Virus record (IMG/VR): IMGVR_UViG_3300047498_000060
Coordinates: 45,052 to 109,051 of that record
Strand: one strand, 5' to 3'
From: a virus
DNA length: 64,000 nucleotides
Shown: positions 1 through 64,000 of the stretch, in pieces
Numbering within the stretch: the first letter of the stretch is position 1
How the letters are laid out: each line of letters begins with the position of its first letter
The notes under the pieces: model-generated
What the model saw: only the letters and a program-made list of their open reading frames with translations
Told to the model about the DNA's origin: nothing
Database searches by the model: none
Translations under genes and position numbers: made by a program

Positions 1-121
1 GCTTGTCGATGTTGCCGTCGAAGGTGTGGTTCAGGTGGTGTGGGTGCTTGCAGCCTGGGCACAGGATCTCCCAGGCATAGTGCTCCTTGGTGTCGTACCG
101 CTTGATGCTGCGCGTCCTCAT
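1..121 (-). CDS. DUF6527-like metal-binding protein (3' end outside window)
   Basis: Manual translation from ATG 121: MRTRSIKRYDTKEHYAWEILCPGCKHPHHLNHTFDGNIDK; CPGC..H...FDGN.DK pattern; ATGA overlap with upstream stop. Confidence 0.55.
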   Translation of the reverse strand, partial: MRTRSIKRYDTKEHYAWEILCPGCKHPHHLNHTFDGNIDK

Positions 122-564
122 GGCTCGAGGCAACCTTGGTGTAGAAAGCCATGCCAGTTGTTCGTCTGGATGGAGCCAGCCCCGGCCTTGCAGGTATGGC
201 CTGCTTTGTCGACGTGGAGCGTTCCGTCTTCGGGGCTACCGTGCCGGACCCAACATCGGTGGGTTCGTTCATCTTTCATCGTGCAGTTCCCCGCTCTTCC
301 GTCGATCTGCCATGGGTGACCCTCCGGCCAGTCCTTGTCCGGCACCATGCAGATGAGGTGCTTGCCGTCACAGTTGTCCCAGTCGCAGGTGCGCTTGCCG
401 GTGTGGTCCTCGCTGAAGTACACATCCCCCGGCTGGAGCTCAACGGCGGTGCCGTTGGGGAGCGTGTAGCTGTAGGTGGCGAGCTCGTGGCTCTTCTCTC
501 CGTAGCAAGTGGATTCAGAGCAAGGCGCTCTGGTGACGACTTGGATGACGTAGCGGATCTGCAT
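118..564 (-). CDS. Cys/His-rich protein, DUF6527-like C-terminus
   Basis: AAGGAG RBS before ATG 564; C-terminal AGSI....WHGFL..G motif; many Cys/His. Confidence 0.55.
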   Translation of the reverse strand: MQIRYVIQVVTRAPCSESTCYGEKSHELATYSYTLPNGTAVELQPGDVYFSEDHTGKRTCDWDNCDGKHLICMVPDKDWPEGHPWQIDGRAGNCTMKDERTHRCWVRHGSPEDGTLHVDKAGHTCKAGAGSIQTNNWHGFLHQGCLEP

Positions 565-604
565 GGCGCGCTCCTTGGCACACCCCGAGCATACCCCCCT
601 CGGC

Positions 605-793
605 ATGCCGCTCCTCTACCACGTGGTCATCGCCCTTGTTCTCGCGGGGCTCGTGTTGTGGGCCATCACGCAGTTCCCGCTCGACGCCACCATCGCGAAG
701 ATCATCCGCGTGGTGGTCATCGTCGCCGTGGTGCTCTGGTTGCTCGGGGCCTTCTTCGGCTTCCCCGAGCTTGGGGCATATCGCTACAGGTGA
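605..793 (+). CDS. Small two-TM membrane protein (Thivi_2564-like)
   Basis: Two hydrophobic helices linked by PLDATIAKII; typical VVIVAVVLWLL pattern. Confidence 0.6.
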   Translation: MPLLYHVVIALVLAGLVLWAITQFPLDATIAKIIRVVVIVAVVLWLLGAFFGFPELGAYRYR

Positions 794-804
794 GGCGAGA
801 ACGA

Positions 805-1707
805 CTAGCTGCTTTCTTTTTCGCGCAGCTGCCGGACCAGCCCCTTCGACACGCCGTACTTACGTGCTAACGCACCGTGGCTGAGAGTGGACGTCTTTAG
901 TTCAGCACGTAACGCCGCACGTTCTGCAACCGGTCGCCTGTTCATGTCACGAACGGGGGTCGTTACTATGTCGTCTATTGACCAGCCCTTTTTTAGCCGG
1001 TCGATTATCACGGAATCGGTCAGGTTGAAGGCTTCGCACATCTCCGCACGAGTCAGTTCCACGCCGGCGTATTCGTACTTCAAAGCGCGCGCCTTGTTTC
1101 TGTTCGTCTTGCCACAACCGCACGAGGTGGTGGGTTTGTCAGTACGTGTGAGCTCGTAGTAGCTGACACGCACGTCTTTGCCACACGAGCACCTGCACCG
1201 GAAGTAGACTGCCTTTTCATCATCCGGCGCCAGCACAGTAAGGTCGCCCATCCGGCGACCGCGGGTCATCTCCTGCCGCCTTCGGGTCTCTGCGCCCAGG
1301 CGGCTCTTCATGCGAGGAACGCAGTTCAAACAGCTGGTAGCTTTCCCGTGTCGAAGACGGTAAAGGTCGACCTGCCGCTCACCGCCGCAGTCGCAGCGAC
1401 AGAGCCAGTGTCGCTTCTCCCCTTTCACGGTGAAGGAAACGGCCACCAGTTTGCCGAAACGCTGCCCTGCGATGTCCATCGGCATTGATACCGGCGTCTG
1501 ACCACGCATGCACCCGCATGTTCGTAGCGTGCCACGTAGCAGTGAGGACACGCGCTTCCAACAAGTAGCACCGCAGGCTTCGCAGAGGACTTGCACCTCG
1601 GGATACGGGTACTTTATCCCTTTGTAGTGGTGTAGGCGCGTTGCCGCATCGACGACGACCAACCTCCCACATCGAAAGCCCTTGGGTACAAAGGATTGTC
1701 GTGTCAT
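805..1707 (-). CDS. Homing-endonuclease-derived DNA-binding protein: three Cys4 modules, no HNH core, C-terminal HTH
   Basis: Three G.RFG.L.V...C.C.CG...SC.C repeats, then YAGVELT..RLKKGW module and ALARKYGVS HTH; ATGA overlap with helicase stop. Confidence 0.7.
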   Translation of the reverse strand: MTRQSFVPKGFRCGRLVVVDAATRLHHYKGIKYPYPEVQVLCEACGATCWKRVSSLLRGTLRTCGCMRGQTPVSMPMDIAGQRFGKLVAVSFTVKGEKRHWLCRCDCGGERQVDLYRLRHGKATSCLNCVPRMKSRLGAETRRRQEMTRGRRMGDLTVLAPDDEKAVYFRCRCSCGKDVRVSYYELTRTDKPTTSCGCGKTNRNKARALKYEYAGVELTRAEMCEAFNLTDSVIIDRLKKGWSIDDIVTTPVRDMNRRPVAERAALRAELKTSTLSHGALARKYGVSKGLVRQLREKESS

Positions 1708-3050
1708 ATCAACACCGCCTGCAAGCGCTCCTTGTACTTCTGCAGGTAGGCATCTGCCCACGACGCGGGAAGACCCTTCTTCTTTGCAAAGGCGCGTACA
1801 CGAGCAGACTGCTCACGGTAGCCCAGCTCCACTAGCGACGCGCCATTCTCCGGCAGGATGAGACGCCGCGCTGGTGACGGGAAAGCGTAGCCGCAACCAG
1901 GGCAAACCGTCTCTCCGCAAAGAACCAGCTCGTGGCAGTCGGGGCACTCTTTGACTTCCGACGTCTCTGGCAAAGGCAGGAGAGTACCGCTGAGAGAGAA
2001 GTCGCGGTCAACATAGGGGTACCCGTGCCGAAGAACATTCCCCGCGTGGTCCAGGATTTTGGCTGGTGAACCGCGCCGCTGACAACGCGAGCACTGCTGC
2101 TGGTACACCACGTAACTCAGTGTCGGCCGCGCCATGATGACAACGCGTACCGCCGGGATGTCGACGCCCTCATTCATCAAGTCACAAGACCACAGCACGC
2201 GTGTCTTGCCAGACCTGAAACGCGAAACAATTTCTTTCTGCTCTGCCGCGGTCATGCCGCCGTGGATGTGTTCGGAGACCACGCCGCCAGCGGTGAACTT
2301 TGCGGCAAGGTGCTTTGCATGCAACACAGAGACGGCAAAGCCGAAAGCGCGCTGCCCGCCTGCGCGCTTCTTGTAGTCCTTGAGCGTATCGCCTGCGAGC
2401 TCTTCTCGGTCCATCACGCGCGCCAGAGCCTCCTGGTCATAGTCACCTGCGGCATGCGGCACGTTCGACAGGTCCACTAGCACCCCACCAGCGCCGTAAC
2501 AGGTAGGAGCCACGACCAACCCTTTCCGCAGCAGCTCCTTGTACGTCGCCCCCACAAGGAGCGTGTCGAATGTCGACGCGAAGCCAATCCCGTCATAGCG
2601 AACAGGCGTAGCCGTAGAGCCGCACACGCGCCCGTGCGGGTGGCTCGCCACAATGTCCTGGTAGGTGCGGGCGGCAGCATGGTGGGTCTCCGCAATGAAG
2701 ACGTGGTCTGCGCGCTCTAGGTCGCGTCGGCTGTAGGCCTGTACGCCGGCAACACAAACCGCCATGTAATCCGGCAGCTGGTTACGGCCGAAACCGACAA
2801 TACCAATGCGCTCACGAGGAATGCCGTAAGCCGTGAGATGTTCGAGAGTCTGGTTCATGAGCAGCTCGCGGTGAACCAGCATCAGAGAGGTTCTGCCGGC
2901 ACGCAAAGCCCGCGCCGCTAGACCCACGTCCATGTAGGTCTTGCCGCTCCCGCCTGGGGAGGAGATGAGTACGTTCTTGCCTGCTTCACTCAGTGCCCAG
3001 GCCTTCTTGATGGTCCGCTTCTGATGCGGATAAAGAGATTCTTCGTTCAT
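1704..3050 (-). CDS. SF2 DEAD/DEAH-like helicase with C-terminal Zn ribbon
   Basis: PGGSGKT Walker A, ETHHAAA variant of motif II, SATP motif III, LMNEGVDIP, QQCSRCQR, ILDHAGN, CPDC...CPGCG; AGGAG RBS. Confidence 0.9.
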   Translation of the reverse strand: MNEESLYPHQKRTIKKAWALSEAGKNVLISSPGGSGKTYMDVGLAARALRAGRTSLMLVHRELLMNQTLEHLTAYGIPRERIGIVGFGRNQLPDYMAVCVAGVQAYSRRDLERADHVFIAETHHAAARTYQDIVASHPHGRVCGSTATPVRYDGIGFASTFDTLLVGATYKELLRKGLVVAPTCYGAGGVLVDLSNVPHAAGDYDQEALARVMDREELAGDTLKDYKKRAGGQRAFGFAVSVLHAKHLAAKFTAGGVVSEHIHGGMTAAEQKEIVSRFRSGKTRVLWSCDLMNEGVDIPAVRVVIMARPTLSYVVYQQQCSRCQRRGSPAKILDHAGNVLRHGYPYVDRDFSLSGTLLPLPETSEVKECPDCHELVLCGETVCPGCGYAFPSPARRLILPENGASLVELGYREQSARVRAFAKKKGLPASWADAYLQKYKERLQAVLI

Positions 3051-3058
3051 GTATTCTC

Positions 3059-4354
3059 CTACCGAACAACAATGAGGTACTTCGAGCATCTCGTGATGGC
3101 AGTGTAGAGCGCGCGCTTCTTCGTCTCCGCGTCCATGTGTCCCGTGGGCTTGTCCACCACGATGACGTAGGTGAACTGACTGCCCTGGCTCTTGTGCACG
3201 GTGAGCGCGTAGCCGAAGTCGAAGAGCATGCCGATGCTCTCCCAGTCGCGCACACGATAGTCGGCCGCATCCTCGTACTCGTCGAAGTCGCGGATGGTCG
3301 CCTCGCGATTGAACTGGACCTTGCTGATGAGTCCCTCGACCATCAGCTCGTCGTCCTCGAAGAGCACCTGCGCGTAGTAGTGGAGCTTCGTCTCGCGCTT
3401 CTTCGAGAGCTGCACCACGACGCCGCGCATCCCGTTGAAGACGGTGTGCGCGATGTTCTTCAGGCAGATGACCTGGTCACCTACCTGGAGCTCGTCGGTG
3501 TAGTGGACGTCCCACGCGGCCCTGCGCGCCATGCCGTTCAAGGCCACGCGCTCTCGGTTGGTGTTCGTGAGGATGGCCACGTCGTTGTAGGTGGCCTTCT
3601 GCCCGAAGAGCTGGCTCACCACCGTCTCGAGCTGGGACATCCCCACGATCTGCACCTCACGCGTGGGCGTGTTGTAGCTGTGGTTGTGGGGGATGAAGCC
3701 CTTGCGTCGGACCTCGTCGCTGAGTGCGAGGATGGGGCTACCCTGTGCCTGGCGGTGGATGGTCTCGAGGCGTAGGTCAGGGTCCTCCATCAGGTTGAAC
3801 TTGCCGTACACCGGCGGCAGCTGCCCGTGGTCGCCCACCGCCAAGATGGGGATGCCGAACTGATGGAGCGCATCGTAGAGTCGCTCGTCCACCATCGAGG
3901 CCTCGTCCACGACGATGAGGTCGAGCCCAGGCTTCTTGCGCGACACCCATCCCGTCACGCGTCCCGTGTTCTCGTCGACCACGGGGATGTAGAGGAGCGA
4001 GTGGAGCGTGCTGATGGTGTGGTTGGAGTACTGGCTGTTGGCGTCCTGGAGCTTGCGACGCAGTACGCCCGTGGCCTTGCCTGTGAAGGCAGAGAAGCCC
4101 ACGGGCTGACGCTTGTAACGACCTGCGAGGAGGGACACTAGCGTCGACTTGCCTGAGCCGGCGTACCCACCCAAGGTGAGCAGGCCGCCGCTCATGTGCT
4201 TGCCGTACCACCTGCAGACCTTCTCGAACACCTCGCGCTGCTCATCGCTGAGCATGCTCTCGTCGAGGACCCGCTTGTGGCCCACGCTGTCGTTGCTCTT
4301 CTTGGGTACGTGCGTGAACTTGTACGGGCTGTTCTCGGTCTGCTTGTGCATCAC
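3059..4354 (-). CDS. SF1B RecD/Dda-like helicase
   Basis: GYAGSGKST, VVDEASMV, GDHGQLPPV, IHRQ, YALTVHKSQGSQF. Confidence 0.93.
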   Translation of the reverse strand: MMHKQTENSPYKFTHVPKKSNDSVGHKRVLDESMLSDEQREVFEKVCRWYGKHMSGGLLTLGGYAGSGKSTLVSLLAGRYKRQPVGFSAFTGKATGVLRRKLQDANSQYSNHTISTLHSLLYIPVVDENTGRVTGWVSRKKPGLDLIVVDEASMVDERLYDALHQFGIPILAVGDHGQLPPVYGKFNLMEDPDLRLETIHRQAQGSPILALSDEVRRKGFIPHNHSYNTPTREVQIVGMSQLETVVSQLFGQKATYNDVAILTNTNRERVALNGMARRAAWDVHYTDELQVGDQVICLKNIAHTVFNGMRGVVVQLSKKRETKLHYYAQVLFEDDELMVEGLISKVQFNREATIRDFDEYEDAADYRVRDWESIGMLFDFGYALTVHKSQGSQFTYVIVVDKPTGHMDAETKKRALYTAITRCSKYLIVVR

Positions 4355-4548
4355 GGCTTCCAGCTCGTGAAGTCCTCGGGGTCCATCAGGTTGAGGCCCA
4401 TCTTCTTCTTCAAGAAGTTGTAGGTCTTTTGCTGCGTGCCCTTGTCGGCCTCGAGGGCTTCGGTCAGCCAGTCCTTCTCGGCCTGGCGCTGCTTCGGGTC
4501 CTCGGAGAGGTCGAGGTTCTCGCTGAACAGCACGTAGTCGTCACTCAT
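4351..4548 (-). CDS. Hypothetical protein
   Basis: ATGA-coupled both sides, biased codon usage. Confidence 0.6.
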   Translation of the reverse strand: MSDDYVLFSENLDLSEDPKQRQAEKDWLTEALEADKGTQQKTYNFLKKKMGLNLMDPEDFTSWKP

Positions 4549-4982
4549 CGCTTCTTCTTTCTCTTCGTCTTGGGCTCGTAGCCGAGTAGCTCGGATCCGA
4601 GCATCAGAACTTCATGGGGGAACTCGCCGGCGAGCTCCTTGTTGTGGATGACATCGAGCAGCACGCGGATGATGGTGCGGTACCCGAACGTGTGCACGTC
4701 AGGAGCATCCTGCTGCCCGATGACATTGGCGAACTTCGCGGACTGCAGGAAGAACTGCCCCACCGGAGAGCCGAGCCACTGGATGACCGCGGCGGCTGCG
4801 GTGGCTTGCTTCTGCGTTGGCTTTCGCGGGCTATGCTGGTGCTCCGGGTCGAGCAAGTAGGCGAGCGTACTGAAGCCACCGCCGCGTTCGTTGTGCTCCT
4901 CCCAGAGCTGGGCGAACAACTCCTCTGCCGGGTTGTCGGCGAATCGGTACCTACTAGGCCCGTGATGCTTCAACTTAGGCAT
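4545..4982 (-). CDS. Hypothetical protein
   Basis: AGGAG RBS before ATG 4982; coupled to downstream gene. Confidence 0.65.
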   Translation of the reverse strand: MPKLKHHGPSRYRFADNPAEELFAQLWEEHNERGGGFSTLAYLLDPEHQHSPRKPTQKQATAAAAVIQWLGSPVGQFFLQSAKFANVIGQQDAPDVHTFGYRTIIRVLLDVIHNKELAGEFPHEVLMLGSELLGYEPKTKRKKKR

Positions 4983-5295
4983 GGTGATCTCCTGGTGAGA
5001 CAAAGAGCTTCTGCAGCTCCGCGTTCGTCGTGTTGATGATGTCCTTGCGGTACGCATGCCTGCCAATGAGGTCCTCGCTGTACGCGCTCACATGGAGGCT
5101 CTCAGGCGTGAGCCACAGTTTCCCGCCCATCCCGAGGTTCCCCATGAAGCGGAACTCCCAGGTCCCGTAGTTGTCTCGGATGTTCCACTCGAGCATCTTG
5201 TACATGAACTGCTCACGCATCGACTCCGAGGCGCCGGCGTGCTCCACGAGCACGTTGAAGATCTTCTCGAACAACTCGTATGCCCCTAACCGCAT
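4975..5295 (-). CDS. Hypothetical protein
   Basis: ORF tiles operon, GC3-rich. Confidence 0.6.
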   Translation of the reverse strand: MRLGAYELFEKIFNVLVEHAGASESMREQFMYKMLEWNIRDNYGTWEFRFMGNLGMGGKLWLTPESLHVSAYSEDLIGRHAYRKDIINTTNAELQKLFVSPGDHHA

Positions 5296-5322
5296 GGGTC
5301 CCTCGCGAGGCTAACAACAGCG

Positions 5323-5336
5323 GGGCTTACGCCCCT
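5323..5336 (-). terminator. Short hairpin GGGGC-GTAA-GCCCC followed by GTTAGC
   Basis: 5-bp stem with GNRA loop at end of 5335-5619 ORF. Confidence 0.45.
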
Positions 5337-5619
5337 AACTTGTTCTTTTAGATCGATGCCTACCTGGTTGATCAGTGGAAAGTGCCTCGCAGTTTTGTGT
5401 TTCGACCTCGTTGTCTATTGCTCGCAACGCGGCGTCACGTTGCACGCTTGTTAGCGGTATGGGTACTACTAGCGCGCTACTGCCTTCAGCCAGTCTCCCG
5501 AATCGCATCACTCTCTTTACGCGTAAGGGTGCATTACCTGATGCTACGGAATCTTTCTTTTGACCTCCGTCTTCTGAGAATAACAAGAACCTCCAGACAG
5601 CCGTTGGTGTCTGCCTCAT
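5335..5619 (-). CDS. Possible hypothetical protein (lower GC)
   Basis: ATG 5619 sits at the RTG position of the promoter-like motif (5624-5632); atypical codon usage. Confidence 0.35.
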   Translation of the reverse strand: MRQTPTAVWRFLLFSEDGGQKKDSVASGNAPLRVKRVMRFGRLAEGSSALVVPIPLTSVQRDAALRAIDNEVETQNCEALSTDQPGRHRSKRTS

Positions 5620-5671
5620 GATCCTTGTCCCGCGTAGCGGGTGGTTCTTGCCGAGAGCTAAGAGAACAAAG

Positions 5672-5689
5672 AGCGAGCCGAAGCTCGCC
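5672..5689 (-). terminator. Intrinsic terminator, cUUCGg hairpin plus CTTAGC tail
   Basis: Minus strand GGCGAGC-TTCG-GCTCGCT then CTTTGTTCTCTTAGC. Confidence 0.75.
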
Positions 5690-5695
5690 CCTGTT

Positions 5696-6220
5696 TCACT
5701 TCCTCTCTTGAGCGAGGAGCTCACGCACACGTTCGAGCTCCTCGCTCGTGTGCGCAACGCCTCCCTCGTTCAAGTCCAAGTACCACTGGAGTGTTTCGGC
5801 GCGCGTGTCTAGGTCGTTCACGTGCCACTTGAAGCTGGTTTGCGTGATGCGAAGGTTGTCGATGTAGTCCTTGAACCGATGCTTGCCGAAGATGACCAGC
5901 TCGTTGCGCAGGAACTTAGTCACAGCTTGGAGGCGCTGCTTGCCGTCCACGAGAACGAAGTCCTTGATGCCTCCATTGTGCCAGCGTGGGCAGTTCGTGT
6001 AGATGTCCTTGCCGCTGTTACCTCCGCGCAGGATGAACTCGACGTAGCGCACCTGCTTCTGCTCATCCCACACATGAGCACGCTGGAAGTCAGGGTCCAG
6101 GTTGAGCCCATCCTTCTCGGTGTAGCCCCTCAACGCCTCGAGGAGATAGCTCCATGAGATGTCGACCTGGTAGTTCGCGGTTCGGGTGAACTGCGGGATG
6201 TCGCGAAAGCGCGCCATCAC
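5696..6220 (-). CDS. Stand-alone DUF262 (ParB-like, GmrSD N-terminal) protein
   Basis: LDPDFQRAHVW and VLVDGKQRL motifs. Confidence 0.85.
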   Translation of the reverse strand: MMARFRDIPQFTRTANYQVDISWSYLLEALRGYTEKDGLNLDPDFQRAHVWDEQKQVRYVEFILRGGNSGKDIYTNCPRWHNGGIKDFVLVDGKQRLQAVTKFLRNELVIFGKHRFKDYIDNLRITQTSFKWHVNDLDTRAETLQWYLDLNEGGVAHTSEELERVRELLAQERK

Positions 6221-6943
6221 CTAGTGCCCGTGGTTGCAGCCCAGAATGTACTTCCTGCCATCAGGTCCATCGAGCACCTCCTCGTAGCTGCCGCAGCAGC
6301 CCTCGTCTCGCTGCTTCTTGAAGCGACGTATCTGGCTCGGACTCTTGAGCAGTGCCACGCGCTGATTGTCCATACACTCGAGCCCTAGGTTGTGGAGGTG
6401 ACAGCCTGCCCAGCGCGCGATGTTGCTCGGCAGTACGTCGTCCCAGTCCTTCTTCCGGCTCGCACAGCGTGCGGCTGCAATGGCCTCACGCGCTGCGACC
6501 CAGAAGACGTGCATGGCCCTGTCCGTGGAGCGTAGGTGCGGCAGCGCCTTCATGTTGTCGGCCGTGGACAGCTTGAGATCCACGGGCCCGAGCTCGATTC
6601 TCATCTCGGGATGAATGAAGGCGTGCTTCTCGTCTCTCCACATCCAACGCAAGGACAGCGTGGTGCGGTCCACGCATAAGAAGAACCGCTGTCCGTAGCC
6701 ACCCTCGAGAGCTGACGGCTGCTTGGCCATCGGGGTGAACTTCACGGGCCGTTTGAGCTTGGTCGTCTGCTGTCGAATCTCCGCGAAGATGATGGGCATG
6801 TCCGTCGGATCATCCAACCTGAACTGTCCCTCGCGCCGTGCCCACTTCGCCGGGCGTAGCAAGGCGCTGGTCTGGTGCATGGCCCGGCGCTTGTACTCAG
6901 CCGGGTCCACGACCATCCATACCATCGAGCTCGCGTTCGACAA
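6221..6943 (-). CDS. Hypothetical phage protein
   Basis: Long ORF, C-terminal GCCG..GCNHGH motif; start uncertain. Confidence 0.6.
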   Translation of the reverse strand: MSNASSMVWMVVDPAEYKRRAMHQTSALLRPAKWARREGQFRLDDPTDMPIIFAEIRQQTTKLKRPVKFTPMAKQPSALEGGYGQRFFLCVDRTTLSLRWMWRDEKHAFIHPEMRIELGPVDLKLSTADNMKALPHLRSTDRAMHVFWVAAREAIAAARCASRKKDWDDVLPSNIARWAGCHLHNLGLECMDNQRVALLKSPSQIRRFKKQRDEGCCGSYEEVLDGPDGRKYILGCNHGH

Positions 6944-7178
6944 GCGCCTGCGCCTCGAAGCGGCTCAACGAATGGTCACGTAGTCCCTTGCGCGTTCGGC
7001 GCATCGTCTCGAGGAACTTGTTGCAGCGATTCTGGGTGTTCGTGAGGTTCGTCAGCATCGCCTGGTACTCGGGGTGAGCACGCACCCGAGCAAGGTCTGC
7101 CGGTTCACAGGGCAGGTGGTCACGGTAATCCTCGGCTGTGCGGAACAATCGTCCGCAAGAACACTCGTTCAACTCCAT
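6897..7178 (-). CDS. Hypothetical protein (C2H-type N-terminus, coiled coil)
   Basis: AGGAG RBS; CSCGRLF...HLPC. Confidence 0.55.
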   Translation of the reverse strand: MELNECSCGRLFRTAEDYRDHLPCEPADLARVRAHPEYQAMLTNLTNTQNRCNKFLETMRRTRKGLRDHSLSRFEAQALVERELDGMDGRGPG

Positions 7179-7189
7179 GGGTCTCCTGA

Positions 7190-7645
7190 CTAGAGCGGGA
7201 CGATGGACAGGACAATCTTGAAGATCGCCGCTGCAGGCCCCGCGTACTGTTCGCACTTCTTGAGGATGTCGCAGATCTTCTCCCACCCGGACTTCTCGGT
7301 GACGAGGCCCGTGTCGAGGTAGGTCTGCACGATGGCTTGAAGCTCGGCGGGTGAGGCCTTCTTCAGGCCCACCACGTCGGCTGCCTTGAGCGGGGTCTCC
7401 TGCTCGATGGCGACGATCATCTCCTGCTCGCTGAACAACTCTTCGGCCATAGCCATTCTCCTCAGCTGGGCGGCCACCCGGCCCCGGGTGTCCTTGGTTA
7501 CCCCGCCATCATAGAGAAGGAGCTCGATGGTCGTCTTCGAGGTCCGGAAGAGTCGTGCGACACGCGTCTCACCGAGTTCAGCGCGCAGCCTTCTTAGCCG
7601 GTCTCTTTCGCTCGGTTCGAGCTTCAGGTCGCGGGACTGGGGCAT
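7190..7645 (-). CDS. Hypothetical protein, HTH-like N-terminus with internal in-frame RBS/start
   Basis: AAGGAG before ATG 7645; second GAGGAG-ATG before MAMAEELF. Confidence 0.6.
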   Translation of the reverse strand: MPQSRDLKLEPSERDRLRRLRAELGETRVARLFRTSKTTIELLLYDGGVTKDTRGRVAAQLRRMAMAEELFSEQEMIVAIEQETPLKAADVVGLKKASPAELQAIVQTYLDTGLVTEKSGWEKICDILKKCEQYAGPAAAIFKIVLSIVPL

Positions 7646-7898
7646 AGAGCTCCTTCATGGGCTTGCGTCCATCACGGATGGCGATGGCTTCCTGGCACCA
7701 GTAGTGCTGGCGGATCTCGTGGATGTGCTGAGGGTTGTGCGGGTTCCAGGGTTTCACGCCCGACAGGTCGAAGGGCGTTGGCTGCCCACAGACGGCCGCG
7801 TGTTCCGGAGGCTCTCCCTGGATGAAGTGAGCGAGCGCGAACTCCTTGTTGCCCTCCTTGTGGGCGAAGATGTACCAACCCTCTTTCTTCTCGCTCAT
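7578..7898 (-). CDS. Hypothetical protein
   Basis: AGGAG RBS, ATGA coupling. Confidence 0.6.
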   Translation of the reverse strand: MSEKKEGWYIFAHKEGNKEFALAHFIQGEPPEHAAVCGQPTPFDLSGVKPWNPHNPQHIHEIRQHYWCQEAIAIRDGRKPMKELYAPVPRPEARTERKRPAKKAAR

Positions 7899-8152
7899 GC
7901 GTCTCCTACTTTCCGTACACCGAGATGACTGCCTTCCTCGTAAACCCGCTTACCTGCGAGACCCACTGCTGGGTAGCCGTTCTTCCCGGGCTTGCCGCCC
8001 AATACATGCGGTGTGGACCATAGGCCCTTCCGTGCGTGGCGACCGCGACGGTACCAGGACCGAACGCGGCCAAGGTTACTGACCTCGTAGCCAACATGGT
8101 CACGGGTAGTGCGCCATTCCTCGGAGGCAAGCTCCGTAGCTGAGAACATCAT
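7895..8152 (-). pseudogene. NUMOD4 homing-endonuclease remnant lacking HNH domain
   Basis: EEWR....GYEVSNLGRVRS NUMOD4 motif; ORF ends before any HNH motif. Confidence 0.75.
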
Positions 8153-9087
8153 GCCGGCTTGTTTTTCAGCAGGGCGAAGTTGTGTTCGTTCGTGAGCTCT
8201 TTGCGGAACTGATGGAACCCCCAGATGTTACCTACGGGGACGTGATCGAACACCCAGCTCATGGCCGCCTTCATCGCCTGACGTTCCCACTCCCGCATCG
8301 TGAGCGCCTGGCACTGATGCTCGAATGGGCTCATGTGGCCGTTGACGAGGATCTTGCCGGCGCGGTCCAGGTCAGCAACGGGAGCGAACTTCCCCTGGTT
8401 CAAGTACGAGACAGCAGCACAACGCCCTGCGGAGACGAGACAGAGCTCGCGGTCGGTCCAGATCCTCTTGGGATCTTCCTCGAAGATGCCCTGAAGCAGC
8501 CCGTCGTCGCTGCCGACGTAGGGAAGGTGCCACTCGCCTGCGGCGAGCTTGCGGGGCTCGCTCTTCTGGTAGGCATCGAGCGCCATGTGCATCGTGCGCT
8601 CGAACTCCGGTTGTGCCATCGGGTCAACGCGGAGAGCCCATGCGTTGTCCCACTCCGTCGCCGTCGCAACCACGGTAGTGAACATCCAGGGCTCGACGAT
8701 GCGATTGGAGATCTGCTTGTGGAGGCCGATCTTCGCGAGCTCGCGTGCAGACTCAAGCATCTGGTTGCGTGCGTGCAACCACTCCTTACGCGCAGCAAAG
8801 CGCGGCGTGATGGCGTGCTCGTCACCGCCATCATCGTCGCTGAGCTCTTCGTTCGCTTGCATGCCAGATTGGTTACGTCCCCAAAACACGGGAAACATCG
8901 GATCTTCCTCAACGCGCTTGAGGAGCTTCTCTACTGGGATCGCTCTGCTGGAGGCGGCGTTCCTGCTGAACATCCTGTGCGTGTTGAACTCCGCCAACAC
9001 GATACGAGGCATAGTCAGCTCGAATGTGGTCACCCGCGCTCCGTTTGGGCCCACTGAATCAAGTATCAACTTCGCGTCATAACCCAT
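8149..9087 (-). CDS. thyX: Flavin-dependent thymidylate synthase (phage-type ThyX/Thy1)
   Basis: TTFEL..PRIVLAEFNTHRMFSRNAASSRAIP; QPE; GHMSPFEH. Confidence 0.88.
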   Translation of the reverse strand: MGYDAKLILDSVGPNGARVTTFELTMPRIVLAEFNTHRMFSRNAASSRAIPVEKLLKRVEEDPMFPVFWGRNQSGMQANEELSDDDGGDEHAITPRFAARKEWLHARNQMLESARELAKIGLHKQISNRIVEPWMFTTVVATATEWDNAWALRVDPMAQPEFERTMHMALDAYQKSEPRKLAAGEWHLPYVGSDDGLLQGIFEEDPKRIWTDRELCLVSAGRCAAVSYLNQGKFAPVADLDRAGKILVNGHMSPFEHQCQALTMREWERQAMKAAMSWVFDHVPVGNIWGFHQFRKELTNEHNFALLKNKPA

Positions 9088-9090
9088 GTC

Positions 9091-9729
9091 TTACCTGTTC
9101 GAGCCCGGCGGGGCTTTGTGTGGATTCACTGCAAGCTCTGCGAAGTGCGCTTCGAGCTCCTGTTTGAACGCCTCGATGATAGTTGGCTTGTTCTTGTGGA
9201 TCTCTGCGGCTACCTGTCGGTCCTTTTCTTCTGCCTCAAGCTCTGCTTTGAGCAGCGATTGGAAACGCGGGAAGATGACGTTGCAGAACTGGGTACACTG
9301 AACCTCGGGAACCTGGATGAAGTGGCGACCTGCCTCCTCGAGGTGCGTGAACTCCATCCAGTCGTCGAAGCCTGCCTCCTCGTCGAGGTCGAAGGACAAC
9401 CCACTCTCCGGATCTTCTCCCTTGAGAAGCTTCTCCTCGAACATCTTCTCTTCGGGGTCCTCGAGCTTGCTCGCTGCCGCACGAATAGAGGCGATCGACG
9501 CCACGGAGTCGTAGACCCGCCTGTCCGAGCGGCCGAACATCAGCTTCTCGAACAGGTAGTCCGGGCGCATGCCGAGGAGGAACGCACGGAACTCCTTCCC
9601 AGGCTGCGACCATACGTAGACGTAGTTTCCGCGGTCGCTCGCCGTCGAGAAGAAGCCGGTCTCGAGGTCCAGTACGATGAGAGCCCAATCTTCGCCGTTT
9701 ACGTTGTCGACCTTGTACTTCTTCAGCAT
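9091..9729 (-). CDS. Hypothetical phage protein
   Basis: GAGG RBS; SDRGNYVYVW motif; strong codon bias. Confidence 0.65.
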   Translation of the reverse strand: MLKKYKVDNVNGEDWALIVLDLETGFFSTASDRGNYVYVWSQPGKEFRAFLLGMRPDYLFEKLMFGRSDRRVYDSVASIASIRAAASKLEDPEEKMFEEKLLKGEDPESGLSFDLDEEAGFDDWMEFTHLEEAGRHFIQVPEVQCTQFCNVIFPRFQSLLKAELEAEEKDRQVAAEIHKNKPTIIEAFKQELEAHFAELAVNPHKAPPGSNR

Positions 9730-9731
9730 GT

Positions 9732-9995
9732 TCACCTCTTGCACTTGATGCCCGAGTCGTCTGCTCCTGCATCCACCTTGTACTCGGCCATCGCGTCAAC
9801 CACGGCGCAGTACGCCGCGCGGACTTCCTGACCCTCGATAGACTCTGCGCCAGTGTGCTGGTACGCCAGTCCGTCGTCCGTGCGCGCGTTCATGAGGTCC
9901 TTCACTGCCTTGGGCGAGAGCACGGCTCCGCCACCGCAGCCGGCGAGGAAGCTGAGGATGGCGGTGTACGTGAGGGTCCACTTGAATTTCTTCAT
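9732..9995 (-). CDS. Predicted lipoprotein
   Basis: MKKFKW + hydrophobic stretch + LAGC lipobox; AAGGAG RBS. Confidence 0.7.
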   Translation of the reverse strand: MKKFKWTLTYTAILSFLAGCGGGAVLSPKAVKDLMNARTDDGLAYQHTGAESIEGQEVRAAYCAVVDAMAEYKVDAGADDSGIKCKR

Positions 9996-10024
9996 GGGAG
10001 CTCCTTCGACATTGTAAGAGAACG

Positions 10025-10252
10025 TCAGCATGTTCGGTCCGGCACTGCTGCGGCCATCTCGTCGCTGGTGCACTGCTCACGCCAGCAGAGCTGACACCAG
10101 GCGATGCCCACGATACTGCTGACGTTGTGGGGCAGGGAGAGTGGGACGGTGACGCGGACCCTGGCGTTACCTGCGAGCAGCCTCACGCCGCACTTGCAGC
10201 AGACGTGGTCGACCTGCAGCGTGACGAGCTTCGGCTCGGGCGCTTCTCTCAT
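10025..10252 (-). CDS. Small CxxC protein
   Basis: CCKCG and WCQLC pairs; ATGA coupling. Confidence 0.5.
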   Translation of the reverse strand: MREAPEPKLVTLQVDHVCCKCGVRLLAGNARVRVTVPLSLPHNVSSIVGIAWCQLCWREQCTSDEMAAAVPDRTC

Positions 10253-10680
10253 CCGTTCCCCCCTCGATGCCACCGCGCGTTGCGCAGTCGGTTGGTGTAC
10301 TCGGCGACCCAGGCCATAGCCTCCTGTACCGTCGGGAAGCGACCGATGGTGTCGTGCACACCGGCGAGTATCTGGATGGCGTAGTCGTGGACGTACTGCG
10401 TGGGCGGGAAGTTCAGTGGCGCGTACGTCTGCAGCGCGTCGACGAGCCGCTGGTAGGTTGCCTGACTTGGGCTCCCGTTCTTCTGTGACTCTGAGAGCAC
10501 CAGCCAGGCCGCGTTTGCTACGCGCTCGGTATCCCGCCAGCTACGCATGAACTCGATGAACTTCTCGGCGAGCTGCTCCTGCGTGAGCGTCTTGGTGAAG
10601 TACTCCTTTACCTGCGCCTCGTCTGCGGCCTCGTATCCACGAATCTCATCGATGGGCATCCGTCGTTGTTTTGCTGCCAT
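10249..10680 (-). CDS. Hypothetical protein
   Basis: GGAGG RBS before ATG 10680; ORF open to 10833. Confidence 0.55.
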   Translation of the reverse strand: MAAKQRRMPIDEIRGYEAADEAQVKEYFTKTLTQEQLAEKFIEFMRSWRDTERVANAAWLVLSESQKNGSPSQATYQRLVDALQTYAPLNFPPTQYVHDYAIQILAGVHDTIGRFPTVQEAMAWVAEYTNRLRNARWHRGGNG

Positions 10681-10759
10681 GATCCTCCATGGAGCGCGTG
10701 AAGCGTCCGAGATCCTTGTGCCGCAAGCCAGGCAGGAGTTGTAGGCGTAGCTCTCCTTT

Positions 10760-11428
10760 TCAGTAAAGCGTATCTCCTTCATCTCCGGGTTCTTCAAAAG
10801 ACACGCCGTCAGGAAGAGCGTACGACTCGTCATTGTCTGACGTAGCTACGGTGCGTGTCCGATAGCTGGTCGGTCTTCCGACACTCATTACGTGTCGTGG
10901 AGTCAGCTTTTTGATGTGAGCACGAGAGGTTTCTGGATCTAGGCCTAACTGTTCGCACACAACAAGGAAGCTGGTGCTCACCTTTTCCTCACGCACCCGT
11001 AGCGCCCAGCTTGGATGACCAGACGCCTCTACGAACAGCCACTCAAACGCCTGATCTGCGAGCTGTCTCTGCAGCAGTCGCGTACTGGACCGGTACAGCA
11101 CCCAGTCGAAGGCAGCGCGACGAATCAGCTCTAGCATCAACCCCCTGCAGCCTTCAACCTCCTGCCGCAGCAGCTCCTCTTCGTACGGGGTGCGCCGAAC
11201 GTAGGGGGTGCGTTCCACGGGCCGGCGGATGAGGATGACCTCGGGAGCCAAGGGCTCCGGGTCCCATGCCGAGGGAGCAAGCTCCACCTCAGGGAGGACC
11301 ACCAAGACCGGCGGCGGGACCACCACCGCACGCGCCGGAGGCAGGACAAGCTTAGGGGTGACGAGTCGCGTGTCCCTGGCGGCACCCAGAACCGCAGAAC
11401 GAATGAAGGCAGAAGGGGTAAGCAGCAC
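10760..11428 (-). CDS. Phage helical protein, possibly a transcription regulator
   Basis: LI..AA.DW...A.EWL...SFLVVCEQLGLDP pattern seen in phage regulators; Pro-rich N-terminus. Confidence 0.45.
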   Translation of the reverse strand: MLLTPSAFIRSAVLGAARDTRLVTPKLVLPPARAVVVPPPVLVVLPEVELAPSAWDPEPLAPEVILIRRPVERTPYVRRTPYEEELLRQEVEGCRGLMLELIRRAAFDWVLYRSSTRLLQRQLADQAFEWLFVEASGHPSWALRVREEKVSTSFLVVCEQLGLDPETSRAHIKKLTPRHVMSVGRPTSYRTRTVATSDNDESYALPDGVSFEEPGDEGDTLY

Positions 11429-11431
11429 GGG

Positions 11432-12343
11432 TCAAGGGGCCGTGACAACGACATCGAGTGGTTGCCCTAGAATCGGGGCGTAGGGAAAGCTGACGACGCT
11501 CCGGTCCGTGCGCTTCAAGACGATCTGCGCGCTCCCCGGTGCTCCGGCCTGGAGTGTGATCGTTCGTTCACGCTGGTTCAGGATGAAGCCCACGACTCCT
11601 TGGTCGGTGGTGCTGTACCGGACGTCTCCGTATGCCGTACCTAGCTCTTGGCCGTCCGAGGCGAGAACCTGGATGCCGATAGTCTGACTCGTCCCCGCAA
11701 CCAGTGAGTAGGGTGGAGGCGGATCGAGTACCACCTCCACCACACGCGGGAAGATGAGGTCCGGCATGTTCACGTTCGGCTGATCAGGCACTGTGATCGT
11801 CCGGGTGATGTCTTCCTCTCCCTGGATGGTCACATCGTACTGCGCGTTCCTGAAGAGGCTGACCTGCGCATACCCTGTCCGGTCGGAGGAGATGACGACG
11901 CGTTCCTTCAGGACTGCTGAGCCGTCGACCAGGAGCGGATCGAATTTCGCCACGAAGTGGATCTGAATACCCTTCTGTGGAGCGCCCGTCATGTCACGGA
12001 AGTAACCTGAGGCTACACAGAGACGGATGTCGTTGGCATCCGGCGGCTGCATGATGGTGCCGACGACGTTGAACTCGTTCGCTACCGGAGGTATGGGCGC
12101 CGAAACGACCTGAAGGTACTGCGGCAAGGCGAACGATGTCCCGAACCGGTAAGCGCGCAGCTGGTACGTGGTGCTAGGAGCCGTTACAGGCAGAAGAAAA
12201 CCGACGTGACCGTTCACATCGGTCGCCCCCATCGTGAAGGCCTGCGTCCCATCCTGGGACAGAATCTTGACGACCGCCCCAGCGAGTGGGTTCGCGTTCG
12301 GTGTCGAATCAAGCAGAAAAATATCGACCGATTCAAACGTCAC
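11432..12343 (-). CDS. Probable virion structural protein (transthyretin/carboxypeptidase-regulatory-like beta domains)
   Basis: Beta-rich; GATDVNGHVGF and SSDRTGYAQVSL repeats. Confidence 0.55.
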   Translation of the reverse strand: MTFESVDIFLLDSTPNANPLAGAVVKILSQDGTQAFTMGATDVNGHVGFLLPVTAPSTTYQLRAYRFGTSFALPQYLQVVSAPIPPVANEFNVVGTIMQPPDANDIRLCVASGYFRDMTGAPQKGIQIHFVAKFDPLLVDGSAVLKERVVISSDRTGYAQVSLFRNAQYDVTIQGEEDITRTITVPDQPNVNMPDLIFPRVVEVVLDPPPPYSLVAGTSQTIGIQVLASDGQELGTAYGDVRYSTTDQGVVGFILNQRERTITLQAGAPGSAQIVLKRTDRSVVSFPYAPILGQPLDVVVTAP

Positions 12344-12554
12344 GGGGCACCTGTTCTGACAGTCGCTGTATTAGCCCCATCGTCATGTTCCGACAAGAAC
12401 CATCGGGCATCGCAGGAAAGATGTCCAGGTAGACTTGAAGGGCTCGAAGAACGGCGAGAGCCTCCGCCTTCCGTCCTGGCTGGCTCTCCAGGTCTTTCGC
12501 GATAGCGAAGCAGTGCCGGAACACGTCCTTGGTCTGCTGGGACGACATGAGCAC
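12333..12554 (-). CDS. Hypothetical protein
   Basis: GAGGTG RBS. Confidence 0.5.
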   Translation of the reverse strand: MLMSSQQTKDVFRHCFAIAKDLESQPGRKAEALAVLRALQVYLDIFPAMPDGSCRNMTMGLIQRLSEQVPRDV

Positions 12555-12583
12555 CTCACTTCGGCCGGTTCTTACGCGTGCGC

Positions 12584-13588
12584 CTAGAAACTCCTGCGTA
12601 CGGCAAAGTCTAGTTGCCGTGCCTGCACGGTGAACAAGTCGTCCTTCCCCGTGGAGGGACTGAGCAGATCCAGCGTCAGAATCGAAGGGTCGTTCGGAAT
12701 GCAGACATCGCGGGCGAGCGCGGTCCCCCCGATGGCCACCGTGACCTTGACGCCACGAGTCAGAAGGATCTGGGCGCGCCCTGTACGGTCGGTGAGGAGC
12801 TTGGTGCTGCCCCCGAGAATGGTCGTGCCTCCCACCTGAAGCCCCTGCGTATCTGCGGTGCTGATGAGAACCTCCTGGTTGACTGAGGGATTCCCGCTGG
12901 AATCCGCGAGCTGCACGAAGCAGGCAACCAGTCGATTTGCGTTGAAGAGTGGCGCGTTTGGCCCCTGGAGAGGGAGGCTGAAGTCGCTGCCGAGGCGCTT
13001 GGTCGAGTTCCAGAAGCGGGTCTCATAGAAGAACTCGGGGCTCCCGAAGGCGTCGACGAAGCCATACTGGGCCTGCTGTGGGACCAGCAGAATGCGGGCG
13101 TCTTGGCCGTAGGCGATGGACTCAAAGCCAGTGACTGCTAGCCCAAGGAAGGGCGCAGCCTGCCCGCCGGTGCACTGCAGGGAGGTGATGGCTCCCGCGC
13201 GCTTGGTCTGCACCACGAGAGTGGGACCTGACGAGTAGCTAATGAGAAAGTTCGAGGCTGCCGTAGCGACCGCTGCGACAACTGAGGCCATGGAGACGAA
13301 CCCCGAGCCCGGGATGACTACCGAGACGGGGTACTGGTCCATGGCCAGGAACTGGAGGTCGAGCCCACCCACATTGACCAGCTGGGCACCGTTGTCGGGA
13401 GCTCCCGCGAAGTTGAGCGGGAGAGATGCTGGCGCCCAGGTGTCTCCGTGTAGGGCCTCGTAAGGCCCCTCGGGAGTCTGCCTGGAACGCCAGACTTCAA
13501 GGCGGTCGTACCCCTGCCAGCTTGCCGGCTCGAACACGAAGTTGAGCGGGAGCTGCTGAGTGATGACAGGGGACGACCGGCGCGTCAT
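12584..13588 (-). CDS. Probable virion structural protein
   Basis: C-terminal domain paralogous to 11432-12343; middle domain resembles sheath insertion repeat. Confidence 0.55.
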   Translation of the reverse strand: MTRRSSPVITQQLPLNFVFEPASWQGYDRLEVWRSRQTPEGPYEALHGDTWAPASLPLNFAGAPDNGAQLVNVGGLDLQFLAMDQYPVSVVIPGSGFVSMASVVAAVATAASNFLISYSSGPTLVVQTKRAGAITSLQCTGGQAAPFLGLAVTGFESIAYGQDARILLVPQQAQYGFVDAFGSPEFFYETRFWNSTKRLGSDFSLPLQGPNAPLFNANRLVACFVQLADSSGNPSVNQEVLISTADTQGLQVGGTTILGGSTKLLTDRTGRAQILLTRGVKVTVAIGGTALARDVCIPNDPSILTLDLLSPSTGKDDLFTVQARQLDFAVRRSF

Positions 13589-13974
13589 GGGGCCGCCATT
13601 TCGACGGGTTCCACCACGACAGGGGGAGAGAGCTCAGCCTCAAGCTCGGTAGGGGTCGACGGCGCCGCGGGCGCGGCAGGTGATGGGCGCGGCGGGAGAG
13701 AGGGCACCATGATCGTTCCGTCCTCCTTCAGCTGCGTGCCGGGCCCAAGCGGGACCTTGTACTTCAGCTGCATCTGCGCCTGTAGTGTGACGAGCTGGTT
13801 GTTCACCTCTCGGCGCAACGCGTCGGCGTCTCGCAACGAGACTGCGGCCAGGTCGTACGTTTTCTGCGCGTTCACGAGTCGAAGAGCCGCGTTCTCCAGA
13901 CGGAGGCGGTCCCCTTCTTCGATCTTCACGCCGCTGGGCACGAGTGGCCCAGATACCTGCATGCTTTCGTTCAT
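13585..13974 (-). CDS. Coiled-coil hypothetical protein
   Basis: GGGAG RBS; heptad-rich segment, Pro-rich tail. Confidence 0.55.
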   Translation of the reverse strand: MNESMQVSGPLVPSGVKIEEGDRLRLENAALRLVNAQKTYDLAAVSLRDADALRREVNNQLVTLQAQMQLKYKVPLGPGTQLKEDGTIMVPSLPPRPSPAAPAAPSTPTELEAELSPPVVVEPVEMAAP

Positions 13975-14009
13975 GTAGCTCCCATTGTCCCGCGTGCGCT
14001 GTGAGCCCG

Positions 14010-14231
14010 TCAACTTCCCCCGGTGAGGAAGTCGCTGATGGAGCTCACAACGAGCGCGGATGTTGTGTCGACCGCGGATTTCGGAAGAGATGCAGAACCG
14101 GTGCGGCCGGTGAGGATGTTCTGCAACACGGTGACCTGGTTGTTGATGGTCGTGGTCTGGGAGGTAGCCCAGGCCTTTGTCGCTGCGACCAGGGCGTCGA
14201 GACGGGCGTCACGGGCTGCTGCATCGGCCAT
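14010..14231 (-). CDS. Small A/T/S-rich protein, probably structural; leaderless
   Basis: TAGACT 6 nt before ATG; no SD. Confidence 0.55.
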   Translation of the reverse strand: MADAAARDARLDALVAATKAWATSQTTTINNQVTVLQNILTGRTGSASLPKSAVDTTSALVVSSISDFLTGGS

Positions 14232-14235
14232 GGAA

Positions 14236-14640
14236 CTAGTCTACCTCAGTTTTCGCCTTGCGCGCGTTCGGACATCCGCGCTCGTGGGTGGCGACGTTGT
14301 TCACGACAAGTGATGCGCACTGCGAGCACCTGACGTGGATAGCCTCATCATCATCCGACCAGGAGCTTTGGTCGAAGCCTTGTTTTCTTAGCTGCTCGAG
14401 GCGGTTCATTTCTTCTGCCAATCCTTGGGGAGGAAACCGCCTCGCGAGATCCAATCGTCGAGCGACTCGAAGGCGTCGGCCAGGTGACGCCTTCTTCTTG
14501 TCTGGGTCCTTCGCTGTGCGTGCCGCCGTAGCAGCGCAGACGCAGCCCTTACACCAAGGGAATAGCCCATCGGGTCTTCGCTTGTCCTTGGGGAATGGGC
14601 CGGTGCTGCCGCACTTTGTACACCGCTTCTCAAGCATCAA
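14236..14640 (-). pseudogene. Homing-endonuclease N-terminal Zn-finger remnant fused to small CSQC..HERGCPN protein
   Basis: KRCTKCG...WCKGC without catalytic domain, then a distinct C-terminal Cys/His motif. Confidence 0.45.
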
Positions 14641-15796
14641 CAGAACCTAGCGCTCCTGCTAGAAGCTTTCCAGCCTCCCGTTGTAGTTCCAGCTTACGAT
14701 CCTGATCCTCCGTCTTCGTGGCCACGATACCCAGCGCCGCCGCTGCCCAGTACGCATTCGGTACGCGAGCGCCGTCCGGGTCGTAGCTCACAGGAGGCAG
14801 ATCCATGATCCCGCCGTGGTCTGCCTCTTGCTGTAGCCACACAAGGTCGCTCTTGGTCAAAACGCCAGCCAAACGACCGCGTAACTTTGCCCATGGGATC
14901 TTTTCTTCGTGAGCAACGCGCAACGCAAGGAGCATGCGTTCCATTGTTTTCTCTGACAACTGAGCCGTTACGGCATCGCGGATAGCGGACGCCTGCGCAA
15001 TCACTTCCTTGCGGGCTGTATCGTCGCTGATCTCGAGGTCGCTGTCCGTGATGATGCTGCCTAGATGAACACGGCTGATTGTTTCATCCAACACCGCACT
15101 CGTGCCTGTTTTGATCCGCCACACAGTTTGGCAGACAGAAAGCTTGCCTGCCCCAAAGTCCGAGTTTCCCCACTCGACACCGATAGCCACATGTTCACCC
15201 GGAAACGCCTCGAAAACCATCGGCATCAAGCACTTGAGCGAGCAACGTACTGGCGAACTCGTGGCTTCGACAGGCTTGGCCCCCGCTTCCGTGCAGGCGC
15301 TAATAAAAGCGCGCAGCAGCGGTGCGCTAGCTAGGTGCCTGTTGTACCTCTGGCTCAAGAATCCGCGAAGCTCGTCGTTGACCGTGCGATGGAGGAAGCG
15401 CGCGGGCGCACCGCTGCGGTCCTTGAACTCCTGCATGGAGAAGAGCTCGCGCAGGTTGTTCGCGAGGAGGTGCAGACGCGGGAGCTTCTCCTCTGCGCGG
15501 GGCGGCGTCAACAGGCTGTTCGTGAAGTTCATCGGCATCGTAGCCTTCTGACACAGCTGGCCCAGGGCATGGCGGTGGATGCCCACGTCCTTCGAGCCGT
15601 CGTACCGGATGCGCAGGCTCTCGATTACGCCGCTCACGAAGAACGTCATCCTCTCGACGGGCACCAGCTTGTCGACGATGAGCGTGTTCGCCACCACCGT
15701 GACCAGTGCGTCCTCCTGGAGCTTACCCGCGGCGAACCGCTTCATGAGGTCGTTCTGCGATTTCTCGTACGTGTCGAACAATCCTACTTGTTGCAT
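14630..15796 (-). CDS. DUF932-like phage protein
   Basis: HALGQL, LRGFLSQRYNR, GNSDFGAGKLSV motifs; AGGAG RBS. Confidence 0.55.
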   Translation of the reverse strand: MQQVGLFDTYEKSQNDLMKRFAAGKLQEDALVTVVANTLIVDKLVPVERMTFFVSGVIESLRIRYDGSKDVGIHRHALGQLCQKATMPMNFTNSLLTPPRAEEKLPRLHLLANNLRELFSMQEFKDRSGAPARFLHRTVNDELRGFLSQRYNRHLASAPLLRAFISACTEAGAKPVEATSSPVRCSLKCLMPMVFEAFPGEHVAIGVEWGNSDFGAGKLSVCQTVWRIKTGTSAVLDETISRVHLGSIITDSDLEISDDTARKEVIAQASAIRDAVTAQLSEKTMERMLLALRVAHEEKIPWAKLRGRLAGVLTKSDLVWLQQEADHGGIMDLPPVSYDPDGARVPNAYWAAAALGIVATKTEDQDRKLELQREAGKLLAGALGSVDA

Positions 15797-15814
15797 CGCT
15801 CTCCTAAAAAGAAA

Positions 15815-15845
15815 GCGGCGCACCCGGGTTAGCCGGATGCGCCGC
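15815..15845 (-). terminator. Intrinsic terminator
   Basis: 13-bp stem (one wobble) followed by TTTCTTTTT on minus strand. Confidence 0.75.
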
Positions 15846-15882
15846 GGGTAGAACGCCGTACTGGCGTTACAGACCTTGTACC

Positions 15883-16149
15883 TTACTTCTTTCTCTTCTT
15901 GTAGCGCGTCGCGATCTGCTCACCCTGCTGGCGCACAGTGATGAGGAAGAGGCGGAAAGCGTACGCGTCCTCCTCGTTCTTGAAGTAGGCGATGAAGGCG
16001 TCGTCCTCATCCCAGACCCCCCACCAGCCTTCGGGCCATACATCAGCGATGTCTACGGTTAGGCACTCTTCGCGTTCGGAAGGCTCAGCTACTCCAACGC
16101 CTTCTTCAAGTAGATACTCAAGGTGATGCCTTCGCGGCAGCTCTCTCAT
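15883..16149 (-). CDS. Hypothetical protein
   Basis: ATGA coupling; W/F-rich conserved-looking C-terminus. Confidence 0.55.
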   Translation of the reverse strand: MRELPRRHHLEYLLEEGVGVAEPSEREECLTVDIADVWPEGWWGVWDEDDAFIAYFKNEEDAYAFRLFLITVRQQGEQIATRYKKRKK

Positions 16150-16382
16150 GCCTGACCTACGACCTGCTTCTTGCCGAAGATCGTGTCCCAGTTACTCCGG
16201 TACTGCGGGGTCGCCACCTGCGCAGGACCGTCGCTTGTCGCCGCGTTCTCCGCCTCATGTCCGTCGATGGCGTCAGCGAACTCCGTGAACAACGCCTTGG
16301 CAGGACACTCGTCCTGGTGCACGGCAGCTTCTCGTCTCAGAACTGCGGCTACGGGATGCTCTTTCTTCTTGTCGTCACTCAT
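16146..16382 (-). CDS. Hypothetical protein
   Basis: Coupled to sigma gene; YRSNWDTIFGKK motif. Confidence 0.55.
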   Translation of the reverse strand: MSDDKKKEHPVAAVLRREAAVHQDECPAKALFTEFADAIDGHEAENAATSDGPAQVATPQYRSNWDTIFGKKQVVGQA

Positions 16383-17214
16383 TCGCCTGCCCTGGGTTCA
16401 GCTTCTTCATCAGGATGACACCCATCTGCGTCTTCATGCGTGCGATCTGGCTGTCAGACTTGCCCATCTTCTTCGCGAGGGCGCCGGTGCGCGTGATCTT
16501 GGGGTGGTCGTTCTTTCCGAAGGTGTAGTTGAACAGTGTGTGCATGTCCGGCTTATTTGGGAAGAGAGTGTGCAGGGTGTTGGCGGCGAGCTCGAGCTGC
16601 TGCTCCTCGAACGCGCGTCCCCCAACGTTGGAACCGGGGGTGTAGTCGAACTCCTCGGCGCCGGCGAACATGCCTGCGGGGATGTCTCGACGCTGCGCCT
16701 TCTGGATCTCTCCGATGAGCTTCGGCGTCAGCTTCCGGAAGTCGTGGTCCGGGTCACGCAGCATGTGCGTGTGGATCTCGTCATTCGTCGGCTCGCGCCC
16801 GAGCTCGTCGAGCAATGCGTCCTTTGCCCGGTTGATGTGCCCGATGTACCTGGCCTTCTCCTCGGGGATGTAGCCGGTGTTCTGGTGCTTGTTGTTGTAG
16901 CGCTGCACCTTGATGAGGTGGTTCTCGACGTGCGTATTGAGCGCAGCACCCTTCGTCGGATCGTACGTCCTGAATGCCTCTATGGCGTGCTTCTGGAGCT
17001 GGGAGCGGAACGCGCTCTCCGGCACCATCGGGGCCTTCCAGGTCGAGACTTTCCTAGTGAAGACTGGTGCGTAGAGCTTGAGGAGTGGATCGAGATCCGT
17101 CGGCTTCTGACCGTTCTCTTTCCACTTCTGCCACAACGTGAGCTCGTGCTGCTTACGTGCTGATGGGGCCCCGGCCTCTTTCGAGCCCAGGTACTCACTG
17201 AGCGGATTGCTCAT
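16375..17214 (-). CDS. Phage sigma-70-family factor
   Basis: Region 2 AIEAFRTYDPTKGAALNTHV, region 3 ELGREPTNDEI, region 4 HTH ALAKKMGKSDSQIARMK. Confidence 0.82.
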   Translation of the reverse strand: MSNPLSEYLGSKEAGAPSARKQHELTLWQKWKENGQKPTDLDPLLKLYAPVFTRKVSTWKAPMVPESAFRSQLQKHAIEAFRTYDPTKGAALNTHVENHLIKVQRYNNKHQNTGYIPEEKARYIGHINRAKDALLDELGREPTNDEIHTHMLRDPDHDFRKLTPKLIGEIQKAQRRDIPAGMFAGAEEFDYTPGSNVGGRAFEEQQLELAANTLHTLFPNKPDMHTLFNYTFGKNDHPKITRTGALAKKMGKSDSQIARMKTQMGVILMKKLNPGQANE

Positions 17215-17224
17215 GGGAATCCTT

Positions 17225-17632
17225 CTAGCGGTGACCCACGACGCGCATGACAGCATCGGTGAGGGTCTCGCTTGCATCCTTCTCGGAATGCTCCGCCACG
17301 GGCAAACGCCCACGCTGGAGGAGCGGACTGTGCGGATGGCCGTCGCGAGCGTTCTCGAAGAGCTCGGACATCAGGGCCTGCGCGGGGGAAGCCGAGGTGC
17401 CGGGCGAGTCGAAGAGGCGCTCGATCATGTCGGCGCGCGTGTCCTTCGCCGCGCGCATGACGCCCTTGCTGTAGATGTCTGGGTAACCGTTGGCGCCCTC
17501 GGGCGGTGCGTCGCCCCAGCGAGCATTCAACGTCCCCGGCTTCCGACCTTCGGGCTGCTCGTAGACGTTGTTCACGCTGACGTTCGTGTCGTCGAGGTTC
17601 GTCTCTGCGGCGTCGGCTTGCTTCTGGGTCAT
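17225..17632 (-). CDS. Hypothetical protein
   Basis: AGGAG RBS before ATG 17632. Confidence 0.55.
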   Translation of the reverse strand: MTQKQADAAETNLDDTNVSVNNVYEQPEGRKPGTLNARWGDAPPEGANGYPDIYSKGVMRAAKDTRADMIERLFDSPGTSASPAQALMSELFENARDGHPHSPLLQRGRLPVAEHSEKDASETLTDAVMRVVGHR

Positions 17633-17661
17633 GGCGGAGCTCCTGCTGGGATTGTACTCGG

Positions 17662-18117
17662 TCAGGGCGGGGGCTGGTAGGCCCAGGACTTGTTGCGTGC
17701 GTCCCAGCGATCGAAGCATGCGCGGCTGCAGAAGGTGTGGCTGCCGTTGCCGGTCAGGGGGATGAGGCACAGCCGGCAGACCCGCTCCGTCGGCGTCTCG
17801 TACATGACGACCTTCCTGGTCTCCTGGTTGTGCAGGTCCTTCTCCTGTGCGAGCTCGCGCTGCGCCTGGCGAAGCTCCTGCTCCAGCCTCTGGATGGAAG
17901 CTCTCATCGCCGCGATGACGGCCTGCTCGAAGTCGCCGGCGTAGAAGCGGATGTCCTTGTTCAGCCGCGCAACGACCGCTTCCTTCAAGGCCTCGTCGCT
18001 GTACTCCCCCTGCAGCGTGACGGCGAGATGCCGGTTCCCGTTCGCCAGCTCACTCACCTTCACACCGATGCAGTGCATGTCGATGCCCGGCGCGGACCGG
18101 TCTTCATTCATGATCAA
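17662..18117 (-). CDS. Coiled-coil protein with C-terminal CxxC/FCS Zn finger
   Basis: CRLC...FCSRAC; GGAGG RBS. Confidence 0.6.
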   Translation of the reverse strand: MIMNEDRSAPGIDMHCIGVKVSELANGNRHLAVTLQGEYSDEALKEAVVARLNKDIRFYAGDFEQAVIAAMRASIQRLEQELRQAQRELAQEKDLHNQETRKVVMYETPTERVCRLCLIPLTGNGSHTFCSRACFDRWDARNKSWAYQPPP

Positions 18118-18724
18118 GTTTCACCTCCAACAATCGTTTGCCTTGTTCCACCGCGAAGTCTGGACTGCCGTGCGTGTAGCAGACCTCGAAGAAGGCCTCG
18201 CCGATCTTGCGCGCGTTCGCGCAGGTGGGCTCTCGGCCATACGCTTGCGTAGCTACAACTCCACTCCGCACAGCGAGCAATACAAGCCTCGCTTTCTCCC
18301 GCTGCGCATCTGCCAGTTGTCTCGGGCCGCGCTGCTCTTCTCTCGTACCGAGCTTGAATGTGACGTGTGCAATCATGGCATCGTGGACGATCTGATCGAT
18401 CTTCCGTACCCAGAACTCGAGGTACTCTGGATCCAGCATGTCGCTACGCGAGGACATCATGTGGGCTTGCAGGTCCTTGACCTGCATGATCTGCCAGATG
18501 TTGCCTGAGACGAAGACCACGTTGAGGAAGAGGTTTGCTGCCATCCTTGCGCGTTGCTGCGTTCTAGTGAAGACGTGGGGGTTACGTAGCGAGTCCAGGC
18601 TCTCCGCCTCCTTCTCCACTGCCCTAACGAGTTCGCGTTGCCTCTCAAACGATTCAGAGAAGCTGGTTGTGAAGTGGGCGTCAGATGGAATGAGGGCGCA
18701 GTACGCCTCGAGCAGCGGACACAT
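18104..18724 (-). CDS. Hypothetical protein
   Basis: GAGGAGG RBS; preceded by promoter-like motif at 18765-18773. Confidence 0.55.
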   Translation of the reverse strand: MCPLLEAYCALIPSDAHFTTSFSESFERQRELVRAVEKEAESLDSLRNPHVFTRTQQRARMAANLFLNVVFVSGNIWQIMQVKDLQAHMMSSRSDMLDPEYLEFWVRKIDQIVHDAMIAHVTFKLGTREEQRGPRQLADAQREKARLVLLAVRSGVVATQAYGREPTCANARKIGEAFFEVCYTHGSPDFAVEQGKRLLEVKLDHE

Positions 18725-18772
18725 CGAGAAACCTCCTCGAGGGCAGCGTAAAGCCCTCGAAGTACTTATCCC

Positions 18773-20506
18773 CTACCCTATGCCGTCCTTGAACGCCCCG
18801 GGAATGCCGATGCCGAATTTTGCTCCCTTCGGTTTTGCTATTTGAGCTATCGAAGGACCAGGAGGTGGGCTCGCTTTTGGGGCTCCGACCTGCGTAGTCT
18901 TCTCGAGCTGCGACGCCGGTGTCAGTCCTGCGATGGCTTCCTTCCGCATCTCACGGAGCTCGGCGACGAACTCAGCCAGCTTCTCCGTCGACATGGAGAG
19001 CATCGCCTCCTTGTTGACCGGCCCCTTGCCCAGACTCTTGCCGTCTTTGTCTGTCTCGATGACCGCATCACCTTCGAGCTTGAAGTGACCCGCGTGCTTC
19101 GCGTTGAGGTTCGCCGGACGGAAGTCACCAGCGCCGTAGGTCACGAAGTCGGGCAGTGCGTCACCGTCCTTCTCTTTGCCTGCCTTCAACCTCTCCGGAG
19201 GTGGAGTCTTGTCCGTGTCCTGGCTGCAGTCGCTGTCGAAGGCGCCGTTCTTCTGGATGGCCGCGCCGAGCTGCGGAGCTCGGAAGGAGGGGATGTCCGA
19301 GGCCATCATGAAGTTGCCGCGCGTGGGTGCACTCGCGGCCACCTTCCCCTCATCGAACGTGATGCCACCGGGAGCCACCTCTTGCTGCCTCTCGGCCAGG
19401 CTGCGCAGTTTACCGCGCTCATGTTCCTGGTACTGAGGCCAGTTGCGGATCATGTCCTTGCGCATGGCCTTGGGTAGCTTGGGCCCCTGTCCGTACGTGG
19501 CCCACGGCGCGGCTTTATCCCCGTACATGACCTGCAGCTGCTCTGCGTGCGCAGGACCCTCGCCACCAGCGCGCATGCCCTGAAAGTACTTACGACCCTC
19601 CTCTGCGCCGGGGCCTTCAAGACCCGCGACCATATTGTGCTCCTTGTGTATGACGCTGGGGCTGAAGTGAGAGAAGTACGGAGCAGGGCTGCTCTTTGTG
19701 CTGCGCTCGAAGCCTTCATGCACTCCCGTAAGGATGTTGGCGGCACGCTGCTGCGCGGCACCTGCGGGGGGGACTATTGGCAACGCTCCACTTGCGTTTG
19801 CGCGAGCAGCCCACCCAGACATGCCGCCGGGAGGCATGAGAATGGCGCCTCCCGCATTGCCGATGTACTGACGTGTGCCTTCTACCTGGGCATTGCCCTG
19901 CTCGATTATTGATTCGACTTGCTCTGTAGTGCCACCCAAAGCGCGCGTGTTCTCTGCCACGATCGCGGGACGCTGACGCAGCATGCCCATCTGCGCGGGG
20001 CGTGGGAGTGTTCCCGGGCCGTTGAGCGCGGCCATCTCACGAATCCCCATCGCGCCAGGTGTTGGCGCTTCCATCACATGCTCCAGCACCTTGGCGGAGG
20101 GCTTGATCTTGTTTCGCAACGGAGCAATGCGTTTGTACGCCTGCTGCAACGTGTCCAATGTGGCCCCTACCTTTTCTTCGGGCTGATGCAGGTAGCCACG
20201 CAGAACACGCTTCTCGGCGTGCCGATCGAGCGCACCACGAACCAGGGGAACTCCCCCCATACCAATGGCTCCCGCAGCGGCAGCGCCCAAGGCAGAGCGA
20301 CGTGTAACCGAGCGTCCACCCCCCTCGATGGCGCGGCTGACGACATGCCCGAGAGCTCCGGCGCCCGCACCAAGAGCGCCGTACCGGGCGACCTGTCCTC
20401 CTGTCGGCGTGTTCTTCTCGAGCTGGTCAAGCCTGTCCAGAGATCGGCGCGCCTCCTCATCCGAGACGGCACTGAGCTTCTCGAAGCAGGCGACGAAGAG
20501 GCGCAT
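18773..20506 (-). CDS. Putative internal virion protein (EKLS/KxA motifs, glycine zipper)
   Basis: N-terminal ACFEKLSA; repeated KVG/KVA/KHA/KEA/KLA; Gly/Ala hydrophobic hairpin. Confidence 0.6.
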   Translation of the reverse strand: MRLFVACFEKLSAVSDEEARRSLDRLDQLEKNTPTGGQVARYGALGAGAGALGHVVSRAIEGGGRSVTRRSALGAAAAGAIGMGGVPLVRGALDRHAEKRVLRGYLHQPEEKVGATLDTLQQAYKRIAPLRNKIKPSAKVLEHVMEAPTPGAMGIREMAALNGPGTLPRPAQMGMLRQRPAIVAENTRALGGTTEQVESIIEQGNAQVEGTRQYIGNAGGAILMPPGGMSGWAARANASGALPIVPPAGAAQQRAANILTGVHEGFERSTKSSPAPYFSHFSPSVIHKEHNMVAGLEGPGAEEGRKYFQGMRAGGEGPAHAEQLQVMYGDKAAPWATYGQGPKLPKAMRKDMIRNWPQYQEHERGKLRSLAERQQEVAPGGITFDEGKVAASAPTRGNFMMASDIPSFRAPQLGAAIQKNGAFDSDCSQDTDKTPPPERLKAGKEKDGDALPDFVTYGAGDFRPANLNAKHAGHFKLEGDAVIETDKDGKSLGKGPVNKEAMLSMSTEKLAEFVAELREMRKEAIAGLTPASQLEKTTQVGAPKASPPPGPSIAQIAKPKGAKFGIGIPGAFKDGIG

Positions 20507-21231
20507 CAGTGGTGCCTGAGTGCAGCGGCTGCAGGGGCAGCCAACACGCCCAGTCCGCCTAGCTCCGCTGTGTTCGCGATGGCGTCGCCAGTGTGGCCTT
20601 CCCTCACGTTCTTCTGCAGCTCGTACCCGACGGGAGCAGCCAGTACCCCGAGTCCAGCAAGCTCAGCCTTGTGTTGCATGGGCGCGCTGGTAGCCAGCTC
20701 TGCGCCGAGGCCCCTCATGCGCTCGATCAGGCTCCCTGCCGTCTTGGTGAAGAACGAGTCGTACTGCGCAGACTTGAGCATGTCCGGATACTTCGCCTGG
20801 ATCTTCCTGCGAACCGCTACGAGGTCTGCATTGTCGCCATGCACCTTCGTGTGCGCCTCGGTGGTGTGGTCCGCTGCGGCCTTGAAGGGGTTGAGCGCCG
20901 GCGCCTTGCTAAATCCGGTGCCTGCCCCCGCCAGGATCGCAGCTGTCCCCGGCTTGGCCATCGGCTTCACTGCCTTCGCGGCGCCGAGCATCCCGCGTGC
21001 GGCAGCAGGGAGAGGTGGCGGAACGCCCATCGCGAGCTTCTGGAAGAAGCCAGAGAGTAATTGGGCGAACGCCTTCTTCTGCTCGTGGTGGTGATCGTGC
21101 TTTTCCTTGACGTCGTCCGTGTTGATGGGACCGGGCGAGTAGTCCATACGACGGAAGATGTCGTCAGCGACGTGATGCAGGTCGTGGTCGAGAGACGGCG
21201 GCGGCAAGGGGGTGTGCATCTTCTTCCTCAT
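20506..21231 (-). CDS. Putative internal virion protein (KxA motifs)
   Basis: FFQKLA, LKSA, TKTAG; duplicated AEL.GLGVLAAP. Confidence 0.55.
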   Translation of the reverse strand: MRKKMHTPLPPPSLDHDLHHVADDIFRRMDYSPGPINTDDVKEKHDHHHEQKKAFAQLLSGFFQKLAMGVPPPLPAAARGMLGAAKAVKPMAKPGTAAILAGAGTGFSKAPALNPFKAAADHTTEAHTKVHGDNADLVAVRRKIQAKYPDMLKSAQYDSFFTKTAGSLIERMRGLGAELATSAPMQHKAELAGLGVLAAPVGYELQKNVREGHTGDAIANTAELGGLGVLAAPAAAALRHH

Positions 21232-22592
21232 AGGTGACTGAGCATGGGCGCCGCTTTACGCAGCAGCCCTGGAGCTCTTGTGACCGCCCCACGCTCCGCA
21301 GCTCCGAGCAGCTTACCAGGAGCACCCGTGGGCGCGTGAAGCATCCCGCTCACGGGCGGAACACCCGCTGCGCGCATGGTGGGCGCGAACGCCGCTGTCC
21401 CCACCGAGTTCGGCGCGCGAGAGACAGCTGCCGTAGGCGCAGTGCGCATTGCGGGAGCAGGGTGCGGTACCGGGGTTGTGGGAGCTGATGCCATGGCAGC
21501 GCCTGCTCCCGGACGTACCGTGGGTGTGTTGGCTGCGGGGTTCGGTGCCGGAACCTGCGACATCGACGGTGCCTTGCCCATGAGCACTTGTTGCGCGCGC
21601 GACTGCATCTCAGGAGATGCCTCCTGGATGTTCATCTTGGGGTTGAAGACCTCCTTGCGAAGAGCGCCCATGCTGCCGTGCGCTTCGCCCTCAGCGAACT
21701 GCGTCTTCGTGGGCGCGTACTTACCGAAGCTCTGGATGGCCGGATTCAGTTGTCCCTTCGACTGCGGAAGGAAGTCGAGCACCTTCGGGCCCTGCGGGCT
21801 GTTCACGACGTTGCCGTAGTTGGTGCCTGACGCGGAAACAGTGTCCGCCATGGTGTGGCCCTTAGCAGCCATCGGATTGAGCACCGTGTTCTGCACGTTC
21901 GTGAGGTCCGAGCGCGCGCCTTCCATGCGGCTCCATCCCTGCTCCCCTTTGTTGCCACGCAGGTCGGTCAGCCCCGGTACGAACTCGTGCGTGCTGGTCG
22001 AGCGTTGCAGCCCGCCCGAGCCCATCGTTGCGTGTCCGTACATCGCGGGGACCATGGCTTTCGCTTCGGGAGAGAGGCTGCGTGCCGTGTCCGTCACCTG
22101 CTGTTTCTGGGCGAGGAGCTGGGGGGTAAACTCACCACGGCTGATGGTGCTGTCCGGCTTGTAGAGCTTGCGGGCAAGAAGGCCGCTCTCATTTGGCGCT
22201 GGTGCCTGTGGTGTAGCTTGCGTCCCGCGGAGCAGCGCGCCGCGACCCTCGGGGCTTCGCATCACAGACTGGGTAGGTGAACGCCCTTGGAGCTGGCCTG
22301 CGCCGAGCCCAGCCTTGTTCGCCTTGTACTGCTCGAGTCGCTGCTGCACTCCTGGAGCCGCGGAGGCAGGGGCACCGGCGTGCCCCATCATCTTATCGAC
22401 ACCCGCTTCCTCGCCGCCAAGAGAGATGTCCTCGAGGTAGCGCGGCTTGTTCCCTAGCTGCGCCGAGCCCCGGGCGATCTGATTTGCGGTATCCTCGTTG
22501 CCCGCAGCTGTCGCAGCACGCCACTCCTTCACGCTGCGTGTCGCGGCGATTTTCTCGAACTCGTCACAACAGGAGCGAATCAGCAGATCCAT
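21228..22592 (-). CDS. Putative internal virion protein, N-terminal CCDEFEKIA
   Basis: Shared motif; P/A-rich C-terminus. Confidence 0.6.
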   Translation of the reverse strand: MDLLIRSCCDEFEKIAATRSVKEWRAATAAGNEDTANQIARGSAQLGNKPRYLEDISLGGEEAGVDKMMGHAGAPASAAPGVQQRLEQYKANKAGLGAGQLQGRSPTQSVMRSPEGRGALLRGTQATPQAPAPNESGLLARKLYKPDSTISRGEFTPQLLAQKQQVTDTARSLSPEAKAMVPAMYGHATMGSGGLQRSTSTHEFVPGLTDLRGNKGEQGWSRMEGARSDLTNVQNTVLNPMAAKGHTMADTVSASGTNYGNVVNSPQGPKVLDFLPQSKGQLNPAIQSFGKYAPTKTQFAEGEAHGSMGALRKEVFNPKMNIQEASPEMQSRAQQVLMGKAPSMSQVPAPNPAANTPTVRPGAGAAMASAPTTPVPHPAPAMRTAPTAAVSRAPNSVGTAAFAPTMRAAGVPPVSGMLHAPTGAPGKLLGAAERGAVTRAPGLLRKAAPMLSHL

Positions 22593-22594
22593 GG

Positions 22595-22960
22595 CTACCG
22601 ACGCTCCGGTTTGTTCTTCTTGTATGCCTGCGTAGCCCGCTGTACACGGAGGACAGGGGAGTTCGCCATCATCCCAGCCAGGGCCGAGAGCTCGCCGGCC
22701 TTCTTCTCTTTCTCCTTGGTGTGCCCGCGGGCCTTGCCGATCTGGTAGCCCGTCGCACCGGGCACAAGAAGGAGCGCTGCGATGTCGCCGGCGTCGCGCG
22801 TGAACTTCTTGCCGGCGGCAGCCTCGGCATGACCCACTGCCTTACCCAGCTGGTAGCCGACTAGCGAGGGGATCATGAGGTTGTGCAGATCGATGGCAGG
22901 CCCCACCACTGCGATCTTCTCGCGCTCGTCACAGCAGGCCACCATCATCACGTTGTTCAT
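22595..22960 (-). CDS. Putative internal virion protein, N-terminal CCDEREKIA
   Basis: Shared motif; two GYQ.GKA.G glycine-zipper repeats. Confidence 0.55.
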   Translation of the reverse strand: MNNVMMVACCDEREKIAVVGPAIDLHNLMIPSLVGYQLGKAVGHAEAAAGKKFTRDAGDIAALLLVPGATGYQIGKARGHTKEKEKKAGELSALAGMMANSPVLRVQRATQAYKKNKPERR

Positions 22961-24087
22961 CCGACATGCTCCGCGCCGCTACCAATAGCGCCAATGTTGT
23001 TCGAGTTCTGCGCGAGGCCTGTCACAGTCGTTGCCTCCCCACGACCGTCTAACCTATCGACTGCGCTGGGGTCCTTCTCCTTCGTGGGCACGTCGCCCTT
23101 GCGCTTCATCTTATTCGCCGGCGTCGCATAGACCCCAGGGCCGGTCATCTGCGAGGGGTTGAGCGGCTTGTCCTGCAGCCCCTCCCATCCCTCCGAGGGG
23201 ATGTCGCCAGGGCTCGGCTTCTTCCGTGTCTCGGGGGAGGACATGGGGTTCTCCCCCGTGGTGAAGGGGTTCACGCTGCCCATCGCCCCAGGTACGGTCG
23301 AGATCTTCTCGAGCTCATCGAAGAGGGCTGCGTGCTTCTGGATGCTGTAGTCGATGGCCTTATTCGCGCCGTACGCTGCAGCAGCTCCCCCTAGGATCTT
23401 GCCCTTGTGGTCGTCCCAGACCTTCTTGGCGTCCGCCTTCACGCTGTCCACCGCCGCGCGTCCCGCGTGGCGACCAACCTCTCCCGCGGACTCCATCTGC
23501 GCCTTGTTCCCGGCTGTGATGAGGTGGTGCGTGGCCTCATGGATGTGCGGCTTCATCGCAGCAGCGATCTCGTCGACGCCGGCGTGAAGGTGCTCCTTGG
23601 CTGCGTGCGCGGCGTGCTCCTGCACGTGCTTCACCGCGCCGGCCCCTAGACTTCGCGCTCTGTCGAAGAACGCGCCCTCCTTCGTGCTCATCGTGGTGCT
23701 CTTCACCTCGGTGGGCACCTCGCCTCGGCGCTTCGGCTTCTTCGCTGCGCCGTCGTCCTCCCAGCCACCGGAGACATCATCCGGCTGCCCAGCAGAGTCT
23801 CCCCCGGTGGCAGCTTCCTTGACGCCCGCCGCTACACGGATGCGGGTCACGATGTCGTGTACAATCTCTTCCTTGGAGGCTGCTTTGCCCTTCCAGACGA
23901 GACTACGCTCAGCTTCTTTGACGTGCTGGAACTTGCTCAACTTACCGTCCTTCTCCTTACGAAGAAGATTCGCAGCAGAGATGGGACGCCGTCCTTTTCG
24001 GACGCTGAGAACCCCCTTGCCATGCAGCCTAGCTGCAGCAATCTTCTCGAGCTCGTCGCAGAAGGCCGCCAAGGATGGAGAGTTCAC
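22957..24087 (-). CDS. Putative internal virion protein, FCDELEKIA plus internal LFDELEKIS
   Basis: Motif twice; several KEA/KEG/KHA. Confidence 0.6.
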   Translation of the reverse strand: MNSPSLAAFCDELEKIAAARLHGKGVLSVRKGRRPISAANLLRKEKDGKLSKFQHVKEAERSLVWKGKAASKEEIVHDIVTRIRVAAGVKEAATGGDSAGQPDDVSGGWEDDGAAKKPKRRGEVPTEVKSTTMSTKEGAFFDRARSLGAGAVKHVQEHAAHAAKEHLHAGVDEIAAAMKPHIHEATHHLITAGNKAQMESAGEVGRHAGRAAVDSVKADAKKVWDDHKGKILGGAAAAYGANKAIDYSIQKHAALFDELEKISTVPGAMGSVNPFTTGENPMSSPETRKKPSPGDIPSEGWEGLQDKPLNPSQMTGPGVYATPANKMKRKGDVPTKEKDPSAVDRLDGRGEATTVTGLAQNSNNIGAIGSGAEHVG

Positions 24088-24142
24088 GTGCTCAGCGTAG
24101 CAGAAGACTACGAGCTCCAGAACCGCGTGTGCTAAGAGGAAA

Positions 24143-24169
24143 CCACGGCGGCCTTGGCAGACCCCGTGG
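24143..24169 (-). terminator. Hairpin followed by TTTCCTCTTAGC
   Basis: CCACGG/CCGTGG outer stem, downstream of the baseplate operon. Confidence 0.55.
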
Positions 24170-24195
24170 CGTGATCACTACCTGTGCAAGAGGCG

Positions 24196-24762
24196 ATGAT
24201 GACAGAAGAACTACCGGCGTTGTCGCTGAGGCGCAAGCCCATCTGCACGTGTGGTACGTGCAGGACCTGTAAGGCACGTGCGTACCAACGCACCTACCGA
24301 GAGGCGCACGCAGTCGAGATCAAGGTCGCACAAGAGGCCTGGCGCAACGCGAACAAGGGAACCATCAAGGTCTCTGCGTCCGAGTATTACAGGAACAACA
24401 GGTCCCGACGGCTAGCGCAAACAGCTGCGTGGAAAAAGGATCACCCCGGTCAATCACGCGCCCTGCGTCTACAGCGTGAATTTGGGATCACCGAGGAAGC
24501 CTACAGCGTGCTGCTGGCAAATCAGAACGGTGTATGCGCTATCTGCTGCAGGCCCGAAACTGCGCGGCATCACAAGACTGGAGAGTTGTTTCATCTCGCA
24601 GTCGACCATAATCACCAGTGTTGTTCTAGCAAGACCTCGTGCGGGAGGTGCGTACGCGGATTGCTCTGTCACGCGTGCAACAAAGCTCTGGGTTTGCTGG
24701 GTGACGATGCGGATCGGGTGGTTGCCGCAGTAGTCTATCTTCTGCGCACGGCGCAGAAGTAG
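24196..24762 (+). CDS. Endonuclease VII-family homing endonuclease
   Basis: FGITEEAY..LL.NQNGVCAIC, LAVDHNH, VRGLLCHACNKALG; inserted antisense among virion genes. Confidence 0.9.
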   Translation: MMTEELPALSLRRKPICTCGTCRTCKARAYQRTYREAHAVEIKVAQEAWRNANKGTIKVSASEYYRNNRSRRLAQTAAWKKDHPGQSRALRLQREFGITEEAYSVLLANQNGVCAICCRPETARHHKTGELFHLAVDHNHQCCSSKTSCGRCVRGLLCHACNKALGLLGDDADRVVAAVVYLLRTAQK

Positions 24763-24763
24763 C

Positions 24764-27700
24764 TCAACCGAGAATCGCTCTCTGCGACTGAATGGCAGAG
24801 ACGTACTGTTGCACGGCTTGCTGCTTGCGCAGACGGGTGTCGGCGCGCTGCGCCGCCGGCGTGCCACGCTGGATGCCGACGACGTTGCTGATCGCCGGCG
24901 TCACGAGGCCGAAGAGGTTGTTGTAGGGGCCGAATGCCCTCGAGTGGAACCCCTCGATGCCCGAGGTGACGGTCTGCCCCGTGGGGTCGTACGCCAGGTC
25001 CGACGTACCGAAGATGTCGATCATCGTAGCGATTGGGCGCCAGGTGTAGCCCGAGATGAACTGGTCGACGTCGGCGTTGGGCGAGGTCTTCACCGTAGAG
25101 TAGAGCTGCACCAGGAAGGCGACGGCCTGCTCGATGCTGGCCTGCTGGTCGAGTGCGAGGAGGCCCGCCGCGGCGGCTTTCTGGTCCGCGGCGCTCGTGG
25201 CCTGAGACGCTGTCGCGAGCGCGGCCTGGGCTGCCGCCTGCGCCACACCCGTCGAGGTCGTACTTCCGTTCGCTGACTGCACCAGCTGCTGGTCGGTGAT
25301 GGAGCCGGTGCCGAAGAACGCCTGGTATGCTTGGCCGATGAGGGAGGGGTGCCAAACATCGCCATACCATCCCGGCCTCAAGTACTCCTCGAGCGGGAGC
25401 TGCACAGATTGTTGGGTGTACCGCGCCACACTCTCGGTCACCCGGTAGGCGTTGAATTGCACGAGCTCCGCGGGGTTGCCGATATAGCTCGCGACGTTCG
25501 CACCGTAAGCGGAAGCTGCCTGGGAAACCCCAATGGTCACGTTGAGAGAGGCCACCGTGCTCCCGGCGACGGGAGGTCCCTGGTACACAGGCAAGGACTG
25601 CCCCTTGTACGACTGGGTCACGTCGCTGACTGCCGTGATGGTGCCGCCGTTCGGTCCGTAGGTCCCTACCTGGGGTGCGCTGTAGGCCGCGATGACAGTA
25701 ACCCTCGAGGCGGGTTCACTCGAGACTGCCATCACCTGGTTGGTTGGTCGCACCACGCCCAGAAACTCTGATCCTTCATTGAACTGCCGTGCATAGGTGC
25801 CCGTACAGGTAGTGCTCCCCGAGCTCTGGCTGACGGCGTGCGTAACCTCCGTGAGGTTACAGAGGAAGTGCGCTCCGAGCTGCTGGTCGATCTGGCTCGT
25901 CGATACACCTCCGTTCTGAGCAATAAGCTGGTTGCGCGTCTTGATGACCTCCTGGCTGACGTACTTGTCGACGACTAAAGCAGGGAAGCCGCAGGCCAGG
26001 TACGGGTTGAACTTGCCGGAGATCTGGAGCTGCCGCGCAGCGAAGCGGTACTTGAAATAGAGAAAGTTCGTCGAGCGTTGCGCCAGCCCAATGTGCTCGG
26101 CAACGCCCAGTGTTTTGGTCCCCGAGCGTGCGCCGAAGATGTTGAGCTCACCCATCTTCTCGAAGACAGGGATGATGCCAGTGAAGAGCTCGTGATCAAG
26201 GATGCCGTTCTGCAGAAGACTCTGGAGCTCGTTGCTGCCGGTCTGCACAGTGCCTGTCGGCACGGTGTAGCCCTTGGGGGCATAGTAAAACTCATCGAAG
26301 AGCTCGTCCTCTCCGAAGAACTCGTCGTTAGTCTTGAGAAGAAGACGCGTAGGTTCCTGCAGAAAGTTCTGTCCGTAGGTTAGCGTGTCGTAGTGCTCAG
26401 GGAAGAAGACGTTGCACCGAGGGGGCGAACTGAACCACACATCGGGACGGAAGATCTGTTGGCACAGACGCGCCGGCGTGGTGGTAGAGCCGCCGGTGTT
26501 GGTGATCTGGAAAGCAGCTGCGCTCTGCATCTGGGTGAGTGCCGTGGATAACGGGTTGCTCACCGCGTTCGTGATAGCCGCCGAGGCACCTGGGTACCAA
26601 TTCCGGGCTGCGGAAAGGGCCTGCGCGACCGACCTCGAGGCTGACGTGTAGAACGTCTTTGCCGACTGCACCTGCTGCGTGGTCTGCTGCGTGATGAGGT
26701 TCGCGGTCCTGTCACAACTCTGCTTGAGAGTAGTGAGGCTGCTGATCAGTTGCTGCGTAGTCGACGCTGACCCGGTACCGGAAACGTTGGACGCCAAAGT
26801 GGTTTGTAGGTCGTTGATCGCCGCGATGTTGCTGTCGGCGTTCGTCGCGATGAAGGACGCGTCCATGGCGCGTACGCTGGTGCGCGTTGTTCCGGAAGGC
26901 GTGTTGCCGGAGCCGGGCTGGTAGAACGGGCAAGGCTGTGCGTAGGTCTCGTGGAAGATGATGCCCATCAGCGCGTTGATGGCCTGGCGCATCGTGACCT
27001 GCTGACCAAGGCCACCCAGGGTGCGCCCGAGCAGCGAGTCGTACCCAGCGCTGAGCAGTCGACTCGCCGTCGGGTCCTGCTCGTACGCCGTGATCATCTG
27101 GGTGATGTGGAGACGGAGCTCGGCGAGACTGAAGAAGACGTTGTCCCCCGCGATGGTCTGCCCGTAACTGTAGCTGCCTCCGATAGACTCTAGGAGGTGC
27201 ACGATGCCGCCCAGCAGGCCCTGGAGGTTCGGATACTGGATGGAGGGGGACTGGAGGATGCGGAGGATGGCCGAGCCCTCATCCTCGAGGAAGTCGGTGA
27301 AGAGGCTGGTGCTGCCCCCAGAGAAGAGCGCCTTGATGCCTGGCCCGAACAAGTCGGTGTTGTTCCACTGCTGCGCCGAGTCCCAGTAGGAGCTCCAGTC
27401 TTGGCACTGCAGTACGAGCGAACGCTGCGCCTGGTTCTTCGTCCACTGGTAGCCGACGACCTCCCCGCCGAAGCACAGCTTGTAGTTCGCGTTCTGGATG
27501 TCGGGCGAGTCTCCGACACTGTTCGTTCCGGTGCTCGGGGTCGAAGTACTTCCCGTCGTCTGGTTCTGGTACGAGGTGGGGCTCTGGTTCGTGGCCGTGT
27601 TCACGGCTCCTGCGGCCACAGGGAACGGCGTGTTGGCTGTCTCGTAGTCGTAGAAGAACAGATGGACGATAGTCCTTGGCAGAAACCGCATGCCGTCGGG

Positions 27701-27832
27701 GAGTGGTGGGATCTGCAGTGAGCACACCGAGGGCGCGTTGGGCACGACTTGGATGGTGGCCGCTACGACCGGCACCTCGACGCCCTCGAGAAAGAGACGC
27801 AGGCGGATGCGCGTGCCTACACCCATACTCAC
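24764..27832 (-). CDS. Large virion protein, probable baseplate hub/tail-tip component
   Basis: 1022 aa, downstream of tape measure; beta-rich N-terminus RLRLFLEGVEVPV; S/T/A/Q-rich. Confidence 0.55.
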   Translation of the reverse strand: MSMGVGTRIRLRLFLEGVEVPVVAATIQVVPNAPSVCSLQIPPLPDGMRFLPRTIVHLFFYDYETANTPFPVAAGAVNTATNQSPTSYQNQTTGSTSTPSTGTNSVGDSPDIQNANYKLCFGGEVVGYQWTKNQAQRSLVLQCQDWSSYWDSAQQWNNTDLFGPGIKALFSGGSTSLFTDFLEDEGSAILRILQSPSIQYPNLQGLLGGIVHLLESIGGSYSYGQTIAGDNVFFSLAELRLHITQMITAYEQDPTASRLLSAGYDSLLGRTLGGLGQQVTMRQAINALMGIIFHETYAQPCPFYQPGSGNTPSGTTRTSVRAMDASFIATNADSNIAAINDLQTTLASNVSGTGSASTTQQLISSLTTLKQSCDRTANLITQQTTQQVQSAKTFYTSASRSVAQALSAARNWYPGASAAITNAVSNPLSTALTQMQSAAAFQITNTGGSTTTPARLCQQIFRPDVWFSSPPRCNVFFPEHYDTLTYGQNFLQEPTRLLLKTNDEFFGEDELFDEFYYAPKGYTVPTGTVQTGSNELQSLLQNGILDHELFTGIIPVFEKMGELNIFGARSGTKTLGVAEHIGLAQRSTNFLYFKYRFAARQLQISGKFNPYLACGFPALVVDKYVSQEVIKTRNQLIAQNGGVSTSQIDQQLGAHFLCNLTEVTHAVSQSSGSTTCTGTYARQFNEGSEFLGVVRPTNQVMAVSSEPASRVTVIAAYSAPQVGTYGPNGGTITAVSDVTQSYKGQSLPVYQGPPVAGSTVASLNVTIGVSQAASAYGANVASYIGNPAELVQFNAYRVTESVARYTQQSVQLPLEEYLRPGWYGDVWHPSLIGQAYQAFFGTGSITDQQLVQSANGSTTSTGVAQAAAQAALATASQATSAADQKAAAAGLLALDQQASIEQAVAFLVQLYSTVKTSPNADVDQFISGYTWRPIATMIDIFGTSDLAYDPTGQTVTSGIEGFHSRAFGPYNNLFGLVTPAISNVVGIQRGTPAAQRADTRLRKQQAVQQYVSAIQSQRAILG

Positions 27833-29517
27833 GAGACAAAGACTCCCGTTGTATTGTCATCACTCGTGTTGCCGTCGGGTCCGATGTAGAAGTTGTCGTC
27901 GTCTTCATCGGCGGGCGTCGTAACAAGCACCCCCGGAGCGACAACAATGGAGAAGGCACTGGGTGAACCGCCCACGTTGATGGACGCGCCACATGCCGAG
28001 GTGTTCGCGCCGTACCCCAGCGAGGAAGCGAAGCCATCCGAGGTCCCATAGGAAGGCCCCCCAACGAACTCGTTGAGTGTGCCCGGTCCGTTCGGGCCGA
28101 TGCCTCCCGAGAGACCACCAGGTATACCACCGCCGCTCCCTGTTCCAGAGATGACCCCACCGTTGATGGCTACACCGTTCCCGAAGACGGGCGTCGAGCT
28201 TCCATACGCGGTTGTCGTATAGGTCTGCCCGGACACGGTTGGGAGCGTGGTCTGGGCCGACAAGATGGGGCTCGCGAAGACACCGGTGAAGCCGAGCCCG
28301 CCGTTCACGCCCCCGACCGTGACTCCCCCAGCGACACCGAAGGTAGGGCCAGACTGCGCTGCCGCACCGATGCTGACTCCGACGCTGATGCCGAAGTTGG
28401 CCGAGATGCCGAGCTCAACGAAGCTGTCGGGGTTGTCGAGGTCGGCGCCATAGATGGCCAGGTTCTGGATACTGGTAGCCCAGAAGTCTGGTGCCTCTTC
28501 GATGTCGTCGCTCGGGTCGAGCGCGAGTGGGGTGTCAGGAGCCCCCGTGTACTCGTCCGTGTTGTCCGAGATGAGACCGCGCAGGGGGATCGTGCGCGTC
28601 CCTGCGTTGGCCAGAGCCGCGGCAGCATCCGCGAGGACACCGTCGATGGATGCAGTGCCCGTGGCAGAGAGCCCCATGGCGAGCACGCTTGCGAGGTCCG
28701 AGGCACCCCCGAAACCCCCACTTCCGTATCCCTCTGAGCCCGGCGGGGCCTGTCCGAGCTGCTGAGCAGCACCCTGCTGCGCCATGAGGTCGATGGCGTC
28801 TTGGAGATCCTGTGCGGAGTAGCCTGCCCCTGCTGTGGAAGCAGCGATCACCTGGAACGCATCGGCGCTGGTCAGGTTCACGCTCGGGGGGAGGTCCACA
28901 CTCGAACGGATGGGGAAGTTCGGGCTGCCGACGAAGGTGACGTTCTGATAGTTCGTCAGGTACAGCCGGAACTGGAGCTGCACCATGAGCGGTGTGTCCG
29001 AGGTCTTCCGCGCCTGCGCATTGAGCATGTACCCCTCGACGATGTTGTCGTCGTAGAAGAGGTAGGTGCGGGCCCCGAGCTCCACGCTCCGTGTGCCGCG
29101 GAAGAACTGGTCGTAGTTCTGCCAGAACTCGGCGTACCAGTTGAAGTCGTTCGAGTCGACGAGCACCGCCTGCACGTCGAGGAAGCGAGGGCTCTCCCCG
29201 AAGAAGTAGATGTACGGTTCGCCGAAGGTCTCGACGATCTGGTGCTTCTCCATCCGTGCTTCCTGGACGGACTGCAGGATGAAGTTCGTGTAGTCGGTGC
29301 TCATCCCCGTCGACGAGCTCGAGTCGTAGAGCGGGATAGGGTTCCCACTGGCTGCCACCAGCTTGAGGATCGCATACGTATCGTCGCGAATCTCAAGACC
29401 CCTTGTGGGTCGCCTGGCATTGTTACTACCGGCCCGCTGTGTCGTAGCAGCGTTGTTTACAGCGTTGTTGAAGCTATCAACGAACAAGTCGGTCGTAAGC
29501 GTGATAAAAACTGCCAT
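27829..29517 (-). CDS. Probable baseplate/tube-initiator protein
   Basis: Tube-like domain LQSVQEARMEKHQIVETFGE..FFGESPR; long Gly/Ser-rich tail; position after tape measure. Confidence 0.55.
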   Translation of the reverse strand: MAVFITLTTDLFVDSFNNAVNNAATTQRAGSNNARRPTRGLEIRDDTYAILKLVAASGNPIPLYDSSSSTGMSTDYTNFILQSVQEARMEKHQIVETFGEPYIYFFGESPRFLDVQAVLVDSNDFNWYAEFWQNYDQFFRGTRSVELGARTYLFYDDNIVEGYMLNAQARKTSDTPLMVQLQFRLYLTNYQNVTFVGSPNFPIRSSVDLPPSVNLTSADAFQVIAASTAGAGYSAQDLQDAIDLMAQQGAAQQLGQAPPGSEGYGSGGFGGASDLASVLAMGLSATGTASIDGVLADAAAALANAGTRTIPLRGLISDNTDEYTGAPDTPLALDPSDDIEEAPDFWATSIQNLAIYGADLDNPDSFVELGISANFGISVGVSIGAAAQSGPTFGVAGGVTVGGVNGGLGFTGVFASPILSAQTTLPTVSGQTYTTTAYGSSTPVFGNGVAINGGVISGTGSGGGIPGGLSGGIGPNGPGTLNEFVGGPSYGTSDGFASSLGYGANTSACGASINVGGSPSAFSIVVAPGVLVTTPADEDDDNFYIGPDGNTSDDNTTGVFVS

Positions 29518-29540
29518 CGTCGACTCCCTAGCTAAGAGAA

Positions 29541-29554
29541 AAGGCCGAAGCCTT
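29541..29554 (-). terminator. cUUCGg hairpin followed by TTCTCTTAGC
   Basis: Minus strand AAGGC-TTCG-GCCTT directly after HNH stop. Confidence 0.6.
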
Positions 29555-29562
29555 GTTCTCCA

Positions 29563-30141
29563 TTACAACGGCAAGTGCTTCCAACTTTCACCTCGAACGA
29601 TCGCGCATACATTCCTTGAGCTTAGCCCAAACTCGCGGGCAAGGGCGCTCTGTGTAGCGCCGCCCTTATGGCAGGTGCGGATGTAGATGACGTCGCGATC
29701 AGCGAGCTTCGCCTTACCTGCGTTTTCCCCTCGTGCTGCAGCCCCAGGATGGATGCGGAAGCCGTGTCGATTGCCTCGCGCTACTGATTCGGGATGCGTC
29801 GTGGATCCATGTCGCTCCCCTTTAGCTTGCCGCCCCTTCTGATCTCGGTCTCGATTGTTCTCGAGACGCGTGTCCAGGAAGATGTGGTCAGGACGCACGC
29901 AAGACGTGTTGTCACAGTGATGCAGCGCGCATAGTTCGTCTGGAACAATCTGCCCTGCCAAACGCAGAGAAGTACGAGACACGAGCTGCATCGTACGGCC
30001 TACGCGAATCAACCCGTAGCCTTGCAGGTTCTTGAACGCCAACCACAGCCAGCACGGCCCGAGCTCCGGCTTGTGTGCAGGGACCGGGCCGTTCTTGTCG
30101 ACCTTCTCCCAGAACCTTTCTTCTAGCGGACGTTGTTTCAT
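29563..30141 (-). CDS. HNH homing endonuclease with C-terminal HTH
   Basis: RFWEKVDK, CWLW, ALHHCDNTSCVRPDH...ENNRD, LAREFGLS. Confidence 0.9.
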   Translation of the reverse strand: MKQRPLEERFWEKVDKNGPVPAHKPELGPCWLWLAFKNLQGYGLIRVGRTMQLVSRTSLRLAGQIVPDELCALHHCDNTSCVRPDHIFLDTRLENNRDRDQKGRQAKGERHGSTTHPESVARGNRHGFRIHPGAAARGENAGKAKLADRDVIYIRTCHKGGATQSALAREFGLSSRNVCAIVRGESWKHLPL

Positions 30142-30169
30142 CTGGTCACCTCATCCTTCTTGTCTCGGA

Positions 30170-30439
30170 TCAGATGACGACGTTGCTTTTTATAAGATTA
30201 TCAAGAACAGAACGTGGCGGAGGTGTTCCGTTGTACTGTTCGCCCACCTTCAGTGCGAACGCTTCCGCCTTCACGAGCATGAGATAGGGGTCCTCGACCA
30301 CGATCTGATCGTGCAGGACGTAGGTGTAGAGGCGCCCGTTCTTCCGGATGGTGAGCGTGACTTCCTGCCTGCAGGGACTGCAGCCCGGGGGGATTGAGAA
30401 CGGAAGATCGCCTTCAACGAACAACAGGGACTTCGCCAT
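30170..30439 (-). CDS. Small hypothetical protein following tape measure
   Basis: TGATG coupling with tape measure stop. Confidence 0.55.
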   Translation of the reverse strand: MAKSLLFVEGDLPFSIPPGCSPCRQEVTLTIRKNGRLYTYVLHDQIVVEDPYLMLVKAEAFALKVGEQYNGTPPPRSVLDNLIKSNVVI

Positions 30440-33400
30440 CAGGGCTTTCCTTTCGGACTGTTCGGCGTGTTGGGTGCGCCACCGCCCTCGCCACCTTGAT
30501 TCTTGTCGTTCGCGTTCATCTGGGCGATCTCTGCTGCTGTGTGCCCCGCGTACTTCACCATCTGTTCGAGGAGCTTGTTGGTGGTCTTCTGCTCGCGAAT
30601 CTGCGGATTCTTGTTCTCGTCTTCGTCCTGCTTCTTCTTCTGCTGATCCTGGACCGCTTGGTCCCCCTGAATGCTTTCGTACGCAAGGGCCCCTCCAGCA
30701 ACGTTCTTGTTCCTGACGGCGCTGGTGAGGTTATGGATCTTAGACTGCAGTGCCTCCTTTGCGCCCTCACTGATGCCCTTGCCGCCTAGTTGTTCCAGCA
30801 TGAAGGACTCGAGACGTTTCTGGCTCGCGTCGTCCTTCAGGTTCATGGTCTTCATGTCGTCCTTCGACAGGGAGAGACCAAGACCCCCGAGGGCCGTCTG
30901 GGTGAGGTTGCCTCGCTTCAGGCCACGCGCGATGCGCTTCTCATCCGCGTTGATGGTCGCCATCGTGCTTCCAAGCTCGGTGCCGGCAGCGTTGGTGGCG
31001 ATCTTCGCGCGCTCCTTCTCCGAGAGATTCGCAAGAGCCTCGACCCCCATGCGCTCGGTGTCGCGGATCTTGTTCCGCTCCGCCACAGTGCCGTTGAAAC
31101 TGGCCTCGAGACCAAGCCCCTCCTGCATCCGCTGTACGGCGGCCTCGCCCTCCTTGCTGAGACCCTCGACGAGCTTGCTCTTGCCTGTCTTGGGGTCGAT
31201 GGCATTGAGGCCGAGCTCCTCCATTTTCTTCTGCTCGCCTTTGGCTCGTGTGCGCACGCGCTGAGCCTCCTCTTTTCGCACTGCGCTGTTCTGCTCTTGC
31301 GCAGCCTGCTTAGTGGCCTCGTAGGCGTCCTCGAGTTTGCTCTTCGAGTCGATGGTGTTGGCGCCGTACTTGTCCGTGAGCTTCTTGATCTCGGACTCAG
31401 GGATGTTGCCATCGGGGTACTTCATCTTCAGCTGGCCGTACTCTTGCGCGGCTAGTTGTGATGCAACGCCGATAGCTTCGCCGCTCTTGGACTGCTTGCT
31501 CTGCGCGAAGTCCATCAGCTCATTCTCGGCGCGCAGACGTGCGTCCATGGCGGCCTTCTGTCCGCTTCCTCCGAACAGGTCGAATGCACGACTCTGTGCC
31601 TTCTCCGAGGTCATGTAAGTACCCAGGGCGGTACGACGGGCGTCATCGCCGGTGAGTGAGCTCTGAATCTTGCCGCCTAGCCAAGCACCTGCGGCAGCAG
31701 CAGGCGGTAGCCCTGCTCCCAGTAAGGTCCCGGCAGCCCCGCCTATCAGACGGCCAATACCCTGGTCTTGCCCGCCAAGTATCTGATTCGCATACTTGCG
31801 GCCGCGTTCCGAAGGCGCGGTACCCCCTCCATCAAGCGCGCCCTCGGGAGTAGCGGAGTTCGCGGAGAGCAAAGACTTGTCCGAGATGCCGATCTGCTGC
31901 TCAAGAGTGTTGACCGAGGATGCTTGCTCGCCTGCGCCCTTGCCGAAATTCGCGAGCATGTTCTGCGCACTCTTGTTGCCAGACTTGGCTTGCTCCTCGA
32001 GGATGTTCTTCACCGCTTCGACGCGCGCTTGACCGCTCAGTCCTGCCATCTTGCCCACGTACTCGCGCCGTAGTGTGGACGTGAGCTCTCCGTCGGCCTC
32101 CCCGAGCTTGCTGTTGAGGCGCTGCGCTCCCTCTGCGGTCTGGTCAGCCTCGAGAAGAGACTTCTGGAGGTCCGCTTGGCTCCCCTCCTTGATGTTGTAC
32201 CCCGCCTCCTTGTACTTCTGGGCCATCGTCTTGCCGAAGACGAGTGAGCCTTCCGTGTAACCAAGGGATTGGCGCAGCTTCTCGCCAGAACCACCAAAGA
32301 AGTCCCGGGTCGACATCGAGGTCTGCTTGGCCGGGTCACCACTCCCGAAGGGACTGGCTCCGCCACCCATCGTCAGCGCAACCTCGCGGTCGTTGCCTCC
32401 CCACTTCATGTTCCGGAAGGCGTTGTCGGCCTTCTCGGTCATCACATGCTCGTAGGTGCCGGTCATCTTGTTGATCCAGCGGTCGAGGGCCTCAGAGCCG
32501 GAGTTGAAAAGGTTCTGCCCGGCTTCCTGCATCTTGCCGTTGATCTTCTCCTGAGCCTGCTTGAACCGCTGTTCGACTCCCTCGATGCCCTGCTGCTTGT
32601 GCTCCTGGGCAATCTTCTGGAGGTAGCTGTCATCCTGCTGGGAGGCCTGCATCCGACGCGCAATCTGCGGCAAGGCGTTGGCCATCTTCACGGCTTGGTC
32701 GACATCGTCACGCCCCATCCCGAGCTGGCGCTGGGCGAAGAGCATCGAGCGGTCGTCCATGTTGTTGATGTCGACGCCCTTCGACTCGGCCCACTCCTTC
32801 AGCTTCAGGGCAGGGAGGAACCCGCCGATGCGCTCGAGGGCGGCACCCCGGAGACGCCCTTCGTTCCGGATGAAGTTTGCACGACCCACCGTGGTCTTCA
32901 TCTTGTTGTCCCGGCGCATCGTCTCCCCGATGTCCATCCCGCCGGCGAGGAGCTCCTGCACCCCATCCTCGTCGAGCGTGCCGTTCTTGCCGGCGATGGC
33001 GGCCAGGGTGCGGCGTCCGCGGCCCGACTGGAGGAAGCTTCCGGCCTTCTGCATCGAGCTCGCAGCGTAGGCCTGCCGTCCTTCGGCCCCCGTGAGGCCG
33101 GTCACGTTGTAGATGTCCTCCTCGGAGAGCACTCCCATCTGCTGCGCAGTGCCGATCTGCCCGATGGTGCGGATGCCCGCACCTGCTCCCTGCTTCCCGA
33201 GCCCCCCAATGGAGCGCGCGATCTGGCTTCCGATGCTCGCTGCCCCCGTGACCTCGCTCACGGCCAACCCGCCGGCGACTGCGGACCCTCGAACGGAGCC
33301 CGTGAACTTCGCCATGTTGCCCATGCCGAAGACGCCGGACCCCTTAGCGGCCTGGGCGAACTCCATTGCCCCCTCGAGCGTAGTCCCGAGGTCCTTGGCC

Positions 33401-34065
33401 ATGCCCTTCAGGGTGGTGACCATCTCCTTGAACTTCGAGGAGAACTCCTTCACGTCGCGCACTCCCTGCGCGAAGCCCATGGAGCCCATCTTCCCGGCCA
33501 AGCTGGTGAGCTCCTTGAAGCCGGTGATCTCCCCGCCGGGGCCGAACTGCCCGCTCATGTCGCGGACCATCGATCCGATCTCGGTCATGTCCGCGCGCTG
33601 GAAACCCTGCCCGCCGGCGCTGTTCCGGAAATTGAAACTGCTCCGGAGGGTTTGGTTCAGGTTCGACTGCTGACTTGCCCCCTCCATCATCTGCGACCCG
33701 GCGTACTTCCCTGCCCCCATCGCGGCCATGAGCGGTAGCGCGACGCCGGCGCCCACGCCGATAGCTCCTGCCATCCCCATCCCGGATGCAGACGCCATCC
33801 CCCCAGCCTTCAAGCCGATGGAGAAGGGGTCGAGGCCCATCATACTCATGCCCGCCGCGGCCAGAGGTACCCCAATACCTGCCGCACGGTTCATTCCGCG
33901 GGACATGAGCTGGTCGCCCTGCATGCCCCCACCCATCGAGCCCCCCATGGAGCCGCCGCCATATACGTTCCCTTGACTCATCTGCGAGGCATACTGCGCC
34001 TGCTGAGCGTATTGCTGCTGGTATGAGTTGTTTAGCTGGGCGATCTCGCTCGAAGAAAGGGGCAT
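30439..34065 (-). CDS. Tape-measure-like protein
   Basis: 1208 aa, helical G/A/M/Q/K/E-rich, hydrophobic Gly-rich patches, upstream of baseplate-like genes. Confidence 0.7.
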   Translation of the reverse strand: MPLSSSEIAQLNNSYQQQYAQQAQYASQMSQGNVYGGGSMGGSMGGGMQGDQLMSRGMNRAAGIGVPLAAAGMSMMGLDPFSIGLKAGGMASASGMGMAGAIGVGAGVALPLMAAMGAGKYAGSQMMEGASQQSNLNQTLRSSFNFRNSAGGQGFQRADMTEIGSMVRDMSGQFGPGGEITGFKELTSLAGKMGSMGFAQGVRDVKEFSSKFKEMVTTLKGMAKDLGTTLEGAMEFAQAAKGSGVFGMGNMAKFTGSVRGSAVAGGLAVSEVTGAASIGSQIARSIGGLGKQGAGAGIRTIGQIGTAQQMGVLSEEDIYNVTGLTGAEGRQAYAASSMQKAGSFLQSGRGRRTLAAIAGKNGTLDEDGVQELLAGGMDIGETMRRDNKMKTTVGRANFIRNEGRLRGAALERIGGFLPALKLKEWAESKGVDINNMDDRSMLFAQRQLGMGRDDVDQAVKMANALPQIARRMQASQQDDSYLQKIAQEHKQQGIEGVEQRFKQAQEKINGKMQEAGQNLFNSGSEALDRWINKMTGTYEHVMTEKADNAFRNMKWGGNDREVALTMGGGASPFGSGDPAKQTSMSTRDFFGGSGEKLRQSLGYTEGSLVFGKTMAQKYKEAGYNIKEGSQADLQKSLLEADQTAEGAQRLNSKLGEADGELTSTLRREYVGKMAGLSGQARVEAVKNILEEQAKSGNKSAQNMLANFGKGAGEQASSVNTLEQQIGISDKSLLSANSATPEGALDGGGTAPSERGRKYANQILGGQDQGIGRLIGGAAGTLLGAGLPPAAAAGAWLGGKIQSSLTGDDARRTALGTYMTSEKAQSRAFDLFGGSGQKAAMDARLRAENELMDFAQSKQSKSGEAIGVASQLAAQEYGQLKMKYPDGNIPESEIKKLTDKYGANTIDSKSKLEDAYEATKQAAQEQNSAVRKEEAQRVRTRAKGEQKKMEELGLNAIDPKTGKSKLVEGLSKEGEAAVQRMQEGLGLEASFNGTVAERNKIRDTERMGVEALANLSEKERAKIATNAAGTELGSTMATINADEKRIARGLKRGNLTQTALGGLGLSLSKDDMKTMNLKDDASQKRLESFMLEQLGGKGISEGAKEALQSKIHNLTSAVRNKNVAGGALAYESIQGDQAVQDQQKKKQDEDENKNPQIREQKTTNKLLEQMVKYAGHTAAEIAQMNANDKNQGGEGGGAPNTPNSPKGKP

Positions 34066-34135
34066 CGGGAACGCGCCTCTACAGGGTGGGGCTCAGCTTA
34101 CCACGCAACAGACCCTGCCACTCCGCAGCAATTAC

Positions 34136-34151
34136 GGGGACAAGACACATG
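34136..34151 (+). promoter_or_regulatory. Promoter-like motif copy GGGGACAAG-N4-ATG
   Basis: One of ten oriented copies; upstream of 34185 gene. Confidence 0.55.
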
Positions 34152-34184
34152 AGACAATCACGTCTTTAGCTGGAGGATTACGGC

Positions 34185-34616
34185 ATGAAGATCACCATGG
34201 ACAGCCACGTCGATCACCTCACGCCAGACTGCATCGCCTGGCTGATCAAGGTCTACGAGAACCAAGAGAGCGAGAACGTTGTTGTCGACACCCTAGAGCT
34301 CCCCCCGGAGCTGCCCGCACTGTTGTGCGACCTGCACGGTCCGGCAACGAAGGAAGCACCCGTCTCCGAGACTGAGGCGTACTACGCGAAGAGGGGTAAT
34401 CGCAGCGGAGACTCGAGGCTCTGCAAGAGAGCACCCGTAGAAACGCGGACAATCACCGTGGTCTTCGGGCCACACGAGGGAAATACCATCCTCTACACGG
34501 CCTACCCGGGGCCGGTTGCGCCGAGGGAACCCTGGGACACGTCACTCTCTGAAACAGAGGTAGTGGCGTCACGGGCCTTTTGGGCAGAGCACGCGCTGAG
34601 CGTGCGGGAGGGGTAG
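34185..34616 (+). CDS. Conserved-looking hypothetical protein
   Basis: GGAGG RBS; ILYTAYPGP.APREP...FW..HAL motif. Confidence 0.7.
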   Translation: MKITMDSHVDHLTPDCIAWLIKVYENQESENVVVDTLELPPELPALLCDLHGPATKEAPVSETEAYYAKRGNRSGDSRLCKRAPVETRTITVVFGPHEGNTILYTAYPGPVAPREPWDTSLSETEVVASRAFWAEHALSVREG

Positions 34617-34776
34617 TCGGGAGAGACCATGCGCATGCGCGACGTGAAGGGCCGCGGTGCAGGCAAGTACGCTGGAATCTGTTCTCTCTGCTCTCGGGCT
34701 CACTGCGGGGGCCCCTCATACCCACACCGCAGTACTGCCCGTGCTGCAAACAACCCCTACCTAGGAAGGATGAGTC

Positions 34777-35481
34777 ATGACCACCATCAAAGCGGCACTG
34801 CTTCTTGTTGTAACAACGCTCGTCGCCTGCTCCGGTACGCCGGCAAGCACGACAGAGCCGGACAGACTCAGCCCGTCAAACTGCACCATCCAATCCATCG
34901 ACGCCGGCGTGAAGGGCGGATCCTCGAGCGGCAGCGCAGGGAAGATGGGTGCGATGGGCGCCGAAGGCCCCCAAGGTCCTTCCGGACCGGTCGGTCCCCA
35001 GGGTCCTGCTGGGCCCGCGGGTCCCGTTGGTGCAACGGGAGCTACTGGACCTGCCGGAGCCATCGGGCCACAAGGCCCTGCCGGAGAGCAAGGTCCCGCC
35101 GGCCCTGCTGGTCCCCAGGGACCTCAAGGCCCCGCCGGCATGGGCGTACAAGGTCCTGCGGGCCCCAAAGGAGCTGCTGGAACAGACGGTGTTCTGACCA
35201 GCCGCACTCAGCTCTACACTGTGAAGAGCTCGGCCGTGAACGTGGGGTACAACCAGCTCATCGGACCCACGGCAGCGACAGCAAGCTGCCTAATGAACAC
35301 AGACATCCTGCTCACGGGCTGGTGCGTTCCGGCCCTACTGCAGGGTTCGGGGCAGTACTGGTACGGAGTGGGCCTTGATGCGACCGGCAGCGCGATGGCC
35401 TGGGAGTGCAACGGAGTGAACAACGACAATCCATCAACGTTCAGCCTTCAGGCGTTCGCGACCTGCATCGCGGTGCCATGA
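34777..35481 (+). CDS. Collagen-like lipoprotein
   Basis: Signal with LVAC lipobox; long Gly-X-Y run; Cys-containing C-terminal domain. Confidence 0.8.
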
Positions 35482-35744
35482 TGGTGCGGTCACTTCAGGA
35501 GTGCCTCCAACTTCTTGCCGCCGCCGCAGAGGGTTGCGGCAGGGAGAAGGAGGCGCGCTGGATACGCGAAGCCGATCCAGGTCGGCAGCACCTACTCGTG
35601 GACTTGCTGACTCGCATCGAAAGAACACCGGGACTCGAGCCTGAGCTCTGGAATCCCGTAGTGTTGTTCAAGGCGTGCCTTGGAGGCCGCCAAAAAGAAG
35701 AGGAGTTCGTACGCGCTTGCTTACGTGCACAGGGACTGGTCTAG
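35478..35744 (+). CDS. Hypothetical protein
   Basis: ATGA coupling to collagen gene. Confidence 0.45.
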
Positions 35745-36238
35745 GCTGCCTTGCTCTTCTGCAGCTGCCCCACCGCTCTGTACCCCGCTGGTCGTAATGA
35801 CGCGCCTAGGTCATCGTTTCGCCAAGAGCCCACCGCCGAATGGAGAGTCCTCCAGATCTCTCCGCGGCGTGGGCCCTTGGCAGTCTCGAGCTCATTCACT
35901 AGCTCTCGGGCGTCCTCTGCCGTGCCCACGTTCTTCTTTCCCCAGGGGGTGAGGTTGAACGGAGCCCATCCCTTGGCCGTGTCCATCTTCCCGTAAGCCA
36001 CCACAGCCTCACCGCCACGACGTCGCTGCGACTCGCGCGCGAAGTTCTCGATGCCAGGGACTTTGGCTCGCGCCTTCATCGCCGTGTAGACAGCCCGCGC
36101 GTTAGGGTCGCTGGCTAGGTTTGGCGCACCCACAGCAGGTGCCAGCTCTTTCCAGCGACCCGAGGTGCCATGAATGAACGGCACCTTGATCGCGATCTTC
36201 TCGAGCTCATCGCAGCAAGCTGCCCAGGACGGTGGCAT
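35741..36238 (-). CDS. Protein with N-terminal CCDELEKIA motif; leaderless
   Basis: Same motif as the 18.8-24.1 kb cluster; TACACT 7 nt before ATG. Confidence 0.65.
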   Translation of the reverse strand: MPPSWAACCDELEKIAIKVPFIHGTSGRWKELAPAVGAPNLASDPNARAVYTAMKARAKVPGIENFARESQRRRGGEAVVAYGKMDTAKGWAPFNLTPWGKKNVGTAEDARELVNELETAKGPRRGEIWRTLHSAVGSWRNDDLGASLRPAGYRAVGQLQKSKAA

Positions 36239-36290
36239 GTTCCCAAGTGTACCATTTTCGCTGTCAGAGTCGCAAGTTTGGGGCGTCTTC

Positions 36291-36306
36291 GGAGATAAGA
36301 GTCATG
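36291..36306 (+). promoter_or_regulatory. Promoter-like motif copy GGAGATAAG-N4-ATG
   Basis: Intergenic, oriented with 36320 gene. Confidence 0.6.
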
Positions 36307-36319
36307 GAGGTACATTCAC

Positions 36320-36730
36320 ATGCCTACGCACACCGACAACGATTCACAGCTCACCCGTCTCCAGGCACTGAAGAACGAAGTCGCGGCAATGACGCCTGCG
36401 CAGAAGAACTTCATCAACGGCGAGCTCCCGGAGGCAGCGCTGCTCTTCGGCGAGAAGTCTGCGACCAAGTTCGAGCTCCGGGAACAGGAGCGACGCCTCG
36501 ACGCTTTCAAGTCTCACGTCGAGTCCCGCATCAGCGAGACCAGACACAAGGTCGACATGCAGACCCTCGACCTCAGCTCTCAAGCCCGTAGCATCGACGC
36601 GCTCAGTGCCCGTGTCAGGCAGCTTGAAAGTGTCGCCCCTGTCAAAGAGATCCTGGTGATCGGCTTGGCAGGGGTGTTCTTCGTGTCTCTCATCGCGGCT
36701 GTGGCAAACGCCGCTGCCGACCCGGTCTGA
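36320..36730 (+). CDS. Coiled-coil protein with C-terminal TM anchor
   Basis: GGAGG RBS; hydrophobic C-terminus. Confidence 0.65.
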   Translation: MPTHTDNDSQLTRLQALKNEVAAMTPAQKNFINGELPEAALLFGEKSATKFELREQERRLDAFKSHVESRISETRHKVDMQTLDLSSQARSIDALSARVRQLESVAPVKEILVIGLAGVFFVSLIAAVANAAADPV

Positions 36731-36735
36731 CACGA

Positions 36736-36780
36736 GCAGAAGGAGCTACCCACAAGGGGTGGTCTCCTTCTGCTTAGCCC
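36736..36780 (+). terminator. Hairpin plus CTTAGCCC
   Basis: GCAGAAGGAG/CTCCTTCTGC inverted repeat. Confidence 0.7.
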
Positions 36781-36807
36781 TCAGACCCTCAATTTCTGCC
36801 TCTATTC

Positions 36808-36823
36808 GGAGATAAGGAGAGTG
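36808..36823 (+). promoter_or_regulatory. Promoter-like motif copy GGAGATAAG-N4-GTG
   Basis: Intergenic after terminator. Confidence 0.6.
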
Positions 36824-37051
36824 GAGGAAACCAACATGTTCATCATCGTACCGCTCATCGTGGGGGCCTACACCCTCACTGTTTCGGCAAAGGCCGCCAC
36901 GTCCGAGGCGGTCAAGAGGATGCTTCCCCGACCCATCATGATCATCGCGGTCGTTGACCCTTCTGATGGCGAGGTGCTGATGCGACAGCCCGTGAAAATG
37001 GGAACGCAGGACGTCGCTGATCTCGGAGCCTGCCTGCAGGGGATGTCATGA
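36821..37051 (+). CDS. Small hypothetical protein (start may be ATG 36836)
   Basis: GGAGG before ATG 36836; hydrophobic N-terminus. Confidence 0.5.
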   Translation: MEETNMFIIVPLIVGAYTLTVSAKAATSEAVKRMLPRPIMIIAVVDPSDGEVLMRQPVKMGTQDVADLGACLQGMS

Positions 37052-37248
37052 GGAAGGAAACATTACAGCAGCAGCTGGCCAAGCAAGTCGGCTTCATCGA
37101 CAGAAGCAAGCAACCCGTCACGGCGGACGCTCCCATCCAAGGTGCCGTGCATCTGCTGCCCGAGATTGAGCAAATCCCTACTGATTCCCGGGATAAGAGT
37201 CATGAAGGTAACAACACCACTCACCAACCCAAGCTGGAGGACATTCAC

Positions 37249-37563
37249 ATGACTACGCACAGCACCGAGACCGCCACGAGCAAGCGCATCAATGACGAGC
37301 GCATCGCCCAGCTCGACACCGAGCGCGCCGAGCTCAGGAACCTGACCGGGTTCACCCCCGAGCAGATCGTCTTCATCAAGGATGCAGTAGGGTCTACCGC
37401 AGACAGCATGCACAAGCTGACCGCAGCACTCACGGCGAAGAAGAGCTACACCGACCACGCCGTCGAGGTCGGCAAGGTCGCCGGCGGTGTCGCGCTGGGC
37501 CTCGGTCTGGCGTTCGGCGTCAAGGCCGGCGTGGACTATTTGTTCTTCAAGCCGGTCGGCTGA
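37249..37563 (+). CDS. Coiled-coil protein with C-terminal TM (ORF open upstream to 37048)
   Basis: TGGAGGACATTCACATG leader nearly identical to that of 36320; motif copy at 37189-37204. Confidence 0.65.
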   Translation: MTTHSTETATSKRINDERIAQLDTERAELRNLTGFTPEQIVFIKDAVGSTADSMHKLTAALTAKKSYTDHAVEVGKVAGGVALGLGLAFGVKAGVDYLFFKPVG

Positions 37564-37574
37564 CGAACGGAAGG

Positions 37575-37613
37575 AGCGCCACCCCGTGAGGGCTGGCGCT
37601 TTCTTCTTAGCCC
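37575..37613 (+). terminator. Hairpin plus TTCTTCTTAGCCC
   Basis: AGCGCCA/TGGCGCT stem. Confidence 0.75.
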
Positions 37614-37638
37614 TAGCGCGCAAAGTCCTGCAGGAATG

Positions 37639-37737
37639 GGGGACAAGAAGTATGGAGCCCTGCTTCTCCCTCCAGCGGCAGTGAGCTCGGCGGCGTATAC
37701 CCCCAGGTGCATGGGGGTATGCGCCGCTTCTCTTAGC
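37639..37737 (+). ncRNA. Candidate small RNA or micropeptide unit (promoter motif to 16-bp hairpin)
   Basis: Motif at 37639, 10-codon ORF 37652-37684, stem 37690-37727, then TTCTCTTAGC. Confidence 0.4.
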
Positions 37738-37851
37738 TCTTGTGGCGGTCCTGCTTCTTTCGTCGTTCAGTTGTAGCAAGAAGACACGCATAAAAAGAGT
37801 TGCTTCCTTGGCAGTACACGGTAGTGTTTCAACAGAAAGGAGGACTACCCC

Positions 37852-45258: not shown

Positions 45259-45579
45259 TCATGGGGTCCACGCGTACAGGACGTCCATCTCACGGATGAG
45301 ACCGACACTGTCTCCAAGCTCGGAGAACATCGTGCGGACAATCTGCTTGCCCTGCTGATGCTCCAGGTGTTCGCGGAAGAAGGCAACCTTCTCCCCGGGC
45401 GCGACGCTGGTGGGCGTGCGCACCGATGTGTTTCCGACGTACCGACCTGGCCCTGCAGCGAGGACGGTGCCCGTGCGGATGCGCTCGGCAGCAGTGCCGT
45501 CGACGAAGATGGACCCGATCTTCTCGGGGAGCTTGTCGAGGCTGACGACAAGCCAGTCGTGGAACGGTCGGAGCTTCAC
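45259..45579 (-). CDS. groES: Co-chaperonin GroES (Cpn10)
   Basis: MKLRPFHDWLVV, GTVLAAGPG, V.PGEKV, IREMDVL. Confidence 0.85.
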   Translation of the reverse strand: MKLRPFHDWLVVSLDKLPEKIGSIFVDGTAAERIRTGTVLAAGPGRYVGNTSVRTPTSVAPGEKVAFFREHLEHQQGKQIVRTMFSELGDSVGLIREMDVLYAWTP

Positions 45580-45923
45580 GGGCTCTCGGCGATGATGTCT
45601 GCGCCGTCCGTATCAGGAACCTTCTTCGGGGCGATCTTGCTCTTGTACTGCTCGGTCAGGAACTTCGCGAGCTTCCCGTCCTCGCGGAGCTTCTTGAGAC
45701 TCGAGGCATAGTTGATGCCGTTCGGTGCGCGGTACCACTGTCCTGCCATGCGCTGGAAGAGCTCATCGACTTCCTTGCCGTCCTCACCGACATAACGGAC
45801 GGCGAAGATCTCCACCGGCTGGAAGCCGATGACAGAGCCCGGCAGGGCGTTGGAGGAAAGAGCGGTCTGCCCTCGGGGGATGAGGACACCGTTGCTGCGG
45901 CCTCGGTTGCTCGCGTTATCCAT
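45576..45923 (-). CDS. Hypothetical protein
   Basis: Biased codons, GTGA coupling. Confidence 0.6.
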   Translation of the reverse strand: MDNASNRGRSNGVLIPRGQTALSSNALPGSVIGFQPVEIFAVRYVGEDGKEVDELFQRMAGQWYRAPNGINYASSLKKLREDGKLAKFLTEQYKSKIAPKKVPDTDGADIIAESP

Positions 45924-46635
45924 GTGCTTGTTCTTTCTCTTTGAGGAACGTGTCGAATTTCTGCTGCAGGTCCTCGCGAGAGATCCACGGCTTGCCGTGA
46001 TTCCACTCACGCGGAAGGTAGAAACGGTCTACGGACTTGATGCTCAGGAGGTAGGCGACACTGACTGCTGCCCACTTGCTGTAGGCGCGGAGCTCGAACG
46101 AGGTCTTGCAGCGCTCCGTGCAGACCATGGTGATGTCGGCCACCCCACCCTCGGGGACCTGGAGGATGTCTCGGATCCAGAAGCCGCAGCAGGGGCACTC
46201 CGCCTTACCATCACGCACGCGTGTGTAGACCAGGGGGCCAAAGGCCTGAGCTAGGGTGTCGATGCCGGCGCGGAGCGGAGGGGGTATGTACATCGTGGTC
46301 TCCGACTTCTTCTGCGCCATCGCGTTCAGCGGAGTCGAGGGCTGCTCATACGTGAGCGCGGCGATGCCTGCCACCGGGTCAGTGCGGAGGAGTGTGACGG
46401 TTCCCTCATCGAGGGGTACGGAGAGCAGCCCGGGACGATCGATGCGCTGAAGGATGACTTCGGTAGATGCATCAGCTTCGATCTCCTTGAGTATGCTGCA
46501 GAGGCGCTTCAGCATCTCGCGATACTCGAGTGAGAAGGGTTCCACAGCCTCGCGCCACTGAAGGTTGACGTACTCGAAGCTCCCCTCGTAGCGATGCTCC
46601 ACGCGCCTGTACCGTAGGACAATCTGCTTACCCAT
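45916..46635 (-). CDS. Hypothetical protein with CPCC Zn motif
   Basis: AGGAG RBS; CPCCG...CTERC. Confidence 0.6.
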   Translation of the reverse strand: MGKQIVLRYRRVEHRYEGSFEYVNLQWREAVEPFSLEYREMLKRLCSILKEIEADASTEVILQRIDRPGLLSVPLDEGTVTLLRTDPVAGIAALTYEQPSTPLNAMAQKKSETTMYIPPPLRAGIDTLAQAFGPLVYTRVRDGKAECPCCGFWIRDILQVPEGGVADITMVCTERCKTSFELRAYSKWAAVSVAYLLSIKSVDRFYLPREWNHGKPWISREDLQQKFDTFLKEKEQAHG

Positions 46636-47137
46636 GACTCTCTCCTGAAGGGGCGTCGGCCACCTTCGCTGCGAGGCCGACAGGCCGGACGATGCGGTAG
46701 ACGACAGCCCCGGCTGGGCCTGCAGCGAAGTGCAGGACAGTGCCATTCCAGAGCTCGATGGCATCGATTATGGCGACCTCCTGTCCCTGAACGTTGGATC
46801 CAGTGACCTTGCGAATCGGGTATTCGGAGAGAACCTCGCGCACGTTGTCGATAGAACAGAGCTGCTCCTCTGGGAGGCCACACCCCTTGAACGCAGAGAA
46901 GGCCTCAACCGGCGTGAGATCACGCAGGGTGAGGGCAGAGTAGACGCGCGCGTCTACAAGCTCCTCCGACATCCCGGTGCAGTGCTTCTCGCAACGCGGA
47001 CATGGGAACTTGTCCGGCCAGAACTCACTCTTGTCGCCGACGAGCTCACGCAGCTCACGAATAGAGTGGTGCTGGGCCACGTTCGCCGGCATGACCCGGA
47101 TGGCAAACGCACAGGGGATACAGACCACGACGATCAT
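46628..47137 (-). CDS. Cys-rich hypothetical protein
   Basis: CIPC and CPRC pairs. Confidence 0.6.
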   Translation of the reverse strand: MIVVVCIPCAFAIRVMPANVAQHHSIRELRELVGDKSEFWPDKFPCPRCEKHCTGMSEELVDARVYSALTLRDLTPVEAFSAFKGCGLPEEQLCSIDNVREVLSEYPIRKVTGSNVQGQEVAIIDAIELWNGTVLHFAAGPAGAVVYRIVRPVGLAAKVADAPSGESHG

Positions 47138-47442
47138 ACGGAGGGCACCCCGTCATCGGCGTAGTCCGACTCTTCGTGGGCAGGCGGCTCTTCCTCGTGG
47201 GGAATGTACGCGCGCGCGCTCGTAACTACATCAGCGTCACCGATGGGCACCTCTTCCAGGCGCGCGATAACCGGAGGCGCTGCATGCGCATGGATGTGTG
47301 CCTTCATGACGCGCTCCGCTACTTCATCATCAACCGGGCACTGCACGGTCTCCCCGGTGGGAAGGATGAGCACCAGGAAGTTCTGCATGACGTTCTTACG
47401 GAGGTCGACACGTTGGACGACGCTACTGATCTCGCAGTTCAT
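47134..47442 (-). CDS. Hypothetical protein
   Basis: ATGA coupling. Confidence 0.55.
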   Translation of the reverse strand: MNCEISSVVQRVDLRKNVMQNFLVLILPTGETVQCPVDDEVAERVMKAHIHAHAAPPVIARLEEVPIGDADVVTSARAYIPHEEEPPAHEESDYADDGVPSV

Positions 47443-47723
47443 TGGGGCACCGGTGGCTTGGGCTGGTTCGCACGAGCACGCTCAGCTGCGTCGCCCTTCA
47501 GTAGCTTTGTGAGGGCTTGAACCTCGTTGACGACAGCGAGGGCGCTCTTGCCGATGCGGTGCAGGTTGATGAGCTCGAGACAGTGCGCCCACTGCTGGTC
47601 CCTGTAGTCGGGGTGGTCGGGCGGCATCACGTACGCCATGCACTCAGCGGAGCAAGCACGCTGCTGATCCTTGAAACAGAAGAGCCCGCTACCAGGGACT
47701 CGCTCTCTAGGTACTGCGGGCAT
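47439..47723 (-). CDS. Cys-rich hypothetical protein
   Basis: GGAGG RBS; FCF...C..ECMAY...C. Confidence 0.55.
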   Translation of the reverse strand: MPAVPRERVPGSGLFCFKDQQRACSAECMAYVMPPDHPDYRDQQWAHCLELINLHRIGKSALAVVNEVQALTKLLKGDAAERARANQPKPPVPQ

Positions 47724-48144
47724 CGTGTTCCTCCTTCTCGATGGCAGCGCGTGTCTCGACCACGCTCTTGGCGATGGCCTGCGCCGCGCCTCCGATGTAG
47801 CGCGCCACGGTACGGCTGAACAACTTCTGCTCGTCCTTGTCGTTGCCTGGCAGACTAACGAAGCCCCACTTGAGGAGCAGTTTGCCGAGCTCGAGGGACA
47901 TTTCTTTCCCTAGAAGTGCGCGGACATCCCTGGCGAAGTGCAGGAGCACTTCCTCCTTGGAGCCGTGGCCGTGATCGAAACGGTAGACGTTGAGCTGGGA
48001 GGAAGGCCCGGACCAAGTGCAGGTGAGGCACTTAGCCGGGCCTCCGAGCTCTGAAGACTCGATCTGCGCGCTGCCACAGGCAGGGCAGAAAGAACCCTTG
48101 TCTGTGGCGGCACGGTTGATGAGGCTGCTGTCGTTCGCTATCAC
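47707..48144 (-). CDS. Zn-ribbon hypothetical protein
   Basis: CPACG...CLTC. Confidence 0.6.
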   Translation of the reverse strand: MIANDSSLINRAATDKGSFCPACGSAQIESSELGGPAKCLTCTWSGPSSQLNVYRFDHGHGSKEEVLLHFARDVRALLGKEMSLELGKLLLKWGFVSLPGNDKDEQKLFSRTVARYIGGAAQAIAKSVVETRAAIEKEEHDARST

Positions 48145-48596
48145 GTCGGAATCACTTTCCCGAGTTTGGTGTAGAAGGCCCCACGTCGGGCCCGTACTTC
48201 TGGTGTGTCAGGCGCTGCTTCCTTCTCGACGCGTGTGGTCTTGCGCTTTGATTGCTTGGGTGCCTGCCAGAGCGGGCGGATACCCATGCCTGCGGAGCCT
48301 GCCCGTTTCACCTCGGCGGTGAGCGCCTTGATGACGTCGGTGTGCGTGTTCTTCTTCTGCGCCTCGAGCCACGGGAAGGCGGTCTTCATGTAGTCATCGA
48401 AGACTTCCTTGCCCTTGTCCTTGGAGACGACTGCCTGCGCGAGCGCCCTGGTGCGTGCGTGTTCGATCTGCTCTTTCTTCAGCACGTACAGTAGAAGGAC
48501 AGACTCCTGAAGTGACCCCGTCGGGGGCGGCTCGCGCAGAGACGCAAGCAGCAACGCTGCTCGTGCCCAGCCTTCTGGAGTCTCTAGCCATTTCCC
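48141..48596 (-). CDS. Probable -1 frameshift extension of tail assembly chaperone (gpT-like segment)
   Basis: Frame open from slippery heptamer G GGA AAT (48596-48590); only a TTG start without SD otherwise. Confidence 0.65.
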   Translation of the reverse strand, partial: GKWLETPEGWARAALLLASLREPPPTGSLQESVLLLYVLKKEQIEHARTRALAQAVVSKDKGKEVFDDYMKTAFPWLEAQKKNTHTDVIKALTAEVKRAGSAGMGIRPLWQAPKQSKRKTTRVEKEAAPDTPEVRARRGAFYTKLGKVIPT

Positions 48597-49855
48597 AGTC
48601 TCTCCGCGACGAAGAGCTTGCGAACGCGGACGTCGAACCAGAAGAAGTTCACGCCGAGCGCGCCGATCATGTGGAAGGAGTTGCGCGCGAGGAAGTCGAA
48701 CTTCTTCCAGAACGCCTCCTCATCGAACTTGCCGTTCGAGTCGAGGTGGCTCGGGACTTTGTTATCGTTGATGGCGTAGAGGCCGAGCACCACAGTCATG
48801 ACCGAAAACTTGTCAAGCAGGTAGCGCTCGTTGATCTCGAGACCCTTCGACTCGAGCATGATGAGCTTCTTGATCGCGAGATCGTCCGACGAAGCGATGG
48901 ACTGGAAGGTGGGCTCGAATTTGCCGGGAAGGATAGGCACCTTCTGCCGCACGTACCCGTGCATGATGAGGTCGTCGACCTCCATCTTCGGGCAGCGCTC
49001 CTCGATGATCGCGCGCTGCTCGTCATTGTTGATGATGTCCTTCATCATCATGTCGCGGAGAGTCGCGAAGTCGAGATCGTCCTCGACGCCCATCCTCTTC
49101 AGCGCCTCGGCAACGCGCGTCTTGTCGCTTGTCTGTGGTCCGTCCTTCGGTGCGTTGCCTAAGCGACCAGCAGCACCTGCCGAGCTTTGCACGGAGGCCT
49201 GCTCGGCAGCACGGTCCTCCGCTTCGGTGGTCGCTGACTGCCCGCGCGCGAGAGCTCCAAGGCGCTCAAGGTCCTGGAGGGACTCCGAACGCAGACCCTT
49301 TGTGGCCTGGTTCAGCTCCTGCGGGGGGACATGGCGGCGGTTCGCGCCCGTGCCACGGATGACGCCGTACTTGAGGGCGAGTTCGGGCTGAGACACTGCA
49401 ACCATCGAACCCTGCCCCTGACGGAACATGGGGTCCTGCTGTGCCTCCGCCGGCAGCAGATCGGTCGGGTAGATCTGCGGAGGACGGTTCTTGGTCTGCG
49501 GCGGGGCGAACGAGGCTGCCGCCTGCATCGCGGGGGACTGGGTAAAGATACCGCCCTGCGGCGGAGCTACCTGGCCGCTGACACCGGGCACAGCCGCGCG
49601 TTGGACAACCGCCTGGTCAGCCATCGTCATGCCCTCGCCCGCAGGTGCCTCGAGGTGGGGAATAGGTGGCGTCGGTCCTCCCGCCCGTTGGGTTGTGTAC
49701 TTCGGAATGCCTTGCCGGCTTAGTGGATGACGGTTGCGAGTCATCGCATCCGCCACGCGACGAGCGGCCGGGTCCGTCACACTCGCATGGACGAATGGCG
49801 AGCTGAGTTGGGTCGGTGCGTTCGGGTCTTTTACTACCGCGTCTCGTTTGGCCAT
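48584..49855 (-). CDS. Probable tail assembly chaperone (gpG-like) with long P/A/Q-rich N-terminus
   Basis: Helical C-terminal domain ending at correctly phased slippery site 2 codons before stop; family call rests mostly on the frameshift architecture. Confidence 0.55.
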   Translation of the reverse strand: MAKRDAVVKDPNAPTQLSSPFVHASVTDPAARRVADAMTRNRHPLSRQGIPKYTTQRAGGPTPPIPHLEAPAGEGMTMADQAVVQRAAVPGVSGQVAPPQGGIFTQSPAMQAAASFAPPQTKNRPPQIYPTDLLPAEAQQDPMFRQGQGSMVAVSQPELALKYGVIRGTGANRRHVPPQELNQATKGLRSESLQDLERLGALARGQSATTEAEDRAAEQASVQSSAGAAGRLGNAPKDGPQTSDKTRVAEALKRMGVEDDLDFATLRDMMMKDIINNDEQRAIIEERCPKMEVDDLIMHGYVRQKVPILPGKFEPTFQSIASSDDLAIKKLIMLESKGLEINERYLLDKFSVMTVVLGLYAINDNKVPSHLDSNGKFDEEAFWKKFDFLARNSFHMIGALGVNFFWFDVRVRKLFVAERLGNG

Positions 49856-49875
49856 GCGTTCCTGAATTGTCTAGG

Positions 49876-49904
49876 GTTGTACTGCCAGCGTGCTCACGCG
49901 TCAA
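49876..49904 (-). promoter_or_regulatory. Sigma70-type promoter TTGACG-17-TACAAC
   Basis: Exact 17-nt spacer; upstream of 49855 gene. Confidence 0.65.
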
Positions 49905-49910
49905 GGAATA

Positions 49911-49938
49911 GCTAAGCAAGAGGGGCAGGTGCCCCTCT
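49911..49938 (-). terminator. Hairpin plus TGCTTAGC
   Basis: AGAGGGGC/GCCCCTCT 8-bp stem right after stop at 49942. Confidence 0.7.
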
Positions 49939-49941
49939 GCC

Positions 49942-50388
49942 CTACTTCGGGAGAACCTCCGCGAGTAGGTGTGTCACGACCTCGAGGTCGGTGAATGCCG
50001 GTCTCTCGTTGTGGAAGGGTCGGTTCTCGAGCTTCGCCAGCACGACCCCGCCCTCCAGGCGCAGTGGGGGACTGGTCACCTTCGAGAGCGAACCCTTCAG
50101 CAAGTAGAAAGGCCCGTACTCCACGAGCTGCTCACTGAACTTGATGTACGACCGGCCAGTAAAGACGTGCCGCAGGTCACCCCCCTGCAGCACCAGCATC
50201 GCCGTCAGGTGCGAGAACACCAACTCGTCGAACGTGAACTTGCCCCAAAAGATGTTGCCCTTCGGGTGCGGTGTGCAGTTCGGTGTGCTCCAGGCACCGC
50301 CTCTTGCCCAGGCTAGCTCCTCCCCGTTCGTGCAGATCTGGATGCGCCGCTCGGTTGCTACTCGGTGGAAACCTTCCCTGGTGCCCAC
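49942..50388 (-). CDS. Hypothetical protein (start uncertain)
   Basis: Biased codons; GTG 50388 chosen. Confidence 0.5.
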   Translation of the reverse strand: MGTREGFHRVATERRIQICTNGEELAWARGGAWSTPNCTPHPKGNIFWGKFTFDELVFSHLTAMLVLQGGDLRHVFTGRSYIKFSEQLVEYGPFYLLKGSLSKVTSPPLRLEGGVVLAKLENRPFHNERPAFTDLEVVTHLLAEVLPK

Positions 50389-50618
50389 CCCTTCGGTCCC
50401 CTCGGGGGCGGAGGATCCGGCGCCTTCGTTACCTTCATTGCGTGTCTTTTGCACTTGTGGCACCTCCCAACTTCGGGATGCGAGGGAGAGAAGGGGATGA
50501 CAGTTCCCAACGCCCACCCGGCAGTTTCGGCTTGATCAATGAGACTCTTCCCCCCGCACCCTGGGTGCGTGCAGGTGAGTTCGTACTCGACGAACAGTGG
50601 GTTGACCATCTTGGGCAT
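50358..50618 (-). CDS. Zn-finger hypothetical protein
   Basis: CTHPGC and CHKC. Confidence 0.6.
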   Translation of the reverse strand: MPKMVNPLFVEYELTCTHPGCGGKSLIDQAETAGWALGTVIPFSPSHPEVGRCHKCKRHAMKVTKAPDPPPPRGPKGWAPGKVSTE

Positions 50619-51039
50619 GGGCTTTCCTCACGGCAGCTTGAACAGCGGAGAGATACTCTGCGTCCCCGGGATTGTACGCCCGGAGCCACCCAAGATTCTC
50701 ACAGTCGTGCGTGCAGGACGTGCGGATGTGAGAAAGAAAGGCGCCCATGCGACGGAGGTTCTCCCGTGGCTGACGAAGCACCGCAACGTCTGGGCTGCCG
50801 CAGCGCACGTTGATCTGCCCCAGGCCCACTGAGCAGGAGCCGTCAGCTTCGTGGCGCAGAGCCGTCGCTGTCCAGTGCGTCTCCCGGTTGATGAGCGCCG
50901 AGAAGATCCACGGGTCTAGGTTGCGCCCGTGGGCCTCCTCGAGGACCCAGCTGGCGTAGTGGTCGCGTTCCTTGTGCGACAGGTGTGGGTTGCTGTACTG
51001 GATTGCTGCGCTGAGCAGCAGCGCGCTGGTCGCGAACAT
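50536..51039 (-). CDS. Lytic transglycosylase (SLT-like)
   Basis: ALINRET catalytic Glu, SVGLGQIN, ENL..GA.L, AYNPG; hydrophobic N-terminus. Confidence 0.82.
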   Translation of the reverse strand: MFATSALLLSAAIQYSNPHLSHKERDHYASWVLEEAHGRNLDPWIFSALINRETHWTATALRHEADGSCSVGLGQINVRCGSPDVAVLRQPRENLRRMGAFLSHIRTSCTHDCENLGWLRAYNPGDAEYLSAVQAAVRKAHAQDGQPTVRRVRTHLHAPRVRGEESH

Positions 51040-51313
51040 CCTTGGCCTCCGACATCTTGATGATGGACTCAAGGACCTCCTTCTTCGAGAGGTCCTGCAC
51101 GGGGTTCGCCTTCCCTAGAATGAGCTCGCCCTTCACCAACGCGATGCGAATGGACTCGCGCGCGATCAGCTGCAGGCTCTTGAGCTCCTTCATGATGCGC
51201 TCCTCGAAGCGCAGCGCGATGGTGTTGCAATCCGGACAGACGAAGACCGCGGAGTAGATCTTCGCGTCTTCGGGAGCGACGTCCTTGTGGCAGTTCTGGC
51301 ATGGCAATCCCAT
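50843..51313 (-). CDS. Zn-finger hypothetical protein; leaderless
   Basis: CQNC and CPDC; TAGTCT 6 nt before ATG. Confidence 0.6.
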   Translation of the reverse strand: MGLPCQNCHKDVAPEDAKIYSAVFVCPDCNTIALRFEERIMKELKSLQLIARESIRIALVKGELILGKANPVQDLSKKEVLESIIKMSEAKDVRDQRAAAQRSNPVQQPTPVAQGTRPLRQLGPRGGPRAQPRPVDLLGAHQPGDALDSDGSAPRS

Positions 51314-51322
51314 GCCGGAAGA

Positions 51323-51859
51323 CTACCCCTCGGATGCGACGTCGTCAGTACCTGTCTTCGGGGGGAGCACCCGCAGGGTGCTTGCTGGCTTGCGAAGGAA
51401 CTTCTTCTGCAGGTCGGTCAGGCTCTCCGCCACGTAGTTTCGTAGAGACTCCTGCTCGAATGCCGCAGCTTCGGCCGAGATCTCTGCGTTGAGCGCGGCG
51501 TACTTCGAGCGCACAGCGAAGATGAACTGGTCGAGCTTCGCGTCGGCCGTGTGCGCATGCTGCTCGCAGTACTCCGGGGTTTGCATCGGATCGATGATGC
51601 GCTTGTACCGTGGCGCAACCGCGAAGTAATTCCGGAGGAAGTCGTACGCTCCTCGGGTGCGGCGGAGGATGGGAGCGGGTCGTGTGGCGACGGCGCCACA
51701 CACGCACTTCGGTACGAGCTCGTAGTCGAGCTTCGCCTGCTCCTCGGGGATGACCCCCTTGGGCAGCTTACTCTTCTGGTTCCAGATGATGCGCGCGACG
51801 ACGAATACGATCGCCGCAAGCGCTAGGAGTCCGGTGCCGTAGGTTTGCCAGAAGTCCAT
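51323..51859 (-). CDS. Membrane-anchored protein with Cys/His motifs
   Basis: N-terminal TM; CVCG...YCEQHAH; AAGGA RBS. Confidence 0.65.
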   Translation of the reverse strand: MDFWQTYGTGLLALAAIVFVVARIIWNQKSKLPKGVIPEEQAKLDYELVPKCVCGAVATRPAPILRRTRGAYDFLRNYFAVAPRYKRIIDPMQTPEYCEQHAHTADAKLDQFIFAVRSKYAALNAEISAEAAAFEQESLRNYVAESLTDLQKKFLRKPASTLRVLPPKTGTDDVASEG

Positions 51860-52101
51860 TCGCCTATTCCTTGTTCGGGGTCAGCTGCGTCTTGTAGTGC
51901 AGCACTGTCGTTCTGCAACTTCGCATCGAAGTCCATCTTGTTCAGCAGCTCCTTGAGTCGCTGCCAGATGTCTTCGATCTCGGGCTGTAGGTACTCGACG
52001 TCATCATTGACGTTCAACGCGGCCTGTTCGAGCTCCATCTGTGCGCGGTGCGCATGATGGCGGACCCAGAAGAGCCGGAGGGACGTGACGTCCTCAGCCA
52101 T
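51823..52101 (-). CDS. Coiled-coil hypothetical protein
   Basis: Overlap coupling; biased codons. Confidence 0.5.
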   Translation of the reverse strand: MAEDVTSLRLFWVRHHAHRAQMELEQAALNVNDDVEYLQPEIEDIWQRLKELLNKMDFDAKLQNDSAALQDAADPEQGIGEWTSGKPTAPDS

Positions 52102-52498
52102 TCGGGAAGTACACGTCGAGCTGTGTCCACCCGACCAGCGCTGCAGGGTCGAGGGTGACCATAATGTTGACCGCCTTCGGCGTGCGCGCATTCACCACGG
52201 TGAGCACGTCGTTCTTGCAGAGCGGTCGGGAGATGAGCTGCAGGAGGAACTGCAGGTTGGGGGGCCAGGTCTTCGGGAAGTTCGCCTTCCAGCCCGGCGG
52301 GAGCGGCGTCGCCGGATCCTGCCAGCGGATCCAGAGTGAGTGCCGCGTGATGTCGTTGGCCTTTTCGATCTCGCGCAAGTAGCCCTGGAGCTCCTGCGCC
52401 TTGGCCTGGTCGATCGACCCGTCCGGCTGGACCGTCGAGCGCTGCGCGAGCGCGATGAGGGCCTCATAACTCTGCTGGGTGAGGGTGAGATTGGGCAT
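52094..52498 (-). CDS. Hypothetical protein; leaderless
   Basis: TAGTCT 6 nt before ATG; strong codon bias. Confidence 0.7.
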   Translation of the reverse strand: MPNLTLTQQSYEALIALAQRSTVQPDGSIDQAKAQELQGYLREIEKANDITRHSLWIRWQDPATPLPPGWKANFPKTWPPNLQFLLQLISRPLCKNDVLTVVNARTPKAVNIMVTLDPAALVGWTQLDVYFPNG

Positions 52499-52510
52499 GC
52501 TGGAAGACTA

Positions 52511-53317
52511 CTACTCCTGGTCGGGGTAGATGAACTGCAAGGCGCTGAGCTCTTTGCTCACCAGAGCCTCGAGCTCCTCGAGTCCGTCCGCGTTGTTCAG
52601 CACCGAGGCGAACTTCCTCTGGTCGATACTGTTCTGCTCCTGCTCGCTGGCGTGCAGGGCGGCGGCTCCAGTAAGGCCGGCGCCTGGGCGCTCAATCTTC
52701 CAGACGTGACCACCTGCTGCGCGGATGGCGTCCACCTCGTTGATGAAACGGACATCGCTGATGACGACGCCTTGGGGTACGCGCTCGTTGATGTTGGTAC
52801 CTCCAGACAGAGCACCGTTCTTCGCGCTGTATCTGGTCACGTTCCTCAACAGGTCTGCTGCCACACGCAGCGCGTAGTCGACCCACACGTTGTCGTAGCA
52901 GCCACGTCCCCATTCTGTACCTAGCTGCTGAAGAGCATGGCGCGGGGTGAGGAACTCCGCCGGCAGTTTCACGTAGTGCATGTTGTGCTTGGCCATCCGC
53001 TTAGTGCAGAGGGCGCAGTCTCGATCGGCCAGTACGCGACCGATAGTCATCTCCTCGAACTTCTCGCCGAAGAGACGGTGACAGCACTTGGTGCACGTCC
53101 ACGCATTCTGCATCGGACGTCGCAGGTACCGCTCGTCCGGCTTGTTCCGCGCCTCACTCGGACCCCACAGCTGGGTGTCCGAGAAGTCAAAGACCTCCCT
53201 CGCTATGCGCTTCAAGGGGTCAGCGAGCGCCACGGCGACGAACCCGTGATTCTTCACCAGGAAGTCCGCGACCGTTGACTTTCCTGCACCTGCCTGACCA
53301 CAGAGTCCTATGAGCAT
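52511..53317 (-). CDS. Deoxynucleoside monophosphate kinase with Cys-rich insertion
   Basis: IGLCGQAGAGKST, ALADPLKR, TPRHALQQLGTEWGR, VISDVRF.NE. Confidence 0.9.
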   Translation of the reverse strand: MLIGLCGQAGAGKSTVADFLVKNHGFVAVALADPLKRIAREVFDFSDTQLWGPSEARNKPDERYLRRPMQNAWTCTKCCHRLFGEKFEEMTIGRVLADRDCALCTKRMAKHNMHYVKLPAEFLTPRHALQQLGTEWGRGCYDNVWVDYALRVAADLLRNVTRYSAKNGALSGGTNINERVPQGVVISDVRFINEVDAIRAAGGHVWKIERPGAGLTGAAALHASEQEQNSIDQRKFASVLNNADGLEELEALVSKELSALQFIYPDQE

Positions 53318-53946
53318 GCTGGATCTCCCTTCGCACCTAAACGCTCTCCGATCTGATGGCCTTCGGCTCGATGCTGCGGACAGACTTCAGCCAGATACGC
53401 GCCCTTCATCTGGCAGCCACACGCGTAGCCGAAATGATCGTTGGTGAAGATCTGCGCAACGTGTGCCTGGTGTAGGAAGTGGATCGGCATGTGTACGGCC
53501 TTGATGGACGCGCGCCTAAACCAATCGAGGGAGTCCTTGATGCGGTAGTCGTTGCGATAGATGACGCGCTGCACGCCCCCGAGGTTGATGAGGAGCTTGG
53601 CACAGCCGACGCAGGGGAGGTGCGAACAGAAGACAACCTTCGGCTTGTCGCGCTCGGCGCGGCAATTCACGACAGCGTTGGCCTCAGCATGGATGCAGCC
53701 GCAGTTGCCGACAGCTTCGTCTCCATGGCGGTCGCAGCCGTTCTTGTCGCCGGCGGCAGAGCCGTTGTATCCGACCCCGAAGACGTACCGAAAGTCCAGG
53801 CTGGTGATGACCGCGCCGACTTTCATCCGCTCGCAGGTGGAGCGCTCGCTCATCATCACAGCGAGGCGCAAGTAGATGTCCTGGAAGGTCGGTCTCTCCA
53901 GCATGGTGCCGTCCTCTCTGGGTCGGAACTCCGTGTGAACTCCCAT
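53308..53946 (-). CDS. dCMP deaminase
   Basis: RSTC.RMKVGAVI, GYNG, HAEANA, PCVGCAKLLI. Confidence 0.9.
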   Translation of the reverse strand: MGVHTEFRPREDGTMLERPTFQDIYLRLAVMMSERSTCERMKVGAVITSLDFRYVFGVGYNGSAAGDKNGCDRHGDEAVGNCGCIHAEANAVVNCRAERDKPKVVFCSHLPCVGCAKLLINLGGVQRVIYRNDYRIKDSLDWFRRASIKAVHMPIHFLHQAHVAQIFTNDHFGYACGCQMKGAYLAEVCPQHRAEGHQIGERLGAKGDPACS

Positions 53947-54065
53947 CAGCGCCACCCCGGTCCCACGAACTTGGCGATGGCGCAGATGCCCCCGATGATG
54001 AACCCGACCACGAACCCGATGAGCGCGGGCCAGATCCAGCTCGGAACAATGAAGTGAATTTCCAT
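53946..54065 (-). CDS. 39-aa single-TM peptide (not in ORF track)
   Basis: MEFHFIVPSWIWPALIGFVVGFIIGGICAIAKFVGPGWR; AGGAG RBS; TGATG coupling both sides. Confidence 0.55.
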   Translation of the reverse strand: MEIHFIVPSWIWPALIGFVVGFIIGGICAIAKFVGPGWR

Positions 54066-54343
54066 CAAACTCCTCTCGCTGCGAGCACCTCGCTGATGAT
54101 CTCGCGGGTGTGGTCGCAGACCCGGCGCTGCACCACAGGGGCGCGGCGTGCCGACGTACCAAAAACAAAGGCCCGGTCGAACACCTTTTCGTAGGTGCCG
54201 CCAGGCCAGGTGACCTTGACAGAGAACTCTCCGCGCGGTCGCGCTGCGATCGTGACTGTCGCGTAGGTGGAGCGCTCAAGGACCTGGCGCCGCTCTTCCA
54301 GCTTGGCGCGAAGCCTGGCTAGAAGAACGGCGCCGCGGTCCAT
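54065..54343 (-). CDS. Hypothetical protein
   Basis: Coupled ORF. Confidence 0.55.
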   Translation of the reverse strand: MDRGAVLLARLRAKLEERRQVLERSTYATVTIAARPRGEFSVKVTWPGGTYEKVFDRAFVFGTSARRAPVVQRRVCDHTREIISEVLAARGV

Positions 54344-54345
54344 GA

Positions 54346-55089
54346 TCAGCCGCCGTGGCCTACCACGGGTGCGCCGTTCGCGGGCGGCCCCAGGGTGAAG
54401 CCGGGGACCGCGTTGGCGGCAGACGCCATGGCCTGGGCGAGGATGGCCGGGTCGGTCGTGGAGACCGGCGCGGAGGACAGCGGGTGTCCCGTCTGACCCG
54501 CGAGCTGATCACGCAGAGAAACCGGCAGTGGCTTGGGAGCCACGGCCGTAGGTGCCTCAAGGGACTGCGTGGCCTTGGACACGGCCGCCTGGTAGAGGCG
54601 TTCTTCGACCGGTGTGCGCGCCGCGTTGTTCGCGAGAGCCACGACGATCTCGGTGGCGTTGCGTTCGCGGACCACGCTCTCTCCGATGAGGGAGGGTGAA
54701 ACCGCACTGACCGGAAGGCGCAGCGGCTCGTACAGCAGGCTGCTCGGCACCTCGCCAGGGCCCGTGTCCTTCGCGTGGGTCTCGCGGACCGTGGTGGTAG
54801 CCACAGGCTTGCGGCCAACGGCGCGTTTCGCGACGGGCGCAGCCTTCGCCGCCTTCTTTGCGACCTTCTTCGCAGCAGCTTTCTTCGCCACCTTCTTCGC
54901 GGTGCGTGGGGCTGCTGACTTGCCACCATCCTCGCCGAAGCGGGCGTCGATGGCCTCAGCGGCGATCTTCCTGTCGTGCGGACCCCAATCGCTCTTGCCC
55001 ACGGCGCGCCGCGCGCCCGTCGCCGTTTCGTACTTCCCTGCCTTGAGATTCTCGCTGAACACTGACAGCGTCATCCGCTCGTAACCCAT
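54346..55089 (-). CDS. Protein with histone-H1-like AKK repeats
   Basis: AKKVAKKAAAKKVAKKAAKAAPVAK; AGGAG RBS. Confidence 0.65.
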   Translation of the reverse strand: MGYERMTLSVFSENLKAGKYETATGARRAVGKSDWGPHDRKIAAEAIDARFGEDGGKSAAPRTAKKVAKKAAAKKVAKKAAKAAPVAKRAVGRKPVATTTVRETHAKDTGPGEVPSSLLYEPLRLPVSAVSPSLIGESVVRERNATEIVVALANNAARTPVEERLYQAAVSKATQSLEAPTAVAPKPLPVSLRDQLAGQTGHPLSSAPVSTTDPAILAQAMASAANAVPGFTLGPPANGAPVVGHGG

Positions 55090-55158
55090 CGTGGTCGTCT
55101 CCTGGGCGTCTCGGCCCGTAGTGGTAGAAAAGAACAAGTACTCCCGTTGTAGAAGAAG

Positions 55159-55296
55159 TCAACGGTAGAACGTAAGAACACACAGCAGAGCTACCCAGAC
55201 CGCAACGAAGGCGGCGTACTTCCAGCCGGCTCTGTGGATGGGGCGATGAGGCTCGCTCATCTTTCGTAACGCTCGATCACTGAACTCTAGGGCCAT
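55159..55296 (-). CDS. Small membrane peptide
   Basis: GAGGA RBS; C-terminal TM; motif copy at 55312-55320. Confidence 0.45.
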   Translation of the reverse strand: MALEFSDRALRKMSEPHRPIHRAGWKYAAFVAVWVALLCVLTFYR

Positions 55297-55304
55297 GGCT
55301 TCCT

Positions 55305-55357
55305 CACCGCTCTTGTCCCCTGACTCTCTAGATACTTTATCGGGGATAAGGACAGCG
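55305..55357. promoter_or_regulatory. Back-to-back copies of promoter-like motif (divergent)
   Basis: GGGGACAAG on minus (55320-55312) and GGGGATAAG on plus (55342-55350). Confidence 0.55.
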
Positions 55358-55404
55358 GCCGCAACGCTTGCCCCTCGTGTAGTGCCCGCTGCTATCATGC
55401 GGCC

Positions 55405-55773
55405 ATGCGAAACCTCATCTGCATATTAGTCTGCACGCTCGTAGCGTGTCAGATGCCGGTCCCTCCAACCCCGTGCGTTCCGGACGCGATGCCTACGCCG
55501 GTGGCTAAGGCGACACCTTGTGTGGTTCCTGCCCCTTCCGGGCCAGTGACGCCGCCCTCACCGCCAGAGCCGCACGACGCCTGCTGGAACGCAGCGCAGA
55601 AGCTCATCTCGCTGGGCTGCAAAGACAGCCGTGGTCGCGTCCTCGGTGGCCCAGACCTCAGCGGCCTTACCTGGTCGCAGGTCTGCCGTCAGGACCTCTC
55701 GAACGGCGTCAATCTCAACGCGAGCTGCATCTCTGCAGCCAACACGTGCGCGGCAGCGGAGGCATGTAAATGA
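55405..55773 (+). CDS. Cys-rich lipoprotein
   Basis: LVAC lipobox, Pro-rich linker, Cys-rich domain; TATCAT 6 nt before ATG. Confidence 0.7.
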   Translation: MRNLICILVCTLVACQMPVPPTPCVPDAMPTPVAKATPCVVPAPSGPVTPPSPPEPHDACWNAAQKLISLGCKDSRGRVLGGPDLSGLTWSQVCRQDLSNGVNLNASCISAANTCAAAEACK

Positions 55774-56606
55774 ACCAGATCACTTGGCAGGGTCGCAACT
55801 TCAAGAGCCACGAGCTCTTCGACAGCACGATGCCCGACGCACTTCGGGCCCATATCGCACCGCCGCGTCCCTTCGAGGGCGTGATGATGGCGTTCAAGGC
55901 GTCGGCGACAGCGCAGAACGGGAGTGACTACGACATCCCGAACCAGCCGCCGGCGTACGACCAGGGCGACGAAGGCTCCTGTGTCCTCAACTCCACGATC
56001 GGTGCGATGAGCATCGTCCTTGGTGTTGAGAAGCTCGCCGCCGTGATGCTCTCCCGCAACTTCCTGTACTGGCTGTGCCGCGAGGTCATGGGTACCACCA
56101 AGCAGGACAGCGGGACCTACTCGTCTCTCGCCGTCGACCGCGTCGGGAAGATCGGCGTCTGCGAGGAGAGCACCTGGGCGTACGGCGACGACACGATGTA
56201 CGTCGCGCCCTCGCTTCAGGCCTACAGCGAAGCCTCGGACAACAAGGCGACCGCGTGGTTCCAGGTCGACTCTCCCAGCGCCAAGGTCGCGCGCCTCACG
56301 CAGATCGAGGCAGCGATCCGCTCCAACCACCCGGTCATCTTCGGCACCCCCGTCGACAACGCGATCCAGACCTACCAGTCGGGGCAGATCCTCAGCACCC
56401 CTGACGTGAACGCCCTCATCGGCGGCCACGAGATGGTGGTCACGGGCGTCCGCTACATCGCCGGCCAGCGCGTCTGGATCTGGCGCAACTCTTGGGGTAC
56501 GTCCTACGGGGACAACGGCTACCTCATGGTGGACGACAACTGGATGAACTGGGCACAGCTCCAGGACATCTGGTTGTTGACGCGACTCTCCCCGTTGCTA
56601 TTCTAG
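55770..56606 (+). CDS. Papain-family (C1A) cysteine peptidase
   Basis: DQGDEGSC (Gln/Cys), GGHEM (His), RNSWG..YGDNGY (Asn). Confidence 0.92.
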   Translation: MNQITWQGRNFKSHELFDSTMPDALRAHIAPPRPFEGVMMAFKASATAQNGSDYDIPNQPPAYDQGDEGSCVLNSTIGAMSIVLGVEKLAAVMLSRNFLYWLCREVMGTTKQDSGTYSSLAVDRVGKIGVCEESTWAYGDDTMYVAPSLQAYSEASDNKATAWFQVDSPSAKVARLTQIEAAIRSNHPVIFGTPVDNAIQTYQSGQILSTPDVNALIGGHEMVVTGVRYIAGQRVWIWRNSWGTSYGDNGYLMVDDNWMNWAQLQDIWLLTRLSPLLF

Positions 56607-57266
56607 GTGAATCAACGTACTCCTCCGACCATCCACGTAGGTGACACCTACGGGCTGTGGACCGTAGTAACGAGCCCCTGGCGCAACGCCAGGGGCTTTC
56701 TTGTTGTGGGAGTAGTGTGCAGCTGCTCCCCAGAACACGAGGTTGTACGTGACGCATACAGCGTGTATCGCGGCGACTCCGGATCTTGCGGCTGCAGACG
56801 CATGCAGGCCTCACGGGAAGCGCACTTACGACACGGGCAATCCAGTGGAAAACGCACGCGTATCTATCGCATCTGGCGTGGCATGCGGCAGCGCTGCCTG
56901 AACAAGAACAACCCTATCTATAAGGGCTACGGCGAACGAGGTATCACCATCACTCCTCGCTGGAATAAGTTCGAGAATTTCTGGAAAGACATGGGAGACC
57001 CACCAAGCAAGCGGCACTCACTAGGGCGCATCAACAATGATAGTCCATACTCCAAGGCCAACTGCGAATGGCAAACCGCAGACGTCCAGTGCAACAACAC
57101 ACGCAGTACTCGCCATGTCACCTTTGAGGGGCGTACGGCCTCACTTACGCAGTGGGCGCGTGAGTACGGGCTGCCTCCGCATACATTGCGCGCAAGACTA
57201 GAAGCTAACTGGGACGTACGGCGCGCACTACAGACACCGATACGTTCACGCAACGTCACTACCTAA
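56607..57266 (+). CDS. HNH homing endonuclease
   Basis: YRIWRGMRQRC, YGERGI, LGRINNDSPYSKANCEW..Q.NN, TFEGRTASLTQWA. Confidence 0.88.
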   Translation: MNQRTPPTIHVGDTYGLWTVVTSPWRNARGFLVVGVVCSCSPEHEVVRDAYSVYRGDSGSCGCRRMQASREAHLRHGQSSGKRTRIYRIWRGMRQRCLNKNNPIYKGYGERGITITPRWNKFENFWKDMGDPPSKRHSLGRINNDSPYSKANCEWQTADVQCNNTRSTRHVTFEGRTASLTQWAREYGLPPHTLRARLEANWDVRRALQTPIRSRNVTT

Positions 57267-57273
57267 AGGAACC

Positions 57274-57471
57274 ATGGCACGACAACTCGTTCTCATCTGC
57301 GACGGCAAAGACTGCGGCACTGTACTGCTTGAGCCTCATGCGGGCTTCATCATCAAAGGCTCCATCGAGGAGGCTGCCATTGAGAGCCCAAAGCCTCTGG
57401 TTGTGCAGGCCGAGGAAACGGTGCTCTGCAGAGAGTGCTTTCTTACAACGCTCGGTGCAGCTACAAAGTAG
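57274..57471 (+). CDS. Small CxxC protein
   Basis: AAAGGA RBS; CDGKDC and CREC. Confidence 0.55.
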   Translation: MARQLVLICDGKDCGTVLLEPHAGFIIKGSIEEAAIESPKPLVVQAEETVLCRECFLTTLGAATK

Positions 57472-57473
57472 GG

Positions 57474-57896
57474 ATGCCGAAGGCGCGAAGAATCAACCTG
57501 CCCGTGGGCGAGGACCTCGGTGTCCTTCTGGACGTACTAATCTGGGGAGTGCGCGAAGAGTGCCGCAAGGCGGGCAAGTCGAAGCCCACCCAGGTGGACA
57601 TCATCAATCGCGCGCTCCTCGCCTACTGCCTCGAGCGAAAAGACTCCTTGCTGAAGGTGCTCGCCAATGAAGCCGACCAAGCCACCGTCGCAGACGCTCT
57701 TCAACGAGCAGGACATTCTTCCGGACTACAGCGCTTCGCTCAGCAACTTCAAGGCCGAGCCGGTCACGCCCATCCCAAGCGTCGCGGAGATAGCCGCACA
57801 CCAGGCGGGGGAGATGGAGCACCCGCTCTTTCGATCCACCCCCGCGTTGCCGAAGCGCTCGGAGACCTCGATCCTACAGGGCCTGCTGGGTGGTGA
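57474..57896 (+). CDS. Possible RHH-like DNA-binding protein (tail overlaps next gene)
   Basis: INLPV beta strand then two helices (TQVDIINRAL). Confidence 0.4.
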   Translation: MPKARRINLPVGEDLGVLLDVLIWGVREECRKAGKSKPTQVDIINRALLAYCLERKDSLLKVLANEADQATVADALQRAGHSSGLQRFAQQLQGRAGHAHPKRRGDSRTPGGGDGAPALSIHPRVAEALGDLDPTGPAGW

Positions 57897-58206
57897 CGTT
57901 CGGGTCCTGCTCGACGACCGAGCTCGCAATCCGAGGCGTTACGGACCCGAGACCTCCGCCGTCCTCGACAGACTCGAAGGCAACCCAACCGCTATCGATC
58001 TCACCCCCGAGGACCAGTACCTCCTGAACATGGCAGTGCTCGAGTTCGCCTCGGCGCCGAAGCCAGAACCCCCAGAGGTAATGAAGCCTAAGCCGAGGCC
58101 GAAGAAAGAGATCGTCGCACAAAACGGAGAGGGGCCCGCACGCACGCTACCCTGGAGCGAAGATGCGCCAGAGCAGAAACCCGAGAGCTACTGGTGGATG
58201 AAGTAG
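57667..58206 (+). CDS. Hypothetical protein
   Basis: AAGGTG RBS; ends before palindrome. Confidence 0.6.
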   Translation: MKPTKPPSQTLFNEQDILPDYSASLSNFKAEPVTPIPSVAEIAAHQAGEMEHPLFRSTPALPKRSETSILQGLLGGDVRVLLDDRARNPRRYGPETSAVLDRLEGNPTAIDLTPEDQYLLNMAVLEFASAPKPEPPEVMKPKPRPKKEIVAQNGEGPARTLPWSEDAPEQKPESYWWMK

Positions 58207-58216
58207 CCACAAAAGA

Positions 58217-58258
58217 GAAGAGGGCAGCCCGTACGGGCTGCCCTCTTCATTCTTAGCC
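58217..58258. terminator. Perfect 32-bp palindrome, bidirectional terminator, CTTAGC on plus side
   Basis: GAAGAGGGCAGCCC-GTAC-GGGCTGCCCTCTTC between convergent genes. Confidence 0.85.
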
Positions 58259-58269
58259 CGTGGAAGGGA

Positions 58270-59328
58270 CTACTGGGCGAGCGAGGCGTTCAGGAGCGCC
58301 GTACCGTCGTACTCGTATTCGATGGAATACGAGTGACCTGTACCCGCCGTGGTGCCTGCCGTGAGGCCGAGCGCAGCGTTGGCCGTGCCCGCACCAACCA
58401 CGATCGTCATGACCGTGCCGCTGCGCATGTTCGTGAGGACGAGGTTGCCGCTAGAGTTCACCGACGGGGTGACGCCCGACCATGCCTTGGCGATGGCGGC
58501 GAGCAGCGCTGCCTTGCTGAAGGCGTTGCCTTGAGCCGAGAGCGTGAGCGTCTTGAGGACTGTGTTGACCGTCAAGATGAGCGTGAGGCCGTTGAGGCTG
58601 CCCGCACCGCCGTTCCCGCCGTAGAGCGAGGCCGCGTTGATATTGGTCGAACCCGTGACGATAGCCGGCCCGCTCGCGGTGGGTGCCGTCGCTGGCGTAT
58701 AGCTGCCGAACGGGGGGTGCGCAGTCGGGGAGGTGATGACTCCGGTCGGCGGCGCGACGGCGGCGCCATCGACAATCTCCGTGCGGACGAGGGGCACAGA
58801 CTGCCCCGCGCGCAGCTTCGGCAGGTAGCTGAGGCCGATGACGGCACCCGTACCCACCGAGAACGTCGCACCCGTACCGGAGCCGCCCGGCATCGAGATG
58901 GATGTGACCTTGCCGAAGCAGCTGAGGGTCAGGTAGGTCGCTGCGCCACCGTTTGTGCCCGTGACGGTCTCCGTCAACGCGTTGCCCTGAGCGTCATAGC
59001 CCGTGATGGTGACACTTGCCGGCATCTGCGTCGGCGTTGTGCCGGCAACGACAATCTCAACGTTGCGCGTCGGCGACAGCGCAGGGCTGAGCAGCGCGCC
59101 GTAGGAATAGACCGCCGGAGTCGTCTGGGATGCGGTGACCGCGAGGATGGCGGTGGCGCTTGCTGCAGGGGGGCCATCAAACTCCTCGATGGCCACACCG
59201 AGCATCGGAGCGAGCACGGCGCTGATGTCCTTGCGGACGTCGAGGACTTCCTTGGCGATGCCGCCGGGACCGTCGATGAGGTGAGGGTGTGTCGCGCGCT
59301 GCGAACTCCAAAGGCCTGAACCGAACAT
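58270..59328 (-). CDS. Virion structural protein sharing an insertion domain with the tail sheath
   Basis: AGGAG RBS; G/A/T-rich beta protein; C-terminal domain aligns by eye with sheath repeat. Confidence 0.7.
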   Translation of the reverse strand: MFGSGLWSSQRATHPHLIDGPGGIAKEVLDVRKDISAVLAPMLGVAIEEFDGPPAASATAILAVTASQTTPAVYSYGALLSPALSPTRNVEIVVAGTTPTQMPASVTITGYDAQGNALTETVTGTNGGAATYLTLSCFGKVTSISMPGGSGTGATFSVGTGAVIGLSYLPKLRAGQSVPLVRTEIVDGAAVAPPTGVITSPTAHPPFGSYTPATAPTASGPAIVTGSTNINAASLYGGNGGAGSLNGLTLILTVNTVLKTLTLSAQGNAFSKAALLAAIAKAWSGVTPSVNSSGNLVLTNMRSGTVMTIVVGAGTANAALGLTAGTTAGTGHSYSIEYEYDGTALLNASLAQ

Positions 59329-59338
59329 GATGTGTCTC

Positions 59339-59983
59339 CTAGAGTAGAGGTGTTCCGAGCTGCGGTTGGCCGTACTGATTCGTGCCGTACGCGAGTTGCT
59401 GTCCGAATCTCCCGCCACCGAATGTAGCAGGTCCAGGCGCCGGTTGTCCTAGTGCCTGGACTCCTTTGTTCACACCGTAAGCGCCGAGAGCTCCAGCAGC
59501 GAGAGTACCTGCGCCAACAGCGAGGCCGACATGCCCCATTGTTTTCTTCGCAGCTTGTACTCCCTGCTGACCCAGTGACTTCGTAGCCTCTAGTGCCTTC
59601 TTGCCGATGTCTGCCATGGGCGTGAGGCTGAACCCCGCGGTCTTCGCGAGCTCGGCTCCGATGTCCACACCGACAGCCGCTAGGCGAATCATCTCTGCGT
59701 CTGCAGCAAGCCGTTCCGTATACTCGTCGTCGGGGTCACCCCATAGCGGAGCATCCAGCCCAGACTCACGCCAACGCCCCATCTGTTTGCCATGATAGGG
59801 CGGCACACGAGTGTGCTGAAGAGAGCGAGCGACAGGCTCCATCTTCTCAAGCGCGCGTTCACGCTTGTCTTCGTACCTCAGATCCTGTTCTTCACGCACA
59901 TGTTCGTCGTCAGAGCGCGCTGCTGCGAGGAACCCCTCGTTCAGAAGAGCCATGCCGATGCGCGTGATGAGCGAACCGTTCAT
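59339..59983 (-). CDS. Putative virion protein with KTAG motif and glycine zipper
   Basis: ATGA coupling; AELAKTAG; GLAVGAGTLAAGALGAYG. Confidence 0.55.
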   Translation of the reverse strand: MNGSLITRIGMALLNEGFLAAARSDDEHVREEQDLRYEDKRERALEKMEPVARSLQHTRVPPYHGKQMGRWRESGLDAPLWGDPDDEYTERLAADAEMIRLAAVGVDIGAELAKTAGFSLTPMADIGKKALEATKSLGQQGVQAAKKTMGHVGLAVGAGTLAAGALGAYGVNKGVQALGQPAPGPATFGGGRFGQQLAYGTNQYGQPQLGTPLL

Positions 59984-60378
59984 CCGAGCACCCAGACACG
60001 GAGAGTGCATGCGGCCGTGTACGTGATGTTCGCTGAGGTGATACCCAAGACTGGCAGCGCGTTGAAGTAGGCGAGGAAGGAGCCCGGTGTGAGCTCGATA
60101 GCCCCATCCGTCGCACCGTTGACCTTGAGATAGACCGGAGCAGCCTCGGCCTGGTTCGGCTCGTCGTAGCGAACGAGCAACCCCACCGCACCGGGTGAGA
60201 CGATGGTGCCGAAGGGCACTGCGAGGGTGCCGCTTCCCGAGGGGTTGGCGACCTGTGCTTCGAGAGCAACGTACGACCCAGCGAAGTTGAACGGAATCGG
60301 GCTCTGCGGCAGAGACTGATCTGCCGCGAGCTGGAACTGTCCCGAGAACGTGACCGGCTGGGGCGTAGGACCGCTCAT
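59980..60378 (-). CDS. Probable virion structural protein
   Basis: Beta-rich, coupled to tube gene. Confidence 0.6.
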   Translation of the reverse strand: MSGPTPQPVTFSGQFQLAADQSLPQSPIPFNFAGSYVALEAQVANPSGSGTLAVPFGTIVSPGAVGLLVRYDEPNQAEAAPVYLKVNGATDGAIELTPGSFLAYFNALPVLGITSANITYTAACTLRVWVLG

Positions 60379-61139
60379 GAGCCGCCGTCAGGAATGCCGG
60401 GGAAGGTCGTGTTCGCCCCGCCTGCGTTCGAGGAGTTGGTGTTGGTGACCAGGGTAAGGGCCGAGACTGCGACGGGGACCGCACGCTCGAACTGCACCGC
60501 CACCGACTCCTGGATGAGGACGCCCTGTGCATCCGTCGCCCAGCTGTGGTTCGGCAGGTAGCAGGCCTCGAAGTACACCGCCCCGAGCGTGTCGAGGTTG
60601 ATGTCGCGGATGTACATCAGGATCCCGATGGGCTGCGCGAACAGGTCCGACGCCAGGTTGACGTAGATGTTCTCGTAGCCCGGCGGGATGATGACGTCGT
60701 GCGGGTTGGCCACCGACGCCGCGCCAGCGTTGGGGAACATCGCCGGAACAACCGTCGGGGGGATGAGGTCCTGGTAGTACGCGTACAGGATCCGGAGGAG
60801 AGATGCGCCGTGATAGTAGATGCGCCCCAGTCCGAGCTGCCCCACCGTGCGACCAGCGATGAAGTAGCTGCGCTCCGATCCGATCTCGAAGATGCGGGAG
60901 AACTGCCGCGTGTGCGAGAGGTTGAAGTTCTGGATGACGCCGATGGGGAATACGATCTGGTTGGCAGCCTGACCGTTCCCCGCAACCGCACCGGCAACCG
61001 CTGCAGCCCCACCGATGTTCGCGAGGCGGGGCGGACCCGCTGCGAGCATGGTGAAGCCTGCGTTCGCGTAGGCGCCATCGACCAGGCCCGCTTGGACATA
61101 GTTCGAGTACGGCGACCAGTCTGAGAAGTTCCCTGCCAT
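60375..61139 (-). CDS. Tail tube protein
   Basis: Directly after sheath; IGVIQNFNLS..RQFSRIFEIGS and GVLIQESVAVQFER tube-like motifs. Confidence 0.75.
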   Translation of the reverse strand: MAGNFSDWSPYSNYVQAGLVDGAYANAGFTMLAAGPPRLANIGGAAAVAGAVAGNGQAANQIVFPIGVIQNFNLSHTRQFSRIFEIGSERSYFIAGRTVGQLGLGRIYYHGASLLRILYAYYQDLIPPTVVPAMFPNAGAASVANPHDVIIPPGYENIYVNLASDLFAQPIGILMYIRDINLDTLGAVYFEACYLPNHSWATDAQGVLIQESVAVQFERAVPVAVSALTLVTNTNSSNAGGANTTFPGIPDGGS

Positions 61140-61173
61140 GATGGGTGTCCTTTGTGAGTCCGGCCGACGTTGG

Positions 61174-64000: not shown

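Follow-up and report, generated by a model that had tools for sequence, protein, structure and literature searches.

Putative hairpin terminators with a conserved TTAGC tail in a phage lineage that carries its own multisubunit RNA polymerase

The phage genome analysed here (183 kb; site coordinates refer to a 64-kb stretch of it, the window) carries behind its genes putative transcription terminators built from a GC-rich hairpin, a pyrimidine tract and the word TTAGC. Our preferred reading, to which we give a probability of roughly 55%, is that these are hairpin-dependent terminators with a lineage-specific tail that acts at the polymerase, probably the phage's own fused β-β' RNA polymerase. 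We infer termination itself from the anatomy of the sites, and the TTAGC tail is probably a lineage-specific addition to an ordinary stop signal.

Eleven intergenic hairpins in the window that look like terminators and have T-rich tails contain the core of this motif, twelve if a weaker GTTAGC site is included, and two or three do not: 56672-56698(+), 58217-58248 when read on the minus strand, and possibly 14469-14494(+). An earlier note on this DNA had listed ten places where CTTAGC or GTTAGC follows a hairpin, and all ten are present at those positions and on those strands, 0-8 nt after a GC-rich hairpin whose own start coincides with a stop codon or lies shortly behind one. The sites are as follows.

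5311-5335, minus strand: weak putative terminator; hairpin 5322-5335 (GGGGCGTAAGCCCC), tail GCTGTT, variant GTTAGC at 5316-5311.
5657-5695, minus strand: putative terminator; hairpin 5665-5695, tail TTTGTTCT, CTTAGC at 5662-5657; ΔG -16.3; after the stop of gene 5696-6217.
15803-15845, minus strand: putative terminator; hairpin 15815-15845, tail TTTCTTT, TTAGG at 15807-15803 (relaxed core); ΔG -27.3.
24131-24170, minus strand: putative terminator; hairpin 24142-24170, tail TTCCT, CTTAGC at 24136-24131; ΔG -20.1.
29531-29561, minus strand: putative terminator; hairpin 29535-29561, overlapping CTTAGC at 29536-29531; next start codon 18 nt downstream.
36734-36778, plus strand: putative terminator; hairpin 36734-36775, its 3' arm running into CTTAGC at 36773-36778; ΔG -28.5; CTAGC in the G001 ortholog.
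37573-37611, plus strand: putative terminator; hairpin 37573-37602, tail CTT, CTTAGC at 37606-37611; ΔG -20.1.
37689-37737, plus strand: putative terminator; hairpin 37689-37728, tail TCT, CTTAGC at 37732-37737; ΔG -35.7; TTTAGC in the ortholog.
38975-39007, plus strand: putative terminator at a convergent junction; hairpin 38975-39002, CTTAGC at 39002-39007, where TTA is, on the opposite strand, the stop codon of gene 39003-39221(-); ΔG -22.9.
39924-39959, plus strand: putative terminator; hairpin 39924-39952, TTTAGC at 39954-39959; next ATG 8 nt downstream.
49911-49942, minus strand: putative terminator; hairpin 49914-49942, overlapping CTTAGC at 49916-49911; ΔG -19.6.
56672-56712, plus strand: putative terminator lacking the motif and counted in the denominator; hairpin 56672-56698, tail TCTTGTTGTGGG; ΔG -24.1.
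58217-58257, plus strand: putative terminator at a convergent junction; hairpin 58217-58248, tail ATT, CTTAGC at 58252-58257; ΔG -30.0; read on the minus strand, the same hairpin has the tail TCTTTTGTGG, without the motif.

The site at 39924-39959 was absent from the earlier list. The hairpin at 15815-15845, which that list had set apart as an exception, proves not to be one: its tail reads TTTCTTTTTAGG / TTTTTAGG, core included.

As a bare word CTTAGC is at chance: the window has 18 copies where 18.29 are expected, the genome has 39, and an overall excess of the hexamer is thus rejected. What is not random is its position. Among the 556 strong hairpins (ΔG ≤ -13) of the 183-kb genome, 16 tails contain it where 0.89 would be expected (P = 3e-15), so that the association holds in the genome-wide count that the earlier note had proposed; only one strong hairpin has it in the upstream "head", and CGATTC, the word reversed as a control, is found in tails at the chance level (1 against 1.27 expected). 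A k-mer scan of hairpin tails that is blind to the motif ranks TTAGC and CTTAG first, and when each T-rich tail is shuffled with its composition kept, the count averages 1.3 and never exceeds 6, compared with 17 observed.

The conserved core is a pyrimidine tract closed by TTAG[C/G] rather than CTTAGC as such. The profile of 64 aligned sites is CCC-TTYTTY-TTAGC-Y, with information at background 3 nt beyond the core, position 4 being G in 64/64 (by construction) and position 5 being C in 56/64. Stem columns -14 to -10 of these 64 sites hold 0.08-0.21 bits, and the stems have no sequence in common; a repeat family or mobile element is ruled out for that reason. Most sites had been described as lacking a clean U-tract, and the tracts are indeed imperfect, but they are present: C-interrupted and of variable length, with 64-78% T at four of the six positions from -6 to -1, they always abut TTAGC, and the element is therefore not independent of the U-tract. 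Often a purine-rich arm precedes the GC hairpin, which is followed by the C-interrupted U-tract (TTYTTY) and by TTAGC or, rarely, TTAGG. The hairpins, with energies of -11.6 to -35.7 kcal/mol, start 0-40 nt after stop codons and lie directly 3' of the gene in the sense orientation, as intrinsic terminators do. In the 64-site profile the A of the motif lies 3-13 nt beyond the final G/C pair of the stem, a range looser than would be expected of a fixed release site. An in-frame tandem or backup stop codon (TAG) was also considered and rejected, there being no frame bias (24/31/29 in frames 0/1/2). Rfam matched only two tRNA-like genes over the window.

In eight genomes YTYYTTAGC occurs in 88 intergenic and 52 genic copies, against 11 and 36 of the mirror control. 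The upstream gene is co-oriented at 75 of the 88 intergenic copies (85%), the downstream gene at only 52 (59%), and the junctions are convergent in 26 cases and divergent in 3, counts that tolerate errors in our home-made gene calls, in which single gene starts and some small genes are unreliable. Upstream co-orientation and the preponderance of convergent over divergent junctions point to a 3'-end signal and bear out the earlier view that the word is not a promoter of the next gene. Ten copies with both neighbouring genes in the opposite orientation may mark missed genes. An automatic finder places a strong hairpin at 59 of the 88 intergenic copies, and inspection shows one at most of the remaining 29, so that only a handful truly lack a hairpin. 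A few intergenic copies have a long T-run and no convincing hairpin. One site in G007 has three tandem copies of the word; together with the hairpin-less copies, this hints that the word may work alone, for example as a binding or cleavage site. Sense-strand copies within genes are no rarer than codon usage would lead one to expect. The strand asymmetry of genic copies in G007 (2 against 30) is predicted by codon shuffling (1.7 and 19.6), and in the high-GC genomes both strands are depleted equally, which gives no evidence either way on selection against sense-strand copies. As the motif is not avoided in genes, there is no sign of termination by the word alone.

The tail is also the most enriched word after hairpins in seven relatives (RNA polymerase identity 49-95%, GC 46-64%). 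TTAGC ranks top in G001-G005, G007 and G008; TTTAGC is found 24 times in G007 against 4.4 expected, and in the lower-GC relatives the word is extended to TTTAGCTAC, up to 9 nt. It is sporadic in G009 and G010 (polymerase identity 35-39%; G009 is 60% GC) and absent in G011 (29%). In 11 orthologous terminator pairs of G000 and G001, the tract is 91% and TTAGC 93% identical, whereas the hairpin region reaches 80% and the 8 nt after the word 69%. In two of the 11 pairs the hairpin has been replaced and the tail retained; the G001 counterpart of the terminator at 39924-39959, for instance, has a different hairpin and keeps CTATTCTTTAGCTA. The tail is thus conserved across the phage subclade as well as in orthologous terminators, and is under purifying selection, as a signal would be. 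The loci flanking the polymerase gene in 48 relatives hold few terminators, as does the polymerase region of G000, so whole genomes are needed for such comparisons.

One 2185-amino-acid ORF of the phage is a fused β-β' multisubunit RNA polymerase (Rpb2_6 at 1e-58, Rpb1_2, Rpb1_5, Rpb2_3 and Rpb1_1). The phage and all relatives carrying the tail have such a cell-type polymerase of their own, which changes whose signal the tail most likely is. By its likeness, rather than by placement in the published tree, the polymerase of the 183-kb phage appears to be of the mReC-type lineage. Domain searches of the phage found no NusG, sigma70 region 2 or RNase E/G domain and, for sigma region 4, a sub-threshold region-4-like match only; a search for a T7-type polymerase domain matched neither the phage nor any control genome and so carries no information.

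Under our preferred reading, transcription would end within the last U residues ahead of the A, and the conserved A-G-C just past that end would determine pausing or release at the polymerase, by way of the downstream DNA or the non-template strand, and make up for the imperfect U-tract. The reader of the tail would be the fused β-β' polymerase of the phage rather than that of the host, because over the range of 46-64% GC the tail goes with phage phylogeny, and because the one candidate host lineage does not use it as a convention (see below). Many of these terminators are probably leaky intercistronic attenuators, since several have the next start codon 8-20 nt past the motif. A bolder version, which we put forward only tentatively, is that T-run and AGC(TAC) together are a genuine, sequence-specific code for termination by a deeply branching multisubunit polymerase of phages. 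The word would then be recognised by the polymerase core or a phage factor, in non-template DNA or nascent RNA, and would work without a hairpin at long T-runs, explaining the tandem and hairpin-less copies. With the separate promoter-like motif GGRAYAAGA, found upstream of genes across the clade, it would make up a private set of transcription punctuation.

The element had been proposed to be a termination, 3'-processing or protein-binding signal; it is under selection as a signal would be, and sequence alone cannot separate the three. RNA processing, which we consider unlikely, would have a host or phage endoribonuclease cut the single-stranded UUAGC 3' of the hairpin in polycistronic transcripts, so that the upstream mRNA keeps a protective 3' hairpin and the downstream mRNA gains a 5' end near its ribosome-binding site. 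The short distance to the next start codon at several sites, the variable spacing between stem and motif, the tandem and hairpin-less copies and the fact that nucleases are typically sequence-specific all suit such a cut. It accounts poorly for a word that is always fused to a pyrimidine/U tract beside a GC hairpin, the anatomy of an intrinsic terminator, and for the 26 copies at convergent gene ends, where transcription must stop anyway. No RNase E/G domain was found in the phage, and to our knowledge the TTAGC tail is unlike the known preference of RNase E.

The tail might instead be the host bacteria's own style of intrinsic terminator, copied by the phages for the host RNA polymerase. A hairpin with a U-rich tract is a bacterial signal, and sigma-70-like promoters are present in these phages (for example TTGACG-17-TACAAC, which follows the 49911 terminator and is conserved in G001), so the host polymerase probably transcribes some of their genes. 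Against this, the tail is kept in phages of 46-64% GC, which probably infect different hosts, and follows polymerase phylogeny rather than GC (as in G009, with sporadic copies at 60%). In a Myxococcales MAG that holds a related phage contig, a host link consisting of that one binned contig, TTCTTAGC occurs 11 times in 8.6 Mb, two of them on the phage contig, and its mirror word 65 times. Across this candidate host and 25 further genomes of the order (26 in all) the word is at or below the mirror control and at very low density, in an 8-mer comparison of low power, the mirror being as common as the word in G005 and G002. Terminators with a tail of this kind are not known to us from any bacterium, and a host origin is doubtful.

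Under protein-dependent termination or a roadblock, the polymerase would be stopped or released by a DNA- or RNA-binding protein of the phage that recognises TTAGC(TAC), much as mTERF or Reb1 form roadblocks or as a termination factor responds to the vaccinia U5NU signal. This would fit the 9-nt word of the low-GC relatives, the tandem copies and the varying distance to the hairpin; it is improbable, given that the searches yielded no candidate factor and that the obligatory hairpin and U-tract suffice to explain termination. Still more remote is a promoter or start-site element of the downstream gene set directly after terminators: the motif often lies just upstream of a gene and phage multisubunit polymerases can use very short promoters, but the gene orientations oppose it, there is no partner element at a fixed spacing (an ACAAG motif lies 24-35 nt away), information is at background 3 nt past the word, and GGRAYAAGA already stands upstream of genes across the clade.

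The hairpin-dependent terminators that we favour share with canonical bacterial intrinsic (Rho-independent) terminators the GC hairpin after the stop codon, the U-rich tract, the frequent A/purine tract before the hairpin, and the sense orientation, also at convergent gene ends. They differ in that this tract, 7-9 nt long and set immediately behind the hairpin in the canonical form, is here of variable length, C-interrupted and closed by an almost invariant TTAGC. We know of no conserved word after the U-tract in characterised bacterial terminators, and literature searches for bacterial terminators with such a word found none. In the T7 class II terminator (ATCTGTT) and the vaccinia early U5NU signal a virus-encoded polymerase answers to a short fixed word and not to structure alone; the T7 polymerase has a single subunit, and in vaccinia the signal works at the RNA level through a separate factor. 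Those signals are hairpin-independent, whereas at least 80% of the intergenic copies here are attached to a hairpin, which sets them apart from that type. The T7 class II terminator is mentioned in 10.64898/2026.02.12.705533.

The closest precedent is Pseudomonas phage phiKZ, in which a conserved hairpin with a TTAT tail is found at mapped 3' ends, in most of that phage's terminators and in some cases bidirectionally at convergent genes (Putzeys et al. 2024, Microlife 5:uqae002, PMC10914365). Both phages have their own multisubunit RNA polymerase (here with Rpb2 domains 3 and 6 and Rpb1 domains 1, 2 and 5), and both have a GC hairpin and a short T-run ending in TTA with a fixed continuation. 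The phiKZ stem is conserved (CCYCCCC...GGGRRGG), whereas here the stems all differ and only the tail is fixed; the tails, YTTATKYYGT in phiKZ and YTTAGCY here, have only YTTA in common; the phiKZ polymerase consists of split subunits of unrelated organisation, in contrast to one fused β-β' chain; and the phiKZ sites were mapped experimentally, whereas those described here are known from sequence. The present phages would thus be a second, independent case of a phage with its own multisubunit polymerase and terminators with a fixed tail word, which suggests that such polymerases generally evolve termination determinants of their own.

The mReC lineage comprises Caudovirales with a deeply branching multisubunit RNA polymerase (Weinheimer and Aylward 2020, PMC7481178), in a paper that contains neither "promoter" nor "terminator". 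The likeness to it lies in uncultivated tailed phages of roughly 100-200 kb with β/β' far nearer to cellular RNA polymerase than their counterparts in phiKZ or crAss-like phages. The present work defines hairpin-TTYTTY-TTAGC as a precise candidate terminator, conserved in at least eight genomes; with the candidate promoter motif it offers testable templates for the recombinant enzyme, and it allows transcription units to be annotated better in these metagenomic genomes. If specific to the phage enzyme, the tail would also be an orthogonal terminator part and a probe of the downstream contacts that control release in multisubunit polymerases.

No close cultured relative was found by megablast or by tblastn of a structural ORF, and the polymerase matches those of cultured phages at about 30% identity only. 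The first 50 kb of one cultured phage, Salmonella phage Arash, has ordinary T-rich tails.

Counted over the window as a whole, the hexamer CTTAGC is not over-represented (18 copies against 18.29 expected), and the whole genome record of the phage under study (G000) contains 39 copies. About half of the copies, however, lie 0–8 nt 3' of a strong hairpin that begins at a stop codon. When stem-loops were located on both strands blind to their tails and the 16 nt that follow them were asked for enriched words, the top words were TTAGC (13 versus 0.74 expected) and CTTAGC (9 versus 0.33 expected). With an improved hairpin finder, CTTAGC is in the tail of 16 of 556 strong hairpins versus 0.89 expected (P = 3e-15); on the 5' side of the same hairpins it occurs once, and the reversed word CGATTC is at chance. 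Composition-keeping shuffles of each T-rich tail averaged 1.3 and never exceeded 6, where 17 were observed. An earlier note, made by reading the sequence alone, had proposed that terminator hairpins are followed by this hexamer; all of the sites it cited are present, the association holds in the genome-wide count, and the observation is confirmed and extended here.

The near-variants TTTAGC, CTTAGG, TTTAGG and GTTAGC occupy the same place in other terminators, so that the tail word is better written TTAG[C/G]. Eleven terminator-like intergenic hairpins with T-rich tails in the window have this core, or twelve with the weaker GTTAGC at 5311–5316, and two or three lack it. The hairpin that the earlier note listed as an exception is not one. 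The window features concerned are:
15815–15845, hairpin of the supposed exception, whose tail TTTCTTTTTAGG carries a near-variant of the core
39924–39959, terminator overlooked in the earlier note, with a near-variant at the same position
56699–56712, + strand, terminator tail without the core, TCTTGTTGTGGG, ending in TTGTGG
58216–58203, − strand, terminator tail without the core, TCTTTTGTGGC, ending in TTGTGG
The last two are the clear terminators that lack TTAGC, and their shared ending may represent a second tail class. The hairpin at genome positions 24725–24752 has the word on either side of it.

When 64 sites taken from six genomes are aligned at their TTAG, the consensus is CCC-TTYTTY-TTAGC-Y. 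Information content is at background 3 nt past the core, so there is no conservation farther downstream. The A of the core lies 3–13 nt beyond the stem's final G/C pair; the tract is thus variable in length, yet the word always directly adjoins it. A purine-rich arm (GAAGAAGG) is usual upstream of the hairpin; as in bidirectional terminators, it can base-pair with the pyrimidine tract. Inspection shows a hairpin at most YTYYTTAGC copies scored as "without hairpin", the exceptions being a handful that have long T-runs. In the relative G007 (IMGVR_UViG_3300013121_000023, ~175800–175825, − strand) one hairpin is followed by three tandem words, TTAGC-T-TTAGCTAC-TTC-TTAGCTAC.

The G000 record (IMG/VR) is 183,295 bp long with 62% GC and an estimated completeness of 98%, and the window covers its bases 45052–109051. 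It encodes a tail sheath and a DNA helicase, and no close relative was found among deposited phage genomes. Outside the window it also carries:
genome 139155–145712 (locus L006:256–6813), − strand, 2185-aa ORF with matches to Rpb2 domain 6 (E = 1e-58), Rpb2 domain 3 and Rpb1 domains 1, 2 and 5
This ORF is a multisubunit RNA polymerase with β and β' fused in one chain, and it is far nearer to cellular enzymes than are the polymerases of phiKZ or crAss-like phages. Metagenomes have yielded phages with such an RNAP, which Weinheimer and Aylward (2020, PMC7481178) described as the mReC lineage; their paper mentions neither promoters nor terminators. The RNAP query found 48 related viral contigs at 29–95% identity, and cultured phages (Vibrio D69/D181/D148 and Salmonella Arash) match at only ~30%. 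No NusG, RNase E/G or sigma region 2 is recognisable in the G000 genome, and the only sigma region 4-like match is sub-threshold. We note that gp10 (11892–12596) of Arash (OQ632216.1), a cultured distant relative that bears such an RNAP, is annotated as an RpoS-like sigma factor.

The RNAP neighbourhoods of the 48 contigs are poor in terminators, as is that of G000 itself, and ten whole records of relatives were fetched, several of these genomes being just 52–58% complete. The blind tail scan puts TTAGC, TTTAG, CTTAG or TAGCTA first in G001 through G005, whose RNAPs are 95%, 63%, 63%, 60% and 56% identical to that of G000, respectively. The tail word is likewise top-ranked in G008 (53% RNAP identity, 54% GC) and G007 (49%, 46% GC; TTTAGC 24 versus 4.4), and the lower-GC genomes have a cleaner T-tract and a longer form of the word, TTTAGCTAC(TCAA). 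It is found on few terminators in the half-complete contigs G009 (39%) and G010 (35%). Tails are plain T-runs without the word in G011 (29%, 40% GC), and they are ordinary in the first 50 kb of phage Arash (~32%). From this distribution the tail signal tracks phage phylogeny rather than base composition. Comparison of 11 terminators orthologous between G000 and G001 shows 91% identity in the tract and 93% in TTAGC, versus 80% in the hairpin region and 69% in the next 8 nt; in two of these pairs the hairpin is wholly replaced and CTATTCTTTAGCTA or TTTTTCTTAGC is retained.

Home-made gene calls for all genomes leave ~10% of the sequence intergenic, where YTYYTTAGC has 88 copies and the mirror word 11; within genes the counts are 52 and 36. 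The upstream gene is co-oriented with the word in 75 of the 88 cases and the downstream gene in only 52. These orientation counts support a 3'-end signal, which may be one for termination, 3' processing or protein binding, the options named in the earlier note. Several copies of the word have the next start codon 8–20 nt beyond them, and this close spacing suggests that many of the terminators are probably partial.

Multisubunit polymerases in general terminate at a hairpin with a U-rich tract, and in this phage C residues weaken that tract. A fixed UUA-GC boundary could make good this deficit: the 3' end of the hybrid would have its weakest pairs, and in addition there would be a contact on the downstream or non-template side. 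Such a contact would slow the next additions and give the hairpin time to act, and the RNA would be released at the final U residues ahead of the A. The nearest precedent for a hairpin with a fixed tail word is in phiKZ, where ONT-cappable-seq located the termination sites and a hairpin with a TTAT region behind it, BCCYCCCCHWWDGGGRRGGBYTTATKYYGT, is common to most of the predicted intrinsic terminators (PMC10914365). The G000 element would work in the same way. Unlike in phiKZ, the stems of the G000 clade are unconserved, and the tail word and polymerase lineage are different, so it is not a member of the phiKZ motif. Literature searches for this motif or for mReC-lineage transcription signals found nothing. 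The main rival to such termination is an endonucleolytic cut at UUAGC that would leave a protective hairpin.

A tail convention of the host would be a less likely explanation. The sole, weak host hint for the subclade is a related phage contig (CALFEQ010000137.1, 91,785 bp, 57% RNAP identity over the full length) binned in an uncultured Myxococcales MAG. In that 8.6 Mb MAG TTCTTAGC has 11 copies, including two on the phage contig, and the mirror word 65. Among 26 genomes of the same order the word is never clearly above control, and high-GC members have 1–3 copies per 7–10 Mb versus ~40 per Mb in the phages. The word-versus-mirror comparison is low in power (the mirror equals the word in frequency in G005 and G002), but the density difference nevertheless argues against a host-wide convention. 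This difference and the conservation over an 18-point GC range make a phage-encoded reader, most simply the phage polymerase, the likeliest inference.

A promoter, which would show the opposite pattern, is rejected by the orientations and by the junction types (26 convergent, 3 divergent), in agreement with the earlier note, and the variable distance from the word to an ACAAG motif (24–35 nt) speaks against a bipartite promoter. A backup stop codon is rejected, since the TAG shows no preference for the frame of the upstream stop (24, 31 and 29 copies in frames 0, 1 and 2). Within genes the sense strand shows no specific avoidance of the motif (the G007 asymmetry is as codon usage predicts).

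Across the whole clade, including G010, the 70 nt ahead of genes are enriched in a distinct word, GGRAYAAGA:
window, e.g., 5617–5640 (−) and 37640–37660 (+); genome 29.9–36.3 kb; promoter-like word, also in relatives G002–G010
Its form is GGGACAAGA in G000, GGGATAAGA or CATAAGA in G002–G008 and GGTATAAG in G010, usually 4–6 nt ahead of GTGGAGG and a start codon, and it may be the promoter of the phage polymerase. Directly after the 49911 terminator lies a sigma-70-like TTGACG-17 nt-TACAAC (49905–49870, − strand); G001 has the same TTGACG conserved, which suggests that the host polymerase also transcribes part of the genome. The Rfam search found nothing besides two adjacent tRNA-like genes (40364–40547, − strand; 51–52 bits each), for one of which ARAGORN calls a four-base "anticodon" (gaga); the CTTAGC at 40537–40542 is within a tRNA-like gene and has no relation to terminators.
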